From: an uncultured delta proteobacterium
GTDB lineage: Bacteria; Desulfobacterota; Desulfomonilia; Desulfomonilales; Desulfomonilaceae
Length of the DNA: 64,000 bases
Direction of reading: 5' to 3'
NCBI GenBank assembly: GCA_963789265.1
Contig: CAWBKB010000007.1
Span: forward strand, 320,001 to 384,000
This document shows, one piece after another, positions 1 through 64,000 of this stretch. Each line of letters starts with the position of its first letter. Position 1 is the first letter of the stretch. The notes under the pieces are model-generated. The model was not told the origin of the DNA. It did no database searches and worked only from the letters and a program-made list of their open reading frames with translations. A program made the translations under genes and the position numbers.

Positions 1-356
1 AGAAATCGGAATGGATGCCACTGGGAGTCTTCGCCGTGCAGCGTCCGAATGCGGACTCTCCCCACGCGATGCTGCAACTCGCGATAAGTAAAGAAGGTGC
101 AATTGCCGGAACCTTTTACAATTTGGCCACCGAAAAGATCCGACCGGTTCATGGGTCGGTGGACAAGCAGACCCAACGAGTTGCGTGGACTATGGGCAAT
201 GGTAATGGTGGAAGGATGATTATGGAGACAGGGGTGAACAATCTTACACAGAACCAAACGCAGGTGCTGGTGCATCTTGGACCGAACAATACTAAGAAAT
301 GGTTTCTGGTGCGGATGGAAGCACCCAACTCCAGTTCTGTCGCAAGCAAACGATGA
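1..356 (+). CDS. 3' part of a hypothetical protein (EWMPLGVF...LQLAISKEG motif), truncated by the window edge
   Basis: Frame is open from position 3 (KSEWMPLGVF...) to TGA at 356; protein-like composition. Confidence 0.7.
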   Translation, partial: KSEWMPLGVFAVQRPNADSPHAMLQLAISKEGAIAGTFYNLATEKIRPVHGSVDKQTQRVAWTMGNGNGGRMIMETGVNNLTQNQTQVLVHLGPNNTKKWFLVRMEAPNSSSVASKR

Positions 357-839
357 ACATTTTAGATGCGGGCATAGTGCGGTGGACACCGGACAGCGTG
401 GAGAGCAGGAAAGCTGAACTCTTAACTAACTATAAGTTTGCCCTTATGTAGGACTCAGGTCCGCGCGTGAAGCGATGTGTGCCGAACTTAGATATTGTAT
501 CGTGTTTGCTGAGATGCCGCGAAATTCCTGAGCCGAAATGACTGGGGCAAGCTGCAGCGTACAGATAATCTGTAGGTCGCGCCGCGAAACAAGGGGACGA
601 AATTGACCACATAAGAGGTCTCGGCCGGAAATTTCCCCTTGACACATTTCGGGTGATCACAAAATGCCTGTACTGGCTCCGTATAGGAAGGCGGTCCATA
701 GCGGGTAGCAAGCCAAATGCGATTTGCGGTTTCAATATCCTCAGCCTTACAAGACCATTCATTCGCTCGGAAATCGTCGACAGGTTCGTCTGAGAGCGCC
801 GGGCTTATACCCGGGAGCATGAGGAAGAAGTCGGTTGAC

Positions 840-910
840 ATCTCCCGACAACCCCGCCGGAATGAACCGGAGTCATATCTCTCCCGACTCCCTCTCGGGA
901 GGTTTAGACT
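840..910. repeat. Copy 1 of a ~70-bp diverged repeat with two hairpins
   Basis: Shares cccgacaaccccgccg and cgactcccNNtcgggaggtt with 2399-2470. Confidence 0.75.
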
Positions 911-1131
911 TCACGGAATTTCAGTTGACGGCGGGGCTCACAGTGAAGTACGGTCGAGATGACCAAAACGATGCTTATTCAGCAACGTGCCTGCGGTCTA
1001 GTATCTGTCCAGTCTTGTGGACGACCACGGTCGGACTTTTCAAGTCTGAGGAACCAAGCCGCGACTGTTCACAAGCTCTACAAAAACTGGCAAATGCCGA
1101 GACTCGGCACAATTCCCACTAGGAGGTCCTG

Positions 1132-2259
1132 ATGAAAAGGGTTTTGGTAATGCTTATGATCTCGTGCTTCGCTGTCGCTCTAGTTGCGCTCTTGCTACCA
1201 CAAGAGGGGCTTGCATGCACGAGTTTCCAGGTCAAGGCAAATGACGGGACGGTAGTCATCGGACGTTCCAACGAATTCGGCATAGATGCCCATTCGCAGA
1301 TAGTGTTCGAGCCCGCGGGTAAGGAGTTCATGAGCAAAACCCCTGATGGCAAGGCCGGTAATAGCTGGACGACCCGATACGCATTCCTGGGTATAAACGG
1401 CCTCGGGCTTGTAGAGAGTTTCGGGGACGGCATGAACGAGGCTGGCCTCTCAGTGGAGGGACTTTTCTTTGAGGAAAGTAGGTATGAAGCGGTGGACCAG
1501 AAGGACACCCCCAAAGCGGTCAGTAGCAATGACTTCATATCATGGATTTTGGGCAATTTCGCGACAATCGATGATCTGAAACGAGAATTGCCCAATGTCC
1601 GTGTTTGGGGAGAGATGGTTGAGCAACTCGGCGGGCCGCTGCCGCTACATTTTGTAGTTCATGATGCCTCGGGAAAGTGCCTGGTCATCGAGTTTATAAG
1701 CGGAGAAAAGAAGGTCTATGATAATCCCATAGGAGTTATGACCAACATGCCCGAATTACCGTGGCAGATCACTAATCTCCGAAACTACCTAAACTTGAAC
1801 ACTTTCATTCCAAAGGCAAAGGACTTCAACGGAGTCTCGATCAAGCCCACGGGTACGGGCAGCGGTTGGCTCGGCGTGCCCGGAGATTGGAGCCCTCCTT
1901 CGCGCTTCGTTCGAATCGCCTACCTCGTGAACGCCTGTTCTCCGCCTAAGGATGGTAAAGGGGCGCTCAATTTAGCCAAGCATATACTCAATACGGTTGA
2001 TATTGCCCTGAACAGTGTTGAAGCCAGCATCAAGGCTAAGGGCAGTACCGACTCCGCAGCAAAAGAGTATACCCAGTGGTCGGTCCTGCTCGATCTGACC
2101 AATAGAGTCATGTATTACTACTCTTATAACGACATGAACGTGAAATCACTCGATCTTAGAAAGATGGCTGCCAGCAAGAGTCAGAAGGTCAAGGTCCTAC
2201 CAATTTCTGGAGAGTTCTCTGCCACGGACATGACCGATAAGCTCACGGATCTGAAGTAA
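1132..2259 (+). CDS. Exported choloylglycine hydrolase / penicillin V acylase family Ntn-hydrolase
   Basis: Signal peptide followed by catalytic N-terminal Cys (GLA-CTSF); GRSNEF, DGMNEAGL, VMTN and PGDWSPPSRFVR motifs; AGGAGG RBS. Confidence 0.92.
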   Translation: MKRVLVMLMISCFAVALVALLLPQEGLACTSFQVKANDGTVVIGRSNEFGIDAHSQIVFEPAGKEFMSKTPDGKAGNSWTTRYAFLGINGLGLVESFGDGMNEAGLSVEGLFFEESRYEAVDQKDTPKAVSSNDFISWILGNFATIDDLKRELPNVRVWGEMVEQLGGPLPLHFVVHDASGKCLVIEFISGEKKVYDNPIGVMTNMPELPWQITNLRNYLNLNTFIPKAKDFNGVSIKPTGTGSGWLGVPGDWSPPSRFVRIAYLVNACSPPKDGKGALNLAKHILNTVDIALNSVEASIKAKGSTDSAAKEYTQWSVLLDLTNRVMYYYSYNDMNVKSLDLRKMAASKSQKVKVLPISGEFSATDMTDKLTDLK

Positions 2260-2398
2260 TGCCTATGTGAGAGCCCGTTGTAAAACCTTACAAGGGGCCT
2301 GACTGCCGCGCGGAATTCGGACGTGCGCCAGTGGGATTCTGCATATTGCAGACCAAAGAAGACAACTGATGGCTGGTTAACGGATCGAGGGATTTGGT

Positions 2399-2470
2399 AT
2401 CCCCCGACAACCCCGCCGATTTTCATCGGACGCGCTACCTCTAGCGACTCCCATTCGGGAGGTTCAGGCT
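2399..2470. repeat. Copy 2 of the ~70-bp diverged two-hairpin repeat
   Basis: Aligns with 840-910 in the same orientation. Confidence 0.75.
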
Positions 2471-2696
2471 CTGGACCATTGGAGGAAGGGTAGCACTCAA
2501 TTTCACATGCCGTTTTACTGGAGTCTAAACGTTTACTAAGACCGATCCCGAGAGAGTGAATAACCAGCTTCCGAGACGATATGGCCAAACGAAAGACCTC
2601 ATTTCGTGTCCATATCAACCTTGAGCCCTTCAACCATTCTCCTAACTTGCTTGGGGATATTTCCGTTTTTTTTTTGCACTGACCAGTAACGTGAAA

Positions 2697-3029
2697 TCAA
2701 GGTAAGAAAGAAGCTCTTGTCTGCGCCGTAAGCATTTCAACTATCCTCCTTTTGGCCCCCATAACCTTCACATAAAGCTCCAAAGCCCGTTCCAGATGAT
2801 AAGTGTTTGAGCCCTTGAATTTATGAATTTCGTTTAGCCGACCGACCGGAAGACTGCCCGCAAAGACTCTTGTTTTAATCGTGGCATATCCCTTCAAGCG
2901 CCCGCCAGTCCATTCCTTGTGATGCACTTCAATTGAGTCCAGCACTTTTCTGACGCCCTGCAAAATCTGCTTTTCAGATAGATCCGAGGTATGACCGCCT
3001 TTGTAAGCATACGCTTTCAGGGTAGTTCC
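2697..3029 (-). pseudogene. C-terminal fragment of an unknown gene, cut by the inverted-repeat element at 3030
   Basis: Frame (TTLKAYAYKGG...ILQGVRKVLDS...) stays open up to the element boundary and has no credible start or RBS. Confidence 0.45.
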
Positions 3030-3195
3030 GGGGACACCATACTTAATTCATTGCCTGCCTCCGGTGGATCGGTGCATGCGCCGATGCCATGAGCGGTTCG
3101 CGGGCGAGCGTTGAGGGAGAGCGTCCGGTGAGGCACACTGGAAATGGAAGCCAAACCCTAAGCCGCAAAGCGAAAGAATTAAGTATGGTGTCCCC
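3030..3195. mobile_element. REPIN/MITE-like element with 20-bp perfect terminal inverted repeats
   Basis: ggggacaccatacttaattc (3030-3049) is the exact reverse complement of gaattaagtatggtgtcccc (3176-3195). Confidence 0.8.
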
Positions 3196-3228
3196 TGAAT
3201 TAACCTAAGAGCCGACTTGAAGGCGATC

Positions 3229-3248
3229 ATGCAACCAAAAGGTTGCAT
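3229..3248. promoter_or_regulatory. Palindromic operator, probably for the downstream ArsR regulator
   Basis: Perfect atgcaacc-aaaa-ggttgcat, overlapping a TTGCAT-N16-TATACT promoter candidate upstream of SRPBCC-arsR. Confidence 0.75.
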
Positions 3249-3288
3249 TTTGCGCCCTGGAGATTATACTACGATCAGGAGGTGCATC

Positions 3289-3751
3289 ATGAACACTTCA
3301 ACAGATCGCATTGAAAGAAAAATCCTGCTCAAGGCGTCGCGTTTCGCGAGTCTGGCGCGCTATATCGAATGCCGAGGAATTCGGCGACTGGTTCGGTGTG
3401 GCGCTAAAGGGAAAAACCTTCGCAGCCGGTCAACGTGTGCAGGGACAGGTTACTCATCCCTGTTACGAAGACGCGGTTTTTGACGTGCTGATCGAACAGT
3501 TGGAGCCGGAACGCTTGCTTTCGTGGCGCTGGCATCCCTACCCCGCTGATCCCTCAGTTGACTATTCGAAAGAACCGACCACGTTGGTCGTATTCGAGTT
3601 GGAGGAAGTCGAGGGAGGCACCTTGCTGACCGTCGTTGAATCCGGCTTTGACAATATCCCGCCGTCCCGTCGCTTGGAAGCATTCCGCATGAACAGCGGC
3701 GGTTGGGACGAACAGATGAAGAACATTGAAAACCATGTCGCTACGCCGTAG
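3289..3751 (+). CDS. SRPBCC/AHSA1 family protein (one frameshift near 3340)
   Basis: AGGAGG + ATG 3289 (MNTSTDRIERKILLKAS) continues in another frame as RVWRAISNAEEFGDWFG...TLLTVVESGF...GGW. Confidence 0.88.
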
Positions 3752-4100
3752 CAGACCGTCGAACAAGGCGCAGCCGAAGGACACGTCGCTGCTGAATTCT
3801 GCGCCGCTCTTCGCGGCGCTCGGGGACGAGACGCGCCTGCGCCTGATCGGGGTCCTTTTAGCAGGTGGGGCGTTGTCGATTACACAGCTCACAGCCGGAA
3901 CGGAAATCACTCGCCAGGCTGTCACGAAACATCTACTCGTGCTCGCGGATGCAGGCTTGGTGCGCGACATCAAAGTCGGCCGCGAACGTCTGTGGGAGTT
4001 CGAACCAACGCAACTGGAAGAAGCGAGGCGCTCGCTCGACGTGATCGCGGCACAGTGGGATCACGCACTCGAAAAACTAAAGATGGCTGTGGAACGTTGA
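3735..4100 (+). CDS. ArsR/SmtB family transcriptional regulator
   Basis: FAALGDETRLRL, ITRQAVTKHLLVLADAGLV and KVGRER motifs; overlaps the SRPBCC stop. Confidence 0.92.
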   Translation: MSLRRSRPSNKAQPKDTSLLNSAPLFAALGDETRLRLIGVLLAGGALSITQLTAGTEITRQAVTKHLLVLADAGLVRDIKVGRERLWEFEPTQLEEARRSLDVIAAQWDHALEKLKMAVER

Positions 4101-4164
4101 ATCCCTACCTGAACGAATCTGCGAGCGGAGGAGGGAGCAATACCGAGTTCCGAGAACAAATATA

Positions 4165-4254
4165 GGGGACACAACACCATTTCTTGAGAATATTTGCCTG
4201 GTCAATCTCGCCCCCGTATGGACGGTCACAACGAATTAATTAGTATCATGCCCC
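4165..4254. repeat. Degenerate GGGGACAC...(T)GCCCC inverted-repeat element related to 3030-3195
   Basis: ggggacacaacaccattt ... aattagtatcatgcccc. Confidence 0.5.
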
Positions 4255-4343
4255 TCTTTCATTATATGTGCTCACGGCGGGACTGAGCGAACGCCTTGGG
4301 AAAAAAAGTTGGGGCGGGCAGTATGGCCCATAGGAGTTTTTAG

Positions 4344-5168
4344 ATGAAATTTTCATTTGTCCAACCGAGACTCGAGTTACGCCCGTATATTGAATCCTTA
4401 TGGGTTTTTGAAAGCGCTAATGGAATGCCAGCGGGTGACACGAGCTTGTGCGTGCCGAATGGCTGCCCCAAACTCATTATTCCATACGAGAATTCGTTCA
4501 TAGCAGTTGCCGATAACCGCTTTCAAGTGGGCCAAGAGGGCGCTTTATATTTTTATGGCGTACAGGACAACTCGGCAATCATCCGATCTAGTTGCAGTAA
4601 AACCGGTTTTGTTGGGATAGATTTTTGTCCTTTTGGCGCCTATCCTTTTCTTGGAATACCCATGAATGAGTTTGCTAACCAGGGTCTGGAGTTAGATGAG
4701 ATCTTCGCTCATTGGGGCCGTGAAGTCCGCGAAACTCTTGGTAATCTGGAGAAAGTGGAGCAAAAAGTAGATTTTGTCCAGGACCAATTGCTAGAGCTAT
4801 TACGAAAGAACCAACGTCACAACGCCCTCATTGAGTTTTGCGTCACGACTTTGAAATTGGCCGATGGCCGGATGCCAGTCCACGAATTGGAGCGGAGAAC
4901 CGGCTACACTCGGCGGTACTTGGACCTGCTGTTCAAACAGCACGTCGGTTTTTCTCCAAAGGCTCTCGCCGGCATCTTCCGCTTTCAGAAGTTTTACCGG
5001 CACTGGGCGGGGGGGGTGTCCTTCACCGAACTGAAAAAGGAATTGTATGAGTATTACTATGACCAGGCCCACTTCACGAAAGAGTTTAAAAAAATGACTG
5101 GCTACTCTCCTCGGCAATTTACGGACGAAATTTTGAACGAGTTTGGCCGTCGATTATCCCTCAAGTAG
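4344..5168 (+). CDS. AraC family transcriptional regulator (DUF6597-type N-terminus)
   Basis: N-terminal PRLELRPYIESLW/VPNG; C-terminal FKQHVGFSPK...YYDQAHFTKEFKKMTGYSP. Confidence 0.92.
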   Translation: MKFSFVQPRLELRPYIESLWVFESANGMPAGDTSLCVPNGCPKLIIPYENSFIAVADNRFQVGQEGALYFYGVQDNSAIIRSSCSKTGFVGIDFCPFGAYPFLGIPMNEFANQGLELDEIFAHWGREVRETLGNLEKVEQKVDFVQDQLLELLRKNQRHNALIEFCVTTLKLADGRMPVHELERRTGYTRRYLDLLFKQHVGFSPKALAGIFRFQKFYRHWAGGVSFTELKKELYEYYYDQAHFTKEFKKMTGYSPRQFTDEILNEFGRRLSLK

Positions 5169-5385
5169 CATTTCCCATTTTTACAATACAGCACTCACCT
5201 TAGTTGCTAACGTATTGTCAGGGCGTACCTAGTGGATCACGTACAAGATAACTATCCGACACCAGGGAGAAAACCCAATGGCGCCCATCAAAGATACGCA
5301 GGAGAGGCCGGTCGAAAGCTAGATCAATTGCGCCGTGGACAACCACAACCCAGGCCATCAATGGCCGTTTAAGAAGGAGGCCAAA

Positions 5386-6162
5386 ATGAGAAAGATGCAG
5401 ATAATTGTAGTAATTGCAGGTCTCTTGTTCGCGCTCACGGCGAGCGCGGCAGATAAACAGACCTCCAGCGCGATGCATAAAATCAAACCGTTGCCGCGCG
5501 ATTTAGAAATTCAGCTAGCCCTGAGCGCATTGCCGCCGCACCTCAGAGACAACGCAACAGTATACGTTCTAAACCCTGACAAGGGCTTCGAAGTTGCCCG
5601 CAAGGGTACTAATGGATTCCACACCTTTGTTGCCCGAACCGGCGATGATACGTTCAGGGGCTCCTGGCCCTTTACGAAATATAGAGATGATATTCTCTAC
5701 CCGGTTTCCTTTGACAAAGCGGGCACCAAGGCACAGATGCGAGTCTTTTTCGACGCAGCAAAGATGCAGGCCAAGGGTACACCTCCCGGCGAACTAAAGA
5801 AAATCATCAAAGACCGTTACAAAACAGGATACTATAAGGCGCCGGAACGAGCCGGCATCTCATACATGCTGTCTCCAATACTGAGGACGTACTTCAACCC
5901 GGAAGAAAGCGACCGTGTCGTCACCATGAACTATCCACACGTCATGTACTACGCCCCAAATGTATCCAATAAAGACATAGGAGGCGGGAAACTCGGCGGC
6001 ATGTATCCTTTTGTTATAATGCCGGGCCCTCATGGATACATGATCCAGCCTATCGACCTGACGGTAAGAGCCGCTATTAATAAAGAATACAAAGGGATGC
6101 TCGAAAGATTGTGCAAAATCAAAGAAGTGTGGTGTTTGCCAAAAGAGAAAGGTCAATATTGA
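5386..6162 (+). CDS. Conserved exported hypothetical protein
   Basis: AAGGAGG RBS, signal peptide, EIQLALSALPPHLR..ATVYVL and GISYMLS...PHVMYYAP motifs. Confidence 0.8.
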   Translation: MRKMQIIVVIAGLLFALTASAADKQTSSAMHKIKPLPRDLEIQLALSALPPHLRDNATVYVLNPDKGFEVARKGTNGFHTFVARTGDDTFRGSWPFTKYRDDILYPVSFDKAGTKAQMRVFFDAAKMQAKGTPPGELKKIIKDRYKTGYYKAPERAGISYMLSPILRTYFNPEESDRVVTMNYPHVMYYAPNVSNKDIGGGKLGGMYPFVIMPGPHGYMIQPIDLTVRAAINKEYKGMLERLCKIKEVWCLPKEKGQY

Positions 6163-6173
6163 CGCGATCCGAG

Positions 6174-6208
6174 CTGCTGTCGTTGCTGTCCACCAGCAAC
6201 GACAGCAG
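6174..6208. terminator. Perfect 15-bp stem hairpin just after the 5386-6162 gene (terminator or mRNA-stabilising stem)
   Basis: ctgctgtcgttgctg-tccac-cagcaacgacagcag; no U-tract. Confidence 0.45.
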
Positions 6209-6356
6209 GAATGACGATCCGGGAGTGGCAGGAAGAAACGGCCTCGGCTTCGACGGCTGACGACGCTGACCGAAGCGACTAATGTGGCTCAAAAAACGCT
6301 ATGCCTTACCAGCGCATGCCGTTGTGGAGTCCACCATTAAATAAAGGAGTAAGACT

Positions 6357-6734
6357 ATGTTCAAAGATACTAAGGCATTTAGTAGCTTTTCGGTAAACGA
6401 CCAGCGAAAGGCGAAAGAATTCTACGGTCAGACACTCGGATTGGAGATTTCCGAAATACCTGAGGGGTTGGAACTGCACATTGCGAGCGGCGCCAGGATA
6501 TTTATATATCCCAAGCCTAACCACATTCCAGCAACGTTCACGATTCTTAATTTTCCGGTAGGTAATGTTGAAGAAGCCGTAAATGAGCTAACCAAGCTCG
6601 GCGTGCGTTTTGAGAATTATGATGAAGGCGACATCAAGACGGATGAAAGAGGTATTTTCAGCGATGGGATTCATAAGATGGCGTGGTTCAAAGATCCTGC
6701 CGGCAACATTCTGTCCGTACTTGAGGAAAGATGA
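6357..6734 (+). CDS. VOC/glyoxalase family protein
   Basis: [24 protein letters not shown] and [13 protein letters not shown] motifs; AAGGAG RBS. Confidence 0.92.
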
Positions 6735-6942
6735 CCATGATTATCGAACGTGTGTAACTCCGCGATAGTATGCTAAAGGCTGTTGTCAAAAATTATGTCC
6801 GATTTGATCGCCGCGACCCAGCCCGCATGGGATGAGATGATCCTGCGAATCGCGGGGAATCCGCATCGCTCGCAATGGAAATTCCGGGGACACGGTACCT
6901 GAATTTGCCGAACACAGGGGGTGAGACAATAGTTCTTTGGAA

Positions 6943-6984
6943 AAGAAAATCCCGCTCCGTGTCGTATGCAATAGGGAGGGATAA
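6943..6984 (+). pseudogene. Last codons of a tyrosine integrase (KKIPLRVVCNREG*)
   Basis: Homologous to the C-terminus RKIPLRLVSNRAG* of the integrase ending at 38483. Confidence 0.8.
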
Positions 6985-6995
6985 TTTATCTTTTT

Positions 6996-7091
6996 TGGCT
7001 ACCCGAGTAGTCCCGCGTTCCGCGGGATCGAATCCCGCCTGATGCGGGATTTCGGCTGAAGCCTCAACCGTTACAACCTAGTGGTCAACAG
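6996..7091 (-). repeat. Degenerate tRNA-Asn 3'-half duplicate (old att site) interrupted by short palindromes
   Basis: tggctacccgagtag...tcgaa...tacaacctagtggtcaacag matches 38495-38537 once the inserted hairpins are removed. Confidence 0.85.
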
Positions 7092-7521
7092 GCATAGGAA
7101 GGAGACATAAAATAACCTAATAGCGCGATGTTGACTTGCCATAACCGTTCCGACCAAGCACGGCATATCAGCATGCTGCATCACCGAAGGTAACAAATTG
7201 GTGACAGATTATAACGTGCCCCTCTCCCCGTACTCAGTTAGGAAAAACCTGAACATGTTCTGAACAAGCAGCGGCGTGGAGAGGCGTGGTCATCCTCGCC
7301 CCGCTAATACGCTTTGCCTGTCCATCCCACAGGGCCGGCTGCGCCTGGAATTAGGGGTTCAATGCGATCTGTTATTTTCGACACATACTGAATCCCCGAT
7401 AAAGAGTTACCCTCGCCACGCTGTAATGATAAAATTAGACTTTCTGTAACAGCTTCTCCTCTGGACATATAGGCCCGTGACGGTATAGCTTGAGCGCAAG
7501 GCGCAAGAGGTCACTTAAGAG

Positions 7522-8400
7522 ATGGGTTCGGAAATTTCTATAAAGTCAGGAATGTCTCGCATCCTGGAATGGTTAGACCACGAGTCGAAAGGTTTCTTGA
7601 TTCTCATGGCAATCCTCTTGGATGTCTTGATTGGGCTACTAGACCTTTTGACTGGGTACGAGATTTCTTTCTCTATATTCTACGTCCTTCCAGTTTTTTT
7701 GGTCAGCCGCTCCAAGGGTCGAAGCGAAGGAGTTTTAATTTGCTTTGTCTGCGCGGGTACGTGGCTGGCCTGTGATCTGACAACCGGCCCTAATTACTCT
7801 CATGTCTGGATACCGTATTGGAACGCATTGGTGCGGTTTTGTTTCTTTCTCACCGTGAGTTTGTTGCTCGTTTCAATGAGACGTTCCGCGGAATCGTTGG
7901 AAGAGAAGTCCAGGACGGACCCTTTGACGGGTGCAGCTAATCTAAGGGGGTTCCTGGAGCGGGCCCAGACGGAGATCGATAGGTCCTGTAGACACAGATA
8001 TACCATTACTGTGGCGTATTTGGATGTGGACAATTTCAAGACAATCAACGATAGCTTTGGCCACAGCGTAGGTGATGAAGTGTTGGCTCGGGTTGCCGAA
8101 CTGATTTCACAAAACATTCGGAACACGGATATTCTGGGCCGTCTTGGGGGTGATGAATTCGCCATTCTCTTTTCTCAGACTGAGCATGAATCGTCTCAAG
8201 GAATTATGATCCGCATAAAGGAGATCCTTTCGGAAGAGATGAGAGTCAAAGGCTGGCCAGTTACTTTCAGTCTCGGTGTCGTGACGTTCGAAGTTCCTCC
8301 CAACTCAGTAGATGAGATGATAAAAAAGGCTGATGATCTCATGTTCTTGGCCAAAAAAAGTGGCAAGGACATGTTGACTTTTGCGACTGTAGCAGGATGA
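7522..8400 (+). CDS. Membrane-anchored diguanylate cyclase (GGDEF)
   Basis: About four N-terminal TM segments; TDPLTG, DVDNFKTINDSFGH, I-site RNTD and RLGGDEF. Confidence 0.93.
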   Translation: MGSEISIKSGMSRILEWLDHESKGFLILMAILLDVLIGLLDLLTGYEISFSIFYVLPVFLVSRSKGRSEGVLICFVCAGTWLACDLTTGPNYSHVWIPYWNALVRFCFFLTVSLLLVSMRRSAESLEEKSRTDPLTGAANLRGFLERAQTEIDRSCRHRYTITVAYLDVDNFKTINDSFGHSVGDEVLARVAELISQNIRNTDILGRLGGDEFAILFSQTEHESSQGIMIRIKEILSEEMRVKGWPVTFSLGVVTFEVPPNSVDEMIKKADDLMFLAKKSGKDMLTFATVAG

Positions 8401-8838
8401 GACCGCTGAGTGTCAGTCACCGGCCTAGGTTTTCTCTTTTCCGACGCCTTTCAGCCTGAATTAAAAGCAACTGCAAATCCCATTGCGGCCAACGAACTAT
8501 CGCTTGCGTCGCCAAAAACCCCGGAGCCGCCGCAAGCACCTTCGCACCGCCCACAAGCCCCACCTCAAACGGCAAAGGTCACCAGCCGCTAGTCAAGCTG
8601 GGTCGGGTCAAGCAACCTGCCGGTGGCAGGTCTAACCCAACAGGCTTGGGCGCGAAGTTCTCTGTGAATCTCGGAGGGATCAAGGAATACGACGGAAGCA
8701 GTAGTTCCGGGAATACGACGATTTATCGTACCCACGCCAGCCACGGGAGGCGTTGATGGGAGAAGACAGTCGAGCGGAAGCGCGGCAACCCCAGCAGCCG
8801 CCGGGTTGAACCGTGAGCCCATCGTCGCCGAAACGGTC

Positions 8839-9393
8839 TCATGCCGGCTCGCTGTTCGCACCTTTGCGCGCAACGGCAACCGAACGTGGTCGTCGAACCA
8901 TGAACCGCCAGCGATGTCCGACGTGGTGCACGATGAGCAAAAGCGATGCGAGGGAGGAGATGTGGTGGGTATCTATCCAGGGATGCCTGGTGTTGCTCGC
9001 GCGCCCGATAACCGCCGGCCCGAATAGCGGAGACGAGCCTTCCAGCACCAACCACGCAACGAGCCCGGTCAACGCTGCAATGAGGAAGGCGGTGTACATG
9101 ATCAATTCCGAATTGATCGGCCTTCTTGTCCATTTGGTAACGATGTTCGGGAACCTGCTGCGGAACGCTCGCCAATGAAGTCCCACGTGCGTCACCGTGC
9201 CGGTTGCCACGACGGCCGCCGAGAACCTATGCAGGTTAAGCCAGAAAAGTTTGCTCTGACCCAAGGCCGAAATGACAAAAGCCCCGTCGCCTATATGAAA
9301 AGAGACGAGAAGCACGAGCCCGGTCGAAAACGTCAAGAACGAGGCGACGAAGAGGATCCAATCCAAAAGTAGGTTCAATTCTTGTCGTTGCAT
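8839..9393 (-). CDS. DUF4405-type cytochrome b-like membrane protein
   Basis: Two repeats of TG...W..(L/T)H......H..(L/H)(H/R)W within hydrophobic helices. Confidence 0.75.
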   Translation of the reverse strand: MQRQELNLLLDWILFVASFLTFSTGLVLLVSFHIGDGAFVISALGQSKLFWLNLHRFSAAVVATGTVTHVGLHWRAFRSRFPNIVTKWTRRPINSELIMYTAFLIAALTGLVAWLVLEGSSPLFGPAVIGRASNTRHPWIDTHHISSLASLLLIVHHVGHRWRFMVRRPRSVAVARKGANSEPA

Positions 9394-10197
9394 TATGATC
9401 TCTTTCCAATCCGTCTTATGGCGTATCCCATGTAGGAACCTTCGAGGTGATCGCTCTCCTGGAAGTCGAGTCGCCGCCCCAGTTCCTTGAAGGAAATCCT
9501 ACCCTGCACGCGGCGGCGGAAGTCCAGCAAGATGGCGATAGGATTGCGTCGGGGCATAATTCCCCGCATTTCGCTGTGTTCGAGACCGTGGCGTTCGAAG
9601 AGAGTGGCCAGTTCGACGGGCTTGATGAACCGCTCCCAAACGTGTGTGTCGGGCGCTGCGAAGGCCGTGGACGGCCACTCCTGCATGACTTTTATGATCG
9701 CTATCTTGCTTATGAACGTCCGATTGATTGTGTCGTAGAAGAACAGACCACCGGGCCTGAGCACCCGCGCAACCTCGCCGATCACGCGATCGACATCGTC
9801 CACGTGCTCGAGGACATCGCAGCAGGCAACATGGTCGAACGACCCTTCCGGAAAGGGCAAGTGCTCGCCAGAACCGGTTTGGTAATCGATGGCGAGCCCC
9901 GATACGACCGCGTGCGCTCGGGCAGTCTCGATGGTCTCGGGCGCTGGATCGATGCCGGTCACCTCAAAACCGACGCGGGCGAACTCCTCGGCAAGCAGGC
10001 CACCACCACAACCGATGTCCAGAAGCTTGCACTTCGCGCGCGATCGCCCGCTCACGGTCGAGCACGTGCTTGAAGTAGCTAAATCTGACCGGGTTCACGA
10101 AGAAGCGGATTGTGCTGAACAGGCCGACGTCATCGTCCCACCAAGCGTGGCCCAGGTGCCGGTAGAGGTCGTTGTCTACTTTCTGCTTCGATTTCAT
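9393..10197 (-). CDS. ubiG: UbiG-like SAM-dependent O-methyltransferase (frameshift near 10045)
   Basis: N-terminus VDNDLY...WWD...NPVRF..F joins LDIGCGGGLLAEE...DVLEHV...LRPGG..FYDTINRT..S. Confidence 0.85.
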
Positions 10198-10217
10198 CAG
10201 CTTCCTTCTCCTCTCTC

Positions 10218-10683
10218 TCAGCGGAGACCCTCTAAGAAAGTGCGCAGCTTCCTGAGGACCATCGCTGCGCTCCGCATCTCCTCGGTGCCGAGCACCGACG
10301 ACAGCGACCGCTCAAGCTCGTGAGTCCGATCGTGGATCTCCTCGAAGAGCCTTTGTCCCTTCGGCGACAGGTTGACGTAGCTGCGTCGGCCGTCCTTGGG
10401 ATCGGAGCGCCGGCGAACGAGCCGTTCTCGTTCCAGCACCTTCACTTGGCGCGTGACCGCTGCCGCGTTGACGCCAAGCTGGCGGGCGAGGTCCATAACA
10501 CCGACGTCGCTCGCAGCCAAGGCCAGTAGCCGCATCAGCGCAAACTGCGATGCCGGCATCCCGATCTTCCGCGAGAATCCGGCCATGAGCATGTGATAGG
10601 CGCGGAAGACTTCTCGAAGGAGGTGTGGCTCGTCACCTCGGTGGTGCAGCTTCTCCAAGGGGGTGGTTTCTCAGCTCGTTCAT
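10218..10683 (-). CDS. MarR family regulator (probable indel in the G-run at ~10660)
   Basis: LARQLGVNAAAVTRQVKVLE and DPKDGRRSYVNLSPKG; ATG at 10683 lies in an adjacent frame. Confidence 0.88.
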
Positions 10684-10689
10684 GCCACG

Positions 10690-10719
10690 ATAGTAGCATA
10701 CATCATTGACATAGTCAAT
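10690..10719 (-). promoter_or_regulatory. Sigma70 promoter with an overlapping palindromic operator
   Basis: Minus strand TTGACT-N17-TACTAT with TG extension; palindrome attgac-ata-gtcaat (10705-10719) covers the -35. Confidence 0.75.
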
Positions 10720-11209
10720 TATATTGTTAAGCATCCCGCAACCTGCCGCCGCCAGGACAGAAGCCGCGCCTGCTTGGACGGCCATCTGTTTCTCGTGGTC
10801 GAGTTCAGGACAATTGGGCAACGGTCGTTGCTTCGTCGCATAACCTGTTCCGTGATCTATGGAATGGCCCGCGACCTTCTTCAGAATTGTGAACATTAGT
10901 GCACTCGTTATGACCGGAGGGCTGCAGAAAATTTTTCCGGAGTCGCCTTTACAACGAATGGTTTCGCAGACGTTGTCCCAACAGGCTGGCTTCGGGATGT
11001 GGCAGTTATCGAAGGCGCATCTGGTATGATTTTGGTTGCCGGTTACGTGGTCACCTAGTGAGGAAGTATGTCGATAGATAAGGTCGTTTTGTATTTTCTA
11101 TAGGGATATGGGTATATGGGTCAAGTCTACTCTTGGCTCATGTCTGAATCACCTAACGTGGTCCGGACATGAGCCGTAAACAGCCCCACCCCGATCCACA
11201 AACCTTGTG

Positions 11210-11257
11210 CTGAGACGAAAAATCCCGCTCCGTGTGGTTTCCAACAGGGCGGGATAA
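11210..11257 (+). pseudogene. Last codons of a tyrosine integrase (LRRKIPLRVVSNRAG*)
   Basis: 14/15 aa identical to 38436-38483; the nucleotide differences are mostly synonymous. Confidence 0.88.
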
Positions 11258-11268
11258 TTTATCTTTTT

Positions 11269-11313
11269 TGGCTCCCCGAGTAGGACTCGAACCTACAACC
11301 TAGTGGTTAACAG
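11269..11313 (-). repeat. tRNA-Asn 3'-half duplicate (att site)
   Basis: 43 bp (11269-11311) identical to 38495-38537. Confidence 0.95.
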
Positions 11314-12224
11314 ACGCAAATTTAGGGAAGAATTATAATAATTTCAACAAAGTTTGTCGGAACTCGTTGCAAAAAAAACAGCACTGTCCATAACCGTCCA
11401 CGACTCATTCCCGCAAATGTCCCGCACAGAAAGTTACATGATATTTTCAAAAGTGAGGTGCGGAAGTTTCGTTGCCCCAGGGAACTCCAGCGCGACAGGC
11501 CGAATTGGGCTTCAATAAAACCAACCACTTACCGGAGAACATCAGTCATTCCAGTCCATCAGGATCCTTCTCAGTCCTTTTCAATTCCCGGGGTTCCGCA
11601 AGTTGGCGACAAGATGTGAGACAAAATTAAAGATGCCTGACTGTTACACAATATCAAGACCTATAAGGAGACGGATTTACCACGACAATGTGAGCCGCCA
11701 TGACCGCGGCACGGCCGACTGCTCACCAGTTGCAGATGGTGATGCTTACTCGTTTCGAAACCTTTAAGGAGCTTATTACGGTGTCGGCCCTTATTGACAT
11801 TTCCCACAATTGCTCCCTCGAGCCAACGCGGAGTGCGGCCGTGAGTCGATCGTGGCTCGGCTCTTTCAGTAATTTCATCTGCATCAATTCTAGGCTGTTC
11901 GTTATGTCTGGTTCCCTATCACTCCGACACGGAACTACGTACGTAACCCCACCTTGAAATACAATGGCTGTTTTCAGCAAATACATCCTTCGCTGTATTT
12001 ACGGCTCCTTGCTCCTCTGACATCGTAAAAATACGAAATTCACAACTACTAATAACCAGTAGAAGTAATTTGACCTCCAATTGAAGGCCCGGCGTATCCC
12101 GATCGTGGTGAGCGACATGAAAGCTGCCTAAAACCCGGAGAGGCGGACTCCAGCATGTTCCGTGTGGCAATAAACGTGGCCCCGCAAGTGCGGGAGCTGC
12201 CATCTGGTTATCCAGGAGGGCAAG

Positions 12225-13319
12225 ATGACTGCGAAGGTGTACTACGACCTGCGTGAACAGTTAGATCAGTATTCCATGGGATTTCCTTCAACCGAGTCCG
12301 GGGTTGAAATAAGGATCCTGGAAAAGCTTTTCTCCGAAGAGCAAGCTGAGCTGTATCTCAATCTCACCCTTGTGCCTGAAACGGTCGAAGAGATAGCCCG
12401 GCGAATCGGCCGACCGTCAGGCGAGGTGGCCGCCCTGCTGGACCGCATGGTCGACAAAGGCCTCACATTTCGGGCCAAGGAAGGAGACACTGCCAGATTC
12501 CAAGCGGTGCCCTTTGTTATCGGTCTTATCGAATTTCAGATCAAAGACATGGACAAAGAATTGGCGGAACTATTCGAGCGATACCTCTTGGAGGCTTTCG
12601 GCAAGGAGGTGGTAGCTCAAACACTCCCGTTAAGAACCGTGCCGGTCAACAAGTCGGTTGACCGTTTGTGGCCGGTGGCGCCGTACGACGACGTGAAGAG
12701 AATTTTTCAGACCGAAGACAAGATCTCTGTAACAAACTGTATATGCAGAGTGCAGCAGGGTCTTTTGGGCAAGCGATGCGACAAACCGTTGGAAGTGTGC
12801 TTCATGTTTGGAAAATACGCTCAGTACTATGTTGACAAAGGCATGGGGCGTTTCGTCACTCAGAAGGAAGGTCTTCAAATAATTGACAAGTGCGACGAAT
12901 ATGGCCTCGTCCCCCAGCCGTTCATTGCTAAGGAAGCAGGTGTGCTCTGCAACTGCTGCGGAGACTGCTGTGGAGTTCTGCGTTGCCTAAAGATGCACCC
13001 CAAACCCGCAGAACGGGTCCTGACCAATTACTACGCGGCCGTTGACCCAGATGCCTGCTCCGCATGCGAGACCTGCACTGACCGCTGCCAAATGGAAGCC
13101 ATTAAAGTAGGAGTTGATGAAGTGGCCAAAGTGGATCGTGACAGATGCATCGGTTGTGGTTTGTGTGTCACCACTTGTCCTAGCGAAGCTGTTTCGCTGC
13201 GATTGAAGCCGGAATCCGAACGCCAAGAACCGCCCGAAACAGGAGAAGATTACATCTTAGAACTGGCCTTGGCACGAGGGAAATCCGTTATCCCTCTCGC
13301 TATATCAACAAAATCCTAG
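12225..13319 (+). CDS. 4Fe-4S ferredoxin-domain protein with N-terminal helical domain
   Basis: CICR, CNCCGDCC, CSACETCTDRC and CIGCGLCVTTCP motifs; AGGAGG RBS. Confidence 0.9.
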   Translation: MTAKVYYDLREQLDQYSMGFPSTESGVEIRILEKLFSEEQAELYLNLTLVPETVEEIARRIGRPSGEVAALLDRMVDKGLTFRAKEGDTARFQAVPFVIGLIEFQIKDMDKELAELFERYLLEAFGKEVVAQTLPLRTVPVNKSVDRLWPVAPYDDVKRIFQTEDKISVTNCICRVQQGLLGKRCDKPLEVCFMFGKYAQYYVDKGMGRFVTQKEGLQIIDKCDEYGLVPQPFIAKEAGVLCNCCGDCCGVLRCLKMHPKPAERVLTNYYAAVDPDACSACETCTDRCQMEAIKVGVDEVAKVDRDRCIGCGLCVTTCPSEAVSLRLKPESERQEPPETGEDYILELALARGKSVIPLAISTKS

Positions 13320-13685
13320 GGTCGATCCTAGTTCCCAATTACATGCCTAACAGGCACACCACGTTTTCAAGCGATGAAGGTGAACAGTGGTGAGGACATT
13401 GCCAGGATATCTAGGAGCGTCCCCGTAGTTGAACAGCTACGACATCTAGAGATGTCCTTTGGGGAGGATTCCTTATGTAGGCATTACAGACCGATCGGCC
13501 CAAGAATTTTCCACAAATGACCATATATCAGAAGATTAACCCGATCCGCACCGCGGGGTCCTATATAGGCTTTCAGGAAGTCCGATTTACGTCCAGGGGA
13601 GTCAAAATAATGCACTCCTCAAAGAAGCTTTTGCTGGGAAGGGACTTCAATTCGGTTACTGCTGCGGAAAAGGGGAGGCATCCTC

Positions 13686-14489
13686 ATGTCGGCTATAGAG
13701 TTGCCCCATAACTCTCCTCTCATGTTCGAGGAAATAGAACCAGGTCTCGGCTTGGTCACCATGAACCGGCCTGAGAGACTCAACGCGCTCAACATAGCGA
13801 TGGTGGAGAGCTTCGAAGCCCTTTCCAGAGACCTCGCCGGTAATGATGACATTCGAGTTCTCATACTCATCGGTTCAGGGCGGGGGTTTTGCGCGGGAGC
13901 GGACCTGGTTGAAGTGGCCGCTCGTTCAGGTGATGAGGAATTTGCATCAGGGGACAAGTTTCTGCGCTTGGTGCAGCAAAGGTTTTCCAATCTCGTCCTA
14001 GCTTTCCGGCAGATTCCTCAGCCGGTAATTGCGGCGGTGAACGGACCATCTGCCGGCGGCGGATTCGCACTGGCCCTGGCGTCTGACATCCGCATAGCCG
14101 CCCCCGAAGCATATTTTTTGGCGTCCTTCATCAATATCGGCCTTTCGGGCGGAGAGATGGGAACCTCATATCTTCTGCCCCGCCTCATAGGCTTGTCTCG
14201 CGCATCGGAGATCCTCTATTCGGGCAGGCGTGTCGGGGCTGCTGAAGCGGAACGAATCGGCTTGGTGACCAAGATTGTACCGCTTGAGGACCTCCGTGCC
14301 GAGGCCATAGCTGTGGCACGAACGATGATGGATAAGAGCCCCAGCGGGCTGATGCTCACCAAGCGGGTCTTGAATGACAACGCTGCCGCTTGTTCGCTTG
14401 CCGCGGCCATGGAACTGGAAAACCGGAACCAAACCATAATGGTGTTTTCCAACGAATTCTTTAAACGAGTGAACGCATTTGTGAAGTAA
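13686..14489 (+). CDS. Enoyl-CoA hydratase/isomerase family protein
   Basis: MNRPERLNAL, FCAGADL, PVIAAVNGPSAGGGFALALASDIR. Confidence 0.93.
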   Translation: MSAIELPHNSPLMFEEIEPGLGLVTMNRPERLNALNIAMVESFEALSRDLAGNDDIRVLILIGSGRGFCAGADLVEVAARSGDEEFASGDKFLRLVQQRFSNLVLAFRQIPQPVIAAVNGPSAGGGFALALASDIRIAAPEAYFLASFINIGLSGGEMGTSYLLPRLIGLSRASEILYSGRRVGAAEAERIGLVTKIVPLEDLRAEAIAVARTMMDKSPSGLMLTKRVLNDNAAACSLAAAMELENRNQTIMVFSNEFFKRVNAFVK

Positions 14490-14597
14490 GAAACGTTTCA
14501 CAACCCGATGCATCGGCAAATCCGGTCCTTTAGGAGCTTTGGCCGTAGAGCTTGAACGTGGGTCCGCGAAAAACCTAAACAGTAGGAGGAAATAGCG

Positions 14598-15425
14598 GTG
14601 GAAAAGATGCTGGATGGAAAGGTGGCCATCATCACGGGTTCAGGAAGGGGCATCGGGAGCGCTGCAGCGCTCATGTTCGCCAGGGAAGGGGCGAAGGTCG
14701 TTGTCAGCGACCTCGATGCAGAGCCTGCTGAACAGATCGCGGCTGACATCAAGAGTGCCGGAGGTGACGCGATCACTTTTGTCGGCGACGTAACCGACCC
14801 TGGTTTCGGCGACGGCATCGTCAGAGCAGCGGTTGACTCATGGGGCGGGCTCCACATCATAGTAAACAACGCGGGGTTCACCTGGGATGCGCTCATCCAC
14901 AAGATGGACGACGAGCAGTGGGACAAGATCATTGACCTCCACCTGAAAGCGCCGTTCCGACTTATTCGAGCCGCCAAACCGTACTTCTGCGATGCAGCTA
15001 AACAAGAAGCAGGGGAAGGCAAGAAAGTAGCACGCAAGATAATCAACGTGTCTTCCGTTGCCGGAGTCAGCGGCAACGCCGGCCAAGCGAACTATTCCTC
15101 GGCGAAGGCCGGCATCATGGGATTAACCAAGGCAATGAGCAAAGAATGGGCGCGATATAACGTCCAGGCCAATTGTGTGGCCTTCGGATTCATTGATACG
15201 CGTCTCACCCAGGAAAAGGAAAAGGGGATTTCTGTTGAGGCAGGCGGCCAACAGATTGCCGTCGGTGTGCCCAAGTCTCAGCGAGACATCTTCATCAAAA
15301 TGATCCCCATGGGTCGGCCGGGCACGCCTGATGAAGCAGCAGGAGCAATCATGTTCTTCGCCTCCCCAATGTCGGATTACGTTTCCGGGCAAGTGCTGGT
15401 GGTGGGTGGCGGCTTCTCGATGTAA
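14598..15425 (+). CDS. SDR family 3-oxoacyl-CoA/ACP reductase
   Basis: TGSGRGIG, NNAG and YSSAK motifs; GTG start with AGGAGG. Confidence 0.93.
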   Translation: MEKMLDGKVAIITGSGRGIGSAAALMFAREGAKVVVSDLDAEPAEQIAADIKSAGGDAITFVGDVTDPGFGDGIVRAAVDSWGGLHIIVNNAGFTWDALIHKMDDEQWDKIIDLHLKAPFRLIRAAKPYFCDAAKQEAGEGKKVARKIINVSSVAGVSGNAGQANYSSAKAGIMGLTKAMSKEWARYNVQANCVAFGFIDTRLTQEKEKGISVEAGGQQIAVGVPKSQRDIFIKMIPMGRPGTPDEAAGAIMFFASPMSDYVSGQVLVVGGGFSM

Positions 15426-15460
15426 TGGCACCACACGATGAGCCATGAAAGGAGTACGAA

Positions 15461-16298
15461 GTGGCGCTCGATCTTAATGTGATGGGCATAAAATCAGATC
15501 CCATCGCGTTCACCTACACCGAAGACGATGTGATCCTTTATGCCCTTGGCGTCGGATCTGGAGCCGAAGAACTCGACTTTGTTTACGAAAAGAATCTCAA
15601 GGTACTGCCAACTTTCGCGGTGATACCCTTGATGCCCATTATTTTCCAATTCGTAGAAGCGGCCAACGTTAATCTAAAAGGCTTATTGCACGGTGACCAC
15701 AAGATCGTGCTGCACAAGAAAATTCCCAGAAACGGAACTATGTATAGCAACTGGCAGTGGACGTCAGTGTATGACAAGGGTGACCGAGGTGCTTTGTTCT
15801 CGCTTCACTCTGAAACTAGAAACGAGAAGAGTGAACTAATCTTCGAAAACTTTCTCACCGGTTGGGACCGCACGGCGGGTAATTTCGGTGGAGAGCCAGG
15901 GCCCAAGAACGAAAAACGAGTGCCTCCCTCCGGAGTAAAATCGGATTTCCGAGTCGAATACCGGACTTCACCCAGTCAAGCGGCTCTCTACCGACTAAGC
16001 GGTGACAAGAACCCTCTGCATATCGATCCGGAGTTTGCCAGGAAGAGCGGTTCTGGAAGAACCGATCCTCATGGGATTGTGCACGTACGGCTTTGCCGGC
16101 CGGGCCGTATTGCACAGCGTGTGCGGAAGCGACCCGGCACGGTTCAGATCGTTATCTGCGCGGTTCACCGCTATGGTCCTGCCGGGAAACACCTTGATCA
16201 CCGAGGGATGGAAGGCGGAAGGCGGGACATACATCATTCAGTCCAAGACACAAGACGGACGCATCGTCCTAGACAACGCCACGGCCGAAGTAGCGTGA
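15461..16298 (+). CDS. MaoC-type (R)-specific enoyl-CoA hydratase (frameshift near 16050)
   Basis: YALGVG, LPTF and LYRLSGDKNPLHIDPEFA, then PILMGLCTYG in the next frame. Confidence 0.88.
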
Positions 16299-16313
16299 GG
16301 GAGGTGAGTTAGA

Positions 16314-17460
16314 GTGAACCGGGTAATCAACACGGAAGAACATCGCATTTTTCGCGATGCCATTAGGAAGTTCGTGAGAAAGGAGGTTGTTCCCCATCTG
16401 GACGAATGGGAAGAACAGGGGATTGTGCCTCGCGGAGCATGGAAACAAATGGGGGAACAGGGGTTTCTTATGTCCGTGGATGGACGAGGAGTACGGCGGG
16501 GCCGAGGCAGGATTCGAATATTCGATCATGGTGTACGAAGAGCTGATCAGGGCCGGCGCGATGGGCTTCATGGTCGCGCTCCATTCGGACATTGTCGTGC
16601 CGTACGTGTATTCCTTCGGCAGTGAAGAGCAGAAGCGGAAATGGCTCCCCGGCGTGGTGACGGGCGAAGCGCTCATGGCCATAGCTATGACCGAGCCCGA
16701 CACTGGGTCGGATCTGCAGGCCATCCGCACGAGAGCGGTCAAGGATGGAGATTCCTGGGTCATCAACGGGCAAAAGACGTTCATTTCCCTGGGAATTTCC
16801 TGCGACCTTGTGATCGTAGTCTGCAGAACCGATCCTCTGGCTCAGCCCCCGCATCGGGGCATCAGTCTCATCGTAGTCGAAGATGGCACGCCCGGTTTCG
16901 AGAAAGGCCGCAAACTCTCTAAGATGGGGCTCCGTATGTCCGACACGGCTGAGCTCTCGTTCAACGATTGCCGGGTCCCCGTGGACAATCTGCTGGGTGA
17001 GGAAAACCAAGGATTCCTTTACCTGATGCAAAAGCTCCAGCAGGAACGCTTGGTTTGCTCGTTCATGGGGCAGGTTGCGGCGGAATCGATGCTGGATATG
17101 ACCGCCAAGTATTGCAAAGAACGGGAGGCATTCGGTCAACGCATCGGAAGTCTTCAGCACAATACATTCAAACTGGCTGAAATGGCCACCGAAGTGGAAC
17201 TGGGTCGAACCTTTCTCGACGACCTTCTCGCCGACCATATTGAAGGCAAGGACATCGTCAAAAGGGTGTCTATGGCCAAATGGTGGTTGACCGAGATGGC
17301 AAACCGGGTGGCGTATCAGTGTGTCCAGCTCCACGGCGGTTATGGCTTTATGGAAGAATATCCCATTTGTCGCTGGTATCGCGACATTAGAGCCTCCTGC
17401 ATCTTCGCAGGCACTTCAGAAATCATGAAAACGATCATCGGCAAGATGATGGGGTTCTAG
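16314..17460 (+). CDS. Acyl-CoA dehydrogenase (frameshift near 16465)
   Basis: IAMTEPDTGSDL, NGQKTFIS, QERL and QLHGGYGFMEEYP motifs. Confidence 0.92.
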
Positions 17461-17483
17461 TCGGAAAATGCAGGCAACGAAGA

Positions 17484-17813
17484 ATGAACATGGAGCACGT
17501 CCATGAAATCAACCAGGAAGTCCGCTCCATCGCCGGGGGATATATTTGGGAGCGAGAGGGGATACTTGAGTTAGACGGGCGGGAAGCACTTTACGTGGTG
17601 GGCAACGCCTTTGTGGATTCTTCCTGTTGCGGAATCGGTGGATGTCGCTTCGCCTACGTTCCTGGTTACGTTCGAGGACTTCGCATCCGGAGAAATGAGC
17701 AGGGTTTGTGGGTGTCAGAAGTGGAGCCGATCCATGACGATCAAACTAGGGATCGAATTAGGCGCCTGCTGGAAGACAGGGAGATAATCCAACAAGTTCA
17801 GTTCGGAGAGTGA
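17484..17813 (+). CDS. Hypothetical protein with SSCCGxGGC motif
   Basis: Fills the operon gap; protein-like sequence. Confidence 0.75.
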   Translation: MNMEHVHEINQEVRSIAGGYIWEREGILELDGREALYVVGNAFVDSSCCGIGGCRFAYVPGYVRGLRIRRNEQGLWVSEVEPIHDDQTRDRIRRLLEDREIIQQVQFGE

Positions 17814-17867
17814 ATTGCCCCAGGCCAATCAAAAATGACTTGGGAAGCTATAAAAGGAGGAATGAAG

Positions 17868-19315
17868 ATGGCAGGGATCGTTTCGTACGGTTGCTACATA
17901 CCGCGATACCGAATCGATCGGAGATTAATTTACAAGGCTATGGGCTGGCTTAACCCAGCCACTTTTCTCCCTGGAGAAAAAGCCGTGGCCGATTTCGACG
18001 AGGACAGTTTGACAATGGCTGTGGCTGCGGCCACCGATTGTCTTGGAGATATTGATCGCAACAAAATAGACGCAGTCTATTTTGCCACCTCAACCGCTCC
18101 CTATACCGAGCGGCAGGGCGCTGAAATAATCGCGACTGCCATTGATGCCCGATCGGACATCAGAAGCGCCGACTTTAGCGACACCCCCAAGGCCGGAACT
18201 ACAGCTTTATTATCCGCCTTAGATGCAGTCCGGGCCGGTTTGCAGGTAAGGTCATGGTATGCGCGGGCGATACGCGGAACGCCAAAGCCGGGAGCGCACA
18301 GGAAGAGATCTTTGGAGATGCTGCGGCCGCAATTCTTGTGGGTGAGGACGACTCTATAGCCAAATTTGTAGACTTCTATTCCGTTTCTTATGATTTTCCC
18401 GACCACTGGCGCAGCTCCGGGGAGCTTTACGATCATCAATGGGAAGATCGCTTCATTCGGGATGAAGGGTACACCAGGTTCGTGGTGGAGGCATTGAACG
18501 GTTTGGCTAACAAATGCTCTCTACAAATTGGCCACCTATCCAAGGTGGTTTATCCGTGCCTGTACACAGGGGACTTCAAAAAAATCGCACTGAGACTCGG
18601 CCTGGACCCATCTCAGTTGGTTGAACCTTTGCTGGGCCAGATGGGATATGCCGGCACGGCCGACCCACTGCTGCATCTGGTCAAGGTGCTCGAAGAGGCC
18701 AAGGCCGGGGACAGGATTGCCGTGGTTGGCTACGGCACAGGAGCCGATGCCCTGCTCTTCGAGGTTACGGATCGCGAAAGAGAGATAAGAGGAGCACGCC
18801 GAGGATTGACCAAAAACATAAATGCCAAAAGGGAACTTTCCAGCTACGAAAAAATGATCACATGGCGCGGCTTGCTGCAGGTCGAAAAGGGTGCACGCGG
18901 GGAAACGACGCCTTTTACGGCTCTTTCTCACTACTGGCGTGACCGCCACCAGATCTTAGGGCTTCGCGGAACGTGTTGTCGATCCTGCGGGACTCCACAG
19001 TACCCGGCCCAGCGAGTTTGCGTCAATCCTGAGTGCGGGAAAATCGATCAAATGGATACGTATCGGTTCTCAGATAAGCGAGGAAAGCTCTTCACGTACA
19101 CAGGTGACAACCTGGCCTTTAGCCCTAACCCACCAGTCATCTGCGGCATCGTCGATTTTGATGGAGGTGGCCGTTTTTGGTTCGACATGGCTGACGCGGA
19201 TTTAGATCAAGTTGAAGTTGGTATGCCGGTGGAAATGAGTTTTCGGAAGAAATACTTCGACGACAAGTTCGGCATCCACGGATATTTCTGGAAAGCGATC
19301 CCTGTTTTGGATTGA
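17868..19315 (+). CDS. HMG-CoA-synthase-like domain fused to DUF35 Zn-ribbon/OB-fold (frameshift near 18245)
   Basis: GIVSYGCYIPRYR, DEDSLTMAV and GDAAAA; C-terminal CRSCG...CVNPEC and GKLFTYT...GMPVEMSFRK. Confidence 0.88.
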
Positions 19316-19362
19316 GTATGCAGGTCGAAGGAGCACCCTTCCCTTGCAAGGAGGATAAAGAC

Positions 19363-20559
19363 ATGGCTGATGGCATAAAGGATAAGGTGGCTATCATCGG
19401 GATGGGTTGTACCCGTTTCGGCGAACACTGGAATCTCGGTGAGGAAGATTTGATTGTCGACGCGTTTACAGAGGCTCTCGACGACGCAGGCATTGAGAAA
19501 AAAGACCTTCAGGCAGCCTGGTTCGGCTCCTGTTACAGCGAAATCAACGTCGGCAAGTCCGGGAATCCGCTGAGTGTGGCTTTGAAACTCCCTTTCATCC
19601 CGGTTACTCGAGTCGAAAATTTTTGCGCTACAGGATCGGAGGCCCTTCGGGGAGCCGTGTACGCTGTTGCCTCGGGAGCATACGACATCTGCCTGGCCGT
19701 AGGGGCGGAAAAGCTCAAAGATGCAGGCTTCGGTGGGCTTCCCGAGTTTTCCACGGCTTTGGGAACAAAATACCGGATGATCGGCCCGAGTGTCAGTGCA
19801 CCGGGAGCTTTCGCGATGATGGCCACACGCTATTTCGACAAGTACGGCTTGAGCCCTGGTGAGGGCAAGGAAATCCTCGCCACGATCTCGGCAAAAAGTC
19901 ACCACAACGGCGCCAAGAACCCGAAAGCTCACCTTCGACGTGAGGTGTCGGTCGACCAAATCCTCAAAAGCCCTATGATCGCCTGGCCTTTGGGCTTGTT
20001 TGACTGCTGCGGGGTCAGTGACGGTGCGGCCGTGGCCATCGTCTGCCGGGCGGACATGGCTAAGAGCTTCAGGAAAGACCCTATATACGTCAAGGCCATG
20101 CAGATGGCCCTGAGTTCAGGTGAGGAGATGATGTATACCGAGTGGGACGGCTCGTACGTCAAGACCGCTGTGAAATGTGCGGCCAGAGCCTATGATGAAG
20201 CCGGCATCAAGAACCCACGTAAAGAAATTAGCTTGATGGAGTTGCACGACTGCTTTTCCATCACCGAACTGGTCACGTACGAAGACCTGGGAATTTCTCC
20301 GCGTGGAAAGGCCGGCAATGATCTGCGAGACGGCTTTTTCAATCTGGACGGCAAGATTCCATGCCAGCCCGACGGAGGCCTGAAGTGCTTCGGTCATCCT
20401 ATCGGCGCTTCGGGACTGAGGATGATGTACGAAATGTACAAACAGCTTCAAGGCAAGGCCGGAGATCGCCAGATCAAAGACCCGAAGATCGGACTTACCC
20501 ACAACATGGGCGGATTTCCCGCCATGAACCTCGTCAGCATCAACATTGTCGGTCTCTGA
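19363..20559 (+). CDS. SCP2-type/DUF35-associated thiolase
   Basis: VENFCATGS, ELHDCFS, GHPIGASG and HNMGG motifs. Confidence 0.93.
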   Translation: MADGIKDKVAIIGMGCTRFGEHWNLGEEDLIVDAFTEALDDAGIEKKDLQAAWFGSCYSEINVGKSGNPLSVALKLPFIPVTRVENFCATGSEALRGAVYAVASGAYDICLAVGAEKLKDAGFGGLPEFSTALGTKYRMIGPSVSAPGAFAMMATRYFDKYGLSPGEGKEILATISAKSHHNGAKNPKAHLRREVSVDQILKSPMIAWPLGLFDCCGVSDGAAVAIVCRADMAKSFRKDPIYVKAMQMALSSGEEMMYTEWDGSYVKTAVKCAARAYDEAGIKNPRKEISLMELHDCFSITELVTYEDLGISPRGKAGNDLRDGFFNLDGKIPCQPDGGLKCFGHPIGASGLRMMYEMYKQLQGKAGDRQIKDPKIGLTHNMGGFPAMNLVSINIVGL

Positions 20560-20674
20560 TTCCGTTTCGGCACGGTCTCGAACCGGTTCTCCGATCCCAT
20601 GAGAGACGCATAGGAAGGATGGCATTGGGAGGTATCGGCCCTCAAACAAACAGATAGGACATAAGGGAGGCCCC

Positions 20675-22355
20675 ATGAAAACTGTACGAGCAGAAGCCCT
20701 GGTTGAAATCCTACGACCCTGACGTGTTGCCGGAGATAGACATACCGGCCATCTCGGTGAAGGACCTTCTTGTTCAAACGTGCCGCGAATTTCCAAACCG
20801 GGTTGCTCTCTATTTTATGGGGACCTCCATGACCTTCGAAGACCTTCTCGAAAAATCGGGAAGGTTTGCCAAGGGACTCCAAGAGAAAGGGCTCGGGAAA
20901 GGTGATGTGATTTCTGTTTGTCTGCCCAATGTTCCCCAGTACCTGATTGCGGTCCTCGGGACGTTGAGGGCGGGTTGCACGCTATCAGGTTTGTCGCCTC
21001 TGTTCTCTCAGGACGAAATGGTCTATCAACTCAATGATTGCCGAGCCAAGGCACTGATTGTCCTGGACGTGCTTTTCGAGGCAAAAATCATGCCCATTGG
21101 CGACCAAATACCAACTGTGGACCTGATCCTGGTGACTGGCGCAGCGGACATGCTACGGACCGGTGGAGAATTTCCATCTGGGCGATCCTTGAGTGGGAAG
21201 CAAGTCACGTCGTTCATCGAGTTCATGAACAGTTACACCGACGATCCGACCGATAGCAGTTTGGAAAAGCGCGATGCTTGCTATCTCCAATATACCGGCG
21301 GCACTACCGGACAACCAAAGGGGGCGATCCTGACTCATGGAAGCATGATGGCAGACATCAGTCTCTTCAACCATTGGATGAAACTCGAGCGCGGCAAAGA
21401 TGTTTGGCTCACGGCGTTCCCACTCTTTCATATCGCGGGGCTCATGCTTGCAACGTTACCTCTGGTCTCTGGCGATTCGCAAGTCTTGATTCCGGACCCG
21501 AGAAATCTTGAAAAGGTCATCGGCTTTCTTGAAAAACATGAGCCTAGCATCGTGGGGAACGTTCCATCGCTCAGCAGCATGCTGGTGGCGGATGAGCGCT
21601 TCAAACGACTGGATTTCTCCAGCCTCAAGTGCTGGATCTCCGGCGCCGCCCCTTTTCCCGCTGAAGCGATCAGGGCCATAGAAGGCATTATTGGCGAAGG
21701 GAAAGTGGTAGAGGTGTGGGGCATGACCGAGACCAGCCCGGTAATCACGGCTAATCCGGCCCGAGGCAAGAAGAAAGTTGGCTCTGTAGGCCTCCCCCTG
21801 CCAAATCTGGATTTTAGGGTGGTATCCGTCGAGGATGGCGAGACCAAGGTTCCTCTTGGGCAAGTAGGCGAGCTGATCTGCAGCGGCCCAATTGTCATGA
21901 AGGCCTATTTGAACAAGCCTGAAGAGACGGAAACTGCTCTTCGCGTCCATGACGGCAAGATTTGGATGCACACTGGTGATGTGGGCCGTATGGACGAGGA
22001 CGGCTTCGTGTACGTCGTCGACCGGGCCAAAGACATGATCAACGTGAGCGGATACAAAGTTTTTTCCGCGGAAGTGGAAAGTAAATTCTATGAACATCCT
22101 GCAATAGGCATGTGCGCCCTTATCGGTCTTGCCGACCCGAATCGGCTTGGCAGCGAGATCGTCAAACTTGTCGTTCAGAAGAGCGCTGCCTACGCGGATA
22201 AACCCAATTCCGAAGTGGAAGCCGATCTTATCGCTTATGCCAGAAAAAAGATGGCGCCCTATAAGGTTCCCAAGACAATCCAGTTTGTAGATGGCCTTCC
22301 TATGACCTCGGTGGGCAAGGTCGATAAGAAAGCATTACGGACAACATTTTCTTGA
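20675..22355 (+). CDS. Long-chain acyl-CoA/aryl-CoA ligase (AMP-binding; indel in the A-run at ~20680)
   Basis: YTGGTTGQPKG, WGMTET, TGDVG, DRAKDMI and GKVDKK; RBS + ATG 20675 is off-frame by one base. Confidence 0.92.
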
Positions 22356-22408
22356 CCTTCTTGACGGAGGGACTGAAGGATTCAGTATCTCTGGCACGAG
22401 ATAAGCGC

Positions 22409-23404
22409 ATGTGCAAGTTTCAGACAAACGTCACCGAATTGTTAGGCATCAAGTACCCTATCATCGGCGGCGCCATGATGTGGATAAGCACGCCGGAATT
22501 TACCGCTGCCATCTCCAATGCCGGCGGGCTGGGAATCCTGGCTTCAGCGATGTTTGAAAGTGGGGAAGAATTAGGCCATGCGATTGAGCGTGTTTTCGAG
22601 CTCACGGATAAGCCTTTTGCGGTAAACCTTAATCTATTCCCTACGATGCGCCCCGTGGAAAACGACGATTATCTGGATGTCCTTGTTGAAAAGGGCGTTA
22701 AGATCGTGGAAACATCCGGCCATTCTGTTCCCGCGGAGTGGTGCCGGCGGTTCAAGGAATCGCGGCTTATCTGGATGCACAAGTGCACCGGATCCCGCTA
22801 CGCCCGCAGGGTCGAGCAGATGGGTGCGGACATCATAACCGTGGTGGGATATGAGAATGGAGGAGCGACAGGCAAACTTGACATCGGCACGCTAGTCCTG
22901 GTGCCGCGCGTTGTAGAAAGCGTCAAGGTCCCGGTTATCGGCGGCGGCGGTGTGTGTGACGGAAAGAGTTTTCTCGCAGTGCTCGCTCTCGGAGCGGAGG
23001 GTGCGATTATGGGCACTCGTTTGCTCACCACTCAGGAGGCGCCGATTCATGACAACTTGAAACAGGCCCTGATTAACGCTCAAGAACTGGACACAATGCT
23101 AATCATGCGCTCTGTAGGGTCTACACGGAGGATCTGGACTAATGCAGCGGCCCTAAAATGTGCCGAGTTGGAAGCCGGCCAATGCGAGCCTGCCGAACTC
23201 TTAGAGGTTGCCGCCGGAGCCAAGGGCAAGAAAATGTACGAAGAGGGCGCTTTGGATGTGGACATCCTTCCGTGTGGTCAATGCGTGGGTCTCTGTCACG
23301 ATCTTCCGACGGTGGCGAAACTTTTTGACCGCGTGGCCTCGGAAGCTGCGGCCATAGCCGCCAAGCTTGCTGCGGGGCGCTCGTTGCGGGAGGAATGTTC
23401 GTGA
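22409..23404 (+). CDS. Nitronate monooxygenase / FabK-like flavin oxidoreductase
   Basis: LLGIKYPIIGGAM, AISNAGGLG, PVIGGGG and ALGAEGAIMGTR. Confidence 0.9.
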   Translation: MCKFQTNVTELLGIKYPIIGGAMMWISTPEFTAAISNAGGLGILASAMFESGEELGHAIERVFELTDKPFAVNLNLFPTMRPVENDDYLDVLVEKGVKIVETSGHSVPAEWCRRFKESRLIWMHKCTGSRYARRVEQMGADIITVVGYENGGATGKLDIGTLVLVPRVVESVKVPVIGGGGVCDGKSFLAVLALGAEGAIMGTRLLTTQEAPIHDNLKQALINAQELDTMLIMRSVGSTRRIWTNAAALKCAELEAGQCEPAELLEVAAGAKGKKMYEEGALDVDILPCGQCVGLCHDLPTVAKLFDRVASEAAAIAAKLAAGRSLREECS

Positions 23405-23509
23405 GAGCCGATCGATCGACTCGTTACAGTATCTGGTTTCAGTCGTCGCCGTCAGGAAAGCTGCATTTCCCGCAGACATGAAACCATGCCCAAATGTCGC
23501 GGACCCGTC

Positions 23510-23797
23510 TTATTCTCCCATCACGGTCGGGAAAACTGCCAACCAGTCTCCTTCTTGCAATTCAGTATCGAGGCGGTCCTTGAAGTGTCTGTAGTGACGC
23601 CCATTCAACAAGATCTGATAATAGGGTGTAAAGTCCTGGGTCCGGGAATCGAAAATCAATTCTCTCACTTGTTCATGTCGATTCGACAACTCGATCAAGG
23701 CCTCACGCATAGTGGATTTTTCCATGTCCAGCTCGATCTCACCAGTCCCGCCAATTGCTTCCCTTACCGACAAAAAACCTTTTATAGTAATTCTCAT
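23510..23797 (-). CDS. MoaD/ThiS-family beta-grasp protein ending ...VMGE
   Basis: ILLNGRHY..F...LDTELQEGD.LAVFP motif. Confidence 0.85.
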   Translation of the reverse strand: MRITIKGFLSVREAIGGTGEIELDMEKSTMREALIELSNRHEQVRELIFDSRTQDFTPYYQILLNGRHYRHFKDRLDTELQEGDWLAVFPTVMGE

Positions 23798-24056
23798 TGG
23801 CAAGACCCTATCGGTTTTTAACTCGCATCGCTTATATATGTGCGAACGCGGCAAATGAGTTGGCCCCCGGACCTGAATCAGGCGGCGTAATACCACACTG
23901 TGCTTGCATACGAGCAACATTGACAGGCCGGTTCGCCGTAGGTCTCGACCGATCTCCTCCACTACGAACAGCGCAGTTTGACCTCGTTTTCGAGGCGGAC
24001 TGCCGATCTCACGTGATGGCACTAATTGTGGTGAAACCTGTCATCGAGACCGTTCC

Positions 24057-24884
24057 CTAGTTCGACAGGCCCAAAGTCTGCAGAATCTCTCGCACGGCCA
24101 GAACGCTCGGAGAGTGGTCGGGGAGTTCCACTGTGGGTCTACCCCGCAAGTCATATTCGGTGACATTCTTATCCTCTGGAATAAAGCCGACAACATCCAA
24201 ACCCATGCTTGCTGCTCGCTCCGCTAATTGGCCTGAGTCCTCGCCTATTCTGTTAATGATCAACCCGATTTTGCACGACTCTTGCACCCCGTACTCTTTT
24301 GCTATGTCATTAAGGTATGCTGCTGTGCGAATACCTTTGATCGTGGCATCCGATACCATGAGCAAGGCACTGATTTTATTGATGACCAGTCTATTAATTT
24401 GCTCCAATCCAGCTTCGCAATCGACCAAGGTAACCTTGAATCTATTGGAGAGTGACTCTATTCCAAATTTCAAAAGCTCGTTGACCCCGCAAAAACACCC
24501 TGGTCCCTCCGCGCGGCCTAATACGAGTAAATGCATCCCATTCAAATCAATGAGTGCCTCTTCAACGATAACATCCCTAATGTGTTTGTCACCGATTCTC
24601 CTTTTCTCATCAGGGTCTTCGATCATCTTTTTTCTCAATTCAGCGATTGTCTTCGATGGGTTCGCTCCCAAAGCATACGCCAGGCTTACCGGCGGATCGG
24701 CGTCCACAACCAGGGGCGGAGATCCATCTGCTGCCAGGAGTTTTGCTATGACTGCTACGGTAGTGGTTTTTCCGACTCCACCTTTTCCGACGACAGCTAT
24801 AACCTCTGTTTTCGGTAGGCTACTGTCACGATCTATCTCAAAGTGTCTGCTAGTGCGAACCGGATCACAATGCGTTTGCATCAT
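24057..24884 (-). CDS. CooC/AcsF-like MinD-family ATPase
   Basis: GKGGVGKTT, VDADP, EGPGCFC and DCEAGLE; GGAGG RBS before ATG 24884. Confidence 0.88.
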   Translation of the reverse strand: MMQTHCDPVRTSRHFEIDRDSSLPKTEVIAVVGKGGVGKTTTVAVIAKLLAADGSPPLVVDADPPVSLAYALGANPSKTIAELRKKMIEDPDEKRRIGDKHIRDVIVEEALIDLNGMHLLVLGRAEGPGCFCGVNELLKFGIESLSNRFKVTLVDCEAGLEQINRLVINKISALLMVSDATIKGIRTAAYLNDIAKEYGVQESCKIGLIINRIGEDSGQLAERAASMGLDVVGFIPEDKNVTEYDLRGRPTVELPDHSPSVLAVREILQTLGLSN

Positions 24885-25066
24885 GCGACCTCCAGGATCA
24901 AGGTACGAGACCAGATTTACAGAATTCACCTTCGCTCCGCCTATTGCATATATTTGACCTGCCTGCGGTCCGATGGATGAAATCATTTCGCTCAATCCAG
25001 CGGGATTTTCGATGTCGGGAACTTGGGGAATACTGCATCGCTTCGCGACCCAACATCCAGCCATGA

Positions 25067-25861
25067 TTATCGCTTTCGATCACGCTCTGCTCTTTCCCTG
25101 GCAAAAAGGGCTGCTCCGAGGGCCCCCACAATCTGCGGATCAACGCCGTTTTGCTCGAACACCGGGACCTTCAGAACTTCTTTCAGACTCTTGACGACAG
25201 CGGAATTCTTGGCTACGCCCCCTGTCATAGCCACCACTTCCCGTATGCCAACCTTCTTGGTTATCTTGCTTATTCTCTCCGCCATAGCCCGGTTTACTCC
25301 CGCGGCGATATCAGCCACATCTTTTCCATCATTGAGCATGCACATCACGTCGAACTGGGCTAGCACGCTACATGTCTTGGTAATTCCGATTGGAGACTCC
25401 GATTGGAACGACATCGGCCCCAATTCTTCAAGTTCAACGCCCAAAACCTTGGCCATACCCTCCAAGAACCTCCCCGTCCCCGCAGCACACTTGTCGTTCA
25501 TCGTGAAATCTACCATGTAACCAAGCTTGTCCAATCTGATTACCTTGCAGTCCTGACCGCCGATATCGATGACGGTTCGGACCTCCGGATTTATCCAGTG
25601 GGCGCCCCTGCCGTGACACGATATCTCTGATATGCTGCTGTTGGCGAACGGGATCTTTTCCCTGCCGTAGCCGGTGCTCACGCAATAATCGATACCGTCA
25701 AAGGAGAGACCGGCGGCGGCAAGAGTTTTGGTCATAACATCGTATGCCGTCTGCTCGGGCCTGGGCCTGACTCTCATGATTTCATAGGCCATGATCGAGT
25801 CATCTGCCATGATTACCGCTTCGCCCGAGAGTGAGCCTACGTCACAGCCTGCAACGATCAT
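25067..25861 (-). CDS. ATP-dependent acyl-CoA dehydratase/reductase activase (BcrA/BzdQ/HadI-like)
   Basis: DVGS, TGYGR, EISCH, DIGGQD, MNDKCAAGTGRFLE and TCSV. Confidence 0.92.
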   Translation of the reverse strand: MIVAGCDVGSLSGEAVIMADDSIMAYEIMRVRPRPEQTAYDVMTKTLAAAGLSFDGIDYCVSTGYGREKIPFANSSISEISCHGRGAHWINPEVRTVIDIGGQDCKVIRLDKLGYMVDFTMNDKCAAGTGRFLEGMAKVLGVELEELGPMSFQSESPIGITKTCSVLAQFDVMCMLNDGKDVADIAAGVNRAMAERISKITKKVGIREVVAMTGGVAKNSAVVKSLKEVLKVPVFEQNGVDPQIVGALGAALFARERAERDRKR

Positions 25862-26089
25862 CGATCTTCCTCTCTTCTAAGAATCGTGGCTCATAGCCGT
25901 TGATCGGAGAGACTACCCGTGCGCCTTACAAAGCGCACCGAAGTTTCTTTGAGACAAATGTGCGACGACGCCAACTGGGCAGGTCTTGCATCGTAGGCAC
26001 TACCCGCTCTGATTTCCCTTTTCCGTTGAACTCCGCGACTTGCTTTGCCTGATAGCGACACATGCTCGGTGGCCGAGGGAATATTGGGG

Positions 26090-26854
26090 TCACGAGGCGC
26101 TGAGTGCCGCACCGATGGCGCATACTAACTGGGAGTCCACCGGAATGCGTGTTGCCTCGACTCCTAGGTTTTGTTCCAAGGTGCTTACAACACACTCGTT
26201 CTTGGCAACTCCACCGGTCACAACAACTTCTCTTCGAATGCCGAGTCTCTTGACCATGGTGGCGACACTAAGGGCTAAGGAATGACTAATGCCGGCAGCG
26301 ATGTCCGCAGCTTCTACCCCCTCATTCACGTGGGTCACTATCTCGCTCTCCCGAAAAACTGCGCATTGGGAACTTATATGAACTTTGCCCTTGGCTGACA
26401 GAGATATAGGCCCAAGATCTTCCACACGTAACTCTAGAGCCTGTGCAGCCAGTTCCAGAAAAAATCCCGTACCCGCCGCACACCTGTCACTTGCGCGATA
26501 TTCCAGTACCTTGCCCTTTTCGTTGACCCCAATGGCGATACTACTCAACCCGCCAATGTCCACCAGAGTCCTGGCAGACGGCAACATCCAGTGGGTTCCT
26601 TTGGCAAGACAATTGATTACGCTTTCCTTGCTGTGAGAAAAGGGCAAATACTTTTCTCCCCAACCAGTGCCGCCGCAATATGCGATTCCGTCCAGGCCGA
26701 CGCCCGCTTTTGACAGTACAGTGGTTACCGAGTCTTCTATTGCTTGGGTCAGCTTGCCCCGGTTAGGGGTAATGTCGTACGCTAATATAGAGCGGTCGTT
26801 CAAGATAACGGTCTTGGTAACGATGGCACCGATATCGCAACCCAGCCTTATCAT
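26090..26854 (-). CDS. Second, divergent activase subunit (BcrD/BzdP-like)
   Basis: DIGA, TGWG, DIGGLS, DRCAAGTGFFLE and QCAVF. Confidence 0.85.
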   Translation of the reverse strand: MIRLGCDIGAIVTKTVILNDRSILAYDITPNRGKLTQAIEDSVTTVLSKAGVGLDGIAYCGGTGWGEKYLPFSHSKESVINCLAKGTHWMLPSARTLVDIGGLSSIAIGVNEKGKVLEYRASDRCAAGTGFFLELAAQALELRVEDLGPISLSAKGKVHISSQCAVFRESEIVTHVNEGVEAADIAAGISHSLALSVATMVKRLGIRREVVVTGGVAKNECVVSTLEQNLGVEATRIPVDSQLVCAIGAALSAS

Positions 26855-26930
26855 ATCAATCCTCCTCACCGGATGTCCGTACCCGCGTTGTTTCCGGTGA
26901 AACCCTACATGCCGGATGGCCATGAATTCT

Positions 26931-28325
26931 CTAGAGTGTTGTAAGAAACTCCTCCAGGACCCGTCTAAGCTCAGCAGGAGGCGTGAATCTCTTGTCGAGC
27001 ATATCCATTTCGAACCTTAGAGTGGGAACCCCGGTCTCCTCTTTGACTTTGTCGCTCAACAGCTTGTTGAGTGCCCAAAAGTGCTTACACGCCATGTGGC
27101 CGCCTATGACCAGAGCGTCTGCTCGAAATTCCTTGACTATTCGAACGAAATCATCGACCCACACGTCCGAAAAGCCCATCGACTGCCGTCCCATGGGCAT
27201 CTGCATTACCCTCCAGGCAAGGCCTTCAATCATGGTTTCCGTACTGGTCGTATCAACAAAGCCCACTTCAGGATGCATATAGGTGAGTGTGTCCGCTATA
27301 TAAGTGGCACCGTGCTCCTGCTCCAACCATTCAAAGAATGTCAGATCGTACGCCTCCCACGTGTATCCCCACACGAGCCTCTTTTCCTTCATGCCTTTTG
27401 GGATTACTCCTTCGCCTCTGTCTGCCCTTGCCTTTACGTCTTCGTACAGAGTTCTGAAATAGTTGAGTCCCATGGGAGTTCCCAACTGGGTCATGAAGAT
27501 GGTCTCCGCCGGGCGATGCCAGCCCGTGTCAGGGCACGGAACTAATTTTTTCAACTCCTGGGTTTTGAGGATGTAGTCTACGGCCTCGTTGCCGATCTTG
27601 CAGTAAGCCCGCAGCTTGTCCTCGTCGAGAGTCCTTCCAGTGATTTTTTCCAATTGTTCGACAAGCCTCTTCATTTCGCCTACGGTAAACTTGAGACCCC
27701 GTTCATTACGATAATATGGGGTTTCAATGGTTACGAGAGGAACATCGAATTTATGGGCAGTCCACTCGTACAGCCTATTACTGGAGTCACAAGGTGTCGC
27801 GGATTTCACAAGAACATCCGGTTTTGGCATCATTCCCATCAAGAGGTATCCTGCCGGACCCTTTTGCGCGGAACAGAGGTGGTCGGGATAGCCCTCGGCC
27901 TCGATTCTGTCGATGCCCGGTTCGGCGCCGTCTTTGTAGAGAGGCGCTGAGAGGCCGGCCGATATCTCGTAGCATACGGGTATCAGATCCATGGCCAAAA
28001 TAATCTCAACGCTGATAGGAAAATAATAGTAAATGGCCGGTTTTCCTGCGTCCAACCCTTCGTTGCAAAAGTCCACGAAGTCCACCACACAGTCGAGCAA
28101 AGCGCCCGCGACTTTCTTGTTCTTTTCTTTGAGGATAGTATCGATCAGGGCTGGCTGTACCATGTCAAAGTTGCTCTGAAGGTTTGCAGGCAGGATTTCC
28201 CGAACCGTTTCTATCCCGCCCCAGTCGTCCAAGCATGTAAGGCCTTCCTGCTTCAACACGAACTTGGCCAGGTCTCCGGTAAGCTTTAACCTGTCAAAAA
28301 TGGCCCTATCTTTTCTGTTATTCAT
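26931..28325 (-). CDS. 2-hydroxyacyl-CoA dehydratase / class I benzoyl-CoA reductase subunit (HgdA/BcrB-like)
   Basis: HLCS, TPCD and HMACKH Cys motifs; GVPTLRFEMDMLD. Confidence 0.85.
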   Translation of the reverse strand: MNNRKDRAIFDRLKLTGDLAKFVLKQEGLTCLDDWGGIETVREILPANLQSNFDMVQPALIDTILKEKNKKVAGALLDCVVDFVDFCNEGLDAGKPAIYYYFPISVEIILAMDLIPVCYEISAGLSAPLYKDGAEPGIDRIEAEGYPDHLCSAQKGPAGYLLMGMMPKPDVLVKSATPCDSSNRLYEWTAHKFDVPLVTIETPYYRNERGLKFTVGEMKRLVEQLEKITGRTLDEDKLRAYCKIGNEAVDYILKTQELKKLVPCPDTGWHRPAETIFMTQLGTPMGLNYFRTLYEDVKARADRGEGVIPKGMKEKRLVWGYTWEAYDLTFFEWLEQEHGATYIADTLTYMHPEVGFVDTTSTETMIEGLAWRVMQMPMGRQSMGFSDVWVDDFVRIVKEFRADALVIGGHMACKHFWALNKLLSDKVKEETGVPTLRFEMDMLDKRFTPPAELRRVLEEFLTTL

Positions 28326-28330
28326 TTCTC

Positions 28331-29455
28331 CTACCTCCTCGCGATCCTCTCCATGAATGCTTCCACCCGCGTCTTCAACCTTCCTATGTCGGACAGCATG
28401 TATTCTCTTTCCAGGATCAAAACAGGTATGCCTTTGGCTTCGAGTTCGTCGGCAAGCATGGGGCTTTCAACCGCATGGTTGTCGCAGAAGACAATTTTCT
28501 GGAGAATAACGCCGTCCACATTGGCTCCCCTAGCCAAATCTTCAGTGGACTTCAGCCGGTTCTTAAATTGGTTCATCATTCGGGGACACGGGTTGCCATA
28601 GTAGTAGCGCTTGGCGATGGCGTCCAACGGGGCTCCGTTTTCCTCCACCATGTCAAGGAAATGTCGTGAGCCAAAACAGAGAGAATCGGTAACAACCACT
28701 CCCCCCAGCCCTTCTATCACTTCCAGCAACTGCGGATCATCCAGGGCAGAGCCTCCCACCATCAACCTGGCCCTGTAGTTTGAGATGCCGTCTCTATTGT
28801 TGATCTCGCCCAGAGCCTCGGCCAACAGACCATTGTATTTCTCCCGCGGCATAATGCAGCCCGAGAGCAGGATTCTCATTGCGTCCGCACCGGTGATGGG
28901 GACAGCCTCGGCTTTTCTCAGCTCATAAAGCTGTTCGATCAAGCTCCTGCTCTCGTTGTAGATCTTCACGGATTCTTTCAGATCCCCATTGGAAATCTTT
29001 GCCCCAAAGTCTTTCGATAGTTTTTTGGTGAAATTGGAGATCTCTTCTTTGTACCACTCAAAGCCCGCATCGTAGACGGAATGAGGCACCGCAACCATGT
29101 ACATGTGTTCCGTCTTGCCGTGCTTTTCCCAGATTTCATAAAGGCGCCGGATCTGCTCGCAACCATTCAACAGGCAGAATCCATCCAGGAAGTCATACTC
29201 CCCTGACAGACCGGCCTGCAGAACGCAACGAGAGAAGGTGCAGTTGAAGCGATGCAGGTAGATGTCGGCCAGGTCAGTTTCAGTGGTCCCTCTCGCCTCC
29301 ACCCGGTACGGAAGAATACCCGCGGCGTGGATAATTTCTTCCGGCACGTACCGACATGCGTACCCCACAACGTGGCCTCCGGCTTGCTTCCAGTGGTTGA
29401 TGTGCGGATTCTCCATGCGATTAGGCAGCGCTAATAGTTCATTCAGGGCGCTCAT
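28331..29455 (-). CDS. 2-hydroxyacyl-CoA dehydratase / class I benzoyl-CoA reductase subunit (HgdB/BcrC-like)
   Basis: YVPEEIIHAAG, FNCT, GCE, PCP, FCDNH and TRVEAFME. Confidence 0.9.
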   Translation of the reverse strand: MSALNELLALPNRMENPHINHWKQAGGHVVGYACRYVPEEIIHAAGILPYRVEARGTTETDLADIYLHRFNCTFSRCVLQAGLSGEYDFLDGFCLLNGCEQIRRLYEIWEKHGKTEHMYMVAVPHSVYDAGFEWYKEEISNFTKKLSKDFGAKISNGDLKESVKIYNESRSLIEQLYELRKAEAVPITGADAMRILLSGCIMPREKYNGLLAEALGEINNRDGISNYRARLMVGGSALDDPQLLEVIEGLGGVVVTDSLCFGSRHFLDMVEENGAPLDAIAKRYYYGNPCPRMMNQFKNRLKSTEDLARGANVDGVILQKIVFCDNHAVESPMLADELEAKGIPVLILEREYMLSDIGRLKTRVEAFMERIARR

Positions 29456-29533
29456 GCTTGCCTCCTTGAGTCATTTGTTATGCCTTGCTTGTCAACCAGT
29501 CATTCGGTTTTCATGTTTGGCTCTCCTCGACTC

Positions 29534-29775
29534 TCATCTTTTTTTGAAAAGCTTTTGGGTGACGGTGAGCAGCAGACTCTCCCTAAATTCCAGTAACTGG
29601 GGAATCGCGTACGGAGGAAGCTTCTCCCTGCAATGCGTCACGATTTCGTCAGCACCGACATTGCCTCTAGAAGACACTTTGAGAACAACGAACACTTTTA
29701 CTTTTTCGCTGCCTGGAAGCTCCGGATCATGAACTCCTATCGTCACCGCGCGGCTGCTGGGGAATGCTCGAAAAG
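29534..29775 (-). pseudogene. Degraded C-terminal fragment of an acyl-CoA ligase
   Basis: IGVHDP..PGSEKVKVFVV...CREKLPPYAIP..LEFRESL; no N-terminal part present. Confidence 0.8.
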
Positions 29776-29881
29776 AACCTCGTTTTGTCTGGCTGAACAG
29801 CCTTATCGCCGTGGACGTTGCTCGTGTCCTTGTTTCGATTCACGAGATAGAAATACCGTCATCATCCAGGCGGCGGAGCCT

Positions 29882-31364
29882 TCATTTAAGGATCTGGTAC
29901 CAGGGTTTGACAGCTTGGCCTGTCAGATCCAGATAGATATGTTTAGTAACTGTGTATTCTTCCAAAACCATTGTGGACAGATCCTTGCCCCATCCGGACT
30001 CCTTGCAACCTCCCCACGGCGTCTCGCAGAATAATATGAGATGCTCGTTTACCCACACTGTGCCGGCTTTGATCTGGGAAGCTGCCACGAGCCCCTGCGG
30101 AATATTCTTGGTCCATACCGAAGCGCACAAGCCATAGGGCGTGTCATTGGTAAGTGCAACCGCTTCTTCCAAAGAACTGATCTTCACTAATCCAACTACA
30201 GGACCAAATATTTCCGATCTCATGAATTCCATGTCATTGGTACAGTTGCCGAAAACAGTGGGCGTAACGAAATATCCATTCCGAGTCTCCGGTGTATTCG
30301 GACGCTCTCCTCCGCAAAGCAGTTTTGCCCCACTTTTCTTTGCAGATTCCACGAAGGACTCGATTTTGTCCCTGTGGGCCCGGGTACGCGACCGGCCCCA
30401 AAACTGTAGCGGGGTCCATCGGATCGCCATAAGGTAGAGTCGAAGCGGCTTTCGCTAGTTTTTCTGCAAATTCGTCATAGATAGATTCGTGGATATAGAA
30501 CCGGCTTGCCGCAGCACATACTTGACCGCTGTTGAAGAAGGCTCCGAAAACAGCCCCCTCCACTGCAGAATCAACATCTGCATCCGGCAGAACCACAAAG
30601 GAATTCTTTCCACCCAGCTCAAGTCCCACCTGTTTGACGCTGTCACTTGCGATGCGCATTATGCGCTTGCCGGTCGCCGTATCGCCTGTGAAACCTATCT
30701 TGGCCACTTTCGGGTGTCGTACGAGAGCTTCTCCGACTATGTCTCCGGCGCCGGTAAGGACGTTTACCGTGCCCGCGGGCGCTCCAGCTTCTACAAAGAT
30801 CTCTGCAAGCTTGAGAGTGGTCAAGGGTGCAACGGACGGAGGCTTTACGATGCACGTGTTGCCGGTAACGAGGGCGGCTCCCAGTTTCCAAACCACCATC
30901 AGAGCAGGGAAGTTCCACGGAGTTATCAAACCGACCACTCCGTGCGGCTCACGCACAGTCATCGATAGACACCATGGACCGACAGGCAAAGTCTCGCCGG
31001 TCAATGACCGTGCAATACCTGCGAAATACTCCAATTGTTCAGCGCACATGGGCACATCGAAATTCATCGTTTTACGTATAGGGGACCCCTGCTCTGCAGT
31101 TTCGAGCATTGCAAGGGCCTCCTGCTGTTCCATGATCAGTTTGGAAGCTTTGTAAAGTATCTTAGAGCGATCCGTCATCGTGCGGGCTGCCCAGCCCGGC
31201 GCTGCTGCCTCTGCAGCCTGGACGGCAGCGTCCACATCGGCAACTCCACATTTGGGGACCGTACCAACCACCTCTCCATTCGCGGGGTTGGTGACTTCGA
31301 AAGTTTCACCGCTTGCGGAGGATACCCATTGACCTCCGATGAGAACCTTGTAATCCTCTGCCAT
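29882..31364 (-). CDS. NAD(P)-dependent aldehyde dehydrogenase (frameshift near 30380)
   Basis: ITPWNFP, FTGD, LELGGK, NSGQVC, EIFGPV and PWGGCKESG. Confidence 0.92.
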
Positions 31365-31408
31365 TTTGCTCTCCTTTATCGGCGCTGGAGCAACATCTTG
31401 GCGCTAAC

Positions 31409-31814
31409 TCATCTTCCAGACGAGCCTTCCAAGTTCTGCCCTTGAGAGCGCCGACCAATGAGGGTTTTTGACATCTTCAGCAGCTTCCAGAGATTTCCTC
31501 CAGCCCTAATCTTTCCTCTGATAAGGGCCATAATCGGCCCCACCTGGCCGCTGCTAAGCTCCGAGAGTTCTTCGAACCCGGCTTCCAAGTACGCGGATGG
31601 CTTGTTTATGGCCTCGTTTTGTATCTGTATATCACCTTTATTAAAAAACAAGCTGACCGCTATTCCGGTCCCGGCTTCCCTAACCACAAGAGTCCCATTT
31701 AAATTTGCAGTGCTTGCCCGTACCTGGTGATCACTGAGGGTTCTGGTCCATTACTTGTTTGATCACTACACCCAGGCCATTAAGTTCATTGCCGATTACC
31801 TGCACTTCTGTCAT
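31409..31814 (-). CDS. SCP2 sterol/lipid-binding domain protein (frameshift near 31738)
   Basis: MTEVQVIGNELNGLG... joins ...PIMALIRGKIRAGGN. Confidence 0.75.
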
Positions 31815-31995
31815 GCCTCGCTCCATTCGGACCCTTTGGCAGGTCAGGGGAAGGACGCCACAAAGTTGAGCGCTGGACGAGCCAGGAGGGCGAGGGGCCA
31901 GATGGCTGAGGCCCACCGTAAGAGCCGACCGTCTCGGCTCTGAAGCTCGTGTATCGTTGGCGCTGGAAAGATTCCCTGCCAATTGAAAAAACCGC

Positions 31996-32421
31996 CTATT
32001 CACCAAGATAGGCGGCTTCAAAGAGGGTAAATGAATTAGCCACCGCTCGAACGAATTTGGCGTTGCGCATAATCTTAGACATGTCACCCTTGACCTTGAA
32101 AAGACCCCGGACGACACCTTCAATAAAATCCTTGTCCCCTTTTATGACCTCTTTGAAGTCCGGATAGGCTCCTGTCACGTAGAAACCCGGATCTAATCCC
32201 GAAGGATCCTCAACCATTCGGGATGCCGAGCATGTCCCGGCCTTCGATTCCATATAGAGATAAGTCGTTTCGTCCAGTCCTCCGCCTGGAGTAATCTCAA
32301 AGACAAAGTTTCCGTTAAAGTCTGCTCCCCAGTTTTTCCCATTCTCTTGAACCGCTTGGCTGTTGTTCATTGCGATCTTCCAAGCCTCACACCATTCTTG
32401 CGACGGATACAAAACTGCCAT
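31996..32421 (-). CDS. SCP2 sterol/lipid-binding domain protein
   Basis: YPSQEW N-terminus; G..D.IEG...G..KVKGDM..IMR C-terminus. Confidence 0.88.
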   Translation of the reverse strand: MAVLYPSQEWCEAWKIAMNNSQAVQENGKNWGADFNGNFVFEITPGGGLDETTYLYMESKAGTCSASRMVEDPSGLDPGFYVTGAYPDFKEVIKGDKDFIEGVVRGLFKVKGDMSKIMRNAKFVRAVANSFTLFEAAYLGE

Positions 32422-32468
32422 GAGTCGTCTCCTTTCTATTTATTTGCCGTAGCGCCCTGAATGAGCAG

Positions 32469-33729
32469 CTACAAAGTTTTCAGATCGTACCAGTATCTGG
32501 CGTTCTCCAGGGTCTTCAACCCTTTTCCGCCCATCCAGAGCCCCACAACCTTCTGGTCTCGCCAATGCTTTTCAATGCCAAACTCCCTGGCATAACCATA
32601 GGAGCCCATAAAATCCATGGCCCGGCTGCACGCACGCTCGACTGCGTTATTGGCATGCAGAGCAAGGCCTCTAGACTTGAGGACGAATCGATCATCCCAC
32701 GGGTCCCATCCATAAATATCCGGGCGATCCATTTCCCTGGCGTATTGCCACATCCAGGCGGAAGTTGATTCTATGAGTATGGCTATCTCCGACAGCATGT
32801 CCGCACAAATGCTGTGCTCCTTCAGCGGTTTCCCCGCGATAATTCTTTCCGTGGTCCACTTCTTGATGATTTCATAGACGTTCTTCATGATGCCAACGGC
32901 CATGGCGGCTGATCCTACGTTTCCCATGGAGATTGCCCGTTTCCAGGTACTTAAGATCATCACCCGGGCCATGCAGCCTGTATCTTTTTGGAACTCTCAC
33001 GTGATCAAACCAGATGTCGGTGTTCATGTCTGCTGACATGCCGCATTTCTGGTATGGGTTACCTACCGAAACCCCTTGGGTTTTCGCGGGAACCATGATC
33101 AGGGCAAAATCATTCGGGTCCGTAGACCCTTTCTTGGTCGTGCAGACTACTGTGTACAGATCTGCGACTTTCCCCGAATTTGTTGGCCATATTTTGTGGC
33201 CATTGACGACCCAGTGATCGCCATCAGGCGTCGCGGTCGTTTGTATTGTCTTGCCACGCATCCGGCCGATATTCTCAACATCTGATCCGCTGGAGGGCTC
33301 TGTCATGGCATGACAACCCATGTACAGTTCGTCACCGCAAAACTTTGGTCCAAACTCCATGCAAAGCTCCATATTGCGGTGCGGTTTAAGGAGCGCCGGG
33401 ACAAATCCCCAGATGGAGCAAATGCAGGCAGTGGCAAAACCAGAGTCAATTCTGGCCAACTCCTCTACGATGACGCAGCACATAGTCATTGGCTCGGGAA
33501 TGTCCGATCCTCCGGCCTCAGCGGGGAAAAATGCCCCGTTGAGCCCGAGGTCCACGAGGACTTCCTTTAGAAGGGGTTTAACGATCTTGTGTTCTTTCCA
33601 ATCCTCGTCCACCTGCCCCCTGATGGGCATATATCGCTCTTCTCCCCACTTCCTGAGAGCTTTGCCCATGTCTGACACAAAATCTGAAACCCACTCCTTC
33701 GGACGAATAAAATCGTCTATCGTAGGCAT
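32469..33729 (-). CDS. Acyl-CoA dehydrogenase (frameshift near 32945)
   Basis: EELARIDSG, AMTEPSSGSD, NGHKIWPTN and MGSYGYARE..IEKHWRD. Confidence 0.9.
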
Positions 33730-33987
33730 TATGTCCTCCTGTCCCAGGTCTCGCAAAGAAACGAGACATAGGTGGCTAGTCCCGTCGGGACGACGAGTAA
33801 AGGTTTCAATTCTGGAACTACCCTGCCTCTTGGACCGTAGATTCGCAGATAGGAAAAGAACGGTGAATACGTCGAAGTTTGTATTTTTTGAAAAACAACC
33901 GCTGTATTTATAGGTGGGCTTTCAATGTAGACGGGCCGGTTCGGCGGCTGTCGAGCAGTCGAGGTTTAGGGTGGTGATTTACCGTGT

Positions 33988-34002
33988 TGGCATTATCATT
34001 GC
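33988..34002 (+). promoter_or_regulatory. Possible sigma54 -24/-12 element
   Basis: TGGCAT-TATCA-TTGC in the long intergenic region. Confidence 0.3.
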
Positions 34003-34525
34003 GCTAACAGCCTGACGCACTCAAAGGGCCTTCGGTCAGAGGCACCACGAGATATGAAGATTGCTCCAAAGCAACCCTCATGTTAGAGCCTCGTGGCGTA
34101 GCCATCATGGTCTCGCCTCTCCCGGTGATCCGCACGCGGCTGTACGTGCAGCAAAATGACTTCAACCAGCGCCGCAATCTTATCTCAAGCGGGCGATCCT
34201 TGGGGCAGCAAGACGAACTTGCACCAGGCTGGATTTTGGAACTGCCTCCGTGCTGTGCCCCGGCGCGCAATGCCCAAAATTCAATGTGTCCTGCCATGAA
34301 TACCCCTCAGCGGGCGCGGGTCGAAACCAACTCTTGTCGTCTTTATTTTACTTGTGGCCTTTGACGTGTTATATTAGCCAAGCCAAGTCATGGCTATTAA
34401 CATAGCACACCATCGGTGATCTACTGGCGATAGGCTCCCGGTCGGCGTTCTTGCAAAAGAAGCTTCCGCGGGCTGTTCATAGCACCTCACTCGAAAAATG
34501 ACGGCCTCATGCTGAGGACCATAGG

Positions 34526-35182
34526 ATGCGGCGAACTCACCGGATTGTAGTAGCGGAAGATCATACTATAGTCAGGGAAGGGTTGCGGGCATTGCTCGGT
34601 TCGGATCCGGATTTCGAAATTGTGGGAGAGGTAGCAGACGGCTGGGAGGCCATTCAGTCTGCCGAAAACCTGGAGCCGGACATTGTATTGATGGACCTTT
34701 CCATGCCAAGAATGCATGGCATGGAGGCTATGAGAGAAATTAAGAAGCGATGTCCAAAGACAAAGATATTGGTATTGACAGTTCACGACAATGAAGAATA
34801 TGTTCTCGCCGCTCTGGAGGCAGGGGCCAATGGCTATATTTTGAAGCACGCGACCAGTGCCGAATTAGTGACGGCAATCAAGACGATTTTATCGGACAAG
34901 CAATACTTGAGTCCTGCGATTTCCGGGATAGTGATAAAGGGGTATTTGGACGCAAAGAAAAATCCCGCCCCCGAATCAACATGGGATACGCTCACCCAAC
35001 GCGAAAGAGAGATTTTGAAGCTCATAGCCGAGGGTTACAAGAACAAGGAGATTGCAAATTTCCTTTGTATCAGCATAAAAACTGCTCAAAAGCACCGCGC
35101 GAACCTCATGGAAAAGTTGAATCTTCATAACGTCGCAGGCTTGACGGCCTTTGCCATAGAAAGAGGGCTTGTCCGCAGATAG
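34526..35182 (+). CDS. NarL/LuxR family response regulator
   Basis: AEDHTIVREG, DLSMP, and LTQREREIL...HRANLMEKL. Confidence 0.95.
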   Translation: MRRTHRIVVAEDHTIVREGLRALLGSDPDFEIVGEVADGWEAIQSAENLEPDIVLMDLSMPRMHGMEAMREIKKRCPKTKILVLTVHDNEEYVLAALEAGANGYILKHATSAELVTAIKTILSDKQYLSPAISGIVIKGYLDAKKNPAPESTWDTLTQREREILKLIAEGYKNKEIANFLCISIKTAQKHRANLMEKLNLHNVAGLTAFAIERGLVRR

Positions 35183-35183
35183 A

Positions 35184-37208
35184 TCAAGTTTCACTTTCAG
35201 GCCACGAGGCCCGGACCACCGTTCCTTTCCCCCTGACCGGTTCTATGGAAAAAGATCCTCCGGAAAGTTCCGTCCGTTCTTTCATGCTAGCCAGGCCGAG
35301 TCCTTTTCTGTAATTTTGTGCAGAGCCGGATGGATTTAGATCGAATCCCGCACCGTTATCTTGGATGACCAATTCTATTCTGCCGTCCGTTTTTTGGAGA
35401 CAGAGGCGTACGGAATCAGCCTTACTGTGTTTGACGACATTGTTCAGGGCCTCCTGCAACACCCGGAAAAGAACCGTTTTCAGGCGTTCAGGCACTTGCT
35501 CTTCCGCCACCTCAATTTCTTTTTCGATATGCATGTGGGAATATATCGCCTGTAATTCCCGACAAAACCACATAATGGTGGGCAAGATTCCTAGATCATC
35601 CAGAATAGAGGGACGCAAGTCCATCGAAATTCTTTTGACCTCTTTAATGGAGTGTTGAACCAGAGGGATGATAGATTCCAATGACTCTATAGGGCTTACA
35701 ATCATGCCGTCATACATTTGTTTGAGTGTATTCTCCAACTTAAATTTGAAACCTGACAGGATTTGCCCAATTCCATCGTGCAGTTCTTGAGCGACTCGCT
35801 TTCTCTCCCTTTCCTGGGCTGTTAGCAACTGGGCAGAGAGCAATCGCAGTTGCTGTTCCGATTTTGCCAGCGCCTCCTCGGTGCGCTTGCGCTCGGTGAT
35901 GTCTAGACCTAGTCCCACAAGATATGTTTTACCAGCCAATTTTACGCGAACCCCTGAAAAGAAGTAAGGGATGCCTTTGCCGTCTTTTGTGAGGAGATTC
36001 GCATCAGCAAACGCTTTGCCATTAATTAAAATCTGTTCAACCTTCTGAGCCACAAGTTTTTTGTTCTCGGCGGCGATGAAATCAAGCTCTTTCATTGCTG
36101 ACAACTCTTGGGGCAAATACCCAGTGATTTCTTCAAAAGGTCTGTTCCACCTAATGAGACGGCCCTCCAGGTCGAAAAGGTAAAAAACACCTGGCAGACT
36201 ATTTATGACCGCATCGGTAAAATCTTTTTCTTTTAGGAGTCTTTCTTCTATTCGCTTACGCTCGACGATCTCCAGCAGGAGCTGTTCATTTGCTCTCTCC
36301 AGCATCTCAGTGCGCTCTTCTACCGTTCTCTCGAGGTGCTGGCGGTGGCTTCTCAACTCATCTTCGATTTGCCTACGCCTGGTGATGTCGCGTCCAATAC
36401 CCCGAAAACCAGTTTTAAGGCCCTGCGGACCCCTTATTGGGGACACGGATAGCTCAATACACCTTTTCGCTCCATCCTTTCTAATAATTTCCCAACGAGT
36501 TGCCGGCACCGGCTTCCCGGTTTTATAGACCTCATTGAAGGTGCGGTAGGCTTGTGCGGCGTAATCCTTGTCAGTAAATTCCGCATAATTCTTGCCCATC
36601 AGGTCGTCTTCATCATACCCGACAATTTCGCACAGCGATTTATTGAAGAACTTGAGATTTCCGTCAAGGTCCACCTCGTAATATCCATCTTCAATGCTTT
36701 CAACAATCATTCGGTATCTTTCTTCCGATTCTCGCAGGGCCTCCTCGACACGTTCGAGTTCAGTCACGTCAAGCAGATTGCCGACATTTGCAGGCTTCCC
36801 CATGTAAGTGGCGTGACCTCCTCCTATGTCAACCCGGATGGTTGAGCCGTCCTTTTTGAGTAGCCGAAAAGCGTAGCGTGTTGGGTGAACCTCGGCCTTT
36901 TCACGTGCTAGGCCTCTCCGCTTTACTAAGGCTCTGTCGTCAGGATGAACCAACTCCCAGAACGGCCGCCCCAGGATTTCCTCAGCTCGGCTATAGCCTG
37001 TAATTTCCAAGAAGCGTGGGTTCACGTACTTGAACCGCCCCTTTTGGATTATATAGATCCCCGCCAGCGAGTTCTCGATCGGTATACGGTACTTTTCCTC
37101 CGACTGCCGGAGCGCGGCTTCGAGCTTCTTCAGGTCGGCAGTCTCTTTTTCTAACTCTCTGACCCTTCGTTCCAATTCCTCGTAGGATGGCTTCTTCTTC
37201 ACGAGCAT
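35184..37208 (-). CDS. Multi-PAS HisKA_3 sensor histidine kinase
   Basis: Three PAS/PAC blocks; ERERKRVAQELHDGIGQ, QEALNNVVKH, DNGAGF and GLGL. Confidence 0.95.
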   Translation of the reverse strand: MLVKKKPSYEELERRVRELEKETADLKKLEAALRQSEEKYRIPIENSLAGIYIIQKGRFKYVNPRFLEITGYSRAEEILGRPFWELVHPDDRALVKRRGLAREKAEVHPTRYAFRLLKKDGSTIRVDIGGGHATYMGKPANVGNLLDVTELERVEEALRESEERYRMIVESIEDGYYEVDLDGNLKFFNKSLCEIVGYDEDDLMGKNYAEFTDKDYAAQAYRTFNEVYKTGKPVPATRWEIIRKDGAKRCIELSVSPIRGPQGLKTGFRGIGRDITRRRQIEDELRSHRQHLERTVEERTEMLERANEQLLLEIVERKRIEERLLKEKDFTDAVINSLPGVFYLFDLEGRLIRWNRPFEEITGYLPQELSAMKELDFIAAENKKLVAQKVEQILINGKAFADANLLTKDGKGIPYFFSGVRVKLAGKTYLVGLGLDITERKRTEEALAKSEQQLRLLSAQLLTAQERERKRVAQELHDGIGQILSGFKFKLENTLKQMYDGMIVSPIESLESIIPLVQHSIKEVKRISMDLRPSILDDLGILPTIMWFCRELQAIYSHMHIEKEIEVAEEQVPERLKTVLFRVLQEALNNVVKHSKADSVRLCLQKTDGRIELVIQDNGAGFDLNPSGSAQNYRKGLGLASMKERTELSGGSFSIEPVRGKGTVVRASWPESET

Positions 37209-37494
37209 CCCTCCAAATCATTCTCGTAACCCATTGGTTCAACTAGCTTCTCACTTCGTTGGCCCTGCTTTATGCCGATGTCAAACAGAGCGCTTGCCTG
37301 TAAGCCGAACCCTCACTTCCATTTATAACGCTGTGGAACAAGACAGACAAATATATTGATTTTGTAATCGTCTACCCCAATCCCTCCGTTCTTCATACGG
37401 GCGCGGAACCCGTTCCAGAGGATTGCATCTATTTGTTCTTCCGGCGGGCTTGATAGGCTAGTCGGTGCCATTTATCTTCTGTCTCAGGGCAGGA

Positions 37495-38483
37495 GCCCTA
37501 CTTAGCACACATAACGGAAGAGATCCGACAAGCTGAGGTCTACGGGGGTCAGGCCAAAGAGGAAATTTATGCAGGCCGCAACAAAGTACCCGAACGAGTG
37601 TGAGAGAGCTTCTCTAGACAAGGACGCCTGGTGTCAGAAGAGAATCATGCTATTCATTGGAGATCTCACCTTAGAAAACGTTCACAGGGGAACCTTGAGG
37701 CCCTACATTGAACACGGTCGAAGACAGGGATGGAAGAGCAGGACCGTCAACATGCCGCTCGAAGTTGGCAGACACATTCTCAATCTGGCTGCGGGTGAGT
37801 GGCTCGACGAGAATGGTCTGACGTGGTTACAGTCAGCCCCGAAGATTCGGCTGCTCTCAAGATCTGACGCTCGGGAACCATACCCGCTTTCCTGGGATGA
37901 GCAGGAGAAACTCTTTGCTGCTCTTCCTGAGCATCTGAGGATGATGTGTTTCTTCGCAGTGAACACCGGCCTCAGGAACAAAGAAGTCTGTGGGCTGCGA
38001 TGGGATGATGAAATCGAGATCCCGGAGTTGGAAACCAGCGTGTTCATCGTTCCCAAGGAGCGGGTCAAGAATCGGGAAGATCGCCTCGTGGTGCTCAACC
38101 GAGTGGCCAAAGCAGTTGTGGAGCGACTCCGCGATGATCATCCTGTGTGGGTGTTCACCTACAAAGGATCTCCGATGCAGAGCATGTACACGACTGCTTG
38201 GAGAGAAGCGCGGGAGAAAGTGGGACTGCCCTTCGTGCGAATCCACGACCTCAAACACACTTACGGGCGGAGGCTTCGGTCAGCCGGGGTGTCTTTCGAG
38301 GATCGTCAGGATCTGCTCGGGCACAAGTCGGGGAGGATCACGACGCATTATTCCGCACCCGAGTTGATCAACCTTATACAAGCTTCGGAGCGGGTTTGCA
38401 GCCGCAATGGGTCCAAATTGGGTACAGGCGTTACACTGAGACGAAAAATCCCGCTGCGGCTTGTTTCTAACCGGGCGGGATGA
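37495..38483 (+). pseudogene. Tyrosine recombinase/integrase, 5'-truncated
   Basis: NTGLR, HDLKH, LLGH and THY motifs; the upstream off-frame YLAHITEEIRQAEVYG shows the gene once extended further 5'. Confidence 0.88.
38444..38481 (-). terminator. Intrinsic terminator for tRNA-Asn, inside the integrase 3' end
   Basis: Minus strand atcccgc...gcgggat followed by a T-run. Confidence 0.65.
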
Positions 38484-38494
38484 TTTATCTTTTC

Positions 38495-38570
38495 TGGCTC
38501 CCCGAGTAGGACTCGAACCTACAACCTAGTGGTTAACGGCCACCCGCTCTGCCAATTGAGCTATCGGGGA
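38495..38570 (-). tRNA. tRNA-Asn (GTT), 76 nt with encoded CCA; position 33 is C
   Basis: tccccgatagctcaattggcagagcgggtggccGTTaaccactaggttgtaggttcgagtcctactcggggagcca folds as a cloverleaf. Confidence 0.95.
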
Positions 38571-38737
38571 ACTTAACGCCCACTGTGACAGTGATGTCAC
38601 GCGACCAGAAAATAATTTTGGATTATTCCTGCGGCCATGTCAATGCCGAAATTCGGGAAACCGTAGTGATCAAAGTTTTACAGAGCCACTAGCTGCTGGG
38701 GACAGTTCGGTGCAACCTCAATCCGCCCCCCTCCCTT

Positions 38738-39277
38738 TCACTCCGATGCTGTGGACACCCATCGGCGCAGTGCCGGGAGTTCGCTGGCCTCCCATTCGTC
38801 CGAAATCCTTAGTTTCAGGAAGTACTCTAACAGGTCGTCCACTATCTCCATACCTTCTTCGATAAGATATGCCTTTTCCAGGAAAGATCCCTCCACATCG
38901 TCGTCACCCTCCCCTTCACCCGTAGGGAGTATAGGCGGAGTCCTGAAGGAACCGAAACTGAACCAGGTTCCTTTGAGCATCATGGTGAAATCATTGTCGG
39001 TCGCTCTGATCGAGATTCGGGCCTCTTCGATCTTCTTCCCCTCCTTCAGGGCAGCAAGACCCTCGCGCAACTCTGACTGCTCACCCTTGAGGGTCACAGT
39101 CTGGGGGGTATCGACATCCGACAGGTCGAGCGTCATGCGGTCGAGGAAGAGAACCTCCGCGACCTTCTTGCCGGGAATCTCTATTCGACCGCCGGTCTGA
39201 TCGGATTTAAACCAGAGCCACGTGAGAAATTCCCGTCCAAGAAATGCCTTTTCACGAAGTATGTCCAGGAAGTCCAT
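38738..39277 (-). CDS. Conserved protein paired with the RdgC-like gene
   Basis: FLGREFLTWLWF and ALKEGKK motifs. Confidence 0.8.
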   Translation of the reverse strand: MDFLDILREKAFLGREFLTWLWFKSDQTGGRIEIPGKKVAEVLFLDRMTLDLSDVDTPQTVTLKGEQSELREGLAALKEGKKIEEARISIRATDNDFTMMLKGTWFSFGSFRTPPILPTGEGEGDDDVEGSFLEKAYLIEEGMEIVDDLLEYFLKLRISDEWEASELPALRRWVSTASE

Positions 39278-39339
39278 GAATGCCAATTCCTTATATTTTA
39301 TGTCAGGTCGCGGAAGTTCGCTAACGACAGCCTACCACT

Positions 39340-39951
39340 TCAAGGGACCATTGAACACGGCTTGAGCTGCTCGAGGAGACGCTTTTCCGGCTTATCTTCG
39401 AACATTTCTTCTGCACGAATATAAGCGAGGAGCGGCACCAGTGCCAGCCCGAAACATTTCTTGAAATGTGCTTCCGTGCGCTCTCTGGCCTTCACGGAAT
39501 GGCTTCCGAAGTAGACCGCGGCCTTTGCAGTATCCCAGATCAGATCGTAAATTTGGATGGAGGGGAATACTTGTTGTTTGAGTGATTCCTTGAGATGCTC
39601 TTTGAGTTCTCTTCGCTGAGCCGAAGAAAGGCGTCGCTGCCCGGTCTCTTCAAGCTTCTTGCGGCTTTCCTTCTTAAGTTGAATCTCGAGTATGCGTGGT
39701 GGGACCCGCACTGTGTCAATGCGAAGACTCAGCGCGACATAATTGCCGCGGACATAAGAAGTCCCGGCGAACTGGCTGTCCGTGAAGTCATCAATGGAAA
39801 CCCACCCCATGCCTACTTCGTCACCCGAAGTCTGGACCTCCTGGAACGCGCCTCTCCTTATGCCCGCGTCCAACGTCTCCCAAAAAGATCCTTCCATCTC
39901 TCCTCGAACCCGGTACCTGATCATGGATACGGCACGTGATGCAAACCCCAT
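39340..39951 (-). CDS. rdgC: RdgC-like recombination-associated protein (short form)
   Basis: GWVS...LSLRIDT.RVPP..L...K.ELKE....L...P motif pattern. Confidence 0.72.
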   Translation of the reverse strand: MGFASRAVSMIRYRVRGEMEGSFWETLDAGIRRGAFQEVQTSGDEVGMGWVSIDDFTDSQFAGTSYVRGNYVALSLRIDTVRVPPRILEIQLKKESRKKLEETGQRRLSSAQRRELKEHLKESLKQQVFPSIQIYDLIWDTAKAAVYFGSHSVKARERTEAHFKKCFGLALVPLLAYIRAEEMFEDKPEKRLLEQLKPCSMVP

Positions 39952-40074
39952 AAAATGCTCCCACGGTCAAATTGCGTGACCCAAGAGATTAGACGAAAAA
40001 ACATGGTGGGGCAAGTCGTGGTTCGATGGTATCAGTTTTTCAATGAGCTATTCTATCAATTAGGAGGTGGCAAC

Positions 40075-40293
40075 ATGTCCGTGATCAAAATTATCGAGTT
40101 GGTGGGCGAATCAGCCCTTGGATGGGAAGACGCCATGAAACAGGTCATCTCGGAAGCGCAAAAGACACTGCGGGGCATCACCCGCACCGGCGTGCTGGAG
40201 CAGGATGTCAGGATGATCAACGATCAGATCGATGTGTGGCGGGTCAGGGCGCAGGTATCTTTCAGGGTTGAACGGCCGGATCTGGAGCTTTGA
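40075..40293 (+). CDS. Dodecin family protein
   Basis: MSVIKIIELVGES...WEDA...A.KTLRGI...SF; AGGAGG RBS. Confidence 0.9.
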   Translation: MSVIKIIELVGESALGWEDAMKQVISEAQKTLRGITRTGVLEQDVRMINDQIDVWRVRAQVSFRVERPDLEL

Positions 40294-40297
40294 GAGT

Positions 40298-40951
40298 TCA
40301 AGCCGGCTCAAAAGGGAAGGCGTCCAAGAAAAGCCCAATTTCGCGAACCAGTGCCTCTTCCCCGCCCACATGAAAATGGTCCGCTCCAGGAAGGATAACC
40401 CCCTTTTTCGGCTCCGGGATTCGATCTACAAGCTCTTCAAAACGCTCTACCGGGCAGACAAAATCCCTGTCGCCCGCGAGGAGAAGCTTGGGACGAAGCT
40501 CATTCGCGAGGAAACCAAAATCATAGGAATCCAGGGGTGGAGAAATGCCGATCAGCCTTTTGGGCCTAGCGTCGCGAGATGCGGCCTTCAAACCTACCCA
40601 GCAACCAAACGAGTAACCTGCAACGATCAGTCTTTGCGAGTTCACTTCTTTCAGGGCTTGAACAAAGTCTATCGCCGCCAGCACATCGTCGATCTCGTCA
40701 ATTCCGTTGCCGTGAGTTCCCCAACTTCGGCCCGTACCTCTAAAGTTGAATCGCAAGCAGATCACGCCACGCTCATTTAGACCGGTCCTGAGGGCTCTGA
40801 TCACGTTGTTGTGCATGCTGCCGCCGAAAAGCGGATGCGGATGGCAAAGTACGGCAGCCGCGGCCGGGTTTTCCGCGGGGTCAGGCATCTCCAGGACACC
40901 TTCAAGCGTGAGAGTGCCGCAGGGAACAGATACATCTTGTCTAAGGTTCAT
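40298..40951 (-). CDS. Alpha/beta-fold hydrolase
   Basis: CHPHPLFGGSMHN, RFNFRG, GYSFG and ADHF. Confidence 0.9.
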   Translation of the reverse strand: MNLRQDVSVPCGTLTLEGVLEMPDPAENPAAAAVLCHPHPLFGGSMHNNVIRALRTGLNERGVICLRFNFRGTGRSWGTHGNGIDEIDDVLAAIDFVQALKEVNSQRLIVAGYSFGCWVGLKAASRDARPKRLIGISPPLDSYDFGFLANELRPKLLLAGDRDFVCPVERFEELVDRIPEPKKGVILPGADHFHVGGEEALVREIGLFLDAFPFEPA

Positions 40952-40983
40952 GGATTGTCCTCGACCACATCCCATCGGCCGCA

Positions 40984-42684
40984 CTAGATTTCCACTTCTG
41001 TAATGCGCGTCAGGCCCGCGCGCATCGGTTGAATGATGACGAAGAGGGCAACCGCCAATGCTCCGAGGAAACAGCCACCAATCAGGAAGTAATCGCGCAA
41101 GATCAGGCTGTCCCCCAAAAATCCGGTTAACACGATCCGGTACACCGGAAAGGCTTCCAGCAAGATCACGGCCGTCACTGCCAGGGCCGAATAGATCATA
41201 GTGAGGACTCCGCCGAAGCCGGTAAAGGCCCGGTTGGGGTCCACCTGCTTGAAATCGGCGTACTTCACTCCCATGCCTATAGATAATGAGGTTATGCCTA
41301 CGGTCAAAAAGGCCATGGTCACTGTGGAAACCATTGAAATAATAAACCCCAGTCCGAGGAGCCGATTGGTCATAATCACCAGAAACAGACCCAGGTACAA
41401 GCATGGGTGCCAGATAGAAATAGAATTTGACCCAAAGTATCTTGCGTAGCCCTACCGGGGAGCCTTTGACAATCCAGAATGCACGCCCTTCGGAAGAAAT
41501 CGCGGGAAAGAGGAACCTTACACCAAGCGAGGAGAGCACAAAACCGGCGAGGCCGATATTCAGAAAGGCTATGGTATTCTTGAGAAACATCGTAGCAGCA
41601 GGCGAATCCAGAGAGGGTAACACGCTGAAATTATATAAATAAACTGTAATCAGTGCGAGCAGCAGTAAAAGCTGGCTTAGCCGGCCCCAGTCTCTCGCCA
41701 TCAGCAAAGTTTCTTTTACCGTCAGCCGCACGGTCACCCTGTCGAAGAAGCGGCTGAGAAAACGCCCGAAGAAGTCAATGAATCTGCTTTGACTCAGTCT
41801 TGCGCCTTTCGATTCCATTGCCTTGGAGTAAGCCTGAAAATGAACCGCCTGGTGGTTATGACCGGCCACGCGGAACGCCGCGACAGCCCCCGAAACGAGA
41901 AGAGCCATAAAGAAAGGGATTTGATCGAATCCTTGCCCGGTAATGTAAGGCCGTAGTGTTTCCATGATCCACGTTGTCGGCAGCAGAGGAGAGGATGATT
42001 CCGACATAATCGAAAGGTAGTCCATTACCGACAGCGAAACCGGCCGGATTCAGAAATTCTTCCGGCCGCATCATCCTGAACAAGAGATAGAGCCCTACGA
42101 ATATCAGAACGCCCACCAGCACGAAGATGTCCCGGAGTCGCCTGACCGGAAAGGTCCGAACAAGGATTTGCATAACGAACACCGCGGCTGCAGTGGTCAT
42201 TACCATTAGGCACAGGAAGCCCACCGCGCTCAGCGCATAAAAAGACCACCCGGCGTTAAAGACTCTGCCGTAGGCCAAAAAGACCGGAAAACCGAAGACC
42301 AGCACCATCCACGACGAGTCCACCAGAGTTTCTATGAATCGAGCCGTGTAGAGCGATGGACCGGGAATAGGAGCAGCCATGATAAGTTCAAGGTCTTCAG
42401 AAAGGAAAAAGGTGGAAAAGGTGGTAATCATGTTGCTGATAATTACCACGAAGGCGAAGGTCATCAGAAGCATGGACAGGAGCTTAGTGGCCGCAATAGT
42501 TCCAAACATCTCTTCAGCGGTAAAGTACAGTCAGCGCCTTCACAAAAACCACGTATATAGCTGTCCAGAAAATCGCGACCAGCGCAGCGAGGAAGACGTA
42601 GCGGAGCCGATCGTGTCCGGAAACTCTAAGACGATTGCGCAGCTTTTTCCAACGAGGGCTCAAAAGCAGTGGAACATTTGTCAT
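40984..42684 (-). CDS. Putative ABC-2-type transporter permease, broken by ~4 frameshifts
   Basis: Fragments MTNVPLLLSPRW / RNRLR...FWTAIY / TFFLSEDLELI..RPEEFLNP / RDWGRLSQ..SSEGRAFW / GGVLTMI join into one membrane protein. Confidence 0.75.
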
Positions 42685-42756
42685 CGGCAATCTTCGAGAT
42701 TCAGTCTGATAAGATCAATCCGGCGAGTCGTGGAAAAGTCGTCCGACATGAATTAA

Positions 42757-42833
42757 TAGACTGTCTCAAAATTAGTTTGAGTCAGAAAATCGAGCAACGG
42801 TTCCGAGCAGCAAAATAGTCCTGAGACAGCTTA
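42757..42833. repeat. Small MITE-like remnant with ctgtctca/tgagacag inverted ends
   Basis: tagactgtctcaaaa ... ctgagacagctta. Confidence 0.4.
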
Positions 42834-42853
42834 TGGAGATGCGTTCCCAGGCG

Positions 42854-43285
42854 TTACGCATCCGGTTTTTCATCAGTTGGGGTGCTTTTCTGCGGCTCTT
42901 TCTGCTTCTCTATCTTTTCTTCTTTCTTCGCCCGCTGTTCGGCGGAGTCTTCAGGCGCCGCTTTTTCCTCCTCTTGGGCTGCCTTTTCAATGAGTTCCGC
43001 ATAAAAGTCGGGCCCGGTTTTCTCTTCGGCGGGCGGCACGAGATCTCCCTGATCGACTATTTGCCGAGCGGCTTCATCGTTTTTGCGCGGCGGTTCGTAG
43101 TGATGAGTATCCATAGAAGTGAGAGCGTCCAAATCCACACTGTTACGGATGTCCCACATCATCTTCTGCAGATCCCTGTACAATTTTCCTGCGACTTTAG
43201 CCGTTTCTGCAAGCTGACGCGGCCCCAGGAAAATCAGAGCGACCACGAGAATAAGCACCACTTCCCACATCGAAATTCCGAACAC
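42854..43285 (-). CDS. tatB: Twin-arginine translocase subunit TatB (TatA/B family)
   Basis: MFGISMWEVVLILVVALIFLGPRQL N-terminus; charged tail. Confidence 0.82.
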   Translation of the reverse strand: MFGISMWEVVLILVVALIFLGPRQLAETAKVAGKLYRDLQKMMWDIRNSVDLDALTSMDTHHYEPPRKNDEAARQIVDQGDLVPPAEEKTGPDFYAELIEKAAQEEEKAAPEDSAEQRAKKEEKIEKQKEPQKSTPTDEKPDA

Positions 43286-43436
43286 TTACAGCCTCTCTTG
43301 CCGGTCTTCTATCCTAAACACTATACCACATTCCTAAAAATGTACTGATAGCAACCGGCAATCCCGCGTTGCGCGCGGGACCGTCCTACAGAAGTTTTCA
43401 TGTTTCGTTGCAACTCCCTAACCTTGTGATTAGGAA

Positions 43437-43901
43437 TCAGATCTCACCCTCGATGGAGACAACGCTCGTGACATCGAGAATATCCATATAGTGAGGGCCT
43501 CCGCCCCAGGATTCGATGAGCAGGGATACGTTCCCAATAAGTGCGTCCAAACGTGTATCTTGCGACGTGAAGGTGGATTCTTCGTCGCGCAAATGCTGCA
43601 TCCAATCGAGCACATTGGACCGCAAGCATATCTTGACCTCGAACCCTTTGCCTTCCTTTATCAGGATGACCTGGCCGCAGTGCTTTTGTTCCGATGAGGC
43701 AAAGGGATGTTTGATGTCGTAAAGCTCCACGTCTTGCCCACGTATAGTTCGAATCAGCTCGATTCTTCGCATCTCTTCATCGAACAGGATTTCCGATTTT
43801 TCGAAGCACTGATCGCAGAGTGCGGGATCTTTTGCCGGAAAAGCGGCAGGGGCCTCGCCGCAAAGAACACAAGTTTGTTCAGGGGGAGATGAAATCGCCA
43901 T
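43437..43901 (-). CDS. Hypothetical protein with N-terminal CxxC...CxxC zinc finger
   Basis: GGAG RBS; CVLC...CDQC. Confidence 0.65.
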   Translation of the reverse strand: MAISSPPEQTCVLCGEAPAAFPAKDPALCDQCFEKSEILFDEEMRRIELIRTIRGQDVELYDIKHPFASSEQKHCGQVILIKEGKGFEVKICLRSNVLDWMQHLRDEESTFTSQDTRLDALIGNVSLLIESWGGGPHYMDILDVTSVVSIEGEI

Positions 43902-44179
43902 AATTGATTCTCCAGGCCGCGATGTCCTGCGCGGCGAAATTGCAAAATGTCCCCGATTGGTGGAAGATGGGCCGGGCCCTTCACTCGAAGGGATTTGAAT
44001 CAACCTGGACCCGGTTTTTAATTAAGACCGGTCATCACCTCAGAATGCTGTAACTCTGGTCCTTTCCTCGTTGTCCAGGCCGCGCGTGCTCGGCTACCGA
44101 GGGGATGTGAAGACTCGTTCGAGCCTCGTTTGATGTATGATAGCATCGACCATCTGCCTTGAGAAGGAGAACAACTATT

Positions 44180-44887
44180 ATGCGGATTACGACACTTGCA
44201 ATTCTGCTGACCCTGTTCACCGTGCCTGCATTCATTCAAGCCCAAGCCGGACCCATTATAAACTTCGACAAGGAGAGTCACGATTACGGCAAGGTCAAAT
44301 TCGGTGACACGGTAACGCATAAATTTATTGTTACCAATACCGGAGACCAGCCTCTAACCATTAGCAAACTCGGATCAAGCTGTGGCTGCACACACGCAAT
44401 AAAGGGCGCTTCGACGGTTCCGCCCAATGGAAAGACTGAGATAGTGGCTTCTTTTAACACTGCCGGCCTGCGAGCAGGAAAGAAGCAAAAGCATGTTTTT
44501 GTCCACTCGAACGACCCCAAACGACCGATGGTCAATCTGACTATCACCGCCGACATAGTGAAAGACCTCAGCCTTGATCCGCCAAGCCTCGCCAAGAAGT
44601 TGCCCGAGAGGGCCGATACGCTTTCCTTTCCCGAGAAGGTCACCAACTCATCTGATCGGGTGGTAACGATACAGGGCGCGACCGTGCAGGCGGGATCAGT
44701 CCGGGCGGAGTTGAGCCCCGAAAAAGTCGTAGTGAAGCCGCATTCTACGGAGCCGTTCACTCTCGTATTGAAACTCAAGAATGGACCAAATCAGTTCTTC
44801 TGGATGGGAAGAGTCTTTCTGGCAACCGATCATCCGAGGGAAAAAAAGTTGGAGCTGCGCTATCTAATTCAGCTCAAGCCTGAATAG
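44180..44887 (+). CDS. Exported DUF1573 (Ig-like) domain protein
   Basis: Signal peptide; F.VTNTGDQPL.I....SSCGCT and V.SNDP. Confidence 0.9.
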   Translation: MRITTLAILLTLFTVPAFIQAQAGPIINFDKESHDYGKVKFGDTVTHKFIVTNTGDQPLTISKLGSSCGCTHAIKGASTVPPNGKTEIVASFNTAGLRAGKKQKHVFVHSNDPKRPMVNLTITADIVKDLSLDPPSLAKKLPERADTLSFPEKVTNSSDRVVTIQGATVQAGSVRAELSPEKVVVKPHSTEPFTLVLKLKNGPNQFFWMGRVFLATDHPREKKLELRYLIQLKPE

Positions 44888-45417
44888 GTGGCTGTTGCGT
44901 AAGCGTAATCACGTTGTCCGAAGGTGACGCAGGAGTCCTCGTATCGTGGCCGGGGCGATCCGAACGGGATCTGAAGCTGTTGATAAGGCGGAGGGCCTGA
45001 TCCACTCCGTACTTCCAAAGTACTAGAATCAGAAACCGCCGTCCCGGCTAACCCCAACAGGCAGAATGCAAGCAGGATGTAGCCGATCCACCCCGCTCCG
45101 AGGCTATTCTGCGACAATGGGATCGTCAACAGTAGAAGCAGGAAAAACGATCTGGGAAGCGAACCCAAACAGCTCAGAAACGTTTGGACGCAATCCAACA
45201 CTTTCATCATTATCTTGAAGGCGGCCCAAATGAGGCCGGCGCCAAAAATGAGGAACACGCAAAGCCGACCCAGGATGATTTCTGTCGAAGAAACCTGCAA
45301 GCCACTGAATAGAAAATCCAGTTGGAAAAAATTTTGCAACTGAGGCAAGCCGTCCCAGGGAATGTTCATACCGGTCTCCAAAGCAAGGTGATTAGATTCA
45401 TTTAATGGTTCAACCAT
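44869..45417 (-). CDS. Hypothetical membrane protein (3' end probably frameshifted)
   Basis: Three hydrophobic segments. Confidence 0.55.
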   Translation of the reverse strand: MVEPLNESNHLALETGMNIPWDGLPQLQNFFQLDFLFSGLQVSSTEIILGRLCVFLIFGAGLIWAAFKIMMKVLDCVQTFLSCLGSLPRSFFLLLLLTIPLSQNSLGAGWIGYILLAFCLLGLAGTAVSDSSTLEVRSGSGPPPYQQLQIPFGSPRPRYEDSCVTFGQRDYAYATATYSGLS

Positions 45418-45612
45418 TTATCATATTAACCTTAAATAACGTAACTATTAATGCACATATCTTTCTAATTATCAAGAAGAAAAACCGTCGAGCGCTCTTG
45501 GGCTCGATAATGTCGGGGATGCAGCACCGGTCTTGAGTTGCTCCAAAGCTGTTGTTGACAAAATCAGTGTGCGACCGTACAGTCATGGCCAATAGACCGT
45601 ATTACGGATCCC

Positions 45613-47280
45613 ATGAACGCTGGCCAAAATAGACAGATTTTCTTTTTCTCCTCCATCGGCCCCTCAGAAACAAACGGCCCGGGCATAAGAATCATCATCG
45701 GTATTCTTCTGCCTTTGCTTTTAATAAGTCTGGGAGGGTGTGGGCGATCTCCCACCTCCAAGATGGATCAGGCGAGGCGATTGATAGATAACGGAGAATA
45801 TGCCAAGGCAAAGAAGATACTGACTGAAGTGATAGACAAGAACCCGAAAAATGCGTCAGCGTTAATTATGAGGGGGCGAACCTTGGAAAGAACGGATGAA
45901 AGCAGCCTCGCTCTTGAGGATTACAAGCTGGCTCTGGACCTGGACCCGGCATCGGCGGATGCATGGGAGGCAAGAGGGAGGCTACTGGCCCGGCTGAAAC
46001 ATTACGACGACGCCTTGAGCGACTTGGCCCGCGCTGCCGAACTCTCGGCACATCCAGCCCCTATTTTCACAGCCATCGGTATGGTGCATTACGATCGCGA
46101 GAATTATAAAGAGGCTCGATCCTATTTTGATAAAAGCTCAGCCACGGATCCAACCGAGGAGGGAGGCTATTTCGGAAGAGGGGCAATTTTGATTGTGAAA
46201 AAGGACTATCTCGGTGCAATTAACGAAATGGACAAGCTGCTCAAGATGCAGCCCAAGAGCGCCCAGGCCCTGTTCAGGCGAGGTTTCGCCTTCCTCAAAG
46301 CCTCTCAGCCCCTTAAAGCAGTGGGCGATTTCAACAAAGCCCTGGAGCTGGACCCCGATATGAAGGAAATATACTGGTATCGGGCCGATGCGTACCGGGC
46401 TCTCAATGATCTCGCACAGGCCCTGAAAGATTACAAGCAGGCTGCCAAAGCCGAACCGGAAGATCCGATACTTTTCCTTAACCAGGGAACACTTTTGATG
46501 ATGATGGGGAGGTATGAAGAGGCTCTGGAGATGCTGCGTCGATCCATAGTGCTTGACCCGGACAACCCTCTGCCCTACTCGAACAGAGCTGTGCTGCACA
46601 TGCGAATAGGGAATTTTCTGGCGGCCCTGAGGGACTTGAACAAGGCGCTGGCCATCAAGCACGACAATCCTTGGCTTCTCACCAAGAGGGCGTACATATT
46701 CAAACTCATCGGCAGAGGCGACAGAGCGCTTGCCGACCTAAACAATGCTTTGCGACTCGATCCCAACAGCCATGAAGCATGGCTGGTTCGTGGAAGTCTT
46801 TATTTCAACGAAAAGCAGCTTAACCGAGCGATTGGCGATCTCAACCAGGCGATAAAGCTAATGCCCGATGACCCGACGGCGTATCAACTCCTCGCCGAAG
46901 CGCTAATGCACAAAGGCAACAGCGACGAAGCACTGGAGAAGGCAGGTCTGGCCCTGAAGAAGGATTCTTCGTTCGTGCCGGCCTACGTGACAATTGGCGA
47001 CATACACAGGGGGGATTCACAGATAGACCGAGCCCTGGAAGCCTATTCACGGGCGCTAAACATCGATCCCAGCAATTTTGAAGCGCGTGTGAAAAGAGCC
47101 AAGTTGTACATGCAACTGAATAAATATTCCGACGCCGTCGCGGACCTCAAACAGGCCGCGAAGGTCAATCCACATAGCGGGGAGGTCTACGTGCTCCGTT
47201 CTCAATGCTATGAGATTCTTGGCGATAAAGAAAAGGCGCGACAAGACACCTGGAAGGCGAGAGTATTTGCAGACCGCTAG
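45613..47280 (+). CDS. TPR-repeat lipoprotein
   Basis: Lipobox-like LGGC; many 34-aa A..D...A..L.P repeats. Confidence 0.9.
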   Translation: MNAGQNRQIFFFSSIGPSETNGPGIRIIIGILLPLLLISLGGCGRSPTSKMDQARRLIDNGEYAKAKKILTEVIDKNPKNASALIMRGRTLERTDESSLALEDYKLALDLDPASADAWEARGRLLARLKHYDDALSDLARAAELSAHPAPIFTAIGMVHYDRENYKEARSYFDKSSATDPTEEGGYFGRGAILIVKKDYLGAINEMDKLLKMQPKSAQALFRRGFAFLKASQPLKAVGDFNKALELDPDMKEIYWYRADAYRALNDLAQALKDYKQAAKAEPEDPILFLNQGTLLMMMGRYEEALEMLRRSIVLDPDNPLPYSNRAVLHMRIGNFLAALRDLNKALAIKHDNPWLLTKRAYIFKLIGRGDRALADLNNALRLDPNSHEAWLVRGSLYFNEKQLNRAIGDLNQAIKLMPDDPTAYQLLAEALMHKGNSDEALEKAGLALKKDSSFVPAYVTIGDIHRGDSQIDRALEAYSRALNIDPSNFEARVKRAKLYMQLNKYSDAVADLKQAAKVNPHSGEVYVLRSQCYEILGDKEKARQDTWKARVFADR

Positions 47281-47597
47281 CTTGAGAGGGATAAAACGTT
47301 AAGAAACGCATCATTTCTCAAATGATGATTCGGAGCGATTTTTATTGGATCCAGGTGAAGATTCCCACTCATGTCAATACGGCGTCAAACAAGTGATGAT
47401 CCTGGACGGGATATGGTGGGGCAGGCAGGATACCAGCCATTCATCATCTCGTACTCCGATCCGGGAAGTAGCGCAGTTGGACGGGCATCTTGCCCGCCGA
47501 CAGGCGAGCCGCCTGTCCACCACGCCGCCGGCGACCAATGAATTACCGGCACGGAAGCCGGTCTTACTTGTGCCCGCGTACGCGGGCATAACGAAAT

Positions 47598-47811
47598 GTA
47601 GGGGCGGGTTTCAAACCCAATGCTGTTGACTTAAGCCGCATGCCCCTTGTCCAGGAACTTTTCCTTCGACGGGCCTTCACCTCGTCATTCCGGCGGAGGC
47701 CGGAATCCAGGTTTTCCTAATCTCCCCTGGACCCCGGCCTTCGCCGGGGTGACGGTGGGGTAGACGGAGGTCCCTTAAGTCAACAGCATTGGGTTTCAAA
47801 CCCGCCCCTAC
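47598..47811. repeat. GTAG-type REP palindrome split by a MITE
   Basis: Reconstitutes to gtaggggcgggtttcaaacccgcccctac. Confidence 0.85.
47618..47791. mobile_element. IS4-like MITE (174 bp) carrying a CGTC-type REP doublet
   Basis: 18-bp perfect TIR caatgctgttgacttaag; 11-bp TSD ggtttcaaacc (47607-47617 and 47792-47802). Confidence 0.9.
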
Positions 47812-47904
47812 TTGCGTGACAGCAAATCGGTATCAGCCTTTTGCAATATAACAGGACAATCGGTTGTGGTGCAGCCCTCTTGCCCCCGCCTCTAAGGCAA
47901 CTCC

Positions 47905-49203
47905 TTACCTTTCATCAATGATTCTGCGCGCTTTACCTATACTTCTCTCAATGGTGTCTTGAGGCAGAATCTTCACCGGGACGTTGATCCCGATGACTTG
48001 CTGTATCCGTGATGAAATCTTCTTTGCGAGTTCGTCAACCTTCTCCTGGCCGGCTTCATAAATTGCCCGCTTGACTTCCGTTTCAACCATAATGTTGTCG
48101 ATATAGCCCTTCTTCCTCAGTCGAATCTGATATTGGGGCTCCACCTCCTCAAACTCCATAAGGACCACTTCCACCTGAGACGGAAAGACATTCACTCCGC
48201 TGATGATCATCATGTCGTCGGAGCGGCCAAGTATCTTGTCCATCGTGATCAGAGTGCGCCCGCATTCACATTTTTCACGCCGCAATGTGCAAATGTCACG
48301 TGTCCTGTAGCGGATCACAGGCATGGCACGTCGCTGCAGTGCCGTGAAGACCAACTCCCCTTCCTCTCCGAGAGCAAGAGGTTCCAAGGTGCTCGGATCA
48401 ACTATTTCCGGAAGCACGTGGTCCTCGTTCACATGAATCCTGTAATATTCACAGGTAAAAGAAACCCCTGGCCCCATGAGTTCCGTTAGTCCGTAGTGCT
48501 CATACGCGTGCATGCCGCCTCTGGATTCTATATCGCTGCGCATTTCGACGCTCCAGGGCTCGGCCCCGAAATGGCCGGTCTTCAGCGAGGAATTCTTAAT
48601 ATCAAATCCCATCTTCTCGGCCTTTTCGATGATTGTCAGACAGTATGAAGGAGTGCAGCACAGAGCATTTACCCCGAAGTCCTGGATAAGCATTATCTGC
48701 CTCTCCGTCATCCCTGCCCCCGAAGGCACAACTGCGCAGCCGACCCTTATTGCGCCCTGAAGAAAACCGAGACCGCCTGTAAACAGCCCCATGCCGTATG
48801 CATTTTGTAAGATGGTATCGGGCCGAACTTCCTGAGCCCACAAGCCTCGCGCCATGCAATCTGTCCACTGGTCCAGATCCGCGGCCGTATAAGGGCCGGT
48901 GATCGGCTTGCCGGTAGTCCCGGAAGAGGCATGAATTCGAACCACTTCAGACATAGGCACGGCGCACAACCGAAACGGATAATTGTCCCGCAAGTCAGTC
49001 TTCACTGTAAACGGAAATTTTGCTATGTCTTCGAGCTTCTGAAAATCCGCAGGTTTTACCCCTTTTTCGTCGAAGATCCTCTTGTAAAATGGAACCTTGT
49101 CATAAACCCATTTGAGAGTCTCCGTCAGTTTTTCGGTCTGAAGAGCTTTCATCGCGGACTCGTTCATTGTTTCGAACTTTTCGTCCCAAAACTTTTTTGA
49201 CAT
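47905..49203 (-). CDS. paaK: Phenylacetate-CoA ligase family protein
   Basis: RIHASSGTTGKP, GAEPWS, YGLTE, RYRTRD and GRSDDM. Confidence 0.88.
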   Translation of the reverse strand: MSKKFWDEKFETMNESAMKALQTEKLTETLKWVYDKVPFYKRIFDEKGVKPADFQKLEDIAKFPFTVKTDLRDNYPFRLCAVPMSEVVRIHASSGTTGKPITGPYTAADLDQWTDCMARGLWAQEVRPDTILQNAYGMGLFTGGLGFLQGAIRVGCAVVPSGAGMTERQIMLIQDFGVNALCCTPSYCLTIIEKAEKMGFDIKNSSLKTGHFGAEPWSVEMRSDIESRGGMHAYEHYGLTELMGPGVSFTCEYYRIHVNEDHVLPEIVDPSTLEPLALGEEGELVFTALQRRAMPVIRYRTRDICTLRREKCECGRTLITMDKILGRSDDMMIISGVNVFPSQVEVVLMEFEEVEPQYQIRLRKKGYIDNIMVETEVKRAIYEAGQEKVDELAKKISSRIQQVIGINVPVKILPQDTIERSIGKARRIIDER

Positions 49204-49402
49204 GCGGTGCCTCCTCAAAGATGGATATATTTTTTTCCGAGGATGGACGATACGCGAAGGGCTGTTTGGATCTAAAATTATGGGATCATGTCAGTGCTGT
49301 CAAGCTAAAACAGGCTGCTTCGCCATTCGCTTCTCTGTGCGAATCTCCGTAAAGGACTGTTCGCCGGACTGAATTATTGAGATGTGAATGACGGCCGATC
49401 TC

Positions 49403-49560
49403 CATAGGAGCTAACTTACCGATTTTTCCCCCTTTTCTAAAGGGGATTTAGGGGGATTTTCAAGGAGTTAGACCAAAATCCCCCCTAACCCCCCTTTACG
49501 AAAGGGGGACTTTGATGGCACATGGCCCTGCAACAAAATTGCCTTAAGTTAGCACCTATG
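49403..49560. mobile_element. IS4-like MITE with C/G-run palindromic core
   Basis: TIR cataggagctaactta / taagttagcacctatg; homologous to 53959-54136; no clean TSD. Confidence 0.8.
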
Positions 49561-49689
49561 GAATCGGAGTCCGGACTGACGCAGTCGGATAGGGTTGCGG
49601 GCACAGATAACATCACTCGAAATAGGTTGTCGCATTTAGGAAATAGAGTACTAACCGCTCAAGATCTCGCTGAGAGGACCAGCCCCGTC

Positions 49690-52600
49690 TCAGTTCGTCA
49701 GCGATTTCAGCTTTGAGGCCGTGACTCTGTCAAGGGCCGTCTCCAGCATTGGAGTCACTTCGGGCGATTGGGCCGGACCGTGAATCTTTAGAATCACTGT
49801 CACGGGGGTCTTCACCGGCTGGGGAGCCTGCGCCTTGGTCTCGCGGGAATCGGGGACCTCTATACCAAAGCGCTTGAGCTCTTTGCCGAGACCCGTAACT
49901 TTCAGCAAGCCTTCGTGTTTCTTGATGAACTTCTGAACTCCCGGGATTTTCCCCAGAAGATTCCCGGCACCTGTCACGGTCTGAATGCGAGCAAGGAGAT
50001 CGAGCTGGGAGGGGGTCAAACGGAGTGTTCCGATCAGACCGGCACTGAGATCGTGCCCTTTCAGCCTCAAATTATCCGTGGAGGCGGTTCCCGACTTGAG
50101 GACGATATCGCCGGCGACGGACTGGAACTCGAGGATATCACTTTTTGCCACCGCAGTTTGAGGGTCCAGCAGTGTTCCGACGAAAACCCGAAGACCTTTC
50201 AGTGCGTTCTTCAATAGGCCTGCTTTCATCCTTCCCTGCCCTATTTCCAGAGAGAGTCGACCATTGAGTTTCTCCAAGGATGTAACATGCTTCACAGATC
50301 CCTTGACCTTCAGCGGCCCCTCTATTAGCCCGTGGATCGTGCCGGTCAGTTCGGGAATCTCCGCGTCTCCGTTAGTCGTTTCAATCGTGCCTTTGATCTT
50401 TTCGAGGCCCCAACCGGCTCTTTCTTGCTGATAATTTACGGCAAGCAAACGAACAAAACCCGCGGGAATAATACTTTTGTCAGATTGGATCAGCCGGATC
50501 GTGGCTTCCGCAGGTCCGGACAATTTCACCCCTGTTACACCGGGCAGATACCGCAAGATGTTTCTGAAGTCGACCTTCTTTAAGTCCAGAGCCACTTCCT
50601 GGAATTTTCCATTGCGATCTCTGAGAACTCCACGGCCCATGAGCATAACCCCGGGCAGAGTCAGGCGACCACTGGTCAGATCCAGTTCCTTGTGAGAGAA
50701 TCTTCCTGTCGCGTTCAATGAGCCTGCAACGCCGCCTTGTTTGCGGAAGACATGTTTAACATTCACGTCAAGATAAGTCAGCGGAAGCTCCACTGACCAC
50801 GTCATGGCTTGCGGTGACCCTGCAAACTTGGCTTTTAGCGGTGCACTCCCGCTTACCGTTGCACCGGCAGGCAGCTCTAATCCTGCCAGAGCAATTGTCG
50901 CCGAATTGAAAGCCAAGGTAGCGGTGCCGTTGATCGTGGGATCCCCTGAACCGAGAGCGGCAATGCTTGTCTTGGCAGTAAGCAAGTCTGTGGCCTCGTT
51001 TTCACGCCGCACAACGACAGAAGTGTCTCCCAGATCCGCGGTATTCGATTTGAGCACGACCTTGGAGGCGAGGCGCACGGCCAACCCGGACGCCCAAGGG
51101 CCATGTGGGCTGAGCCGGATTCGAGACCCTATCATCCCTATTGTGACGATGGCAGGTTCCAGATTCTTTTGCTCTTTCCACGGATAGAAGATCCCTTTGA
51201 CGGATATGTTCCCCTTTTTGCCCGAGTCCTTTTTCAAGTAAGGCACCCATTCAAGGGCCGTGGAAGTGATATCCGCGCTCGCGTCGAGCCATAGCCTTCG
51301 AGGAAAGCCCCTTGCGATCCACCGAATGGGAAGGGGGCCTGGGATGTGCAATGCCCTAGGTAGTTGAATTCCGAGGTGTTTTAACCACTCAGGCCGAAGA
51401 GGGATCTCTCCTTGCAGGTCCAGAGACCGGTTTCCCGAAAAGGGGTGGGCGACCTTACCTCGCATCGATACGATTCTTCCGGCTCCGCGTATCTCCAGAC
51501 TATCCAACAACAACTGATCCGGATCCAATTTGGCTTGGGCCCACAGGCTGACTTTAGAAGCAATGCCCCTGTACACAGTCGTAGGGACTACATTTTCGAG
51601 GCTCAACGTTCCCTGGAGTTTCCAATTATTGGCTGCGTTCCAGTTTCCATTGATTGCCGCTCTTACTATTCCGCTCTCGGGATTGAAAGGAAGTTGCCGC
51701 GGGAACGATGTCTTGAAAAGCGCCATCGGAAGCATGTCTGTTTCCGCGGTCCCCTGCAAACTCTGAATTCCGGACAAATCCGAGGCAATGAGAATATCAC
51801 TTTGAATGTTCACATGCGTGTTTCCATGGGGATCGATCTTCAGAACCGTCTTCAAGGCAAGCTTGACGGGACCTGCTTTTTCCCACGACAAATGGGCCCG
51901 GACAGCGGCGTTTTTGAACTTCAGGGCAACGCTGGGCATAGGCGGGAAATATATGTGGAAAGGCTTCAGCTCCAAAGAATCGGAGGAGACATCCATCACG
52001 ATTCTTTCCACTTTTGACTGGTCTTCGCTCAACGCTGCCTGCCCCTCGATGCGCACTGAATGGTCCTTTGGTTGTCCGCGGTCAAGTCGGCCTGTAATGT
52101 TAACCGAAACAACGTTCCTCACCGCGTTCCTCTCGAGGGTGCCGTTGATCTGCTTCAGGGATCTCTCAACTACCGTCCCCGGTGAGATCTTTTGATCGAT
52201 CCAATCCACTCTGCCATCGACAAGCTTCACCTCGTTGATGGACAAGTGGAGATGGTTCTCCGGTCTTGCATTGGTGGCCCCAGCCTGGCGGCCGTCACTC
52301 ACTACGGTAAGTTCGGGCTTCGCATTTTTCTTTTTGGGCGATGCCTTACCGGCATAAGTCGGCGATAGGGGGATTAAAGCGCCTTGAATCGTTCCCGTTT
52401 GAGATCTTCGCACTGAAACGGACAATCCCTCAACGGTCATAGATTCAATAGCTATTTCCTTTTTCAAGAGAGGGGCCAAGGATGGTATAAGGATGAGTTT
52501 GTCTGCTGAAACCAGCTTTGCGCCGTCTTTAGAGGTGATGGAAATGCCTCGAACATTCAGAGATATCAGTCGGGGAAAGGACCACGAGACCTTCAGCGGC

Positions 52601-52761
52601 CCCAATGTGACATTCTGCCCGGTGAGGCTGCTCAACTGATCCTGTACTCGGATACGGATCAGATCCGTCTCCGGCAAAACACTTATGCTTATCACCACTG
52701 CGGTGGTGATAAGAATCACCAGCAAGATAAGGGCTACTAAAATGCGCCGAAAATGTCTCAT
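49690..52761 (-). CDS. AsmA-like/DUF748 envelope (lipid-bridge type) protein
   Basis: N-terminal TM anchor; long amphipathic beta-rich body; AsmA-like C-terminus (FQSVAGDI.LKSG...TDNL.LKG). Confidence 0.8.
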   Translation of the reverse strand: MRHFRRILVALILLVILITTAVVISISVLPETDLIRIRVQDQLSSLTGQNVTLGPLKVSWSFPRLISLNVRGISITSKDGAKLVSADKLILIPSLAPLLKKEIAIESMTVEGLSVSVRRSQTGTIQGALIPLSPTYAGKASPKKKNAKPELTVVSDGRQAGATNARPENHLHLSINEVKLVDGRVDWIDQKISPGTVVERSLKQINGTLERNAVRNVVSVNITGRLDRGQPKDHSVRIEGQAALSEDQSKVERIVMDVSSDSLELKPFHIYFPPMPSVALKFKNAAVRAHLSWEKAGPVKLALKTVLKIDPHGNTHVNIQSDILIASDLSGIQSLQGTAETDMLPMALFKTSFPRQLPFNPESGIVRAAINGNWNAANNWKLQGTLSLENVVPTTVYRGIASKVSLWAQAKLDPDQLLLDSLEIRGAGRIVSMRGKVAHPFSGNRSLDLQGEIPLRPEWLKHLGIQLPRALHIPGPLPIRWIARGFPRRLWLDASADITSTALEWVPYLKKDSGKKGNISVKGIFYPWKEQKNLEPAIVTIGMIGSRIRLSPHGPWASGLAVRLASKVVLKSNTADLGDTSVVVRRENEATDLLTAKTSIAALGSGDPTINGTATLAFNSATIALAGLELPAGATVSGSAPLKAKFAGSPQAMTWSVELPLTYLDVNVKHVFRKQGGVAGSLNATGRFSHKELDLTSGRLTLPGVMLMGRGVLRDRNGKFQEVALDLKKVDFRNILRYLPGVTGVKLSGPAEATIRLIQSDKSIIPAGFVRLLAVNYQQERAGWGLEKIKGTIETTNGDAEIPELTGTIHGLIEGPLKVKGSVKHVTSLEKLNGRLSLEIGQGRMKAGLLKNALKGLRVFVGTLLDPQTAVAKSDILEFQSVAGDIVLKSGTASTDNLRLKGHDLSAGLIGTLRLTPSQLDLLARIQTVTGAGNLLGKIPGVQKFIKKHEGLLKVTGLGKELKRFGIEVPDSRETKAQAPQPVKTPVTVILKIHGPAQSPEVTPMLETALDRVTASKLKSLTN

Positions 52762-53050
52762 TGTCTGCTCCCAAGAACCGGGCAAGAGCCGGTACAGGTT
52801 CAAGCTTCATTCTGAATGGACCCCCATACCCGCCATCGGTTCTGATTCACAGCGAGCACATCGAAACAGTGAGACCCCGATTCCACACCGGTACATTACA
52901 TAATTGGCCCTTAAAGACTCGGCCAAATATTTCATTAATCATTCTTGGCGGTTCTACCTGTTTTGGCGCTTTTTCACAAGCGTTTTGTAAAATGATATGG
53001 GATTTCCTTCAAATGCCGCTTTATCGCAAGCGAAAGTCCTCTTTCTAGCG

Positions 53051-53080
53051 TTGACAATACGCTTAATAAGGGTCTATAAA
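53051..53080 (+). promoter_or_regulatory. Sigma70 promoter candidate
   Basis: TTGACA-N18-TATAAA ending 8 nt before ATG 53089. Confidence 0.55.
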
Positions 53081-53088
53081 ATCAGACC

Positions 53089-53733
53089 ATGAGCAGAAAA
53101 ATATTTGCAGTAGGGGATATCCACGGCTGTTACGATAAACTCGTGGCCATGATGAGAATTCTTCCTTGGCGCAAAGACGACGGTGATCTACTCCTATTTA
53201 TAGGTGATTATATTGACCGCGGTCCAAAGTCTCGCGAGGTTGTGGAATATCTCGTACGGCTTCGGAAGCAAGGTGGCAATTTCGTATTCTTAAAAGGAAA
53301 TCACGAAAAGATGCTTCTGGATTATTACATTCAGCAAAAGGATCAAATGCTTTACGTGGCCAATGGGGGAGCGGAAACAATCGCCAGTTACGTCGAAGGT
53401 GGTATAGGAAGAAAGGCTTTTGTCTTGCCTGAGGAGCATCTTGAATTCTTTTTGTCTCTCACCTTGCATTACGAGACCGCTGACTACATTTTTGTTCATG
53501 CAGGATTGAGAGACGGTGTGCCTTTGGATGAGCAGTCGGAAGAAGACCTGCTCTGGATCAGAGAAGAATTCATCTATTCTGCGTACGACTGGAGCAAAAG
53601 AATAATTTTCGGGCATACCGCCCTTGAGATACCGTTTGTAACCCCAGGGAAAATAGGAATCGACACCGGCGCAGTCTACGGAAACAAGCTGACCGCGGTG
53701 GAACTCCCGCGCATGAAGTTCTATCAGGTCTGA
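53089..53733 (+). CDS. Metallophosphoesterase (PPP-type Ser/Thr phosphatase family)
   Basis: GDIHG, GDYIDRG, GNHE, HAG, FGHT and IDTG. Confidence 0.93.
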   Translation: MSRKIFAVGDIHGCYDKLVAMMRILPWRKDDGDLLLFIGDYIDRGPKSREVVEYLVRLRKQGGNFVFLKGNHEKMLLDYYIQQKDQMLYVANGGAETIASYVEGGIGRKAFVLPEEHLEFFLSLTLHYETADYIFVHAGLRDGVPLDEQSEEDLLWIREEFIYSAYDWSKRIIFGHTALEIPFVTPGKIGIDTGAVYGNKLTAVELPRMKFYQV

Positions 53734-53958
53734 TCGTGCTACTCAAAAATCCCTAATTATACACCGCGGAGAAGGCAGTTCGCAGAGAATTCTGCTTTCT
53801 TCGAGCGTCTATGCGAATTGGGAAGGACTGCTTACGGTATGTGATCCCGCGAGACGCGGGAAGGGCAATGCCGATCTGACCTCCCGGACAGGTGACTGAC
53901 GTCGAATTGAACAAGCTGTCTTTTATCTCAGTGTTCCCGGCGGATCCCGCTTCTCGCG

Positions 53959-54136
53959 CATAGGAGTTAACTTAAGGCAATTTCGTTCCTTTTCAAGATG
54001 TGAGTGCAGGCCGAGGGCGGTCAAAGTCCCCCTTTTCTAAAGGGGGATTTAGGGGGATTTTCAATGAGTTATCCCAAAATCCCCCCTGGCCCCCCTTTAC
54101 GAAAGGGGGGAATAAATCGTTAACTTAACGCCTATG
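53959..54136. mobile_element. IS4-like MITE (178 bp) with C/G-run palindromic core
   Basis: TIR cataggagttaacttaa / ttaacttaacgcctatg; 11-bp TSD cgcttctcgcg (53948-53958 and 54137-54147). Confidence 0.9.
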
Positions 54137-54229
54137 CGCTTCTCGCGGGACGGTGAATATTGAAGCGGTTGGAAGGTTACAGAGGTCCTTCAGACCAAGC
54201 GGTGGCTAATAATCCGGCACTTGGTGCGT

Positions 54230-55105
54230 TCAACCTTTCCATCCGAGGGTCCTTAAGATCCAATTCTTAAGTATTTCAATACAATGCGCGTTGAGTCTCA
54301 GGCGGTGCATCCCTCCGGGAATAACAGAAAGTTCCGCTACACCTGCCGGAGCATGATTGAAGATTTCCGTAGCTTGCTCTAAGGGGATCAGTTCGTCTGC
54401 GTCACCGTGAACGATCAGAATGTGCTTCGCACGTACCTGACCTATCCATCGCCTTGGCTCTATGTCTCTGAAGCCGTCAATCCAGCGATCCAGACTCGGC
54501 GGAAATCCCGGGCTCTTGACTAGGCCCCTTTCTTTGAAATCTGCCACGATCTCGGCCGGGTCTTTCTCAAATGTTCCAAAATGGGCCGGCGTTCCAACCG
54601 CGGCAACTCCGAATACACGCGTGCTCTCGGCGGCAACCCGGATCGCTGCGGCACCGCCTCCGCTGAATCCCAGGAGGATCACACGAGTAGGGTCAATGTG
54701 AGGTGTGTTCAGGACCTTGTCCAGCACAGCCTCCAAATCACGAACCCAACCCGTCATATCAAAGTTTCCTCCGGACTCGCCGCACCCTCTGAAATTGAAA
54801 ATTACAACTGCAATTCCCAAGGACAAGAACTCTCGCGCCAATCCCTCGTACCCGGGATCATCCGAGGGTCTTGCCACCCCGCTACCGGGAATGCCATGAC
54901 AGATAATCAGTCCCGGATACAACATGGCTGGCCGGTCCGACGGGAAAAGAAGCTGCCCGGCAATTGCAGCCCCGTCAGAAAACACTCTGAATGACTCTTT
55001 GAGCCCCTGATCGGTCGGACCGAGGTCTGCGCGCGCGTGCGGTTTCTTGATGCGAAGGGCCTGCAGGAGCTTTCCAAACATAATTTTTATGAGATTAATC
55101 TCCAT
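54230..55105 (-). CDS. Alpha/beta-fold hydrolase
   Basis: CHGIP, FNFRGCGESGG, GFSGG and VHGDADE. Confidence 0.9.
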   Translation of the reverse strand: MEINLIKIMFGKLLQALRIKKPHARADLGPTDQGLKESFRVFSDGAAIAGQLLFPSDRPAMLYPGLIICHGIPGSGVARPSDDPGYEGLAREFLSLGIAVVIFNFRGCGESGGNFDMTGWVRDLEAVLDKVLNTPHIDPTRVILLGFSGGGAAAIRVAAESTRVFGVAAVGTPAHFGTFEKDPAEIVADFKERGLVKSPGFPPSLDRWIDGFRDIEPRRWIGQVRAKHILIVHGDADELIPLEQATEIFNHAPAGVAELSVIPGGMHRLRLNAHCIEILKNWILRTLGWKG

Positions 55106-55263
55106 TCAAGGTCCTCTCCATTGTTCCAAGGAATTTACCAAATCCGTCGCCTGGCGTCCACGGCCGCAAACAAAGGAAAGGGGCCCGCGTTGGGGCCCCT
55201 GGAAAACTTGCGCTGTGCGGCGACTGATGAACTTAAATTGCGTGTTGAAACTAAGTGCCGCTT

Positions 55264-56217
55264 TCACTCTCTCGGATAAATTCTCCCGCAAAGAGGACAT
55301 AAGTAGACTTTTTCTCTAGCCAGAAACATGAACGATCCGACCGTAAAAAACGAAGCACCGGCCAAAAAGAAAATAGCCGTGGCACAGACTACCACCAACC
55401 TCTCCAGCGAGTAACCGTTAAAGAAACCGACCATCAGGCATCCCAGCAGTCCAAGGATTAGACAGGTGGCAGACATCTTAATCGCCACATAACTTCGGCC
55501 GCGATCATAAACATCGCGCAGAACTGCCTGCATCCTTTCCCGGCACGAGTCGCACTGGGCTCCCACGGACCGCCCATTTGTGTGATCATCGTCAGCATAA
55601 TCAAAAGGGCTGCCCTGGACTATTTCATCCAGGGGATCGTTGAACGTCGGCCGGCTCTCACGCGAGCTGTCCACTCTCGTAAAATAGACTTCGTGTCTTT
55701 CTTGCTCCGGCTCTGTGGCATGTTCGTTTTCCGGCCTGAGTGGGGGCGAATCGTACGGCACGTGTTCCTGCGCTACGCGGCAGCTAGAGAGACCCCTGGC
55801 TCCAGAATCGGCGCCCTTTTCTCGTTCACCGCAGGAACTCCGGCGAATGTCAGGTACAGCCGTTTCCGGTCGGCGCTCCCGGTTCATCAACTCCTGAAAA
55901 GAGACGCCGCACGTAGGACAAATGTCAAACATCGTGTCGTGCGCTACCAGGCAGGACGGACAAATGAAGCGAGCTTTCTCCTCTTCCTGTCGCGACTCTT
56001 CTGCCCGGCGAAGATTATCCCGCCTGGCATGAGCCTGGAGTTCTCGAGTATCAATGATGTGACGCTCCAAGAGCATGCTATAGAATTTTTCCAACCCGGC
56101 GGGAGTGAGATGATATCTTCTCAGAAGTTCCCCATCCGAAATCCCGGCGTGAAAATCTTCCAGGAAATCCTTGACCTTAATCGTTCGTTTTTCCGGACTA
56201 CATTGGTTCGTGTTCAT
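55264..56217 (-). CDS. Hypothetical membrane protein with an N-terminal helical module and zinc ribbons
   Basis: IKVKDFLEDF..G.SD.EL...Y.L...GL module; CPSC/CPTC, CDSC/CPLC; two TM helices. Confidence 0.75.
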   Translation of the reverse strand: MNTNQCSPEKRTIKVKDFLEDFHAGISDGELLRRYHLTPAGLEKFYSMLLERHIIDTRELQAHARRDNLRRAEESRQEEEKARFICPSCLVAHDTMFDICPTCGVSFQELMNRERRPETAVPDIRRSSCGEREKGADSGARGLSSCRVAQEHVPYDSPPLRPENEHATEPEQERHEVYFTRVDSSRESRPTFNDPLDEIVQGSPFDYADDDHTNGRSVGAQCDSCRERMQAVLRDVYDRGRSYVAIKMSATCLILGLLGCLMVGFFNGYSLERLVVVCATAIFFLAGASFFTVGSFMFLAREKVYLCPLCGRIYPRE

Positions 56218-56537
56218 GGTATTTCACCTCGCGTGGACAGTGCAATTGTTTTATATCAAATAATTGACAATCTAGCAAGTAAAATTGCATTGTTATATTT
56301 ATTTCTTATAATTAACTTTAACATTGCCCGCACCTCTTGCCGATCCGAAGTTGTAAAACAGGCCATTGTCACCTTGCAAAGACTGGAGCTTTGGGCTAGG
56401 CTTTCAACTCTAAAACAAGGTTGAAACGGCCTGACCACCACAAAACGGCGTGGCTCATCCCTTTGCCGGGGTAACTTTTGGGCAATAGGGTTGAGAGAAT
56501 TAATTCACTTGCAGCCGGCGGCTCCGGAATATGTCGC

Positions 56538-56945
56538 ATGACAAAAATTGGTGTATCTCTCGTTGCCTTTTTGATATTTGCACCCTGCCTCCTGGGGCCA
56601 TTGAAATGTGCGAGTTCCGCCGAAGAAGGAGGGGCCTCTCTCGTCTGCCGCCCCGTTCTTGTTCCCGCCCACTCCGTTGAACTCGGAAAAGCCGGCGAAT
56701 TTACGTGGACCTGTGCCGGTGGGAACCAGAAAGGCAACGGCTTTTATATTGTGTTTATTAGGCCGGCTGGCACGTACGTGCTTTTGAAGGTCCCTGTGAA
56801 CAAAACGTCTTTTGAGTTTACACCTGATGTTCCCGGGCCATGGCGCTGGATAGTCATCAATACCGACCCTGATCGGGCTAAACCGGATGTCGAATCCAAG
56901 CCAGGCCATTTTCAGGTGTTGCCTGCGGCGGAATCGGAACATTAG
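56538..56945 (+). CDS. Exported hypothetical protein
   Basis: Signal-like N-terminus and beta-rich domain (FEFTPDVPGPWRW). Confidence 0.65.
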   Translation: MTKIGVSLVAFLIFAPCLLGPLKCASSAEEGGASLVCRPVLVPAHSVELGKAGEFTWTCAGGNQKGNGFYIVFIRPAGTYVLLKVPVNKTSFEFTPDVPGPWRWIVINTDPDRAKPDVESKPGHFQVLPAAESEH

Positions 56946-57181
56946 CCGACGGACCGACTTCTGAAAAGGCTTCGATTATATCCCTTTATAGTCCGTGCTC
57001 AGCAAGGACAAGCATGGGCTTTTAGTTCGGGAAGTGCATGTGACCCTTCACCGGCCGATTTCCGTATGTTATAGATTTGGGCCTGATTGTTGACCTGCGG
57101 CCTGGTTAAACAAGATCGGAACAAGAGTGGGGATGCGGGTCAAACGGCACGAGTTCATTTTGTAGAGAAGGAGAAACACCC

Positions 57182-58654
57182 ATGACGCGAGGCCGATGCC
57201 GGTCTGTTTATATCCCGGTCCTGGCGATGCTTGCGATCGTGATGCTTGCGACGATTCCGCCTGCCCCCGCTGTTGCGGAAGCTCCCCCGGCCCTCAAACA
57301 ATTGGAACAGGCTTTTGTCAGGGTGGCTGAAATGTGTACCCCCACTGTGGTTAACATAAGGTCCTCAAAGAAAGCGAGTTCTGCCCAAGTTGGGACGGAT
57401 CTGGAGCCATTTTTCAGATCGCCTCGTTTTAGGAAATTTTTTGGCGGTGAAGATTTCTTCAAGAATTTCAAGAAAGGTCCCCACTACGATGGCGGCTTTC
57501 GGACCGAAGGCATGGGATCCGGCGTCATCGTATCCGCTGACGGTCTCATTCTTACAAATTCACACGTCGTGAAAGACTTTGATGAAGTCAAGGTAACCCT
57601 CGCGGACAAACGATCCTTTAAGGCCAAGGTGATTGGAGCAGATCGAGAGAGCGATATTGCAGTGGTGAAGATTGAAGCCACCGGACTGCCGGTAGCCAAA
57701 TTCGGCGACTCTTCCAAACTGCGCGTCGGCGAGATCATTTTAGCAGTGGGTAACCCCTTTGGATTCAATCGGACTGTCACTTCCGGGATTGTCAGCGCGA
57801 CGGGCAGATCTAATGTGGGAATTATCGGATACGAAGATTTCATTCAGACCGATGCTGCTATCAACCCCGGCAATTCCGGGGGACCTCTGGTCAACATCAA
57901 CGGCGAAGTGGTCGGAATCAACACTGCCATAGCTACAGTCACTGGCGGTTATCAAGGGATCGGGTTCGCAATTCCGGCTAATTCAGCCAGATCGATAATG
58001 GATGACCTGGTCAAGAACGGCAAGGTTCGTCGAGGACTCCTGGGGATCAACATCCAGGATCTTGACGAATCACTTGCGAAATCGTTCGGAGCGACCCGAA
58101 CCAATGGAGCGCTCGTTGCCCAAGTGATCGCCGAGAGCCCGGCTGAAAAATCCGGCATCAAATCCGGCGATATCATTCTGAAGTATAACGGAGAGCAGGT
58201 AACGGACGCTGCGCACTTGAAGAATATGGTGGGACGCGAAAAGCCGGGGGCCAAGGCGAAATTGACAGTATACAGAGACAAGAAGAGCTTTGACGTAGAC
58301 GTCACGGTGGGGGAACGCACCCAGAAGGCACTTGCATCCGCAACACCACCGACTCCGGTGGAAAAATCAAACGAACTAGGGGTAAAAATCGAGAAGGTGC
58401 CGTCCGAGTTGGCGCACAGGATGCATTTGAAGGCCGGGGAAGGGGTCCGAATAAAGGAAATTTCGAATTCCGACGGAGCAGGGAGCAGAATGGGACTACG
58501 AGTGGGCGATGTTATCCTGGAAGTGGATGGAAAGCCTGTTTCAGATGTCAAGGCATTCAATAAGGCCATTGCACAGGCGAAGAGCAATGGGCTCGTGCGT
58601 TTGAAGATCCAGAGGGGGTCGGCAAAGGTATTCCTCGGTTCTTCGCTGGGCTAG
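57182..58654 (+). CDS. DegP/DegQ (HtrA) serine endoprotease with two PDZ domains
   Basis: GSGVI, TNSHV, DIAV, TDAAINPGNSGG; two PDZ domains. Confidence 0.95.
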   Translation: MTRGRCRSVYIPVLAMLAIVMLATIPPAPAVAEAPPALKQLEQAFVRVAEMCTPTVVNIRSSKKASSAQVGTDLEPFFRSPRFRKFFGGEDFFKNFKKGPHYDGGFRTEGMGSGVIVSADGLILTNSHVVKDFDEVKVTLADKRSFKAKVIGADRESDIAVVKIEATGLPVAKFGDSSKLRVGEIILAVGNPFGFNRTVTSGIVSATGRSNVGIIGYEDFIQTDAAINPGNSGGPLVNINGEVVGINTAIATVTGGYQGIGFAIPANSARSIMDDLVKNGKVRRGLLGINIQDLDESLAKSFGATRTNGALVAQVIAESPAEKSGIKSGDIILKYNGEQVTDAAHLKNMVGREKPGAKAKLTVYRDKKSFDVDVTVGERTQKALASATPPTPVEKSNELGVKIEKVPSELAHRMHLKAGEGVRIKEISNSDGAGSRMGLRVGDVILEVDGKPVSDVKAFNKAIAQAKSNGLVRLKIQRGSAKVFLGSSLG

Positions 58655-59026
58655 GGCACTTTGCTGACACAGCAGGCCCTACGACTACGACATAGGACAC
58701 CGAAGGCCCTGATTTGCAGGGGCGAAGGGCATTTTCTCCTGACGGCCCTCGCGGCACGCGGGGTTGCCCCTACCGATCCTGGATCCGCGCCTGGGGCCGC
58801 GGGTGAATTCTCCACCTTCTCCGCGCATCCCGCGTCGCCGGGAAAGGTAGTCCCGCTTGCCCGCTGAACAGTTGGCCCCCTTGGTAAGGTCTACCTAGGC
58901 TCTCACAGAACAAGATCGTGGAAACCTGTCATAGACCGATTCGCTTTCATACATGTGAGACGACGGGTACCCCGCCGGTCAAGACGTTCTTAATCATTCT
59001 TTTGAAAGCTAAATGGTCTTGGACTG

Positions 59027-59368
59027 TCAGATGAATTCCACTATCACCTGGTATCCATGCGGTTCGAGATCCTTGAGCAGAGCGTGCGCAGCCTGTTGAA
59101 AGAGGGATTTATGTTCTTTTGCGCTGCCGACTCGGCGCATTTCTCCTCGAAAGACGCTGTCTTTGGAATCAAAAAGACCGTCATTGAAGTAGGTGTCAAG
59201 GGCCTCTTCCCACCCACCTCTCAATTCCCCATTCCGGGAATGTTCCAGCGCAAAACGTATTTCCTCACGCCGAAATTCTTTGGCAACGCGCACCTCGACG
59301 TGAAGACCGGCTCTGTAGGTTATATCAGCGACCAGCTTCCCTTTTTGGGATATGTGCGCGACGATCAT
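59027..59368 (-). CDS. Hypothetical protein
   Basis: Protein-like 113-aa ORF in an otherwise empty gap. Confidence 0.6.
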   Translation of the reverse strand: MIVAHISQKGKLVADITYRAGLHVEVRVAKEFRREEIRFALEHSRNGELRGGWEEALDTYFNDGLFDSKDSVFRGEMRRVGSAKEHKSLFQQAAHALLKDLEPHGYQVIVEFI

Positions 59369-59774
59369 CGTGGCCTATCCTGGCAGGAAGAGATCTTGGG
59401 ACTGGCGAGACAATACGCGCAGTGCCGTTGTAAAGGTAGTAATGCTAGCAACCTCCGCTTCCAGTGTCCAGAGTAAATCTCGCAATCAAGGTTGGAGAGC
59501 TTGACAACACCTCTGGACTGGTTTATGGATTCCTATCTCGCTGGGTCGTGTGCCTATGTCCCCGTAGACTCAGCCAATTTGGAGTTTGGCCCTTGGCCTC
59601 ACACGGTTTTCTGAAACGTGAATTCGACGACTGAACGACAACGGCTGCACGTGCAACCCTCGTTGAAGTCCAAGTCACGTGCCGAGAAGACCATTCATGG
59701 TGTTTCGCTTTGAGGGGATTGGTTGGCGTTGCGTACATGCCAAGAAAGATCTTCCAAAATGACCGGGGGGATTC

Positions 59775-60017
59775 TTGCCGAAGGGCATCCTGCAACCCGA
59801 TGGGAGGTTGGTTCAAGTGATGGATCCGTGTCCTGTACTGGTGAAAGGTAACCGAGAATCGGACAGACCTTACAGAAAAGTGGACTGCGACCATTACAGC
59901 AGTTGCCTGGACACCGCCTTGAGGAGTCGCTGGTCTGATTTCTCGTGCTGCCAATGCGAGGCATACACGAGGACCCGATTTATCGAACAAGCCACTGGCT
60001 CGGACGATTACTGGTAA
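59775..60017 (+). CDS. Small Cys-rich protein (C..Y..CLD.A....W..F.C..C)
   Basis: Four spaced Cys in a motif pattern; start uncertain. Confidence 0.65.
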   Translation: MPKGILQPDGRLVQVMDPCPVLVKGNRESDRPYRKVDCDHYSSCLDTALRSRWSDFSCCQCEAYTRTRFIEQATGSDDYW

Positions 60018-60043
60018 GGGGTTCCCAGACACAAGGGAAGACC

Positions 60044-60718
60044 GTGAGGCTGCTTGTCCCTGTCGTTATATGGGCTGTGGCGTTCGCTTTTGTGGAATCG
60101 GCCGTGGTGGATTACCTTCGAGCCCTCTATTGCCCTTTGGCCCACGGTGGGTTCAAATTCCCTATTCAAACCGTCGAGCAAATCAGAGCTTTGGGGGAGG
60201 AGCATTGGCGACGCCTTATCGTGGAACTGGGCAGAGAGCTCGCTACACTTGTGATGCTTGCCACTGTGGGGATTGTGGCCGGGAAGAATCGCCGCGAGTC
60301 TTGGGCCTATTTCATGATAGCCTTCGGGGTCTGGGACATATTCTATTATCTTTGGCTTAAGCTTTTCCTTGACTGGCCGCCCAGCATAATGACGTGGGAT
60401 CTGCTCTTCCTTGTGCCGGTGCCGTGGGTGGCGCCGGTATTGGCTCCTATTCTGGTTTCGTTAGCCCTGATAACTTCGGGCATTACCGTGCTTTGTTACG
60501 AGAGCGCGGGGCGGCCTCTTGACACTTCTGCGAAGGACTGGGCCCTGGTGATCGGCGGAGGATTAATGGTAATCATCTCCTTTTGCTGGGACTGGATCAA
60601 TATTATGAGTGGCGGCTATCCAAATCCTTTCCACTGGCTTTTATTTTTCGCCGGTTTAGCCCTTGGGGCCGGAGGCTTTGTAGCGATCCTGATTCGCCAA
60701 CCTGTCACACCTGTCTGA
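60044..60718 (+). CDS. Conserved integral membrane protein
   Basis: ESAVV.YLR, E..RE.AT, FGVWDIFYY and FLVPVPW..PV. Confidence 0.8.
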   Translation: MRLLVPVVIWAVAFAFVESAVVDYLRALYCPLAHGGFKFPIQTVEQIRALGEEHWRRLIVELGRELATLVMLATVGIVAGKNRRESWAYFMIAFGVWDIFYYLWLKLFLDWPPSIMTWDLLFLVPVPWVAPVLAPILVSLALITSGITVLCYESAGRPLDTSAKDWALVIGGGLMVIISFCWDWINIMSGGYPNPFHWLLFFAGLALGAGGFVAILIRQPVTPV

Positions 60719-60961
60719 AAAGCATGCACTGTCCCGCCGGCCTCAGAAATTGGCTTTGCCGAGATCGACTTTGCACCCATTGCGTACAGGTTTCGATTCA
60801 ACCCGAACTTGACTCGATTCTCGGCCTTTGGTAATCATTTAGGGTCAGACCCGGATTCCGTATGCATCCCGGCTTGCTCTGCCGCCACGCCCGCTCGACG
60901 CCGGGAACAAGCCCCGGGCCCGCACAATGCAGATCCCCGTCCGGAAACGAATGGAGGCTTT

Positions 60962-62035
60962 ATGGGAACCGTACCGCGCAACAGGACCGGCTCGCAAACG
61001 TATGACGAAAATAACCTCGGTTTCGGAAGCATCTTTACAGACCACATGCTTCAGATGTCGTTTTCCTCGGTCAAAGGAGGATGGCAGCCGCCGCAGATTC
61101 TCCCCATGGATAACCTTCGTCTCCATCCGGCGACGATGGTTCTGCACTATGGGCAGCAGGTCTTTGAAGGTTTGAAGGCTTTCGCAGGGCCGAACGAAGA
61201 CGATATTTTCCTTTTCCGGCCTAATATGAATATAAGGCGCTTTAACAAGTCCTGTGCGCGAATGTGCATTCCTGAAGTAGATCCGGACCTATTTTTGGAC
61301 CAGATGTGCCGTCTCGTCAGGTTAGACAGGGACTGGATACCAAGGGCTCCAGGTACGTCGATTTATGTTCGTCCCACAATAATCGCCTCGGAACCACACC
61401 TGGGGGTAAGACCGGCCGAGCGATATCTTTTCTATATCATCCTTTCCCCCGTGGGAGCCTACTATCCCGAAGGCTTCGCGCCGGTAAAGATCCTGGTGAC
61501 GGACAAGTACATCCGTGCGTGCAGAGGCGGAGTAGGTGAGGCCAAAACCGCTGCAAACTATGCTGCTTCCCTCCTGGCCGCGGAAGAGGCTCATGACGCC
61601 GGGTTCACACAGGTTCTGTGGCTCAATGCGGTAGACAAGGTCTCCGTGGAGGAAGTGGGCACAATGAATATCTTCTTTCGGATCAGTGATGAAATCATCA
61701 CTCCTGCGCTGGAAGGGACGATCTTGCCCGGCGTGACGAGAGATTCTGTTATTCATTTCGCGAACGACAGGGGCTTAAAGGTCACCGAACGACACATTTC
61801 CATAGAAGAGGTCGTCCACGGGGCTGAAGACGGAAGCCTGCAAGAGATCTTCGGGTCCGGGACGGCGGCTGTTGTGTCCCCGGTGAGCAGCTTCCGCTAC
61901 AAGGGGGTGGACTATCAGGTGGCGGACGGTAAGACCGGCGAGGTGGCCGCGATGTTGTTCGAGGAGCTTGTGGCGATGCAGACCGGTGTCAAGCCGGATC
62001 CTTATGGGTGGGTAGTGAACATCGGGAAGGAATAG
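60962..62035 (+). CDS. ilvE: Branched-chain amino acid aminotransferase
   Basis: LGFG..FTDHM, LHYGQQVFEGLKA, AKTAANYA, EEVGTMN and LPGVTR. Confidence 0.95.
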   Translation: MGTVPRNRTGSQTYDENNLGFGSIFTDHMLQMSFSSVKGGWQPPQILPMDNLRLHPATMVLHYGQQVFEGLKAFAGPNEDDIFLFRPNMNIRRFNKSCARMCIPEVDPDLFLDQMCRLVRLDRDWIPRAPGTSIYVRPTIIASEPHLGVRPAERYLFYIILSPVGAYYPEGFAPVKILVTDKYIRACRGGVGEAKTAANYAASLLAAEEAHDAGFTQVLWLNAVDKVSVEEVGTMNIFFRISDEIITPALEGTILPGVTRDSVIHFANDRGLKVTERHISIEEVVHGAEDGSLQEIFGSGTAAVVSPVSSFRYKGVDYQVADGKTGEVAAMLFEELVAMQTGVKPDPYGWVVNIGKE

Positions 62036-62125
62036 GGGCACCCGCTGCAGGTACCCTTCTGGTACCTAATCTAACTGTTCAGGCTTGTGGGACAGGCTCT
62101 ATTCAATGGCGTCGTCTTACTTGTT

Positions 62126-62247
62126 ATAACCATTCAGTCTTGTGGGGCAGGCTTTCCGGCCTGCCGAAGAAACCCCTGTTCAATGGCGGGCTAGAAAGCC
62201 CACCCCACGAAACCACCTGCAAATTACGGCTGTAACTGAATGCATAC
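62126..62247. mobile_element. IS66-like MITE (122 bp) carrying a GTGG-type REP doublet
   Basis: Imperfect TIR ataaccattcag / ctgaatgcatac; 8-bp TSD tacttgtt (62118-62125 and 62248-62255). Confidence 0.78.
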
Positions 62248-62274
62248 TACTTGTTTGAAAGCGATATGGCATTG

Positions 62275-64000
62275 CTACTGGAAAGCGAATACTTTTTCTT
62301 GCCCCCCCGGCGGAGTTATGAATAACTGCAACGCGCTGGGACCGGTACCCTGAAAATAATCAAGAAACATTTCGTGGCTACCCGCTTCCATGGTAGCGGT
62401 CCCGGTTTGCTCGACGACTTTCCCTGCCCCTTCTCCGTTTATGATCATCTTCTTGCCGATTATCAGGCGAGCCGCATCGCCGCAGACAATCCTAAACTTG
62501 TAGCTTCCTGCCTCCTGATTCGAGAGCGCAAACTTGATGTAAAACCTGAGGCCAAACCAATTATCCCGTTTTGGCACACCAGGGAACTCTCGCGTACCTC
62601 TGTTTGCAGGATAATCTATTGCCTTGGTAAAGAACATCCCGGAAGGGGAAAGCTTATTATAATTGGGCATCTTCCTGGTATTGGGCTTCAGAAAGTACAC
62701 GAAAGCGGGAATGAGGCTCACGCCCCCTTCCTCCGACGAGAATCCCGTCAAAGTACCCGCGGGTGTGAATAGTTCCTCCTTCTTCTTAGGTTCGGTGACG
62801 TACAGTTCCAGCCGAGGCTCCCCCTTGGGATGGAAGTAGTCAACCGTGATTGGATAACTCCCTTTCTGGAGGAAAGCCCATCCAAGCTTCCCTGTTGAGT
62901 CGGCTTTCGATCCGCCGGTATCATTCACAATATTTTGCTTGCCGATCGTCAAACGGGCAAAGTGGTCGGCAAGGAGCCGGAAAGCAAAGATGCCCGCGCC
63001 TTGAACATTAAAAAACCCCTGATACCGAATCCCTATCATTTCTTTCCTGTCAGGGAGGCCAACGAATCCTTTGCCGCCTGACACGTCGAGAGTTGGAGCG
63101 ATCACTCGTCCGATAGGACTTAGCCGACTAAAATCCGGTCCTTCGGGGTAGTTGCCTTTTGGAACAAAATAGACTTGTCCCCAGAGCACGTCATACGGCT
63201 TGGCAGGTTCCTTCCAGCCTGCTAATCCGCTGCTCAAGGAGAAGATCTGCTCCGGGCCGAGCGGCGGCTGTACGTATAATTTAAGAACCGGTGGCCCTTG
63301 TGAATTAAAGCTGTCGACAATAATCGTATGGATTCCTTCTCCGAGGTGTAGATACGCCGTCTTGGACGAGGGTTCATGAATGCCGTCATTCTCGATGACC
63401 GTCTTGTCGTCTATGTTCACCCGAGACCCATCCTTGGAGTCGAGCCTCCATTTGAAGATCCCCTCCCCAGAAACCATGAACATACCGATAAATCGCATTC
63501 CAATATCATTGACATTCTCGGACAGACCCGCAGGTTCGTTCTCCCCTTTTGCCGGATCAAGGTAGATCCTGTCGCAGGTGAGGGTCTGAGCGGGTTTGAA
63601 CGCGCTGTAATCAGATAACGCTTGGATATTACTGGGCAATTTGTATATGTTTACGTTAAAAGCGCCCTTGCCGCCGGGCAATGCTGCGGAAACGGGGCCT
63701 GACACCGACCTTCTTGAGGAAGCGGCAACCGGTTTCCTGCCTGTAGGCCCTTGCGAGGCTTTGGGTCCGGGGGATGGTTGTTCGGATTCTGCCGCTGTGC
63801 CTTTCCCCGGGGCAGCCTGCCCGGCTCTGGGGCCGCTGGAAGGAGGAGGAGATGTTCCAGGCTCTTTCTTCAGGATCATAGGAGAGGAAGGAGGATTGCT
63901 AGGGTGAATGTCGAGGGGTTTCCCTTCCGGTTGTTTTCCGGCGGTCTCATCTCGGCCCCCACCAGCCCTTTCAGCCGGTTCTACCCCTGGCGCGGCAGTC
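62275..64000 (-). CDS. Protein with three PA14-like domains after a Pro-rich linker; 5' end outside the window
   Basis: Repeated G.F.F.L.S.DG/D.A.L.I...DYF motifs, ENDGIH; frame open to 64000. Confidence 0.85.
   Translation of the reverse strand, partial: TAAPGVEPAERAGGGRDETAGKQPEGKPLDIHPSNPPSSPMILKKEPGTSPPPSSGPRAGQAAPGKGTAAESEQPSPGPKASQGPTGRKPVAASSRRSVSGPVSAALPGGKGAFNVNIYKLPSNIQALSDYSAFKPAQTLTCDRIYLDPAKGENEPAGLSENVNDIGMRFIGMFMVSGEGIFKWRLDSKDGSRVNIDDKTVIENDGIHEPSSKTAYLHLGEGIHTIIVDSFNSQGPPVLKLYVQPPLGPEQIFSLSSGLAGWKEPAKPYDVLWGQVYFVPKGNYPEGPDFSRLSPIGRVIAPTLDVSGGKGFVGLPDRKEMIGIRYQGFFNVQGAGIFAFRLLADHFARLTIGKQNIVNDTGGSKADSTGKLGWAFLQKGSYPITVDYFHPKGEPRLELYVTEPKKKEELFTPAGTLTGFSSEEGGVSLIPAFVYFLKPNTRKMPNYNKLSPSGMFFTKAIDYPANRGTREFPGVPKRDNWFGLRFYIKFALSNQEAGSYKFRIVCGDAARLIIGKKMIINGEGAGKVVEQTGTATMEAGSHEMFLDYFQGTGPSALQLFITPPGGQEKVFAFQ

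Follow-up and report, generated by a model that had tools for sequence, protein, structure and literature searches.

The window analysed in the present study is a stretch of 64,000 nucleotides from an uncultured delta proteobacterium (assembly GCA_963789265.1, contig CAWBKB010000007.1, positions 320,001 to 384,000), and its central feature is a tRNA-Asn gene accompanied by a repeated unit of approximately 102 nt. This unit comprises the last 16 codons of a tyrosine integrase gene (stop included), a spacer of 11 nt and the 43-nt 3' half of tRNA-Asn. Three copies, here called A, B and C, were found in the window and none elsewhere using whole-genome blastn of the 6.06-Mb assembly. The features of the locus are as follows.

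1-6936, no strand assigned: DNA left of copy C, with Pfam matches to the choloylglycine-hydrolase family, AHSA1-like, AraC and glyoxalase, and a MITE (miniature inverted-repeat transposable element) at approximately 3026-3200
6937-7091, plus strand: copy C (tail 6937-6984 with TAA at 6982-6984, spacer 6985-6995)
7092-11117 (to 11209 including the MITE), no strand assigned: segment X, between copies C and B (Pfam)
11118-11195, plus strand: MITE abutting the orphan tail of copy B, identified by terminal-repeat matches (left repeat complete, right repeat degenerate)
11210-11311, plus strand: copy B (tail 11210-11257 with TAA at 11255-11257, spacer 11258-11268, tRNA half 11269-11311)
11312-37442 (with the integrase, the 27.2-kb interval 11312-38494), no strand assigned: island Y, the newest (Pfam, NCBIfam)
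37443-38483, plus strand: tyrosine integrase, 5'-damaged (PF00589, E = 2.2e-20; homologue alignment, tblastn and three-frame reading)
38436-38537, plus strand: copy A (tail 38436-38483 with TGA at 38481-38483, spacer 38484-38494, tRNA half 38495-38537)
38495-38570, minus strand: intact tRNA-Asn (GTT), the integration target (ARAGORN; Rfam tRNA, 65 bits)

This tRNA-Asn gene is the only one among the 48 tRNAs that ARAGORN identified in the assembly. No known RNA family other than tRNA exceeded the threshold in 1-45000, and nothing credible was observed in 6700-11500 at E values up to 1. A repeat search returned a single 102-nt family with three members (38436-38537, 11210-11311 and 6937-7038), of which copies A and B are 92% identical and the member at 6937-7038 is 67% identical without gaps. 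Two independent sub-patterns matched exactly the three unit sites, with chance expectations of 0.08 and 0.00. The tRNA half of copy B is identical to the gene at 43 of 43 positions (38495-38537) and ends in the anticodon loop, as is characteristic of a tRNA-bounded island. These results confirm the first-pass annotation, made from the letters alone, in placing an integrase tail joined to a tRNA-Asn half at three sites; it located copy C correctly but began it at 6943 rather than 6937. The further copies it proposed to seek to the left were absent from the genome-wide search, and blastn-short with all three copies against the nine contigs of the assembly revealed no fourth.

The tRNA half of copy C is divided into two pieces, at 6996-7010 and approximately 7061-7089, by an insertion approximately 50 nt long and palindromic in sequence (approximately 7011-7060). 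This insertion is a palindromic repeat motif with 84 copies in the genome; its interpretation as a tRNA T-arm was rejected, as the BLAST matches were not tRNAs and an 18-nt motif taken from it matched only itself. The C unit, including the insertion, was observed with 84-90% identity in six other genomes (G002, G003, G004 and G006 of the same genus, and G015 and G018 of two further genera). Therefore, the insertion is not private decay.

The possibility that the repeats are an artefact, created at a repeat, by mis-joining or duplication, during assembly of long metagenomic reads, might be raised by the 6% contamination of the assembly and by 1-nt indels in the window relative to short-read contigs. 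Three observations make this explanation extremely improbable. First, the copies differ from one another (A and B by 8%, and C by its insertion) and are therefore not collapsed duplicates. Second, a 562-nt contig from a public sequencing run (X1), which may be the source sample, bridges copy C (6612-7174) into unique DNA on both sides with one mismatch and one gap; no bridge across copy B was observed among the contig pieces listed. Third, displaced copies occur at or near the tRNA-Asn site in seven further genomes (G002, G003, G013, G023, G031, G033 and G055). The mis-assembly that the first-pass annotation named as its own possible undoing is thus very unlikely here.

The tails of copies A, B and C translate as LRRKIPLRLVSNRAG, LRRKIPLRVVSNRAG and LEKKIPLRVVCNREG, each followed by a stop codon, and correspond to the C-terminal end that is conserved in a large clade of tyrosine integrases, whose members end in ...LRRK(I/N)PLR(L/V)V.N.AG. 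Tails A and B differ at seven nucleotides and in only one amino acid, with the stop retained, and only 0.3% of simulated random sets of seven substitutions equalled this coding conservation (P ~0.003), which indicates that these two tails diverged under coding constraint. Tails B and C differ at five nucleotides and two amino acids over the last 13 codons, which is not significant (P = 0.13). The statement that the tail differences are mainly synonymous is thus borne out for A and B. The arrangement is typical of the clade: of 80 named loci, 62 have a convergent tRNA gene no more than 400 nt from the stop codon of the integrase (gaps from -38 to about 100 nt), and the same layout is repeated in the host genome at tRNA-Phe and tRNA-Lys. 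The tRNA-Phe site has a distal counterpart at a distance of 86 kb, where a truncated integrase stands before a tRNA-Phe half.

Each of the 26 compared tails forms a hairpin (-8.0 to -25.8 kcal/mol) that is G+C-rich and followed by a U-run, with four to seven T in the 8 nt after the hairpin on the tRNA strand; in tails A and B, a hairpin with a T-run is also present on the integrase strand. The weakest hairpin of the 26 is that of copy C. In the 7-bp lower stem, 94% of cells are paired, compared with 35-48% when the stem is slid, and compensatory changes were observed at two of its pairs, while RNAalifold returned no pairs and hence no consensus structure from the same 26-tail alignment. A hairpin and T-run on the tRNA strand, 11 nt past the tRNA, with a conserved stem and slight covariation, are what would be expected if the tail were the native tRNA-Asn terminator, copied into the att site of the islands, with a fortuitous reading frame and no integrase lost. 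We consider this highly unlikely. A different hairpin, AGCCAGG..CCTGGCT rather than the ATCCCGC..GCGGGAT of the tail, follows tRNA-Asn at the unoccupied site in the same-genus genomes G006 and G004 and also closes the outermost G002 repeat; homologues retain the tail peptide, the differences between A and B are almost all silent, and integrase remnants of 35-92 codons precede many such tails in relatives. Across 21 genomes examined, the intact tRNA-Asn is followed by this tail in 13, by a broken version in one and by other hairpins in seven. On the sequence evidence, the tails are integrase C-termini and not native tRNA flank; the comparison of the locus among relatives, which the first-pass annotation had proposed, yielded unoccupied sites in G006 and G004 and an earlier-state site in G001, and the unoccupied sites carry the other hairpin instead of this tail.

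The presence of a hairpin and T-run on both strands suggests that the incoming tail probably replaces the tRNA-Asn terminator, and such a replacement would explain the survival of the tail. If the tail is maintained in this role, displaced hairpins might be predicted to be weaker. This prediction was not borne out: the median stability was -20.0 kcal/mol for tRNA-adjacent tails vs -18.8 kcal/mol for displaced ones (13 vs 13, Mann-Whitney p = 0.50), so that the relaxation expected after displacement was not seen. In one genome (G007), the tRNA is flanked by an integrase remnant that has lost most of the hairpin.

The integrase of island Y, which had been read as intact, is itself damaged at the 5' end. 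Its open frame (37569-38483) encodes 304 aa, compared with 365-368 aa in homologues; a frameshift lies near 37545-37558, about 52 nt of the N-terminal domain are gone and no start codon is present. Consistent with this, tblastn recovered its pieces in two frames and did not find residues 1-33. An assembly error could account for the frameshift taken by itself, but for neither the loss of about 52 nt nor the lack of a start codon. The protein belongs to the tyrosine recombinases (PF00589), and R136, H226, H230, H252 and Y261, which we take to have the catalytic roles, are invariant in the 28 aligned homologues. Erosion of this kind is not confined to the present locus. Among the 13 genomes in which this tail adjoins the tRNA, three have a full-length integrase, two a near-full or damaged one and eight only 3' remnants, of which three are too short for tblastn and the others cover residues 291-368, 308-368, 316-368, 323-368 and 325-368. 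Such reduction of the gene to a 3' remnant is common and recurrent. The earlier claim that older integrases were deleted save for their tails agrees with these eight genomes, but copies B and C themselves could also be inherited or imported modules.

Island Y carries genes for a four-subunit ATP-dependent enzyme of the benzoyl-CoA-reductase/2-hydroxyacyl-CoA-dehydratase family, together with beta-oxidation-type CoA enzymes, a CoA ligase and a two-component system (Pfam, NCBIfam). Its far arm (11314-11430, with a 19-nt arm motif at 11409) is conserved in other islands. In the same-genus genome G001, a B-type tail with its upstream junction directly adjoins an intact tRNA-Asn, and the 27-kb island is absent; the B junction also lies beside the tRNA in contigs of a second public run (X2). 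Island Y is thus missing from relatives' sites in two forms, as an earlier state in G001 and with the other hairpin in G006 and G004. Because the B junction in G001 stands directly beside the intact tRNA-Asn, island Y arrived last, and the order of the stack is read as chronological at its tRNA-proximal end. This part of the claimed chronological record stands, but copies B and C, which are old and common to several genera, need not record the events of this lineage alone.

The older part of the array is more difficult to read. At copy B, protein-level integrase similarity may reach back to approximately 11195, and the place of the remaining integrase gene is occupied by the MITE, whose 24-nt terminal repeat has 28 matches in the genome, some of them in complete elements approximately 82 nt long. 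A conserved 90-nt stretch before tail B, for which an integrase remnant and an RNA element had been considered, proved to be this MITE, and both candidates were rejected. The MITE-tail junction is also present in G001, G015 and G023, and the motif is dispersed in relatives. Segment X encodes a GGDEF diguanylate cyclase, a DUF4405 protein, a SAM methyltransferase, a MarR protein and a small ORF; it is flanked by att sites and has no recombinase of its own, its integrase similarity extending over no more than about 21 codons, and at its left end (7092-7208) it is similar to the far arm of another island of the family (76% over 137 nt with locus L039). No counterpart of segment X was found at the tRNA-Asn site in five same-genus genomes. 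In G001, which shares the B junction, the DNA to the left is different and segment X is absent, so the claim that cargo was kept is not supported. The DNA left of copy C (1-6936) lacks synteny with same-genus genomes and may be cargo of an older island. Upstream of tail C, 6886-6906 loosely resembles a terminal repeat of the 3030 type, with no other copy at three or fewer mismatches. When 1-11200 was compared with the five same-genus genomes, nothing beyond small repeats and scattered pieces matched and no outer boundary emerged, and the loci of four relatives, compared by BLAST with the host genome, were mosaic without synteny (three had island-side matches and G001 none). The count of at least three islands depends on tail C, and no outer boundary of a third island was found.

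We therefore weighed two readings of copies B and C. It is likely, in our judgement, that the locus is a tandem array generated by successive site-specific integrations into the single tRNA-Asn, by islands that carry tyrosine integrases of one clade. Alternatively, B and C could be the ends of integrase-less modules with a usable att site, moved in trans or imported within composite islands, in which case the stack would not count the integrations of this lineage and the segments need not be original cargo. The B junction lies at the same position in three genera (G001, G015 and G023), and the coding flanks of the C unit are only 66-73% identical in other genera, far below the unit itself across its three genera; this contrast would suit mobile modules, although vertical inheritance combined with gene conversion between neighbouring repeats could also account for the conservation. 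The changed DNA left of the B junction in G001, the family-type far arm of segment X and the equal stability of displaced hairpins also point towards modules. Full-length clade integrases elsewhere in the host genome might act in trans, but these paralogues occupy the tRNA-Phe and tRNA-Lys sites, differ in their tails and share only 55-59% identity. Remnants of about 15 to 92 codons in other genomes are as expected of independent deletions, and no excised or alternative junction, and no joint at an att copy, is listed among contigs of four runs, which are weak evidence; they cover parts of 2000-21999, a stretch too short to span island Y. On balance, we consider the module explanation unlikely, though it deserves to be kept in mind.

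Herein, we propose the following history for successive integration. The integrase gene of the clade converges on the tRNA gene, its last 16 codons (stop included) ending 11 nt from the tRNA 3' end. Each incoming island would supply a tRNA 3' half, a spacer and an integrase tail of its own, while the resident 3' half and the DNA downstream of it would be displaced to the far side of the new island. Copies B and C would be junctions of earlier occupants that lost their integrase genes from the 5' side, the MITE now standing in the place of the former gene at B. Two reasons might account for the survival of the tails. First, deletions could not enter the single-copy tRNA gene. Second, the hairpin and T-run may stand in for the native terminator while the tail adjoins the tRNA. 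As the integrase of island Y has lost its N-terminal domain, the whole array is probably fixed. We also hypothesize, tentatively and with a good deal of doubt, that roughly the final 50 nt of the gene serve simultaneously as a C-terminus, as a replacement terminator for both tRNA and integrase and as a usable part of the att site, so that the host would be forced to keep the tail and B and C would persist as integrase-less docking ends. In that case, the MITE-capped B unit and the repeat-bearing C unit could serve later islands or trans-acting integrases, and a single-copy tRNA gene would become a self-renewing platform for accretion, with the tails as a dated record.

The locus offers a readable case of the stepwise gain of accessory DNA at a single-copy tRNA gene, the latest gain being a 27-kb island for anaerobic CoA-ester catabolism, and it shows an integrase eroded from its 5' end with the tRNA-side stretch retained. 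If the tail acts as the tRNA terminator, there would be a concrete selective reason for the frequent integrase stubs beside tRNA genes, and orphan tails would offer a convenient means of tallying past integrations, and of placing them in order, in metagenome-assembled genomes.

Several known systems resemble this arrangement. In streptococci, accretion next to a resident element produces tandem arrays that share att sites, and in the resulting CIMEs the older members lose recombination genes and retain att sites. The present array is similar in these respects, but genes for conjugation or mobilisation were not seen in it, its target is a tRNA gene and its host is an uncultured lineage of the sulfate-reducer type. 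Archaeal integrases of the SSV type contain the attachment site within the integrase gene, and integrase-derived DNA is present at both ends of the integrated element. Here too the attachment region overlaps the integrase coding sequence; unlike the SSV type, integration leaves the gene unsplit, as the frame at the tRNA side (37569-38483) includes its own tail and stop, and the distal tails differ from it and are older second copies. Asparagine tDNAs are described as hotspots of repeated island integration in Klebsiella pneumoniae, in the portion of the literature drawn on here (PMC4891358), which has several such genes; in the present genome there is one, and all integration events therefore stack at one place. 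A further likeness is to the ssrA islands of Dehalococcoides, which in the part of the report used here (McMurdie et al. 2011, PMC3146451) are arranged in tandem downstream of a single-copy essential RNA gene with direct repeats of its 3' end; some lack integration genes and are proposed to be cis-mobilizable or fixed, and one relative has the repeat lying inside the integrase gene. Both systems thus have tandem islands at a single-copy RNA gene with repeats of its 3' end. The passages of that report considered here make no mention of integrase tails as scars or of overlap with a terminator. The Dehalococcoides islands use a serine recombinase, a 20-bp repeat and tmRNA, whereas a tyrosine recombinase and a 43-nt tRNA half are involved here, and the present repeat, unlike the 20-bp one, reaches 59 nt further, into the last codons of the integrase. 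Islands in tandem have been described before at genes for tRNA or tmRNA, and the present locus is a clear example of them rather than a new kind of system.

The repeats reported at tRNA-Asn by the first-pass annotation, which had claimed a tandem stack of at least three islands, each leaving an integrase tail and a tRNA half, were confirmed in the present study.

38495-38570, minus strand: tRNA-Asn(GTT), the sole tRNA gene in the window (ARAGORN)
38436-38537: copy A of a 102-nt direct repeat (repeat search)
11210-11311: copy B of the 102-nt repeat, 92% identical to A
6937-7091: whole unit of copy C, which starts at 6937

Among the 48 tRNAs in the 6.06-Mb, 9-contig assembly, no other tRNA-Asn is present (ARAGORN). 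Each copy comprises 16 codons including the stop, an 11-nt T-rich spacer, and a 43-nt 3' part of the tRNA reaching the anticodon loop; in copy C this tRNA part is split, at about 7011-7060, by some 50 nt of inserted sequence. The tail sub-pattern and the tRNA-part sub-pattern each match precisely these three places (chance expectation, 0.08 and 0.00), and the search for further copies, leftward or elsewhere, yielded no fourth in the whole assembly.

Several observations indicate that the tail is a genuine integrase C-terminus, as judged by sequence comparison. First, the reading frame ending in tail A (37569-38483) carries a Phage_integrase domain (E = 2.2e-20), and its family is very large, with 6462 proteins at E <= 1e-10 among 8000 candidates scored. 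In a 28-member alignment, the nearer members end in LR(R/K)K(I/N)PLR(L/V)V.N.AG, as do the three tails in the window, and the distant members have other C-terminal ends. Second, the 48-nt tails A and B show seven nucleotide differences, with one residue change (Leu/Val) and the stop retained, a silent bias matched by 0.3% of simulated random sets of seven substitutions; between B and C, coding constraint was not significant (P = 0.13). Third, in 62 of 80 named loci of the clade, a tRNA lies within 400 nt past the integrase stop, on the opposite strand in every case and at a gap of -38 to about 100 nt, the targets being Met (15), Arg (14), Thr (8), Phe (8), Lys (5), Pro (4), Gln (4), Asn (3), and Leu (1). 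The nearest named relatives are from Desulfomonilaceae metagenome-assembled genomes, and the clade is also found in Gammaproteobacteria (Legionella records included) and Hyphomicrobiaceae.

The tRNA-Asn region was compared across 60 related genomes, with the island side fetched for 16. An intact tRNA-Asn was present at the examined loci of 21 genomes: the ATCCCGC..GCGGGAT tail immediately follows it in 13, other hairpins do so in seven, and one (G007) has an integrase remnant with the hairpin mostly deleted. The finding of an integrase scar would have been overturned by relatives lacking islands but carrying the same tail as native flank; instead, G006 and G004, both from the window's own genus, carry an AGCCAGG..CCTGGCT hairpin in its place, and in G002 this native-type hairpin precedes the tRNA half lying farthest out (9.7 kb from the gene), as should be expected of the first integration into a virgin site. 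The tail is therefore not native tRNA-Asn flank. Two further arrangements were observed among the relatives. In G004 (C3:23645-24525; loci L007 and L024), the tRNA-Asn is inverted relative to its conserved flank with reversed att-type copies beyond, which suggests an inversion between att copies. In L033 (G018:C46, 152-950) and L025 (G006:C15, 19450-19640), there are tandem pseudo-tRNA-Asn copies in which a CCCGCC..GGCGGG hairpin substitutes the 5' strand of the anticodon stem, some with a T-loop insertion.

The chronological order is borne out at island Y, the 27-kb interval between copies B and A. In G001, a genome of the same genus with an 88% identical flank, tail B adjoins the intact tRNA-Asn and the 27-kb segment is missing; identity to the window is 97% over a 151-nt stretch including 47 nt upstream of tail B, and contigs of a public sequencing run (X2) have the same arrangement. 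Therefore, island Y (11312-38494) entered a tRNA already backed by unit B and is the newest layer. An unrelated wastewater run also yielded a 13.8-kb contig about 95% identical to Y cargo (11531-21999), so cargo of this type is present elsewhere.

Erosion of the integrase was scored by tblastn with a full-length homologue (P0002, 368 aa), whose residue numbers are used here, and is the rule at tail-bearing tRNA-Asn sites. A full gene adjoins the tRNA in three of 13 genomes (G003, G033, and G031), residues 16-367 are retained in G005 and 34-368, in two frames, in the window, and eight genomes have remnants alone (291-368, 308-368, 316-368, 323-368, and 325-368, with G001, G002, and G019 below scoring length). 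Three-frame reading of the window integrase revealed a frameshift within a G-run near 37545-37558, the loss of about 52 nt between the PAGLIG/GAIYLLSQG pieces and YLAH, and no start codon where one would be expected. Compared with near-identical short-read contigs, the window has one extra base at 3342, 6898, 10672, 16051, and 16464 (two runs agreeing on the last two), so the frameshift on its own might stem from misassembly, whereas neither the larger gap nor the missing start can be explained in that way. Thus, the "intact" integrase is without its N-terminal domain, and the newest integrase is likewise decaying. Displaced copies in relatives span a similar range, with one nearly full integrase and one 35-codon remnant in G033, and short tails in G013, G023, and G003. 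In L029 (G031; 9976-12668), a displaced integrase is broken between probe residues 99 and 92 by about 1.6 kb, probably an insertion element.

Small repeats are present at the breakpoints of B and C and also farther left in the window.

11118 to about 11195: MITE (miniature inverted-repeat transposable element) upstream of tail B, with 24-nt terminal repeat GGGTCAAGTCTNCTCTTGRCTCAT
about 3026-3200: second MITE, about 175 nt, with 20-nt terminal inverted repeats GGGGACACCATACTTAATTC

Integrase similarity at tail B may reach as far back as about 11195, from a match of 20 residues to the homologue P0003 (80% identity; E = 2e-4 within the window). The GGGTCAAGTCTNCTCTTGRCTCAT repeat has 28 genome matches, complete elements of about 82 nt among them, and is dispersed in relatives, often close to contig ends; the GGGGACACCATACTTAATTC type has 45 repeat-like matches, with copies also in relatives' tRNA-Asn regions. 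The junction of MITE and tail B is common to G001, G015, and G023, representing three genera, and the DNA to its left in G001 is unlike segment X, the interval between C and B. Copy C with the identical insertion recurs at 84-90% identity in G002, G003, G004, and G006 (same genus), G015, and G018, in some cases with a longer upstream remnant (e.g. residues 326-368 in G006). The insertion is composed of the palindromic motif TCCCGCG(T/C)(T/C)CCGCGGGA, which, like REP elements, occurs in several repeat contexts (84 genome copies, up to 1 mismatch). Units B and C are thus ancient modules that were either inherited or transferred: the reading of them as integrase tails with tRNA halves holds, but not that of fresh decay in this strain, as other genera share the units.

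Herein, we propose that the tail might survive through a terminator role. Folding of the tRNA strand gives a hairpin followed by a T-run, and A and B do likewise on the integrase strand. Hairpins form in each of the 26 tails compared (-8.0 to -25.8 kcal/mol; 4-7 T within the next 8 nt), copy C being the weakest; in the 7-bp lower stem, 94% of cells are paired, compared with 35-48% with a slid partner, and two pairs show compensatory changes, while RNAalifold returned no consensus structure for the tails. Unoccupied tRNA-Asn sites carry a different hairpin at the same position. In the simplest reading, the island tail would take over from the native tRNA terminator, and any deletion of the integrase would then have to end before reaching the hairpin and the single-copy tRNA. 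However, the hairpins of displaced tails are no weaker than those next to the tRNA (median -18.8 vs -20.0, p = 0.50), and G007 has lost most of its hairpin, both of which count against the survival step.

Island Y encodes two BcrAD/BadFG-type ATPases and two HGD-D subunits, closest to bzd-type benzoyl-CoA reductase and double-cubane reductase models although under their equivalog cut-offs, together with an enoyl-CoA hydratase, short-chain dehydrogenase, MaoC hydratase, acyl-CoA dehydrogenases, a DUF35/thiolase pair, CoA ligase, nitronate monooxygenase, aldehyde dehydrogenase, and a PAS histidine kinase with a LuxR-type response regulator. The aldehyde dehydrogenase and acyl-CoA dehydrogenase genes at 29882-31364 and 32469-33756 are split, which, given the extra bases relative to short-read contigs, may reflect misassembly and not true pseudogenes. 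The genes of segment X are for a GGDEF cyclase, DUF4405, a methyltransferase, and MarR. In five genomes of the same genus, synteny is lacking both for segment X and for the DNA left of copy C, and no outer boundary of the array was found by the whole-assembly copy search or by comparing relatives' loci with this genome. The stack interpretation largely stands for origin and order, but the retention of cargo and the count of three are unproven.

The same island family occupies other tRNAs of this genome.

C1:1460744-1461340 and C1:1546200-1547393: tRNA-Phe array
C1:2554193-2555326: third integrase, beside tRNA-Lys
C8 near 107630: further distal arm
window 11409-11427, C1:1461449, C1:1547232, C1:2554261, and C8:107771: copies of TCCCGCAAAAGTCCCGCAC

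At tRNA-Phe, a full-length integrase adjoins the gene, and 86 kb off a truncated integrase (residues 186-363) is followed by a tRNA-Phe 3' half. The 19-nt motif TCCCGCAAAAGTCCCGCAC has just five genome occurrences (up to 2 mismatches), every one lying either in the 3' portion of the coding sequence of an integrase of this family or about 100 nt inward from the far end of an island, making these copies candidate arm-type integrase binding sites.

The concepts of accretion and cis-mobilizable elements are well established, and the tRNA-Asn locus belongs to this known kind of tandem islands. Particular to it are the overlap of the last integrase codons with a bidirectional terminator-like hairpin 11 nt from the tRNA, the orphan tails as marks of former occupants, and the old, shared tail modules with small-repeat caps. 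In Dehalococcoides, the ssrA islands are similarly tandem and bounded by 3'-end repeats of a single-copy RNA gene, some are without an integrase, and in one relative the repeat is embedded within the integrase gene (PMC3146451).

Follow-up and report, generated by a model that had tools for sequence, protein, structure and literature searches.

The stretch between positions 12,225 and 33,729 of a 64,000-nucleotide DNA from an uncultured delta proteobacterium (the whole of which is called the window here) carries two convergent sets of genes for CoA-ester chemistry, centred on an ATP-dependent radical enzyme that is encoded by four genes. A sequence-only reading of this DNA had proposed that these genes form a single island-borne anaerobic pathway for a hydrophobic substrate. 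Do all of these genes belong together, and which reaction would the radical enzyme catalyze?

Results

Gene content

All of the gene classes listed by the sequence-only reading were recovered where it had placed them by ORF, Pfam and NCBIfam searches (Table 1), with one correction: DUF35 is present as a domain, but it is the C-terminal part of the HMGS-like protein and not a free-standing gene. The gene content also supports the proposed CoA-ester chemistry. The plus-strand set spans 12225-23404 and is separated by 105 nt from the convergent minus-strand set (33729-23510), which contains an acyl-CoA dehydrogenase (ACAD), two SCP2 proteins, an ALDH, two HGD-D subunits, two BcrAD-type ATPases, a CbiA/CooC-type ATPase and a ThiS/MoaD-like protein. 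An ORF at 23486-23821 (+) was rejected as a gene and is the antisense shadow of ThiS.

Six genes appear to be split or shifted (MaoC, ACAD1, HMGS/DUF35, ALDH, SCP2a and ACAD2). The contigs of run X1 are one base shorter at 16051, 16464, 30382 (an extra T in the ALDH gene, ~30382-30385) and 32946, and the contig of a relative (X3) has one extra base at 18240 compared with the window. Because rpoB in the same assembly also lies in three frames, we attribute most of these breaks to assembly indels. The SCP2a break at 31741 may be real, since X1 agrees with the window there.

Table 1. Positions of the features in the window.
Feature	Position	Strand	Remarks
attL	11247..11311	.	65-nt direct repeat, 63/65 identical; tRNA-Asn 3′ part plus 22 nt
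TrmB-type HTH + 2x[4Fe-4S] ferredoxin-domain protein	12225..13319	+
Crotonase-type enoyl-CoA hydratase (ECH)	13686..14489	+	PF00378, E 2e-50
SDR, likely 3-hydroxyacyl-CoA dehydrogenase	14598..15425	+	80% identical ortholog in G005
MFE-2/MaoC R-hydratase	15461..16312	+	C-terminal part off-frame, probably through assembly indel at 16051
ACAD1, nearest AcrC/butyryl-CoA DH types	16314..17460	+	16464 frameshift, probable assembly indel
109-aa Cys-containing ORF	17484..17813	+	No family match; kept (48%) in G005 block
HMG-CoA-synthase-like (HMGS-like) protein fused to DUF35 (zinc ribbon + OB fold)	17835..19315	+	Split near 18240
SCPx-type thiolase	19312..20559	+	PRK06157, 646 bits vs cut-off 403
AMP-forming acyl-CoA ligase, FadD-like	20703..22355	+
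NMO/FabK-like FMN enoyl reductase	22352..23404	+
ThiS/MoaD-like protein	23510..23800	-
CooC-type P-loop ATPase, 275 aa	24057..24884	-	GKGGxGKTT, invariant CxC
BcrD/BzdQ-like ATPase subunit	25067..25861	-
BcrA/BzdQ-like ATPase subunit	26090..26923	-	Differs from the BcrD/BzdQ-like one
O-like catalytic subunit (predicted), 464 aa	26931..28325	-	Divergent HGD-D family
N-like subunit, 374 aa	28331..29455	-
Module's own CoA ligase, 3′ remnant	29507..29874	-	368 nt, about 120 codons
Inserted copy of resident NAD(P)-ALDH gene	29876..31455	-	ORF 31364-29882
SCP2a	31409..31829	-	Frameshift near 31741; C-terminus replaced at ALDH junction
SCP2b	31996..32421	-
ACAD2	32469..33729	-	419 aa in orthologs; split at 32946, probable assembly indel
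LuxR/NarL-type response regulator	34526..35182	+
PAS sensor histidine kinase	35184..37208	-	Partner of the response regulator
Tyrosine integrase	37569..38483	+	PF00589, E 2e-20
attR repeat and tRNA-Asn	38473..38570	-	Repeat 38473-38537 overlaps tRNA-Asn 38495-38570

The island

The studied stretch is cargo of a 27-kb island inserted at tRNA-Asn, which confirms the island-borne location claimed earlier. In the same-genus genomes G001, G004 and G006, the right flank of tRNA-Asn meets att-like sequence and the 27-kb insert is absent; in G001, the left flank (11163-11313) adjoins the tRNA-Asn right flank. A tRNA gene, an adjacent tyrosine integrase, a direct repeat at the opposite border that copies the tRNA 3′ end, and an empty site in relatives are thus all present. 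The island also holds a two-component regulator pair, and its response regulator (identity of 50% or more) accompanies the minus-strand module at 7 further loci.

Conservation of the minus-strand module

The module was found at 43 other loci (23 from genomes and 20 from metagenomes), all from uncultured anaerobes. Its usual layout comprises an ACAD, two SCP2 proteins, a tungsten AOR, a CoA ligase, four BCR-like subunits, a CooC-type ATPase and ThiS. We defined a flank-adequate set of 24 loci, each with an upstream flank of 7 kb or more and an O-subunit identity of 55% or higher. Within this set, the AOR occurs in 21, the cognate ligase in 21, ACAD2 in 20, SCP2b in 22 and SCP2a in 20. No ALDH, SDR, MaoC, FabK-like (NMO) or HMGS/DUF35 gene lies near the reductase in any of the 24, and a thiolase does so in one (L052). 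The CooC-type ATPase is present in all 32 loci whose downstream flank reaches 2.7 kb, and two ATPase genes were counted in 32 of the 32 loci with enough downstream flank, 30 by script and two (L020 and L025) from coordinates. The AOR of the module belongs to the classical AORs, matching 1AOR at E 2e-163 vs BamB at 1e-62. Orthologs of the module occur in 2 of 40 relatives and in none of 6 same-genus genomes. The earlier suggestion of a hydrophobic substrate gains some support from the two or three SCP2 genes, from the FadD-like ligases and from LolA-like DUF1329/DUF1302 genes in variant loci.

The closest relative of the module is L044, with an O subunit 89% identical. There, 1.2 kb separates ThiS from the TrmB/ferredoxin gene, vs a 10.2-kb plus-strand block in the window. 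Because a 78% identical copy of the TrmB/ferredoxin protein lies beside the module in L044, we assign this gene to the reductase module, where it may serve as an electron donor or a redox regulator; G000 has paralogs elsewhere with identities of 70% and 65%. The beta-oxidation genes have a distribution of their own. In run X3, from a ~96% identical organism, the block is present from 15000 to the thiolase end (20549), whereas there is no cover over 20859-29322 and the module is absent. G005 keeps the synteny from SDR to thiolase on its own contig, and the thiolase is the end of the block common to X3 and G005. The pairing of the module with this block and with the ligase/FabK unit was found only in this genome. 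The sequence comparisons therefore do not support treating the full set as a single system, since its co-occurrence was not found elsewhere. The minus-strand module alone is the conserved unit of the stretch, the beta-oxidation block (ECH, SDR, MaoC, ACAD, HMGS-like/DUF35 and thiolase) appears to be independent of it, and the stretch is best regarded as a mosaic of separable units rather than a single co-inherited pathway.

Replacement of AOR and ligase by an ALDH copy

In the window, the AOR and approximately three quarters of the module ligase are absent, and an ALDH copy occupies their slot. The 1580-bp ALDH segment is identical at 1577 positions (99.81%) to G000 C1:2584416-2585994, where the ORF of the resident copy is intact. 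The translation of the ligase remnant corresponds to the ligase C-terminus, and in a blastn comparison with L044 the match blocks end at 31458 and restart at 29874 within the ligase gene. The depth of run X1 is roughly doubled over the ALDH. At the left junction, an X1 contig bridges by 30 nt only, one short of the bridging criterion, and X1 is no independent support for the junction because it may be the source sample. These sequences indicate a recent loss of the AOR and of most of the ligase, with a copy of the host NAD(P)-ALDH in their place as a local substitute. Retention of the aldehyde-to-acid step through a different enzyme would argue for an oxidative, catabolic direction. The plus-strand ligase, which is 61% identical to the ligase adjoining a variant reductase core in L051/L052, is a probable stand-in for the truncated one.

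Type of the four-subunit enzyme

The N-like subunit matches BzdN (8S02_B) at E 3e-52 with 181 bits and HadC at 2e-37. Its invariant cysteines C34, C72, C99, C260, C290 and C324 align with C36, C73, C100, C263, C293 and C327 of BzdN, and these six may be the ligands of an [8Fe-9S] double-cubane cluster. The cofactors of BzdNO are described in sections 7-9 of PMC11971306.

For the O-like subunit, the BzdO reference residues were the [4Fe-4S] cysteines C95, C128 and C380, the catalytic Glu65 and His131, and the thioester-binding Tyr97. Cysteines C151, C179 and C413, invariant in 46 sequences, align with C95, C128/129 and C380, with the second one column off. E120, conserved at 90% or more, falls in the column of MbdO Glu67, the likely equivalent of BzdO Glu65. 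The His131 column holds Ser182 in the O-like subunit (MbdO itself has Phe there), and the Tyr97 column holds Ala or Thr. A phmmer search gave no BzdO match at E 0.01 or better; the best match was a double-cubane cluster protein (E 5e-8). In Foldseek, HadB ranked at the top (TMq 0.70-0.71), with near-equal values for BzdO (0.68-0.69) and MbdO (0.70). Curated NCBIfam cut-offs were missed throughout: the O-like subunit scored 27.5 vs 448.6 for BzdO, 63.6 vs 486.6 for BcrB and 62 vs 750 for HadB; the equivalog scores were 181.4 vs 453.8 for BzdN, 203.5 vs 380.2 for BzdQ and 162.8 vs 700 for HadC; and with NF040772 for the double-cubane cluster protein (cut-off 350 bits), the N-like and O-like subunits reached 206.4 and 54.7.

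CooC metallochaperones carry a GKGGxGKT Walker A motif and a metal-binding CxC motif. In the CooC-type ATPase, G33-T41 (the deviant Walker A GKGGxGKT) and C130/C132 are invariant in 17 orthologs, five of which have a Cys/His-rich N-terminal tail; the closest solved structure is CooC 3KJE (E 9e-14). Neither the window nor the scanned loci contained CODH/ACS genes.

Discussion

Proposed mechanism

The reading that we regard as reasonably probable is an island of separable units, of which the reductase module would process a hydrophobic aldehyde or acid as its CoA ester by means of an ATP-driven BzdNO-like enzyme. Unit 1 would consist of the minus-strand genes, the TrmB/ferredoxin gene and the two-component regulator. 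In the usual module, the tungsten AOR would produce the acid from a hydrophobic aldehyde while reducing a ferredoxin, possibly opening an electron loop; a FadD-like ligase would form the CoA ester; and the Bzd-type four-subunit enzyme would use ATP to drive low-potential electrons into this ester, through a putative six-Cys double-cubane site on the N-like subunit, a putative three-Cys [4Fe-4S] site on the O-like subunit and two different BcrAD-type ATPases. The ACAD may act on the product or the precursor of the reductase, the SCP2 proteins may carry the greasy ligand, and the CooC-type ATPase may mature a metal site. Here, the NAD(P)-ALDH would perform the aldehyde-to-acid step in the stead of the AOR. 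Unit 2 would be the independent beta-oxidation block, and Unit 3, the plus-strand ligase and the FabK-like reductase, would probably provide the missing ligase; a functional tie of either to Unit 1 is conjectural. If this reading is true, the island harbours a mobile, unstudied reductase module of the iron-sulfur type, powered by ATP and recently rewired with the host's own ALDH.

Comparison with known systems

The module resembles the class I BCRs of the Bzd/Mbd type (PDB 8S02, 9G87) in its four genes, in their order (N-like, O-like, two ATPases), in the two HGD-D subunits encoded with two different BcrAD-family ATPases, in the six matching cysteines of the N-like subunit and in the three [4Fe-4S] cysteines kept in the O-like subunit. 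However, the O-like subunit is very divergent and does not retain His131 and Tyr97, and the module adds a CooC-type ATPase, SCP2, an AOR and a FadD-like ligase. We know of no bzd, bcr or mbd cluster with these four additions. HadBC with its activator HadI (PDB 3O3M) shares the fold family and has an ACAD nearby, but the module has two distinct ATPases instead of one activator, and its N-like subunit keeps the six cysteines. DCCP with DCCP-R (PDB 6ENO, 7YYL) shares an [8Fe-9S]-type cysteine set. It is, however, a homodimeric single-gene enzyme, whereas the module would encode a heterodimer with a heterodimeric ATPase amid CoA-ester genes. CooC itself is the nickel-insertion ATPase of CO dehydrogenase, and its homologue here is tied to a BCR/HAD-family enzyme without CODH/ACS nearby.

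The thn operon of anaerobic naphthalene degradation, according to the parts of PMC12016498 consulted, places a class-I-type four-subunit reductase among crotonases, MaoC hydratases, ACADs, a thiolase, a ferredoxin and a regulator, and the stretch likewise has a four-subunit reductase set amid CoA-ester genes. Compared by gene table only, the thn table of PMC12016498 has no SCP2, AOR/ALDH, ligase, CooC, ThiS, HMGS/DUF35 or FabK-like gene and does not map one-to-one; moreover, the beta-oxidation genes here are not conserved with the reductase. In the literature searched, we found no paper that links a CooC-type ATPase with a BCR/HAD-family enzyme and nothing that combines these module parts, in line with the earlier view that no described pathway matches. 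The module appears to be conserved, uncharacterised and catabolic.

Alternative readings

That all ~22 genes were jointly selected for one aryl-alkyl, alicyclic, branched or steroid-like acid is, in our judgment, quite unlikely. Every gene does lie in a single island between the att repeats, and the plus-strand ligase, with its relative near the variant core in L051/L052, can substitute for the truncated one. Peroxisomal branched-chain beta-oxidation brings together an SDR, an MFE-2-type hydratase, an SCPx thiolase and SCP2, a parallel that would suit a single pathway. Nevertheless, SDR, MaoC, NMO and HMGS/DUF35 genes are missing near all 24 cores, L044 lacks the 10.2-kb block, X3 has the block at ~96% identity without the module, and G005 keeps it on a separate contig. 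Doubtful, in turn, is a radical enzyme that dehydrates a long or bulky 2-hydroxyacyl-CoA, with the ACAD then reducing or oxidising the enoyl-CoA in the manner of the clostridial had operons. The source annotations name the family '2-hydroxyacyl-CoA dehydratase', HadB is the top structural neighbour of the O-like subunit, the lack of conservation at BzdO His131 and Tyr97 would fit a dehydratase, and had operons typically have an ACAD close by. Yet 2-hydroxyacyl-CoA dehydratases use a single homodimeric activator and are encoded in operons with a 2-hydroxyacid dehydrogenase and a CoA-transferase. Neither of these two genes was found in the window, L011, L013 or L044, the paired ATPase genes follow the BCR pattern, and the N-like subunit is nearer to BzdN, with the six cysteines of an [8Fe-9S] site. 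We therefore infer reduction rather than dehydration.

NAD(P)-ALDHs work essentially in the oxidising direction only, and one took the slot of the AOR here. This substitution, together with a ligase that makes CoA esters from free acids in 21 of the 24 loci, renders it highly improbable that the module runs reductively, from acyl-CoA or acid to aldehyde via the AOR, for the biosynthesis of an unusual lipid, although SCP2 proteins suggest lipids and a part of PMC13328260 gives the AOR reaction as reversible. We also think it unlikely that the module is decaying, non-working cargo in this genome. The AOR is gone, the ligase is truncated, ThiS ends in Gly-Glu (vs Gly-Gly in L011 and L044), and SCP2a has both a frameshift common to X1 and a replaced C-terminus. 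However, the five core genes are all undamaged, as are both genes of the regulator pair, the four other apparent frameshifts are not in the X1 contigs and rpoB is split as well, and the ALDH insert, which lies in the operon on the same strand, looks like a functional substitution.

The probable reductase module and its core enzyme

The novelty of the cluster at 12225..33729 is a conserved reductase module on its minus strand, a variant of the BCR/HAD kind. ORF listing, Pfam and NCBIfam confirmed every gene class that the sequence-only reading had named there (see the table). A sigma-54 promoter scan gave 29 matches versus 30.3 expected, that is, no enrichment, and a scan for sigma-70 promoters and terminators gave a result barely above that of shuffled sequence.

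Features of the window and their coordinates
Feature	Position	Strand	Remark
Choloylglycine-hydrolase-family (linear amide C-N hydrolase) gene	1132-2259		~10 kb left of the island
Weaker, third att-like copy of the tRNA-Asn 3' region	6940-7091		33 nt at 91% plus 14 nt
Candidate second islet (~4 kb)	7090-11246		GGDEF, DUF4405, methyltransferase, MarR
65-nt repeat, left copy	11247-11311		63/65 bases identical to right copy
Plus-strand genes	12225-23404	plus	In the order of the next ten lines
TrmB-HTH/2x[4Fe-4S] protein		plus	1st
Crotonase		plus	2nd
SDR		plus	3rd
MFE-2/MaoC hydratase		plus	4th
ACAD (ACAD1)		plus	5th
109-aa ORF		plus	6th
HMG-CoA-synthase-like protein, DUF35-fused		plus	7th
SCPx-type thiolase		plus	8th
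AMP-forming ligase	20703-22355	plus	9th
NMO/FabK-like reductase		plus	10th
Minus-strand genes	33729-23510	minus	In the order of the next five lines
ACAD (ACAD2); two SCP2 proteins; NAD(P)-type ALDH		minus	
Two HGD-D subunits		minus	374 and 464 aa (N-like, O-like)
Two different BcrAD-family ATPases		minus	
CbiA/CooC-type ATPase		minus	
ThiS/MoaD-like protein		minus	
ALDH-bearing segment	29876-31455		1580 bp
LuxR-type response regulator; PAS histidine kinase; tyrosine integrase			Beyond the minus-strand genes
65-nt repeat, right copy	38473-38537		Spans the tRNA 3' part
tRNA-Asn	38495-38570		12 nt beyond the integrase gene end
ABC_tran_2/hydrolase gene	40298-42509		Two overlapping ORFs
Short repeat, first family	47571-47817		~240 nt
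Short repeat, second family	53926-54151		~200 nt

Of 40 relatives, two have an ortholog of the O-like subunit, at 68% and 62% identity; none of the six same-genus genomes has one. Scanning a single genome for each species yielded 23 module loci, all in MAGs (Syntrophaceae, Desulfomonilia, Desulfarculales, other Thermodesulfobacteriota, two Actinomycetota and one archaeon), and a metagenome scan yielded 20 further loci; these counts are not independent because some loci are duplicates (L014 is genome G013, and L016 is G026). About 105 sequence clusters make up the O-like family and share 39-89% identity with the window protein; after them, identity falls sharply to 28%. Its members come only from uncultured anaerobes of soil, peat, digesters and the subsurface, Asgard archaea included; the source names are generic, and all names bearing an organism are those of MAGs.

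Co-occurrence was tabulated for 24 loci, namely those having no less than 7 kb of upstream sequence and 55% or more identity in the O subunit. A classical tungsten aldehyde oxidoreductase (AOR) and a cognate FadD-like ligase are each present in 21 of these loci, SCP2b in 22, and SCP2a and ACAD2 in 20 each; ALDH is present in none. The loci lacking AOR and ligase are L028, L052 and L059. Genes for a GntR regulator, a GMC oxidoreductase and a LolA-like DUF1329 protein are found in both L028 and L052, joined by DUF1302 in L052, and L059 has the core and a downstream ACAD2-like gene without GntR, GMC, DUF1329 or DUF1302. Directly downstream of the L028 core, after the GMC oxidoreductase and the DUF1329 lipoprotein, lies a second four-gene BCR-like set (16635-21097; two HGD-D, two BcrAD). 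In every one of the 32 loci whose downstream sequence reaches 2.7 kb, the core is followed by the CooC-type ATPase, and both BcrAD-type ATPase genes are found in the same 32 (30 by script; L020 and L025 from coordinates). Seven loci have the regulator pair alongside the module, and 15 have a TrmB/ferredoxin-like gene there; no paralog of the latter in the window's own assembly (G000) adjoins other BCR-like genes.

ATP-dependent BCR/HAD-family enzymes perform reductions that rank among the hardest in biology, and to our knowledge only a few classes of substrate are established for them. The N-like subunit matches BzdN best (E 3e-52), followed by HadC (2e-37) and DCCP (1e-32). According to Fuchs et al. 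(2025; PMC11971306), BzdN holds an [8Fe-9S] cluster on six Cys, and BzdO holds a [4Fe-4S] cluster on Cys95, Cys128, Cys380 and a water ligand, together with Glu65, His131 and Tyr97. Six Cys of the N-like subunit, invariant in 20 orthologs, align with those of BzdN, which is also matched at Arg53, Arg267 and His330. The O-like subunit is much more divergent, with phmmer E-values of only 5e-8 to 2e-6 to DCCP, HadB and MbdO. Its C151, C179 and C413 align with the three BzdO ligands in a 20-sequence profile and are invariant in 46 family members, as is K414; conservation is 90% or higher at E120, H149, D180, S182, H410 and H415, and His131 and Tyr97 of BzdO are not retained. The AlphaFold model of the O-like subunit (pLDDT 86.7) resembles HadB, BzdO and MbdO about equally (TMq 0.68-0.71) and DCCP slightly less (0.65-0.67). 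All curated NCBIfam cut-offs were missed. On these observations, we read the core as an enzyme that would work like a Bzd-type reductase yet would fall outside every named equivalog.

Two further candidates were rejected. C118, C264 and H270 of the O-like subunit, considered as a sign of a larger cluster, hold within the close clade, but across the 46 members their conservation drops under 90%, and the AOR-family gene of the module, considered as a BamB-like dearomatising reductase, matches 1AOR at E 2e-163 versus 1e-62 for BamB. The nearest solved relatives of both ligases are feruloyl-CoA or fatty-acyl-CoA synthetases, and ACAD2 is nearest to short-chain ACADs, all likenesses too weak to name a substrate.

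The 275-aa ATPase that follows the core is CooC-like (3KJE, E 9e-14), and its GKGGxGKTT and CxC motifs are invariant. Cys/His-rich N-termini occur in 5 of 17 orthologs (L015, L016, L017, L027 and L031), and the window copy is without one; the tails of these five resemble the nickel-metallochaperone type. A predicted complex of the O-like subunit with this ATPase scored 0.00, which is evidence neither for nor against.

The island and its mosaic content

The claim that the cluster is island-borne is borne out by the tRNA-Asn, the integrase, the 65-nt repeat and relatives without the 27-kb insert. In G001, G004 and G006, all three of the same genus, the tRNA and the conserved sequence to its right (38.7-40.9 kb) lie within ~0.5-2 kb of matches to 11163-11313 or 6940-7091, and the 27-kb insert is absent there. 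The GC content of the window gives no island signal, and synteny with the same-genus genomes left of 11163 is scattered and uninformative beyond the att sites. The window gives direct evidence of the module travelling on an integrative island. In L044, another locus with the module, the TrmB/ferredoxin gene has the regulator pair as its neighbour; in the window the regulator pair is next to attR and the TrmB/ferredoxin gene next to attL, at opposite ends of the island. Both gene orders are compatible with a single circular order, as excision of the island in circular form would predict.

The sequence-only reading is partly supported: it was right to place genes of CoA-ester chemistry around a radical enzyme on the island, and it also treated the full set as one pathway, a claim that the distribution of the plus-strand block does not support. 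Among the 24 loci, SDR, MaoC, NMO and HMGS/DUF35 are each absent, and the thiolase and the window-type ligase occur in one each. The distance from ThiS to the TrmB/ferredoxin gene (78% identical to that of the window) is 1.2 kb in L044 versus 10.2 kb in the window. Contigs of X3, a public run from a relative, cover 15000-20549 at ~96% identity and diverge exactly past the thiolase, with essentially no cover of 20859-29322. The same gene order, from SDR through MaoC, ACAD, the 109-aa ORF and HMGS/DUF35 to thiolase, recurs at 48-83% identity on a 6.6-kb contig of the same-genus genome G005. The window ligase is 30-44% identical to the module ligases and 61% identical to the ligase beside a variant core in L051/L052. 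The full set is a recent island mosaic and not itself the novelty, and a striking gene set on an island can be such a mosaic rather than a pathway.

Homologs of HMGS/DUF35 (36-48% identity) are common, with matches in 36 of 41 genomes. Housekeeping-looking paralogs in G000 (C7:298413-299459) and in same-genus genomes have open frames of ~917-930 aa, which suggests that they may carry a further fusion, perhaps with a thiolase, conserved across the genus.

Split genes and recent remodelling

Six cluster genes are apparently broken (MaoC, ACAD1, HMGS/DUF35, ALDH, SCP2a and ACAD2), and the essential gene rpoB of the same assembly lies in three frames, rpoC in one. Contigs of public runs were compared with window 15000-34500; X1 contains 0.74 of the sampled words and is not independent support because it may be the source sample itself. 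X1 is one base shorter at 16051, 16464, 30382 and 32946, so that the frames of MaoC/ACAD1, ALDH and ACAD2 are restored, and an extra C at 18240 in X3, where X1 has no cover, repairs HMGS/DUF35. At 31741 in SCP2a, X1 agrees with the window, and the base is missing only in the relative X7; this break may be real. The split genes are mostly assembly errors, and the split of the ABC_tran_2/hydrolase gene outside the cluster is most likely another assembly indel.

The closest relative of the window module is L044 (O subunit 89% identical), where no module gene is broken and the genes run ACAD2, SCP2b, SCP2a, AOR, ligase, N, O, A, D, CooC, ThiS. The first block of DNA matching between the two stops at window 31458, the end of SCP2a, and the match restarts at 29874, where 368 nt of the L044 ligase gene are left; this stretch still translates to the ligase C-terminus. 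Between the two blocks lies the 1580-bp segment, identical at 1577 positions to G000 C1:2584416-2585994, and we consider the C1 ALDH copy to be the resident one because X3 and X7 show ALDH with a C1-type flank. In X1, depth over ALDH is approximately doubled and contigs show both flank types at 29876; the bridge across the island-type flank is only 30 nt, one short of what was accepted as bridging. A module-type AOR was not found in G000, where the best match is 37% identical, and ThiS ends in Gly-Glu in the window versus Gly-Gly in L011 and L044. Judging from these alignments, the window module is a recently remodelled copy with the resident ALDH copied into the AOR/ligase slot.

At C1 (2574000-2591715; L064), an intact 493-aa ALDH lies in an operon with Fe-ADH, a radical SAM/SPASM protein, two 650-690-aa OYE-plus-flavin-reductase proteins (enoate-reductase or aryl-CoA-reductase-like), ETF alpha and a Liv-type ABC transporter.

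Proposed function

On balance, we favor a pathway in which a hydrophobic aldehyde would be converted to the acid and the CoA ester, followed by ATP-driven reduction, with the ACAD acting on the ring or chain product and the SCP2 proteins carrying the ligand. In the standard module, low-potential electrons from AOR would pass through the ferredoxin-domain protein to the reductase, and such a loop would explain the absence of a 2-oxoacid:ferredoxin oxidoreductase. The oxidative direction is supported because an NAD(P)-type ALDH replaced AOR in the same slot, and this swap is a natural experiment on the direction of the pathway. In the window genome, the plus-strand ligase probably stands in for the lost module ligase, and products of the module may feed into the beta-oxidation block, a link that would be unique to this genome.

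Because the family is tied to a CooC-type ATPase and to lipid-binding proteins, it points to chemistry or cofactor maturation that would be new to the literature. A far bolder proposal, which we regard as unlikely, is that the N/O/A/D core and its obligatory CooC-type ATPase would constitute a new class of ATP-driven radical enzyme, with a divergent O subunit whose metal site would require a dedicated metallochaperone. The substrate would be a non-benzoyl, lipid-like CoA ester, reduced in a self-contained redox loop by electrons from the aldehyde of the same molecule via AOR and the ferredoxin-domain protein, and the module would be spreading among Thermodesulfobacteriota, Actinomycetota, Chloroflexi and Asgard archaea, here by an integrative island.

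The thn operon resembles the window cluster in combining reductase, hydratase, ACAD and thiolase genes; however, its table, in the part available, is without SCP2, AOR/ALDH, ligase, CooC, ThiS, HMGS/DUF35 and FabK-like genes, all of which are present in the window cluster or the module (PMC12016498). In the accessible literature, which covers few subscription journals, no paper was found on a cluster joining AOR, SCP2, BCR and ACAD, or pairing a sterol carrier protein with BCR, or CooC with BCR or HAD, in such a cluster. The available part of the WOR classification paper (PMC13328260) makes no mention of the gene context of the module.

Other features of the window

The att-like copy to the left of the island, together with the tRNA of G004, which adjoins sequence matching 6940-7064, suggests that a second islet may lie in tandem with the 27-kb island. 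No link to the island was found for the choloylglycine-hydrolase-family gene. The two short repeat families each have at least 15 copies across G000 contigs at 86-99% identity and look like MITE or REP-type elements.
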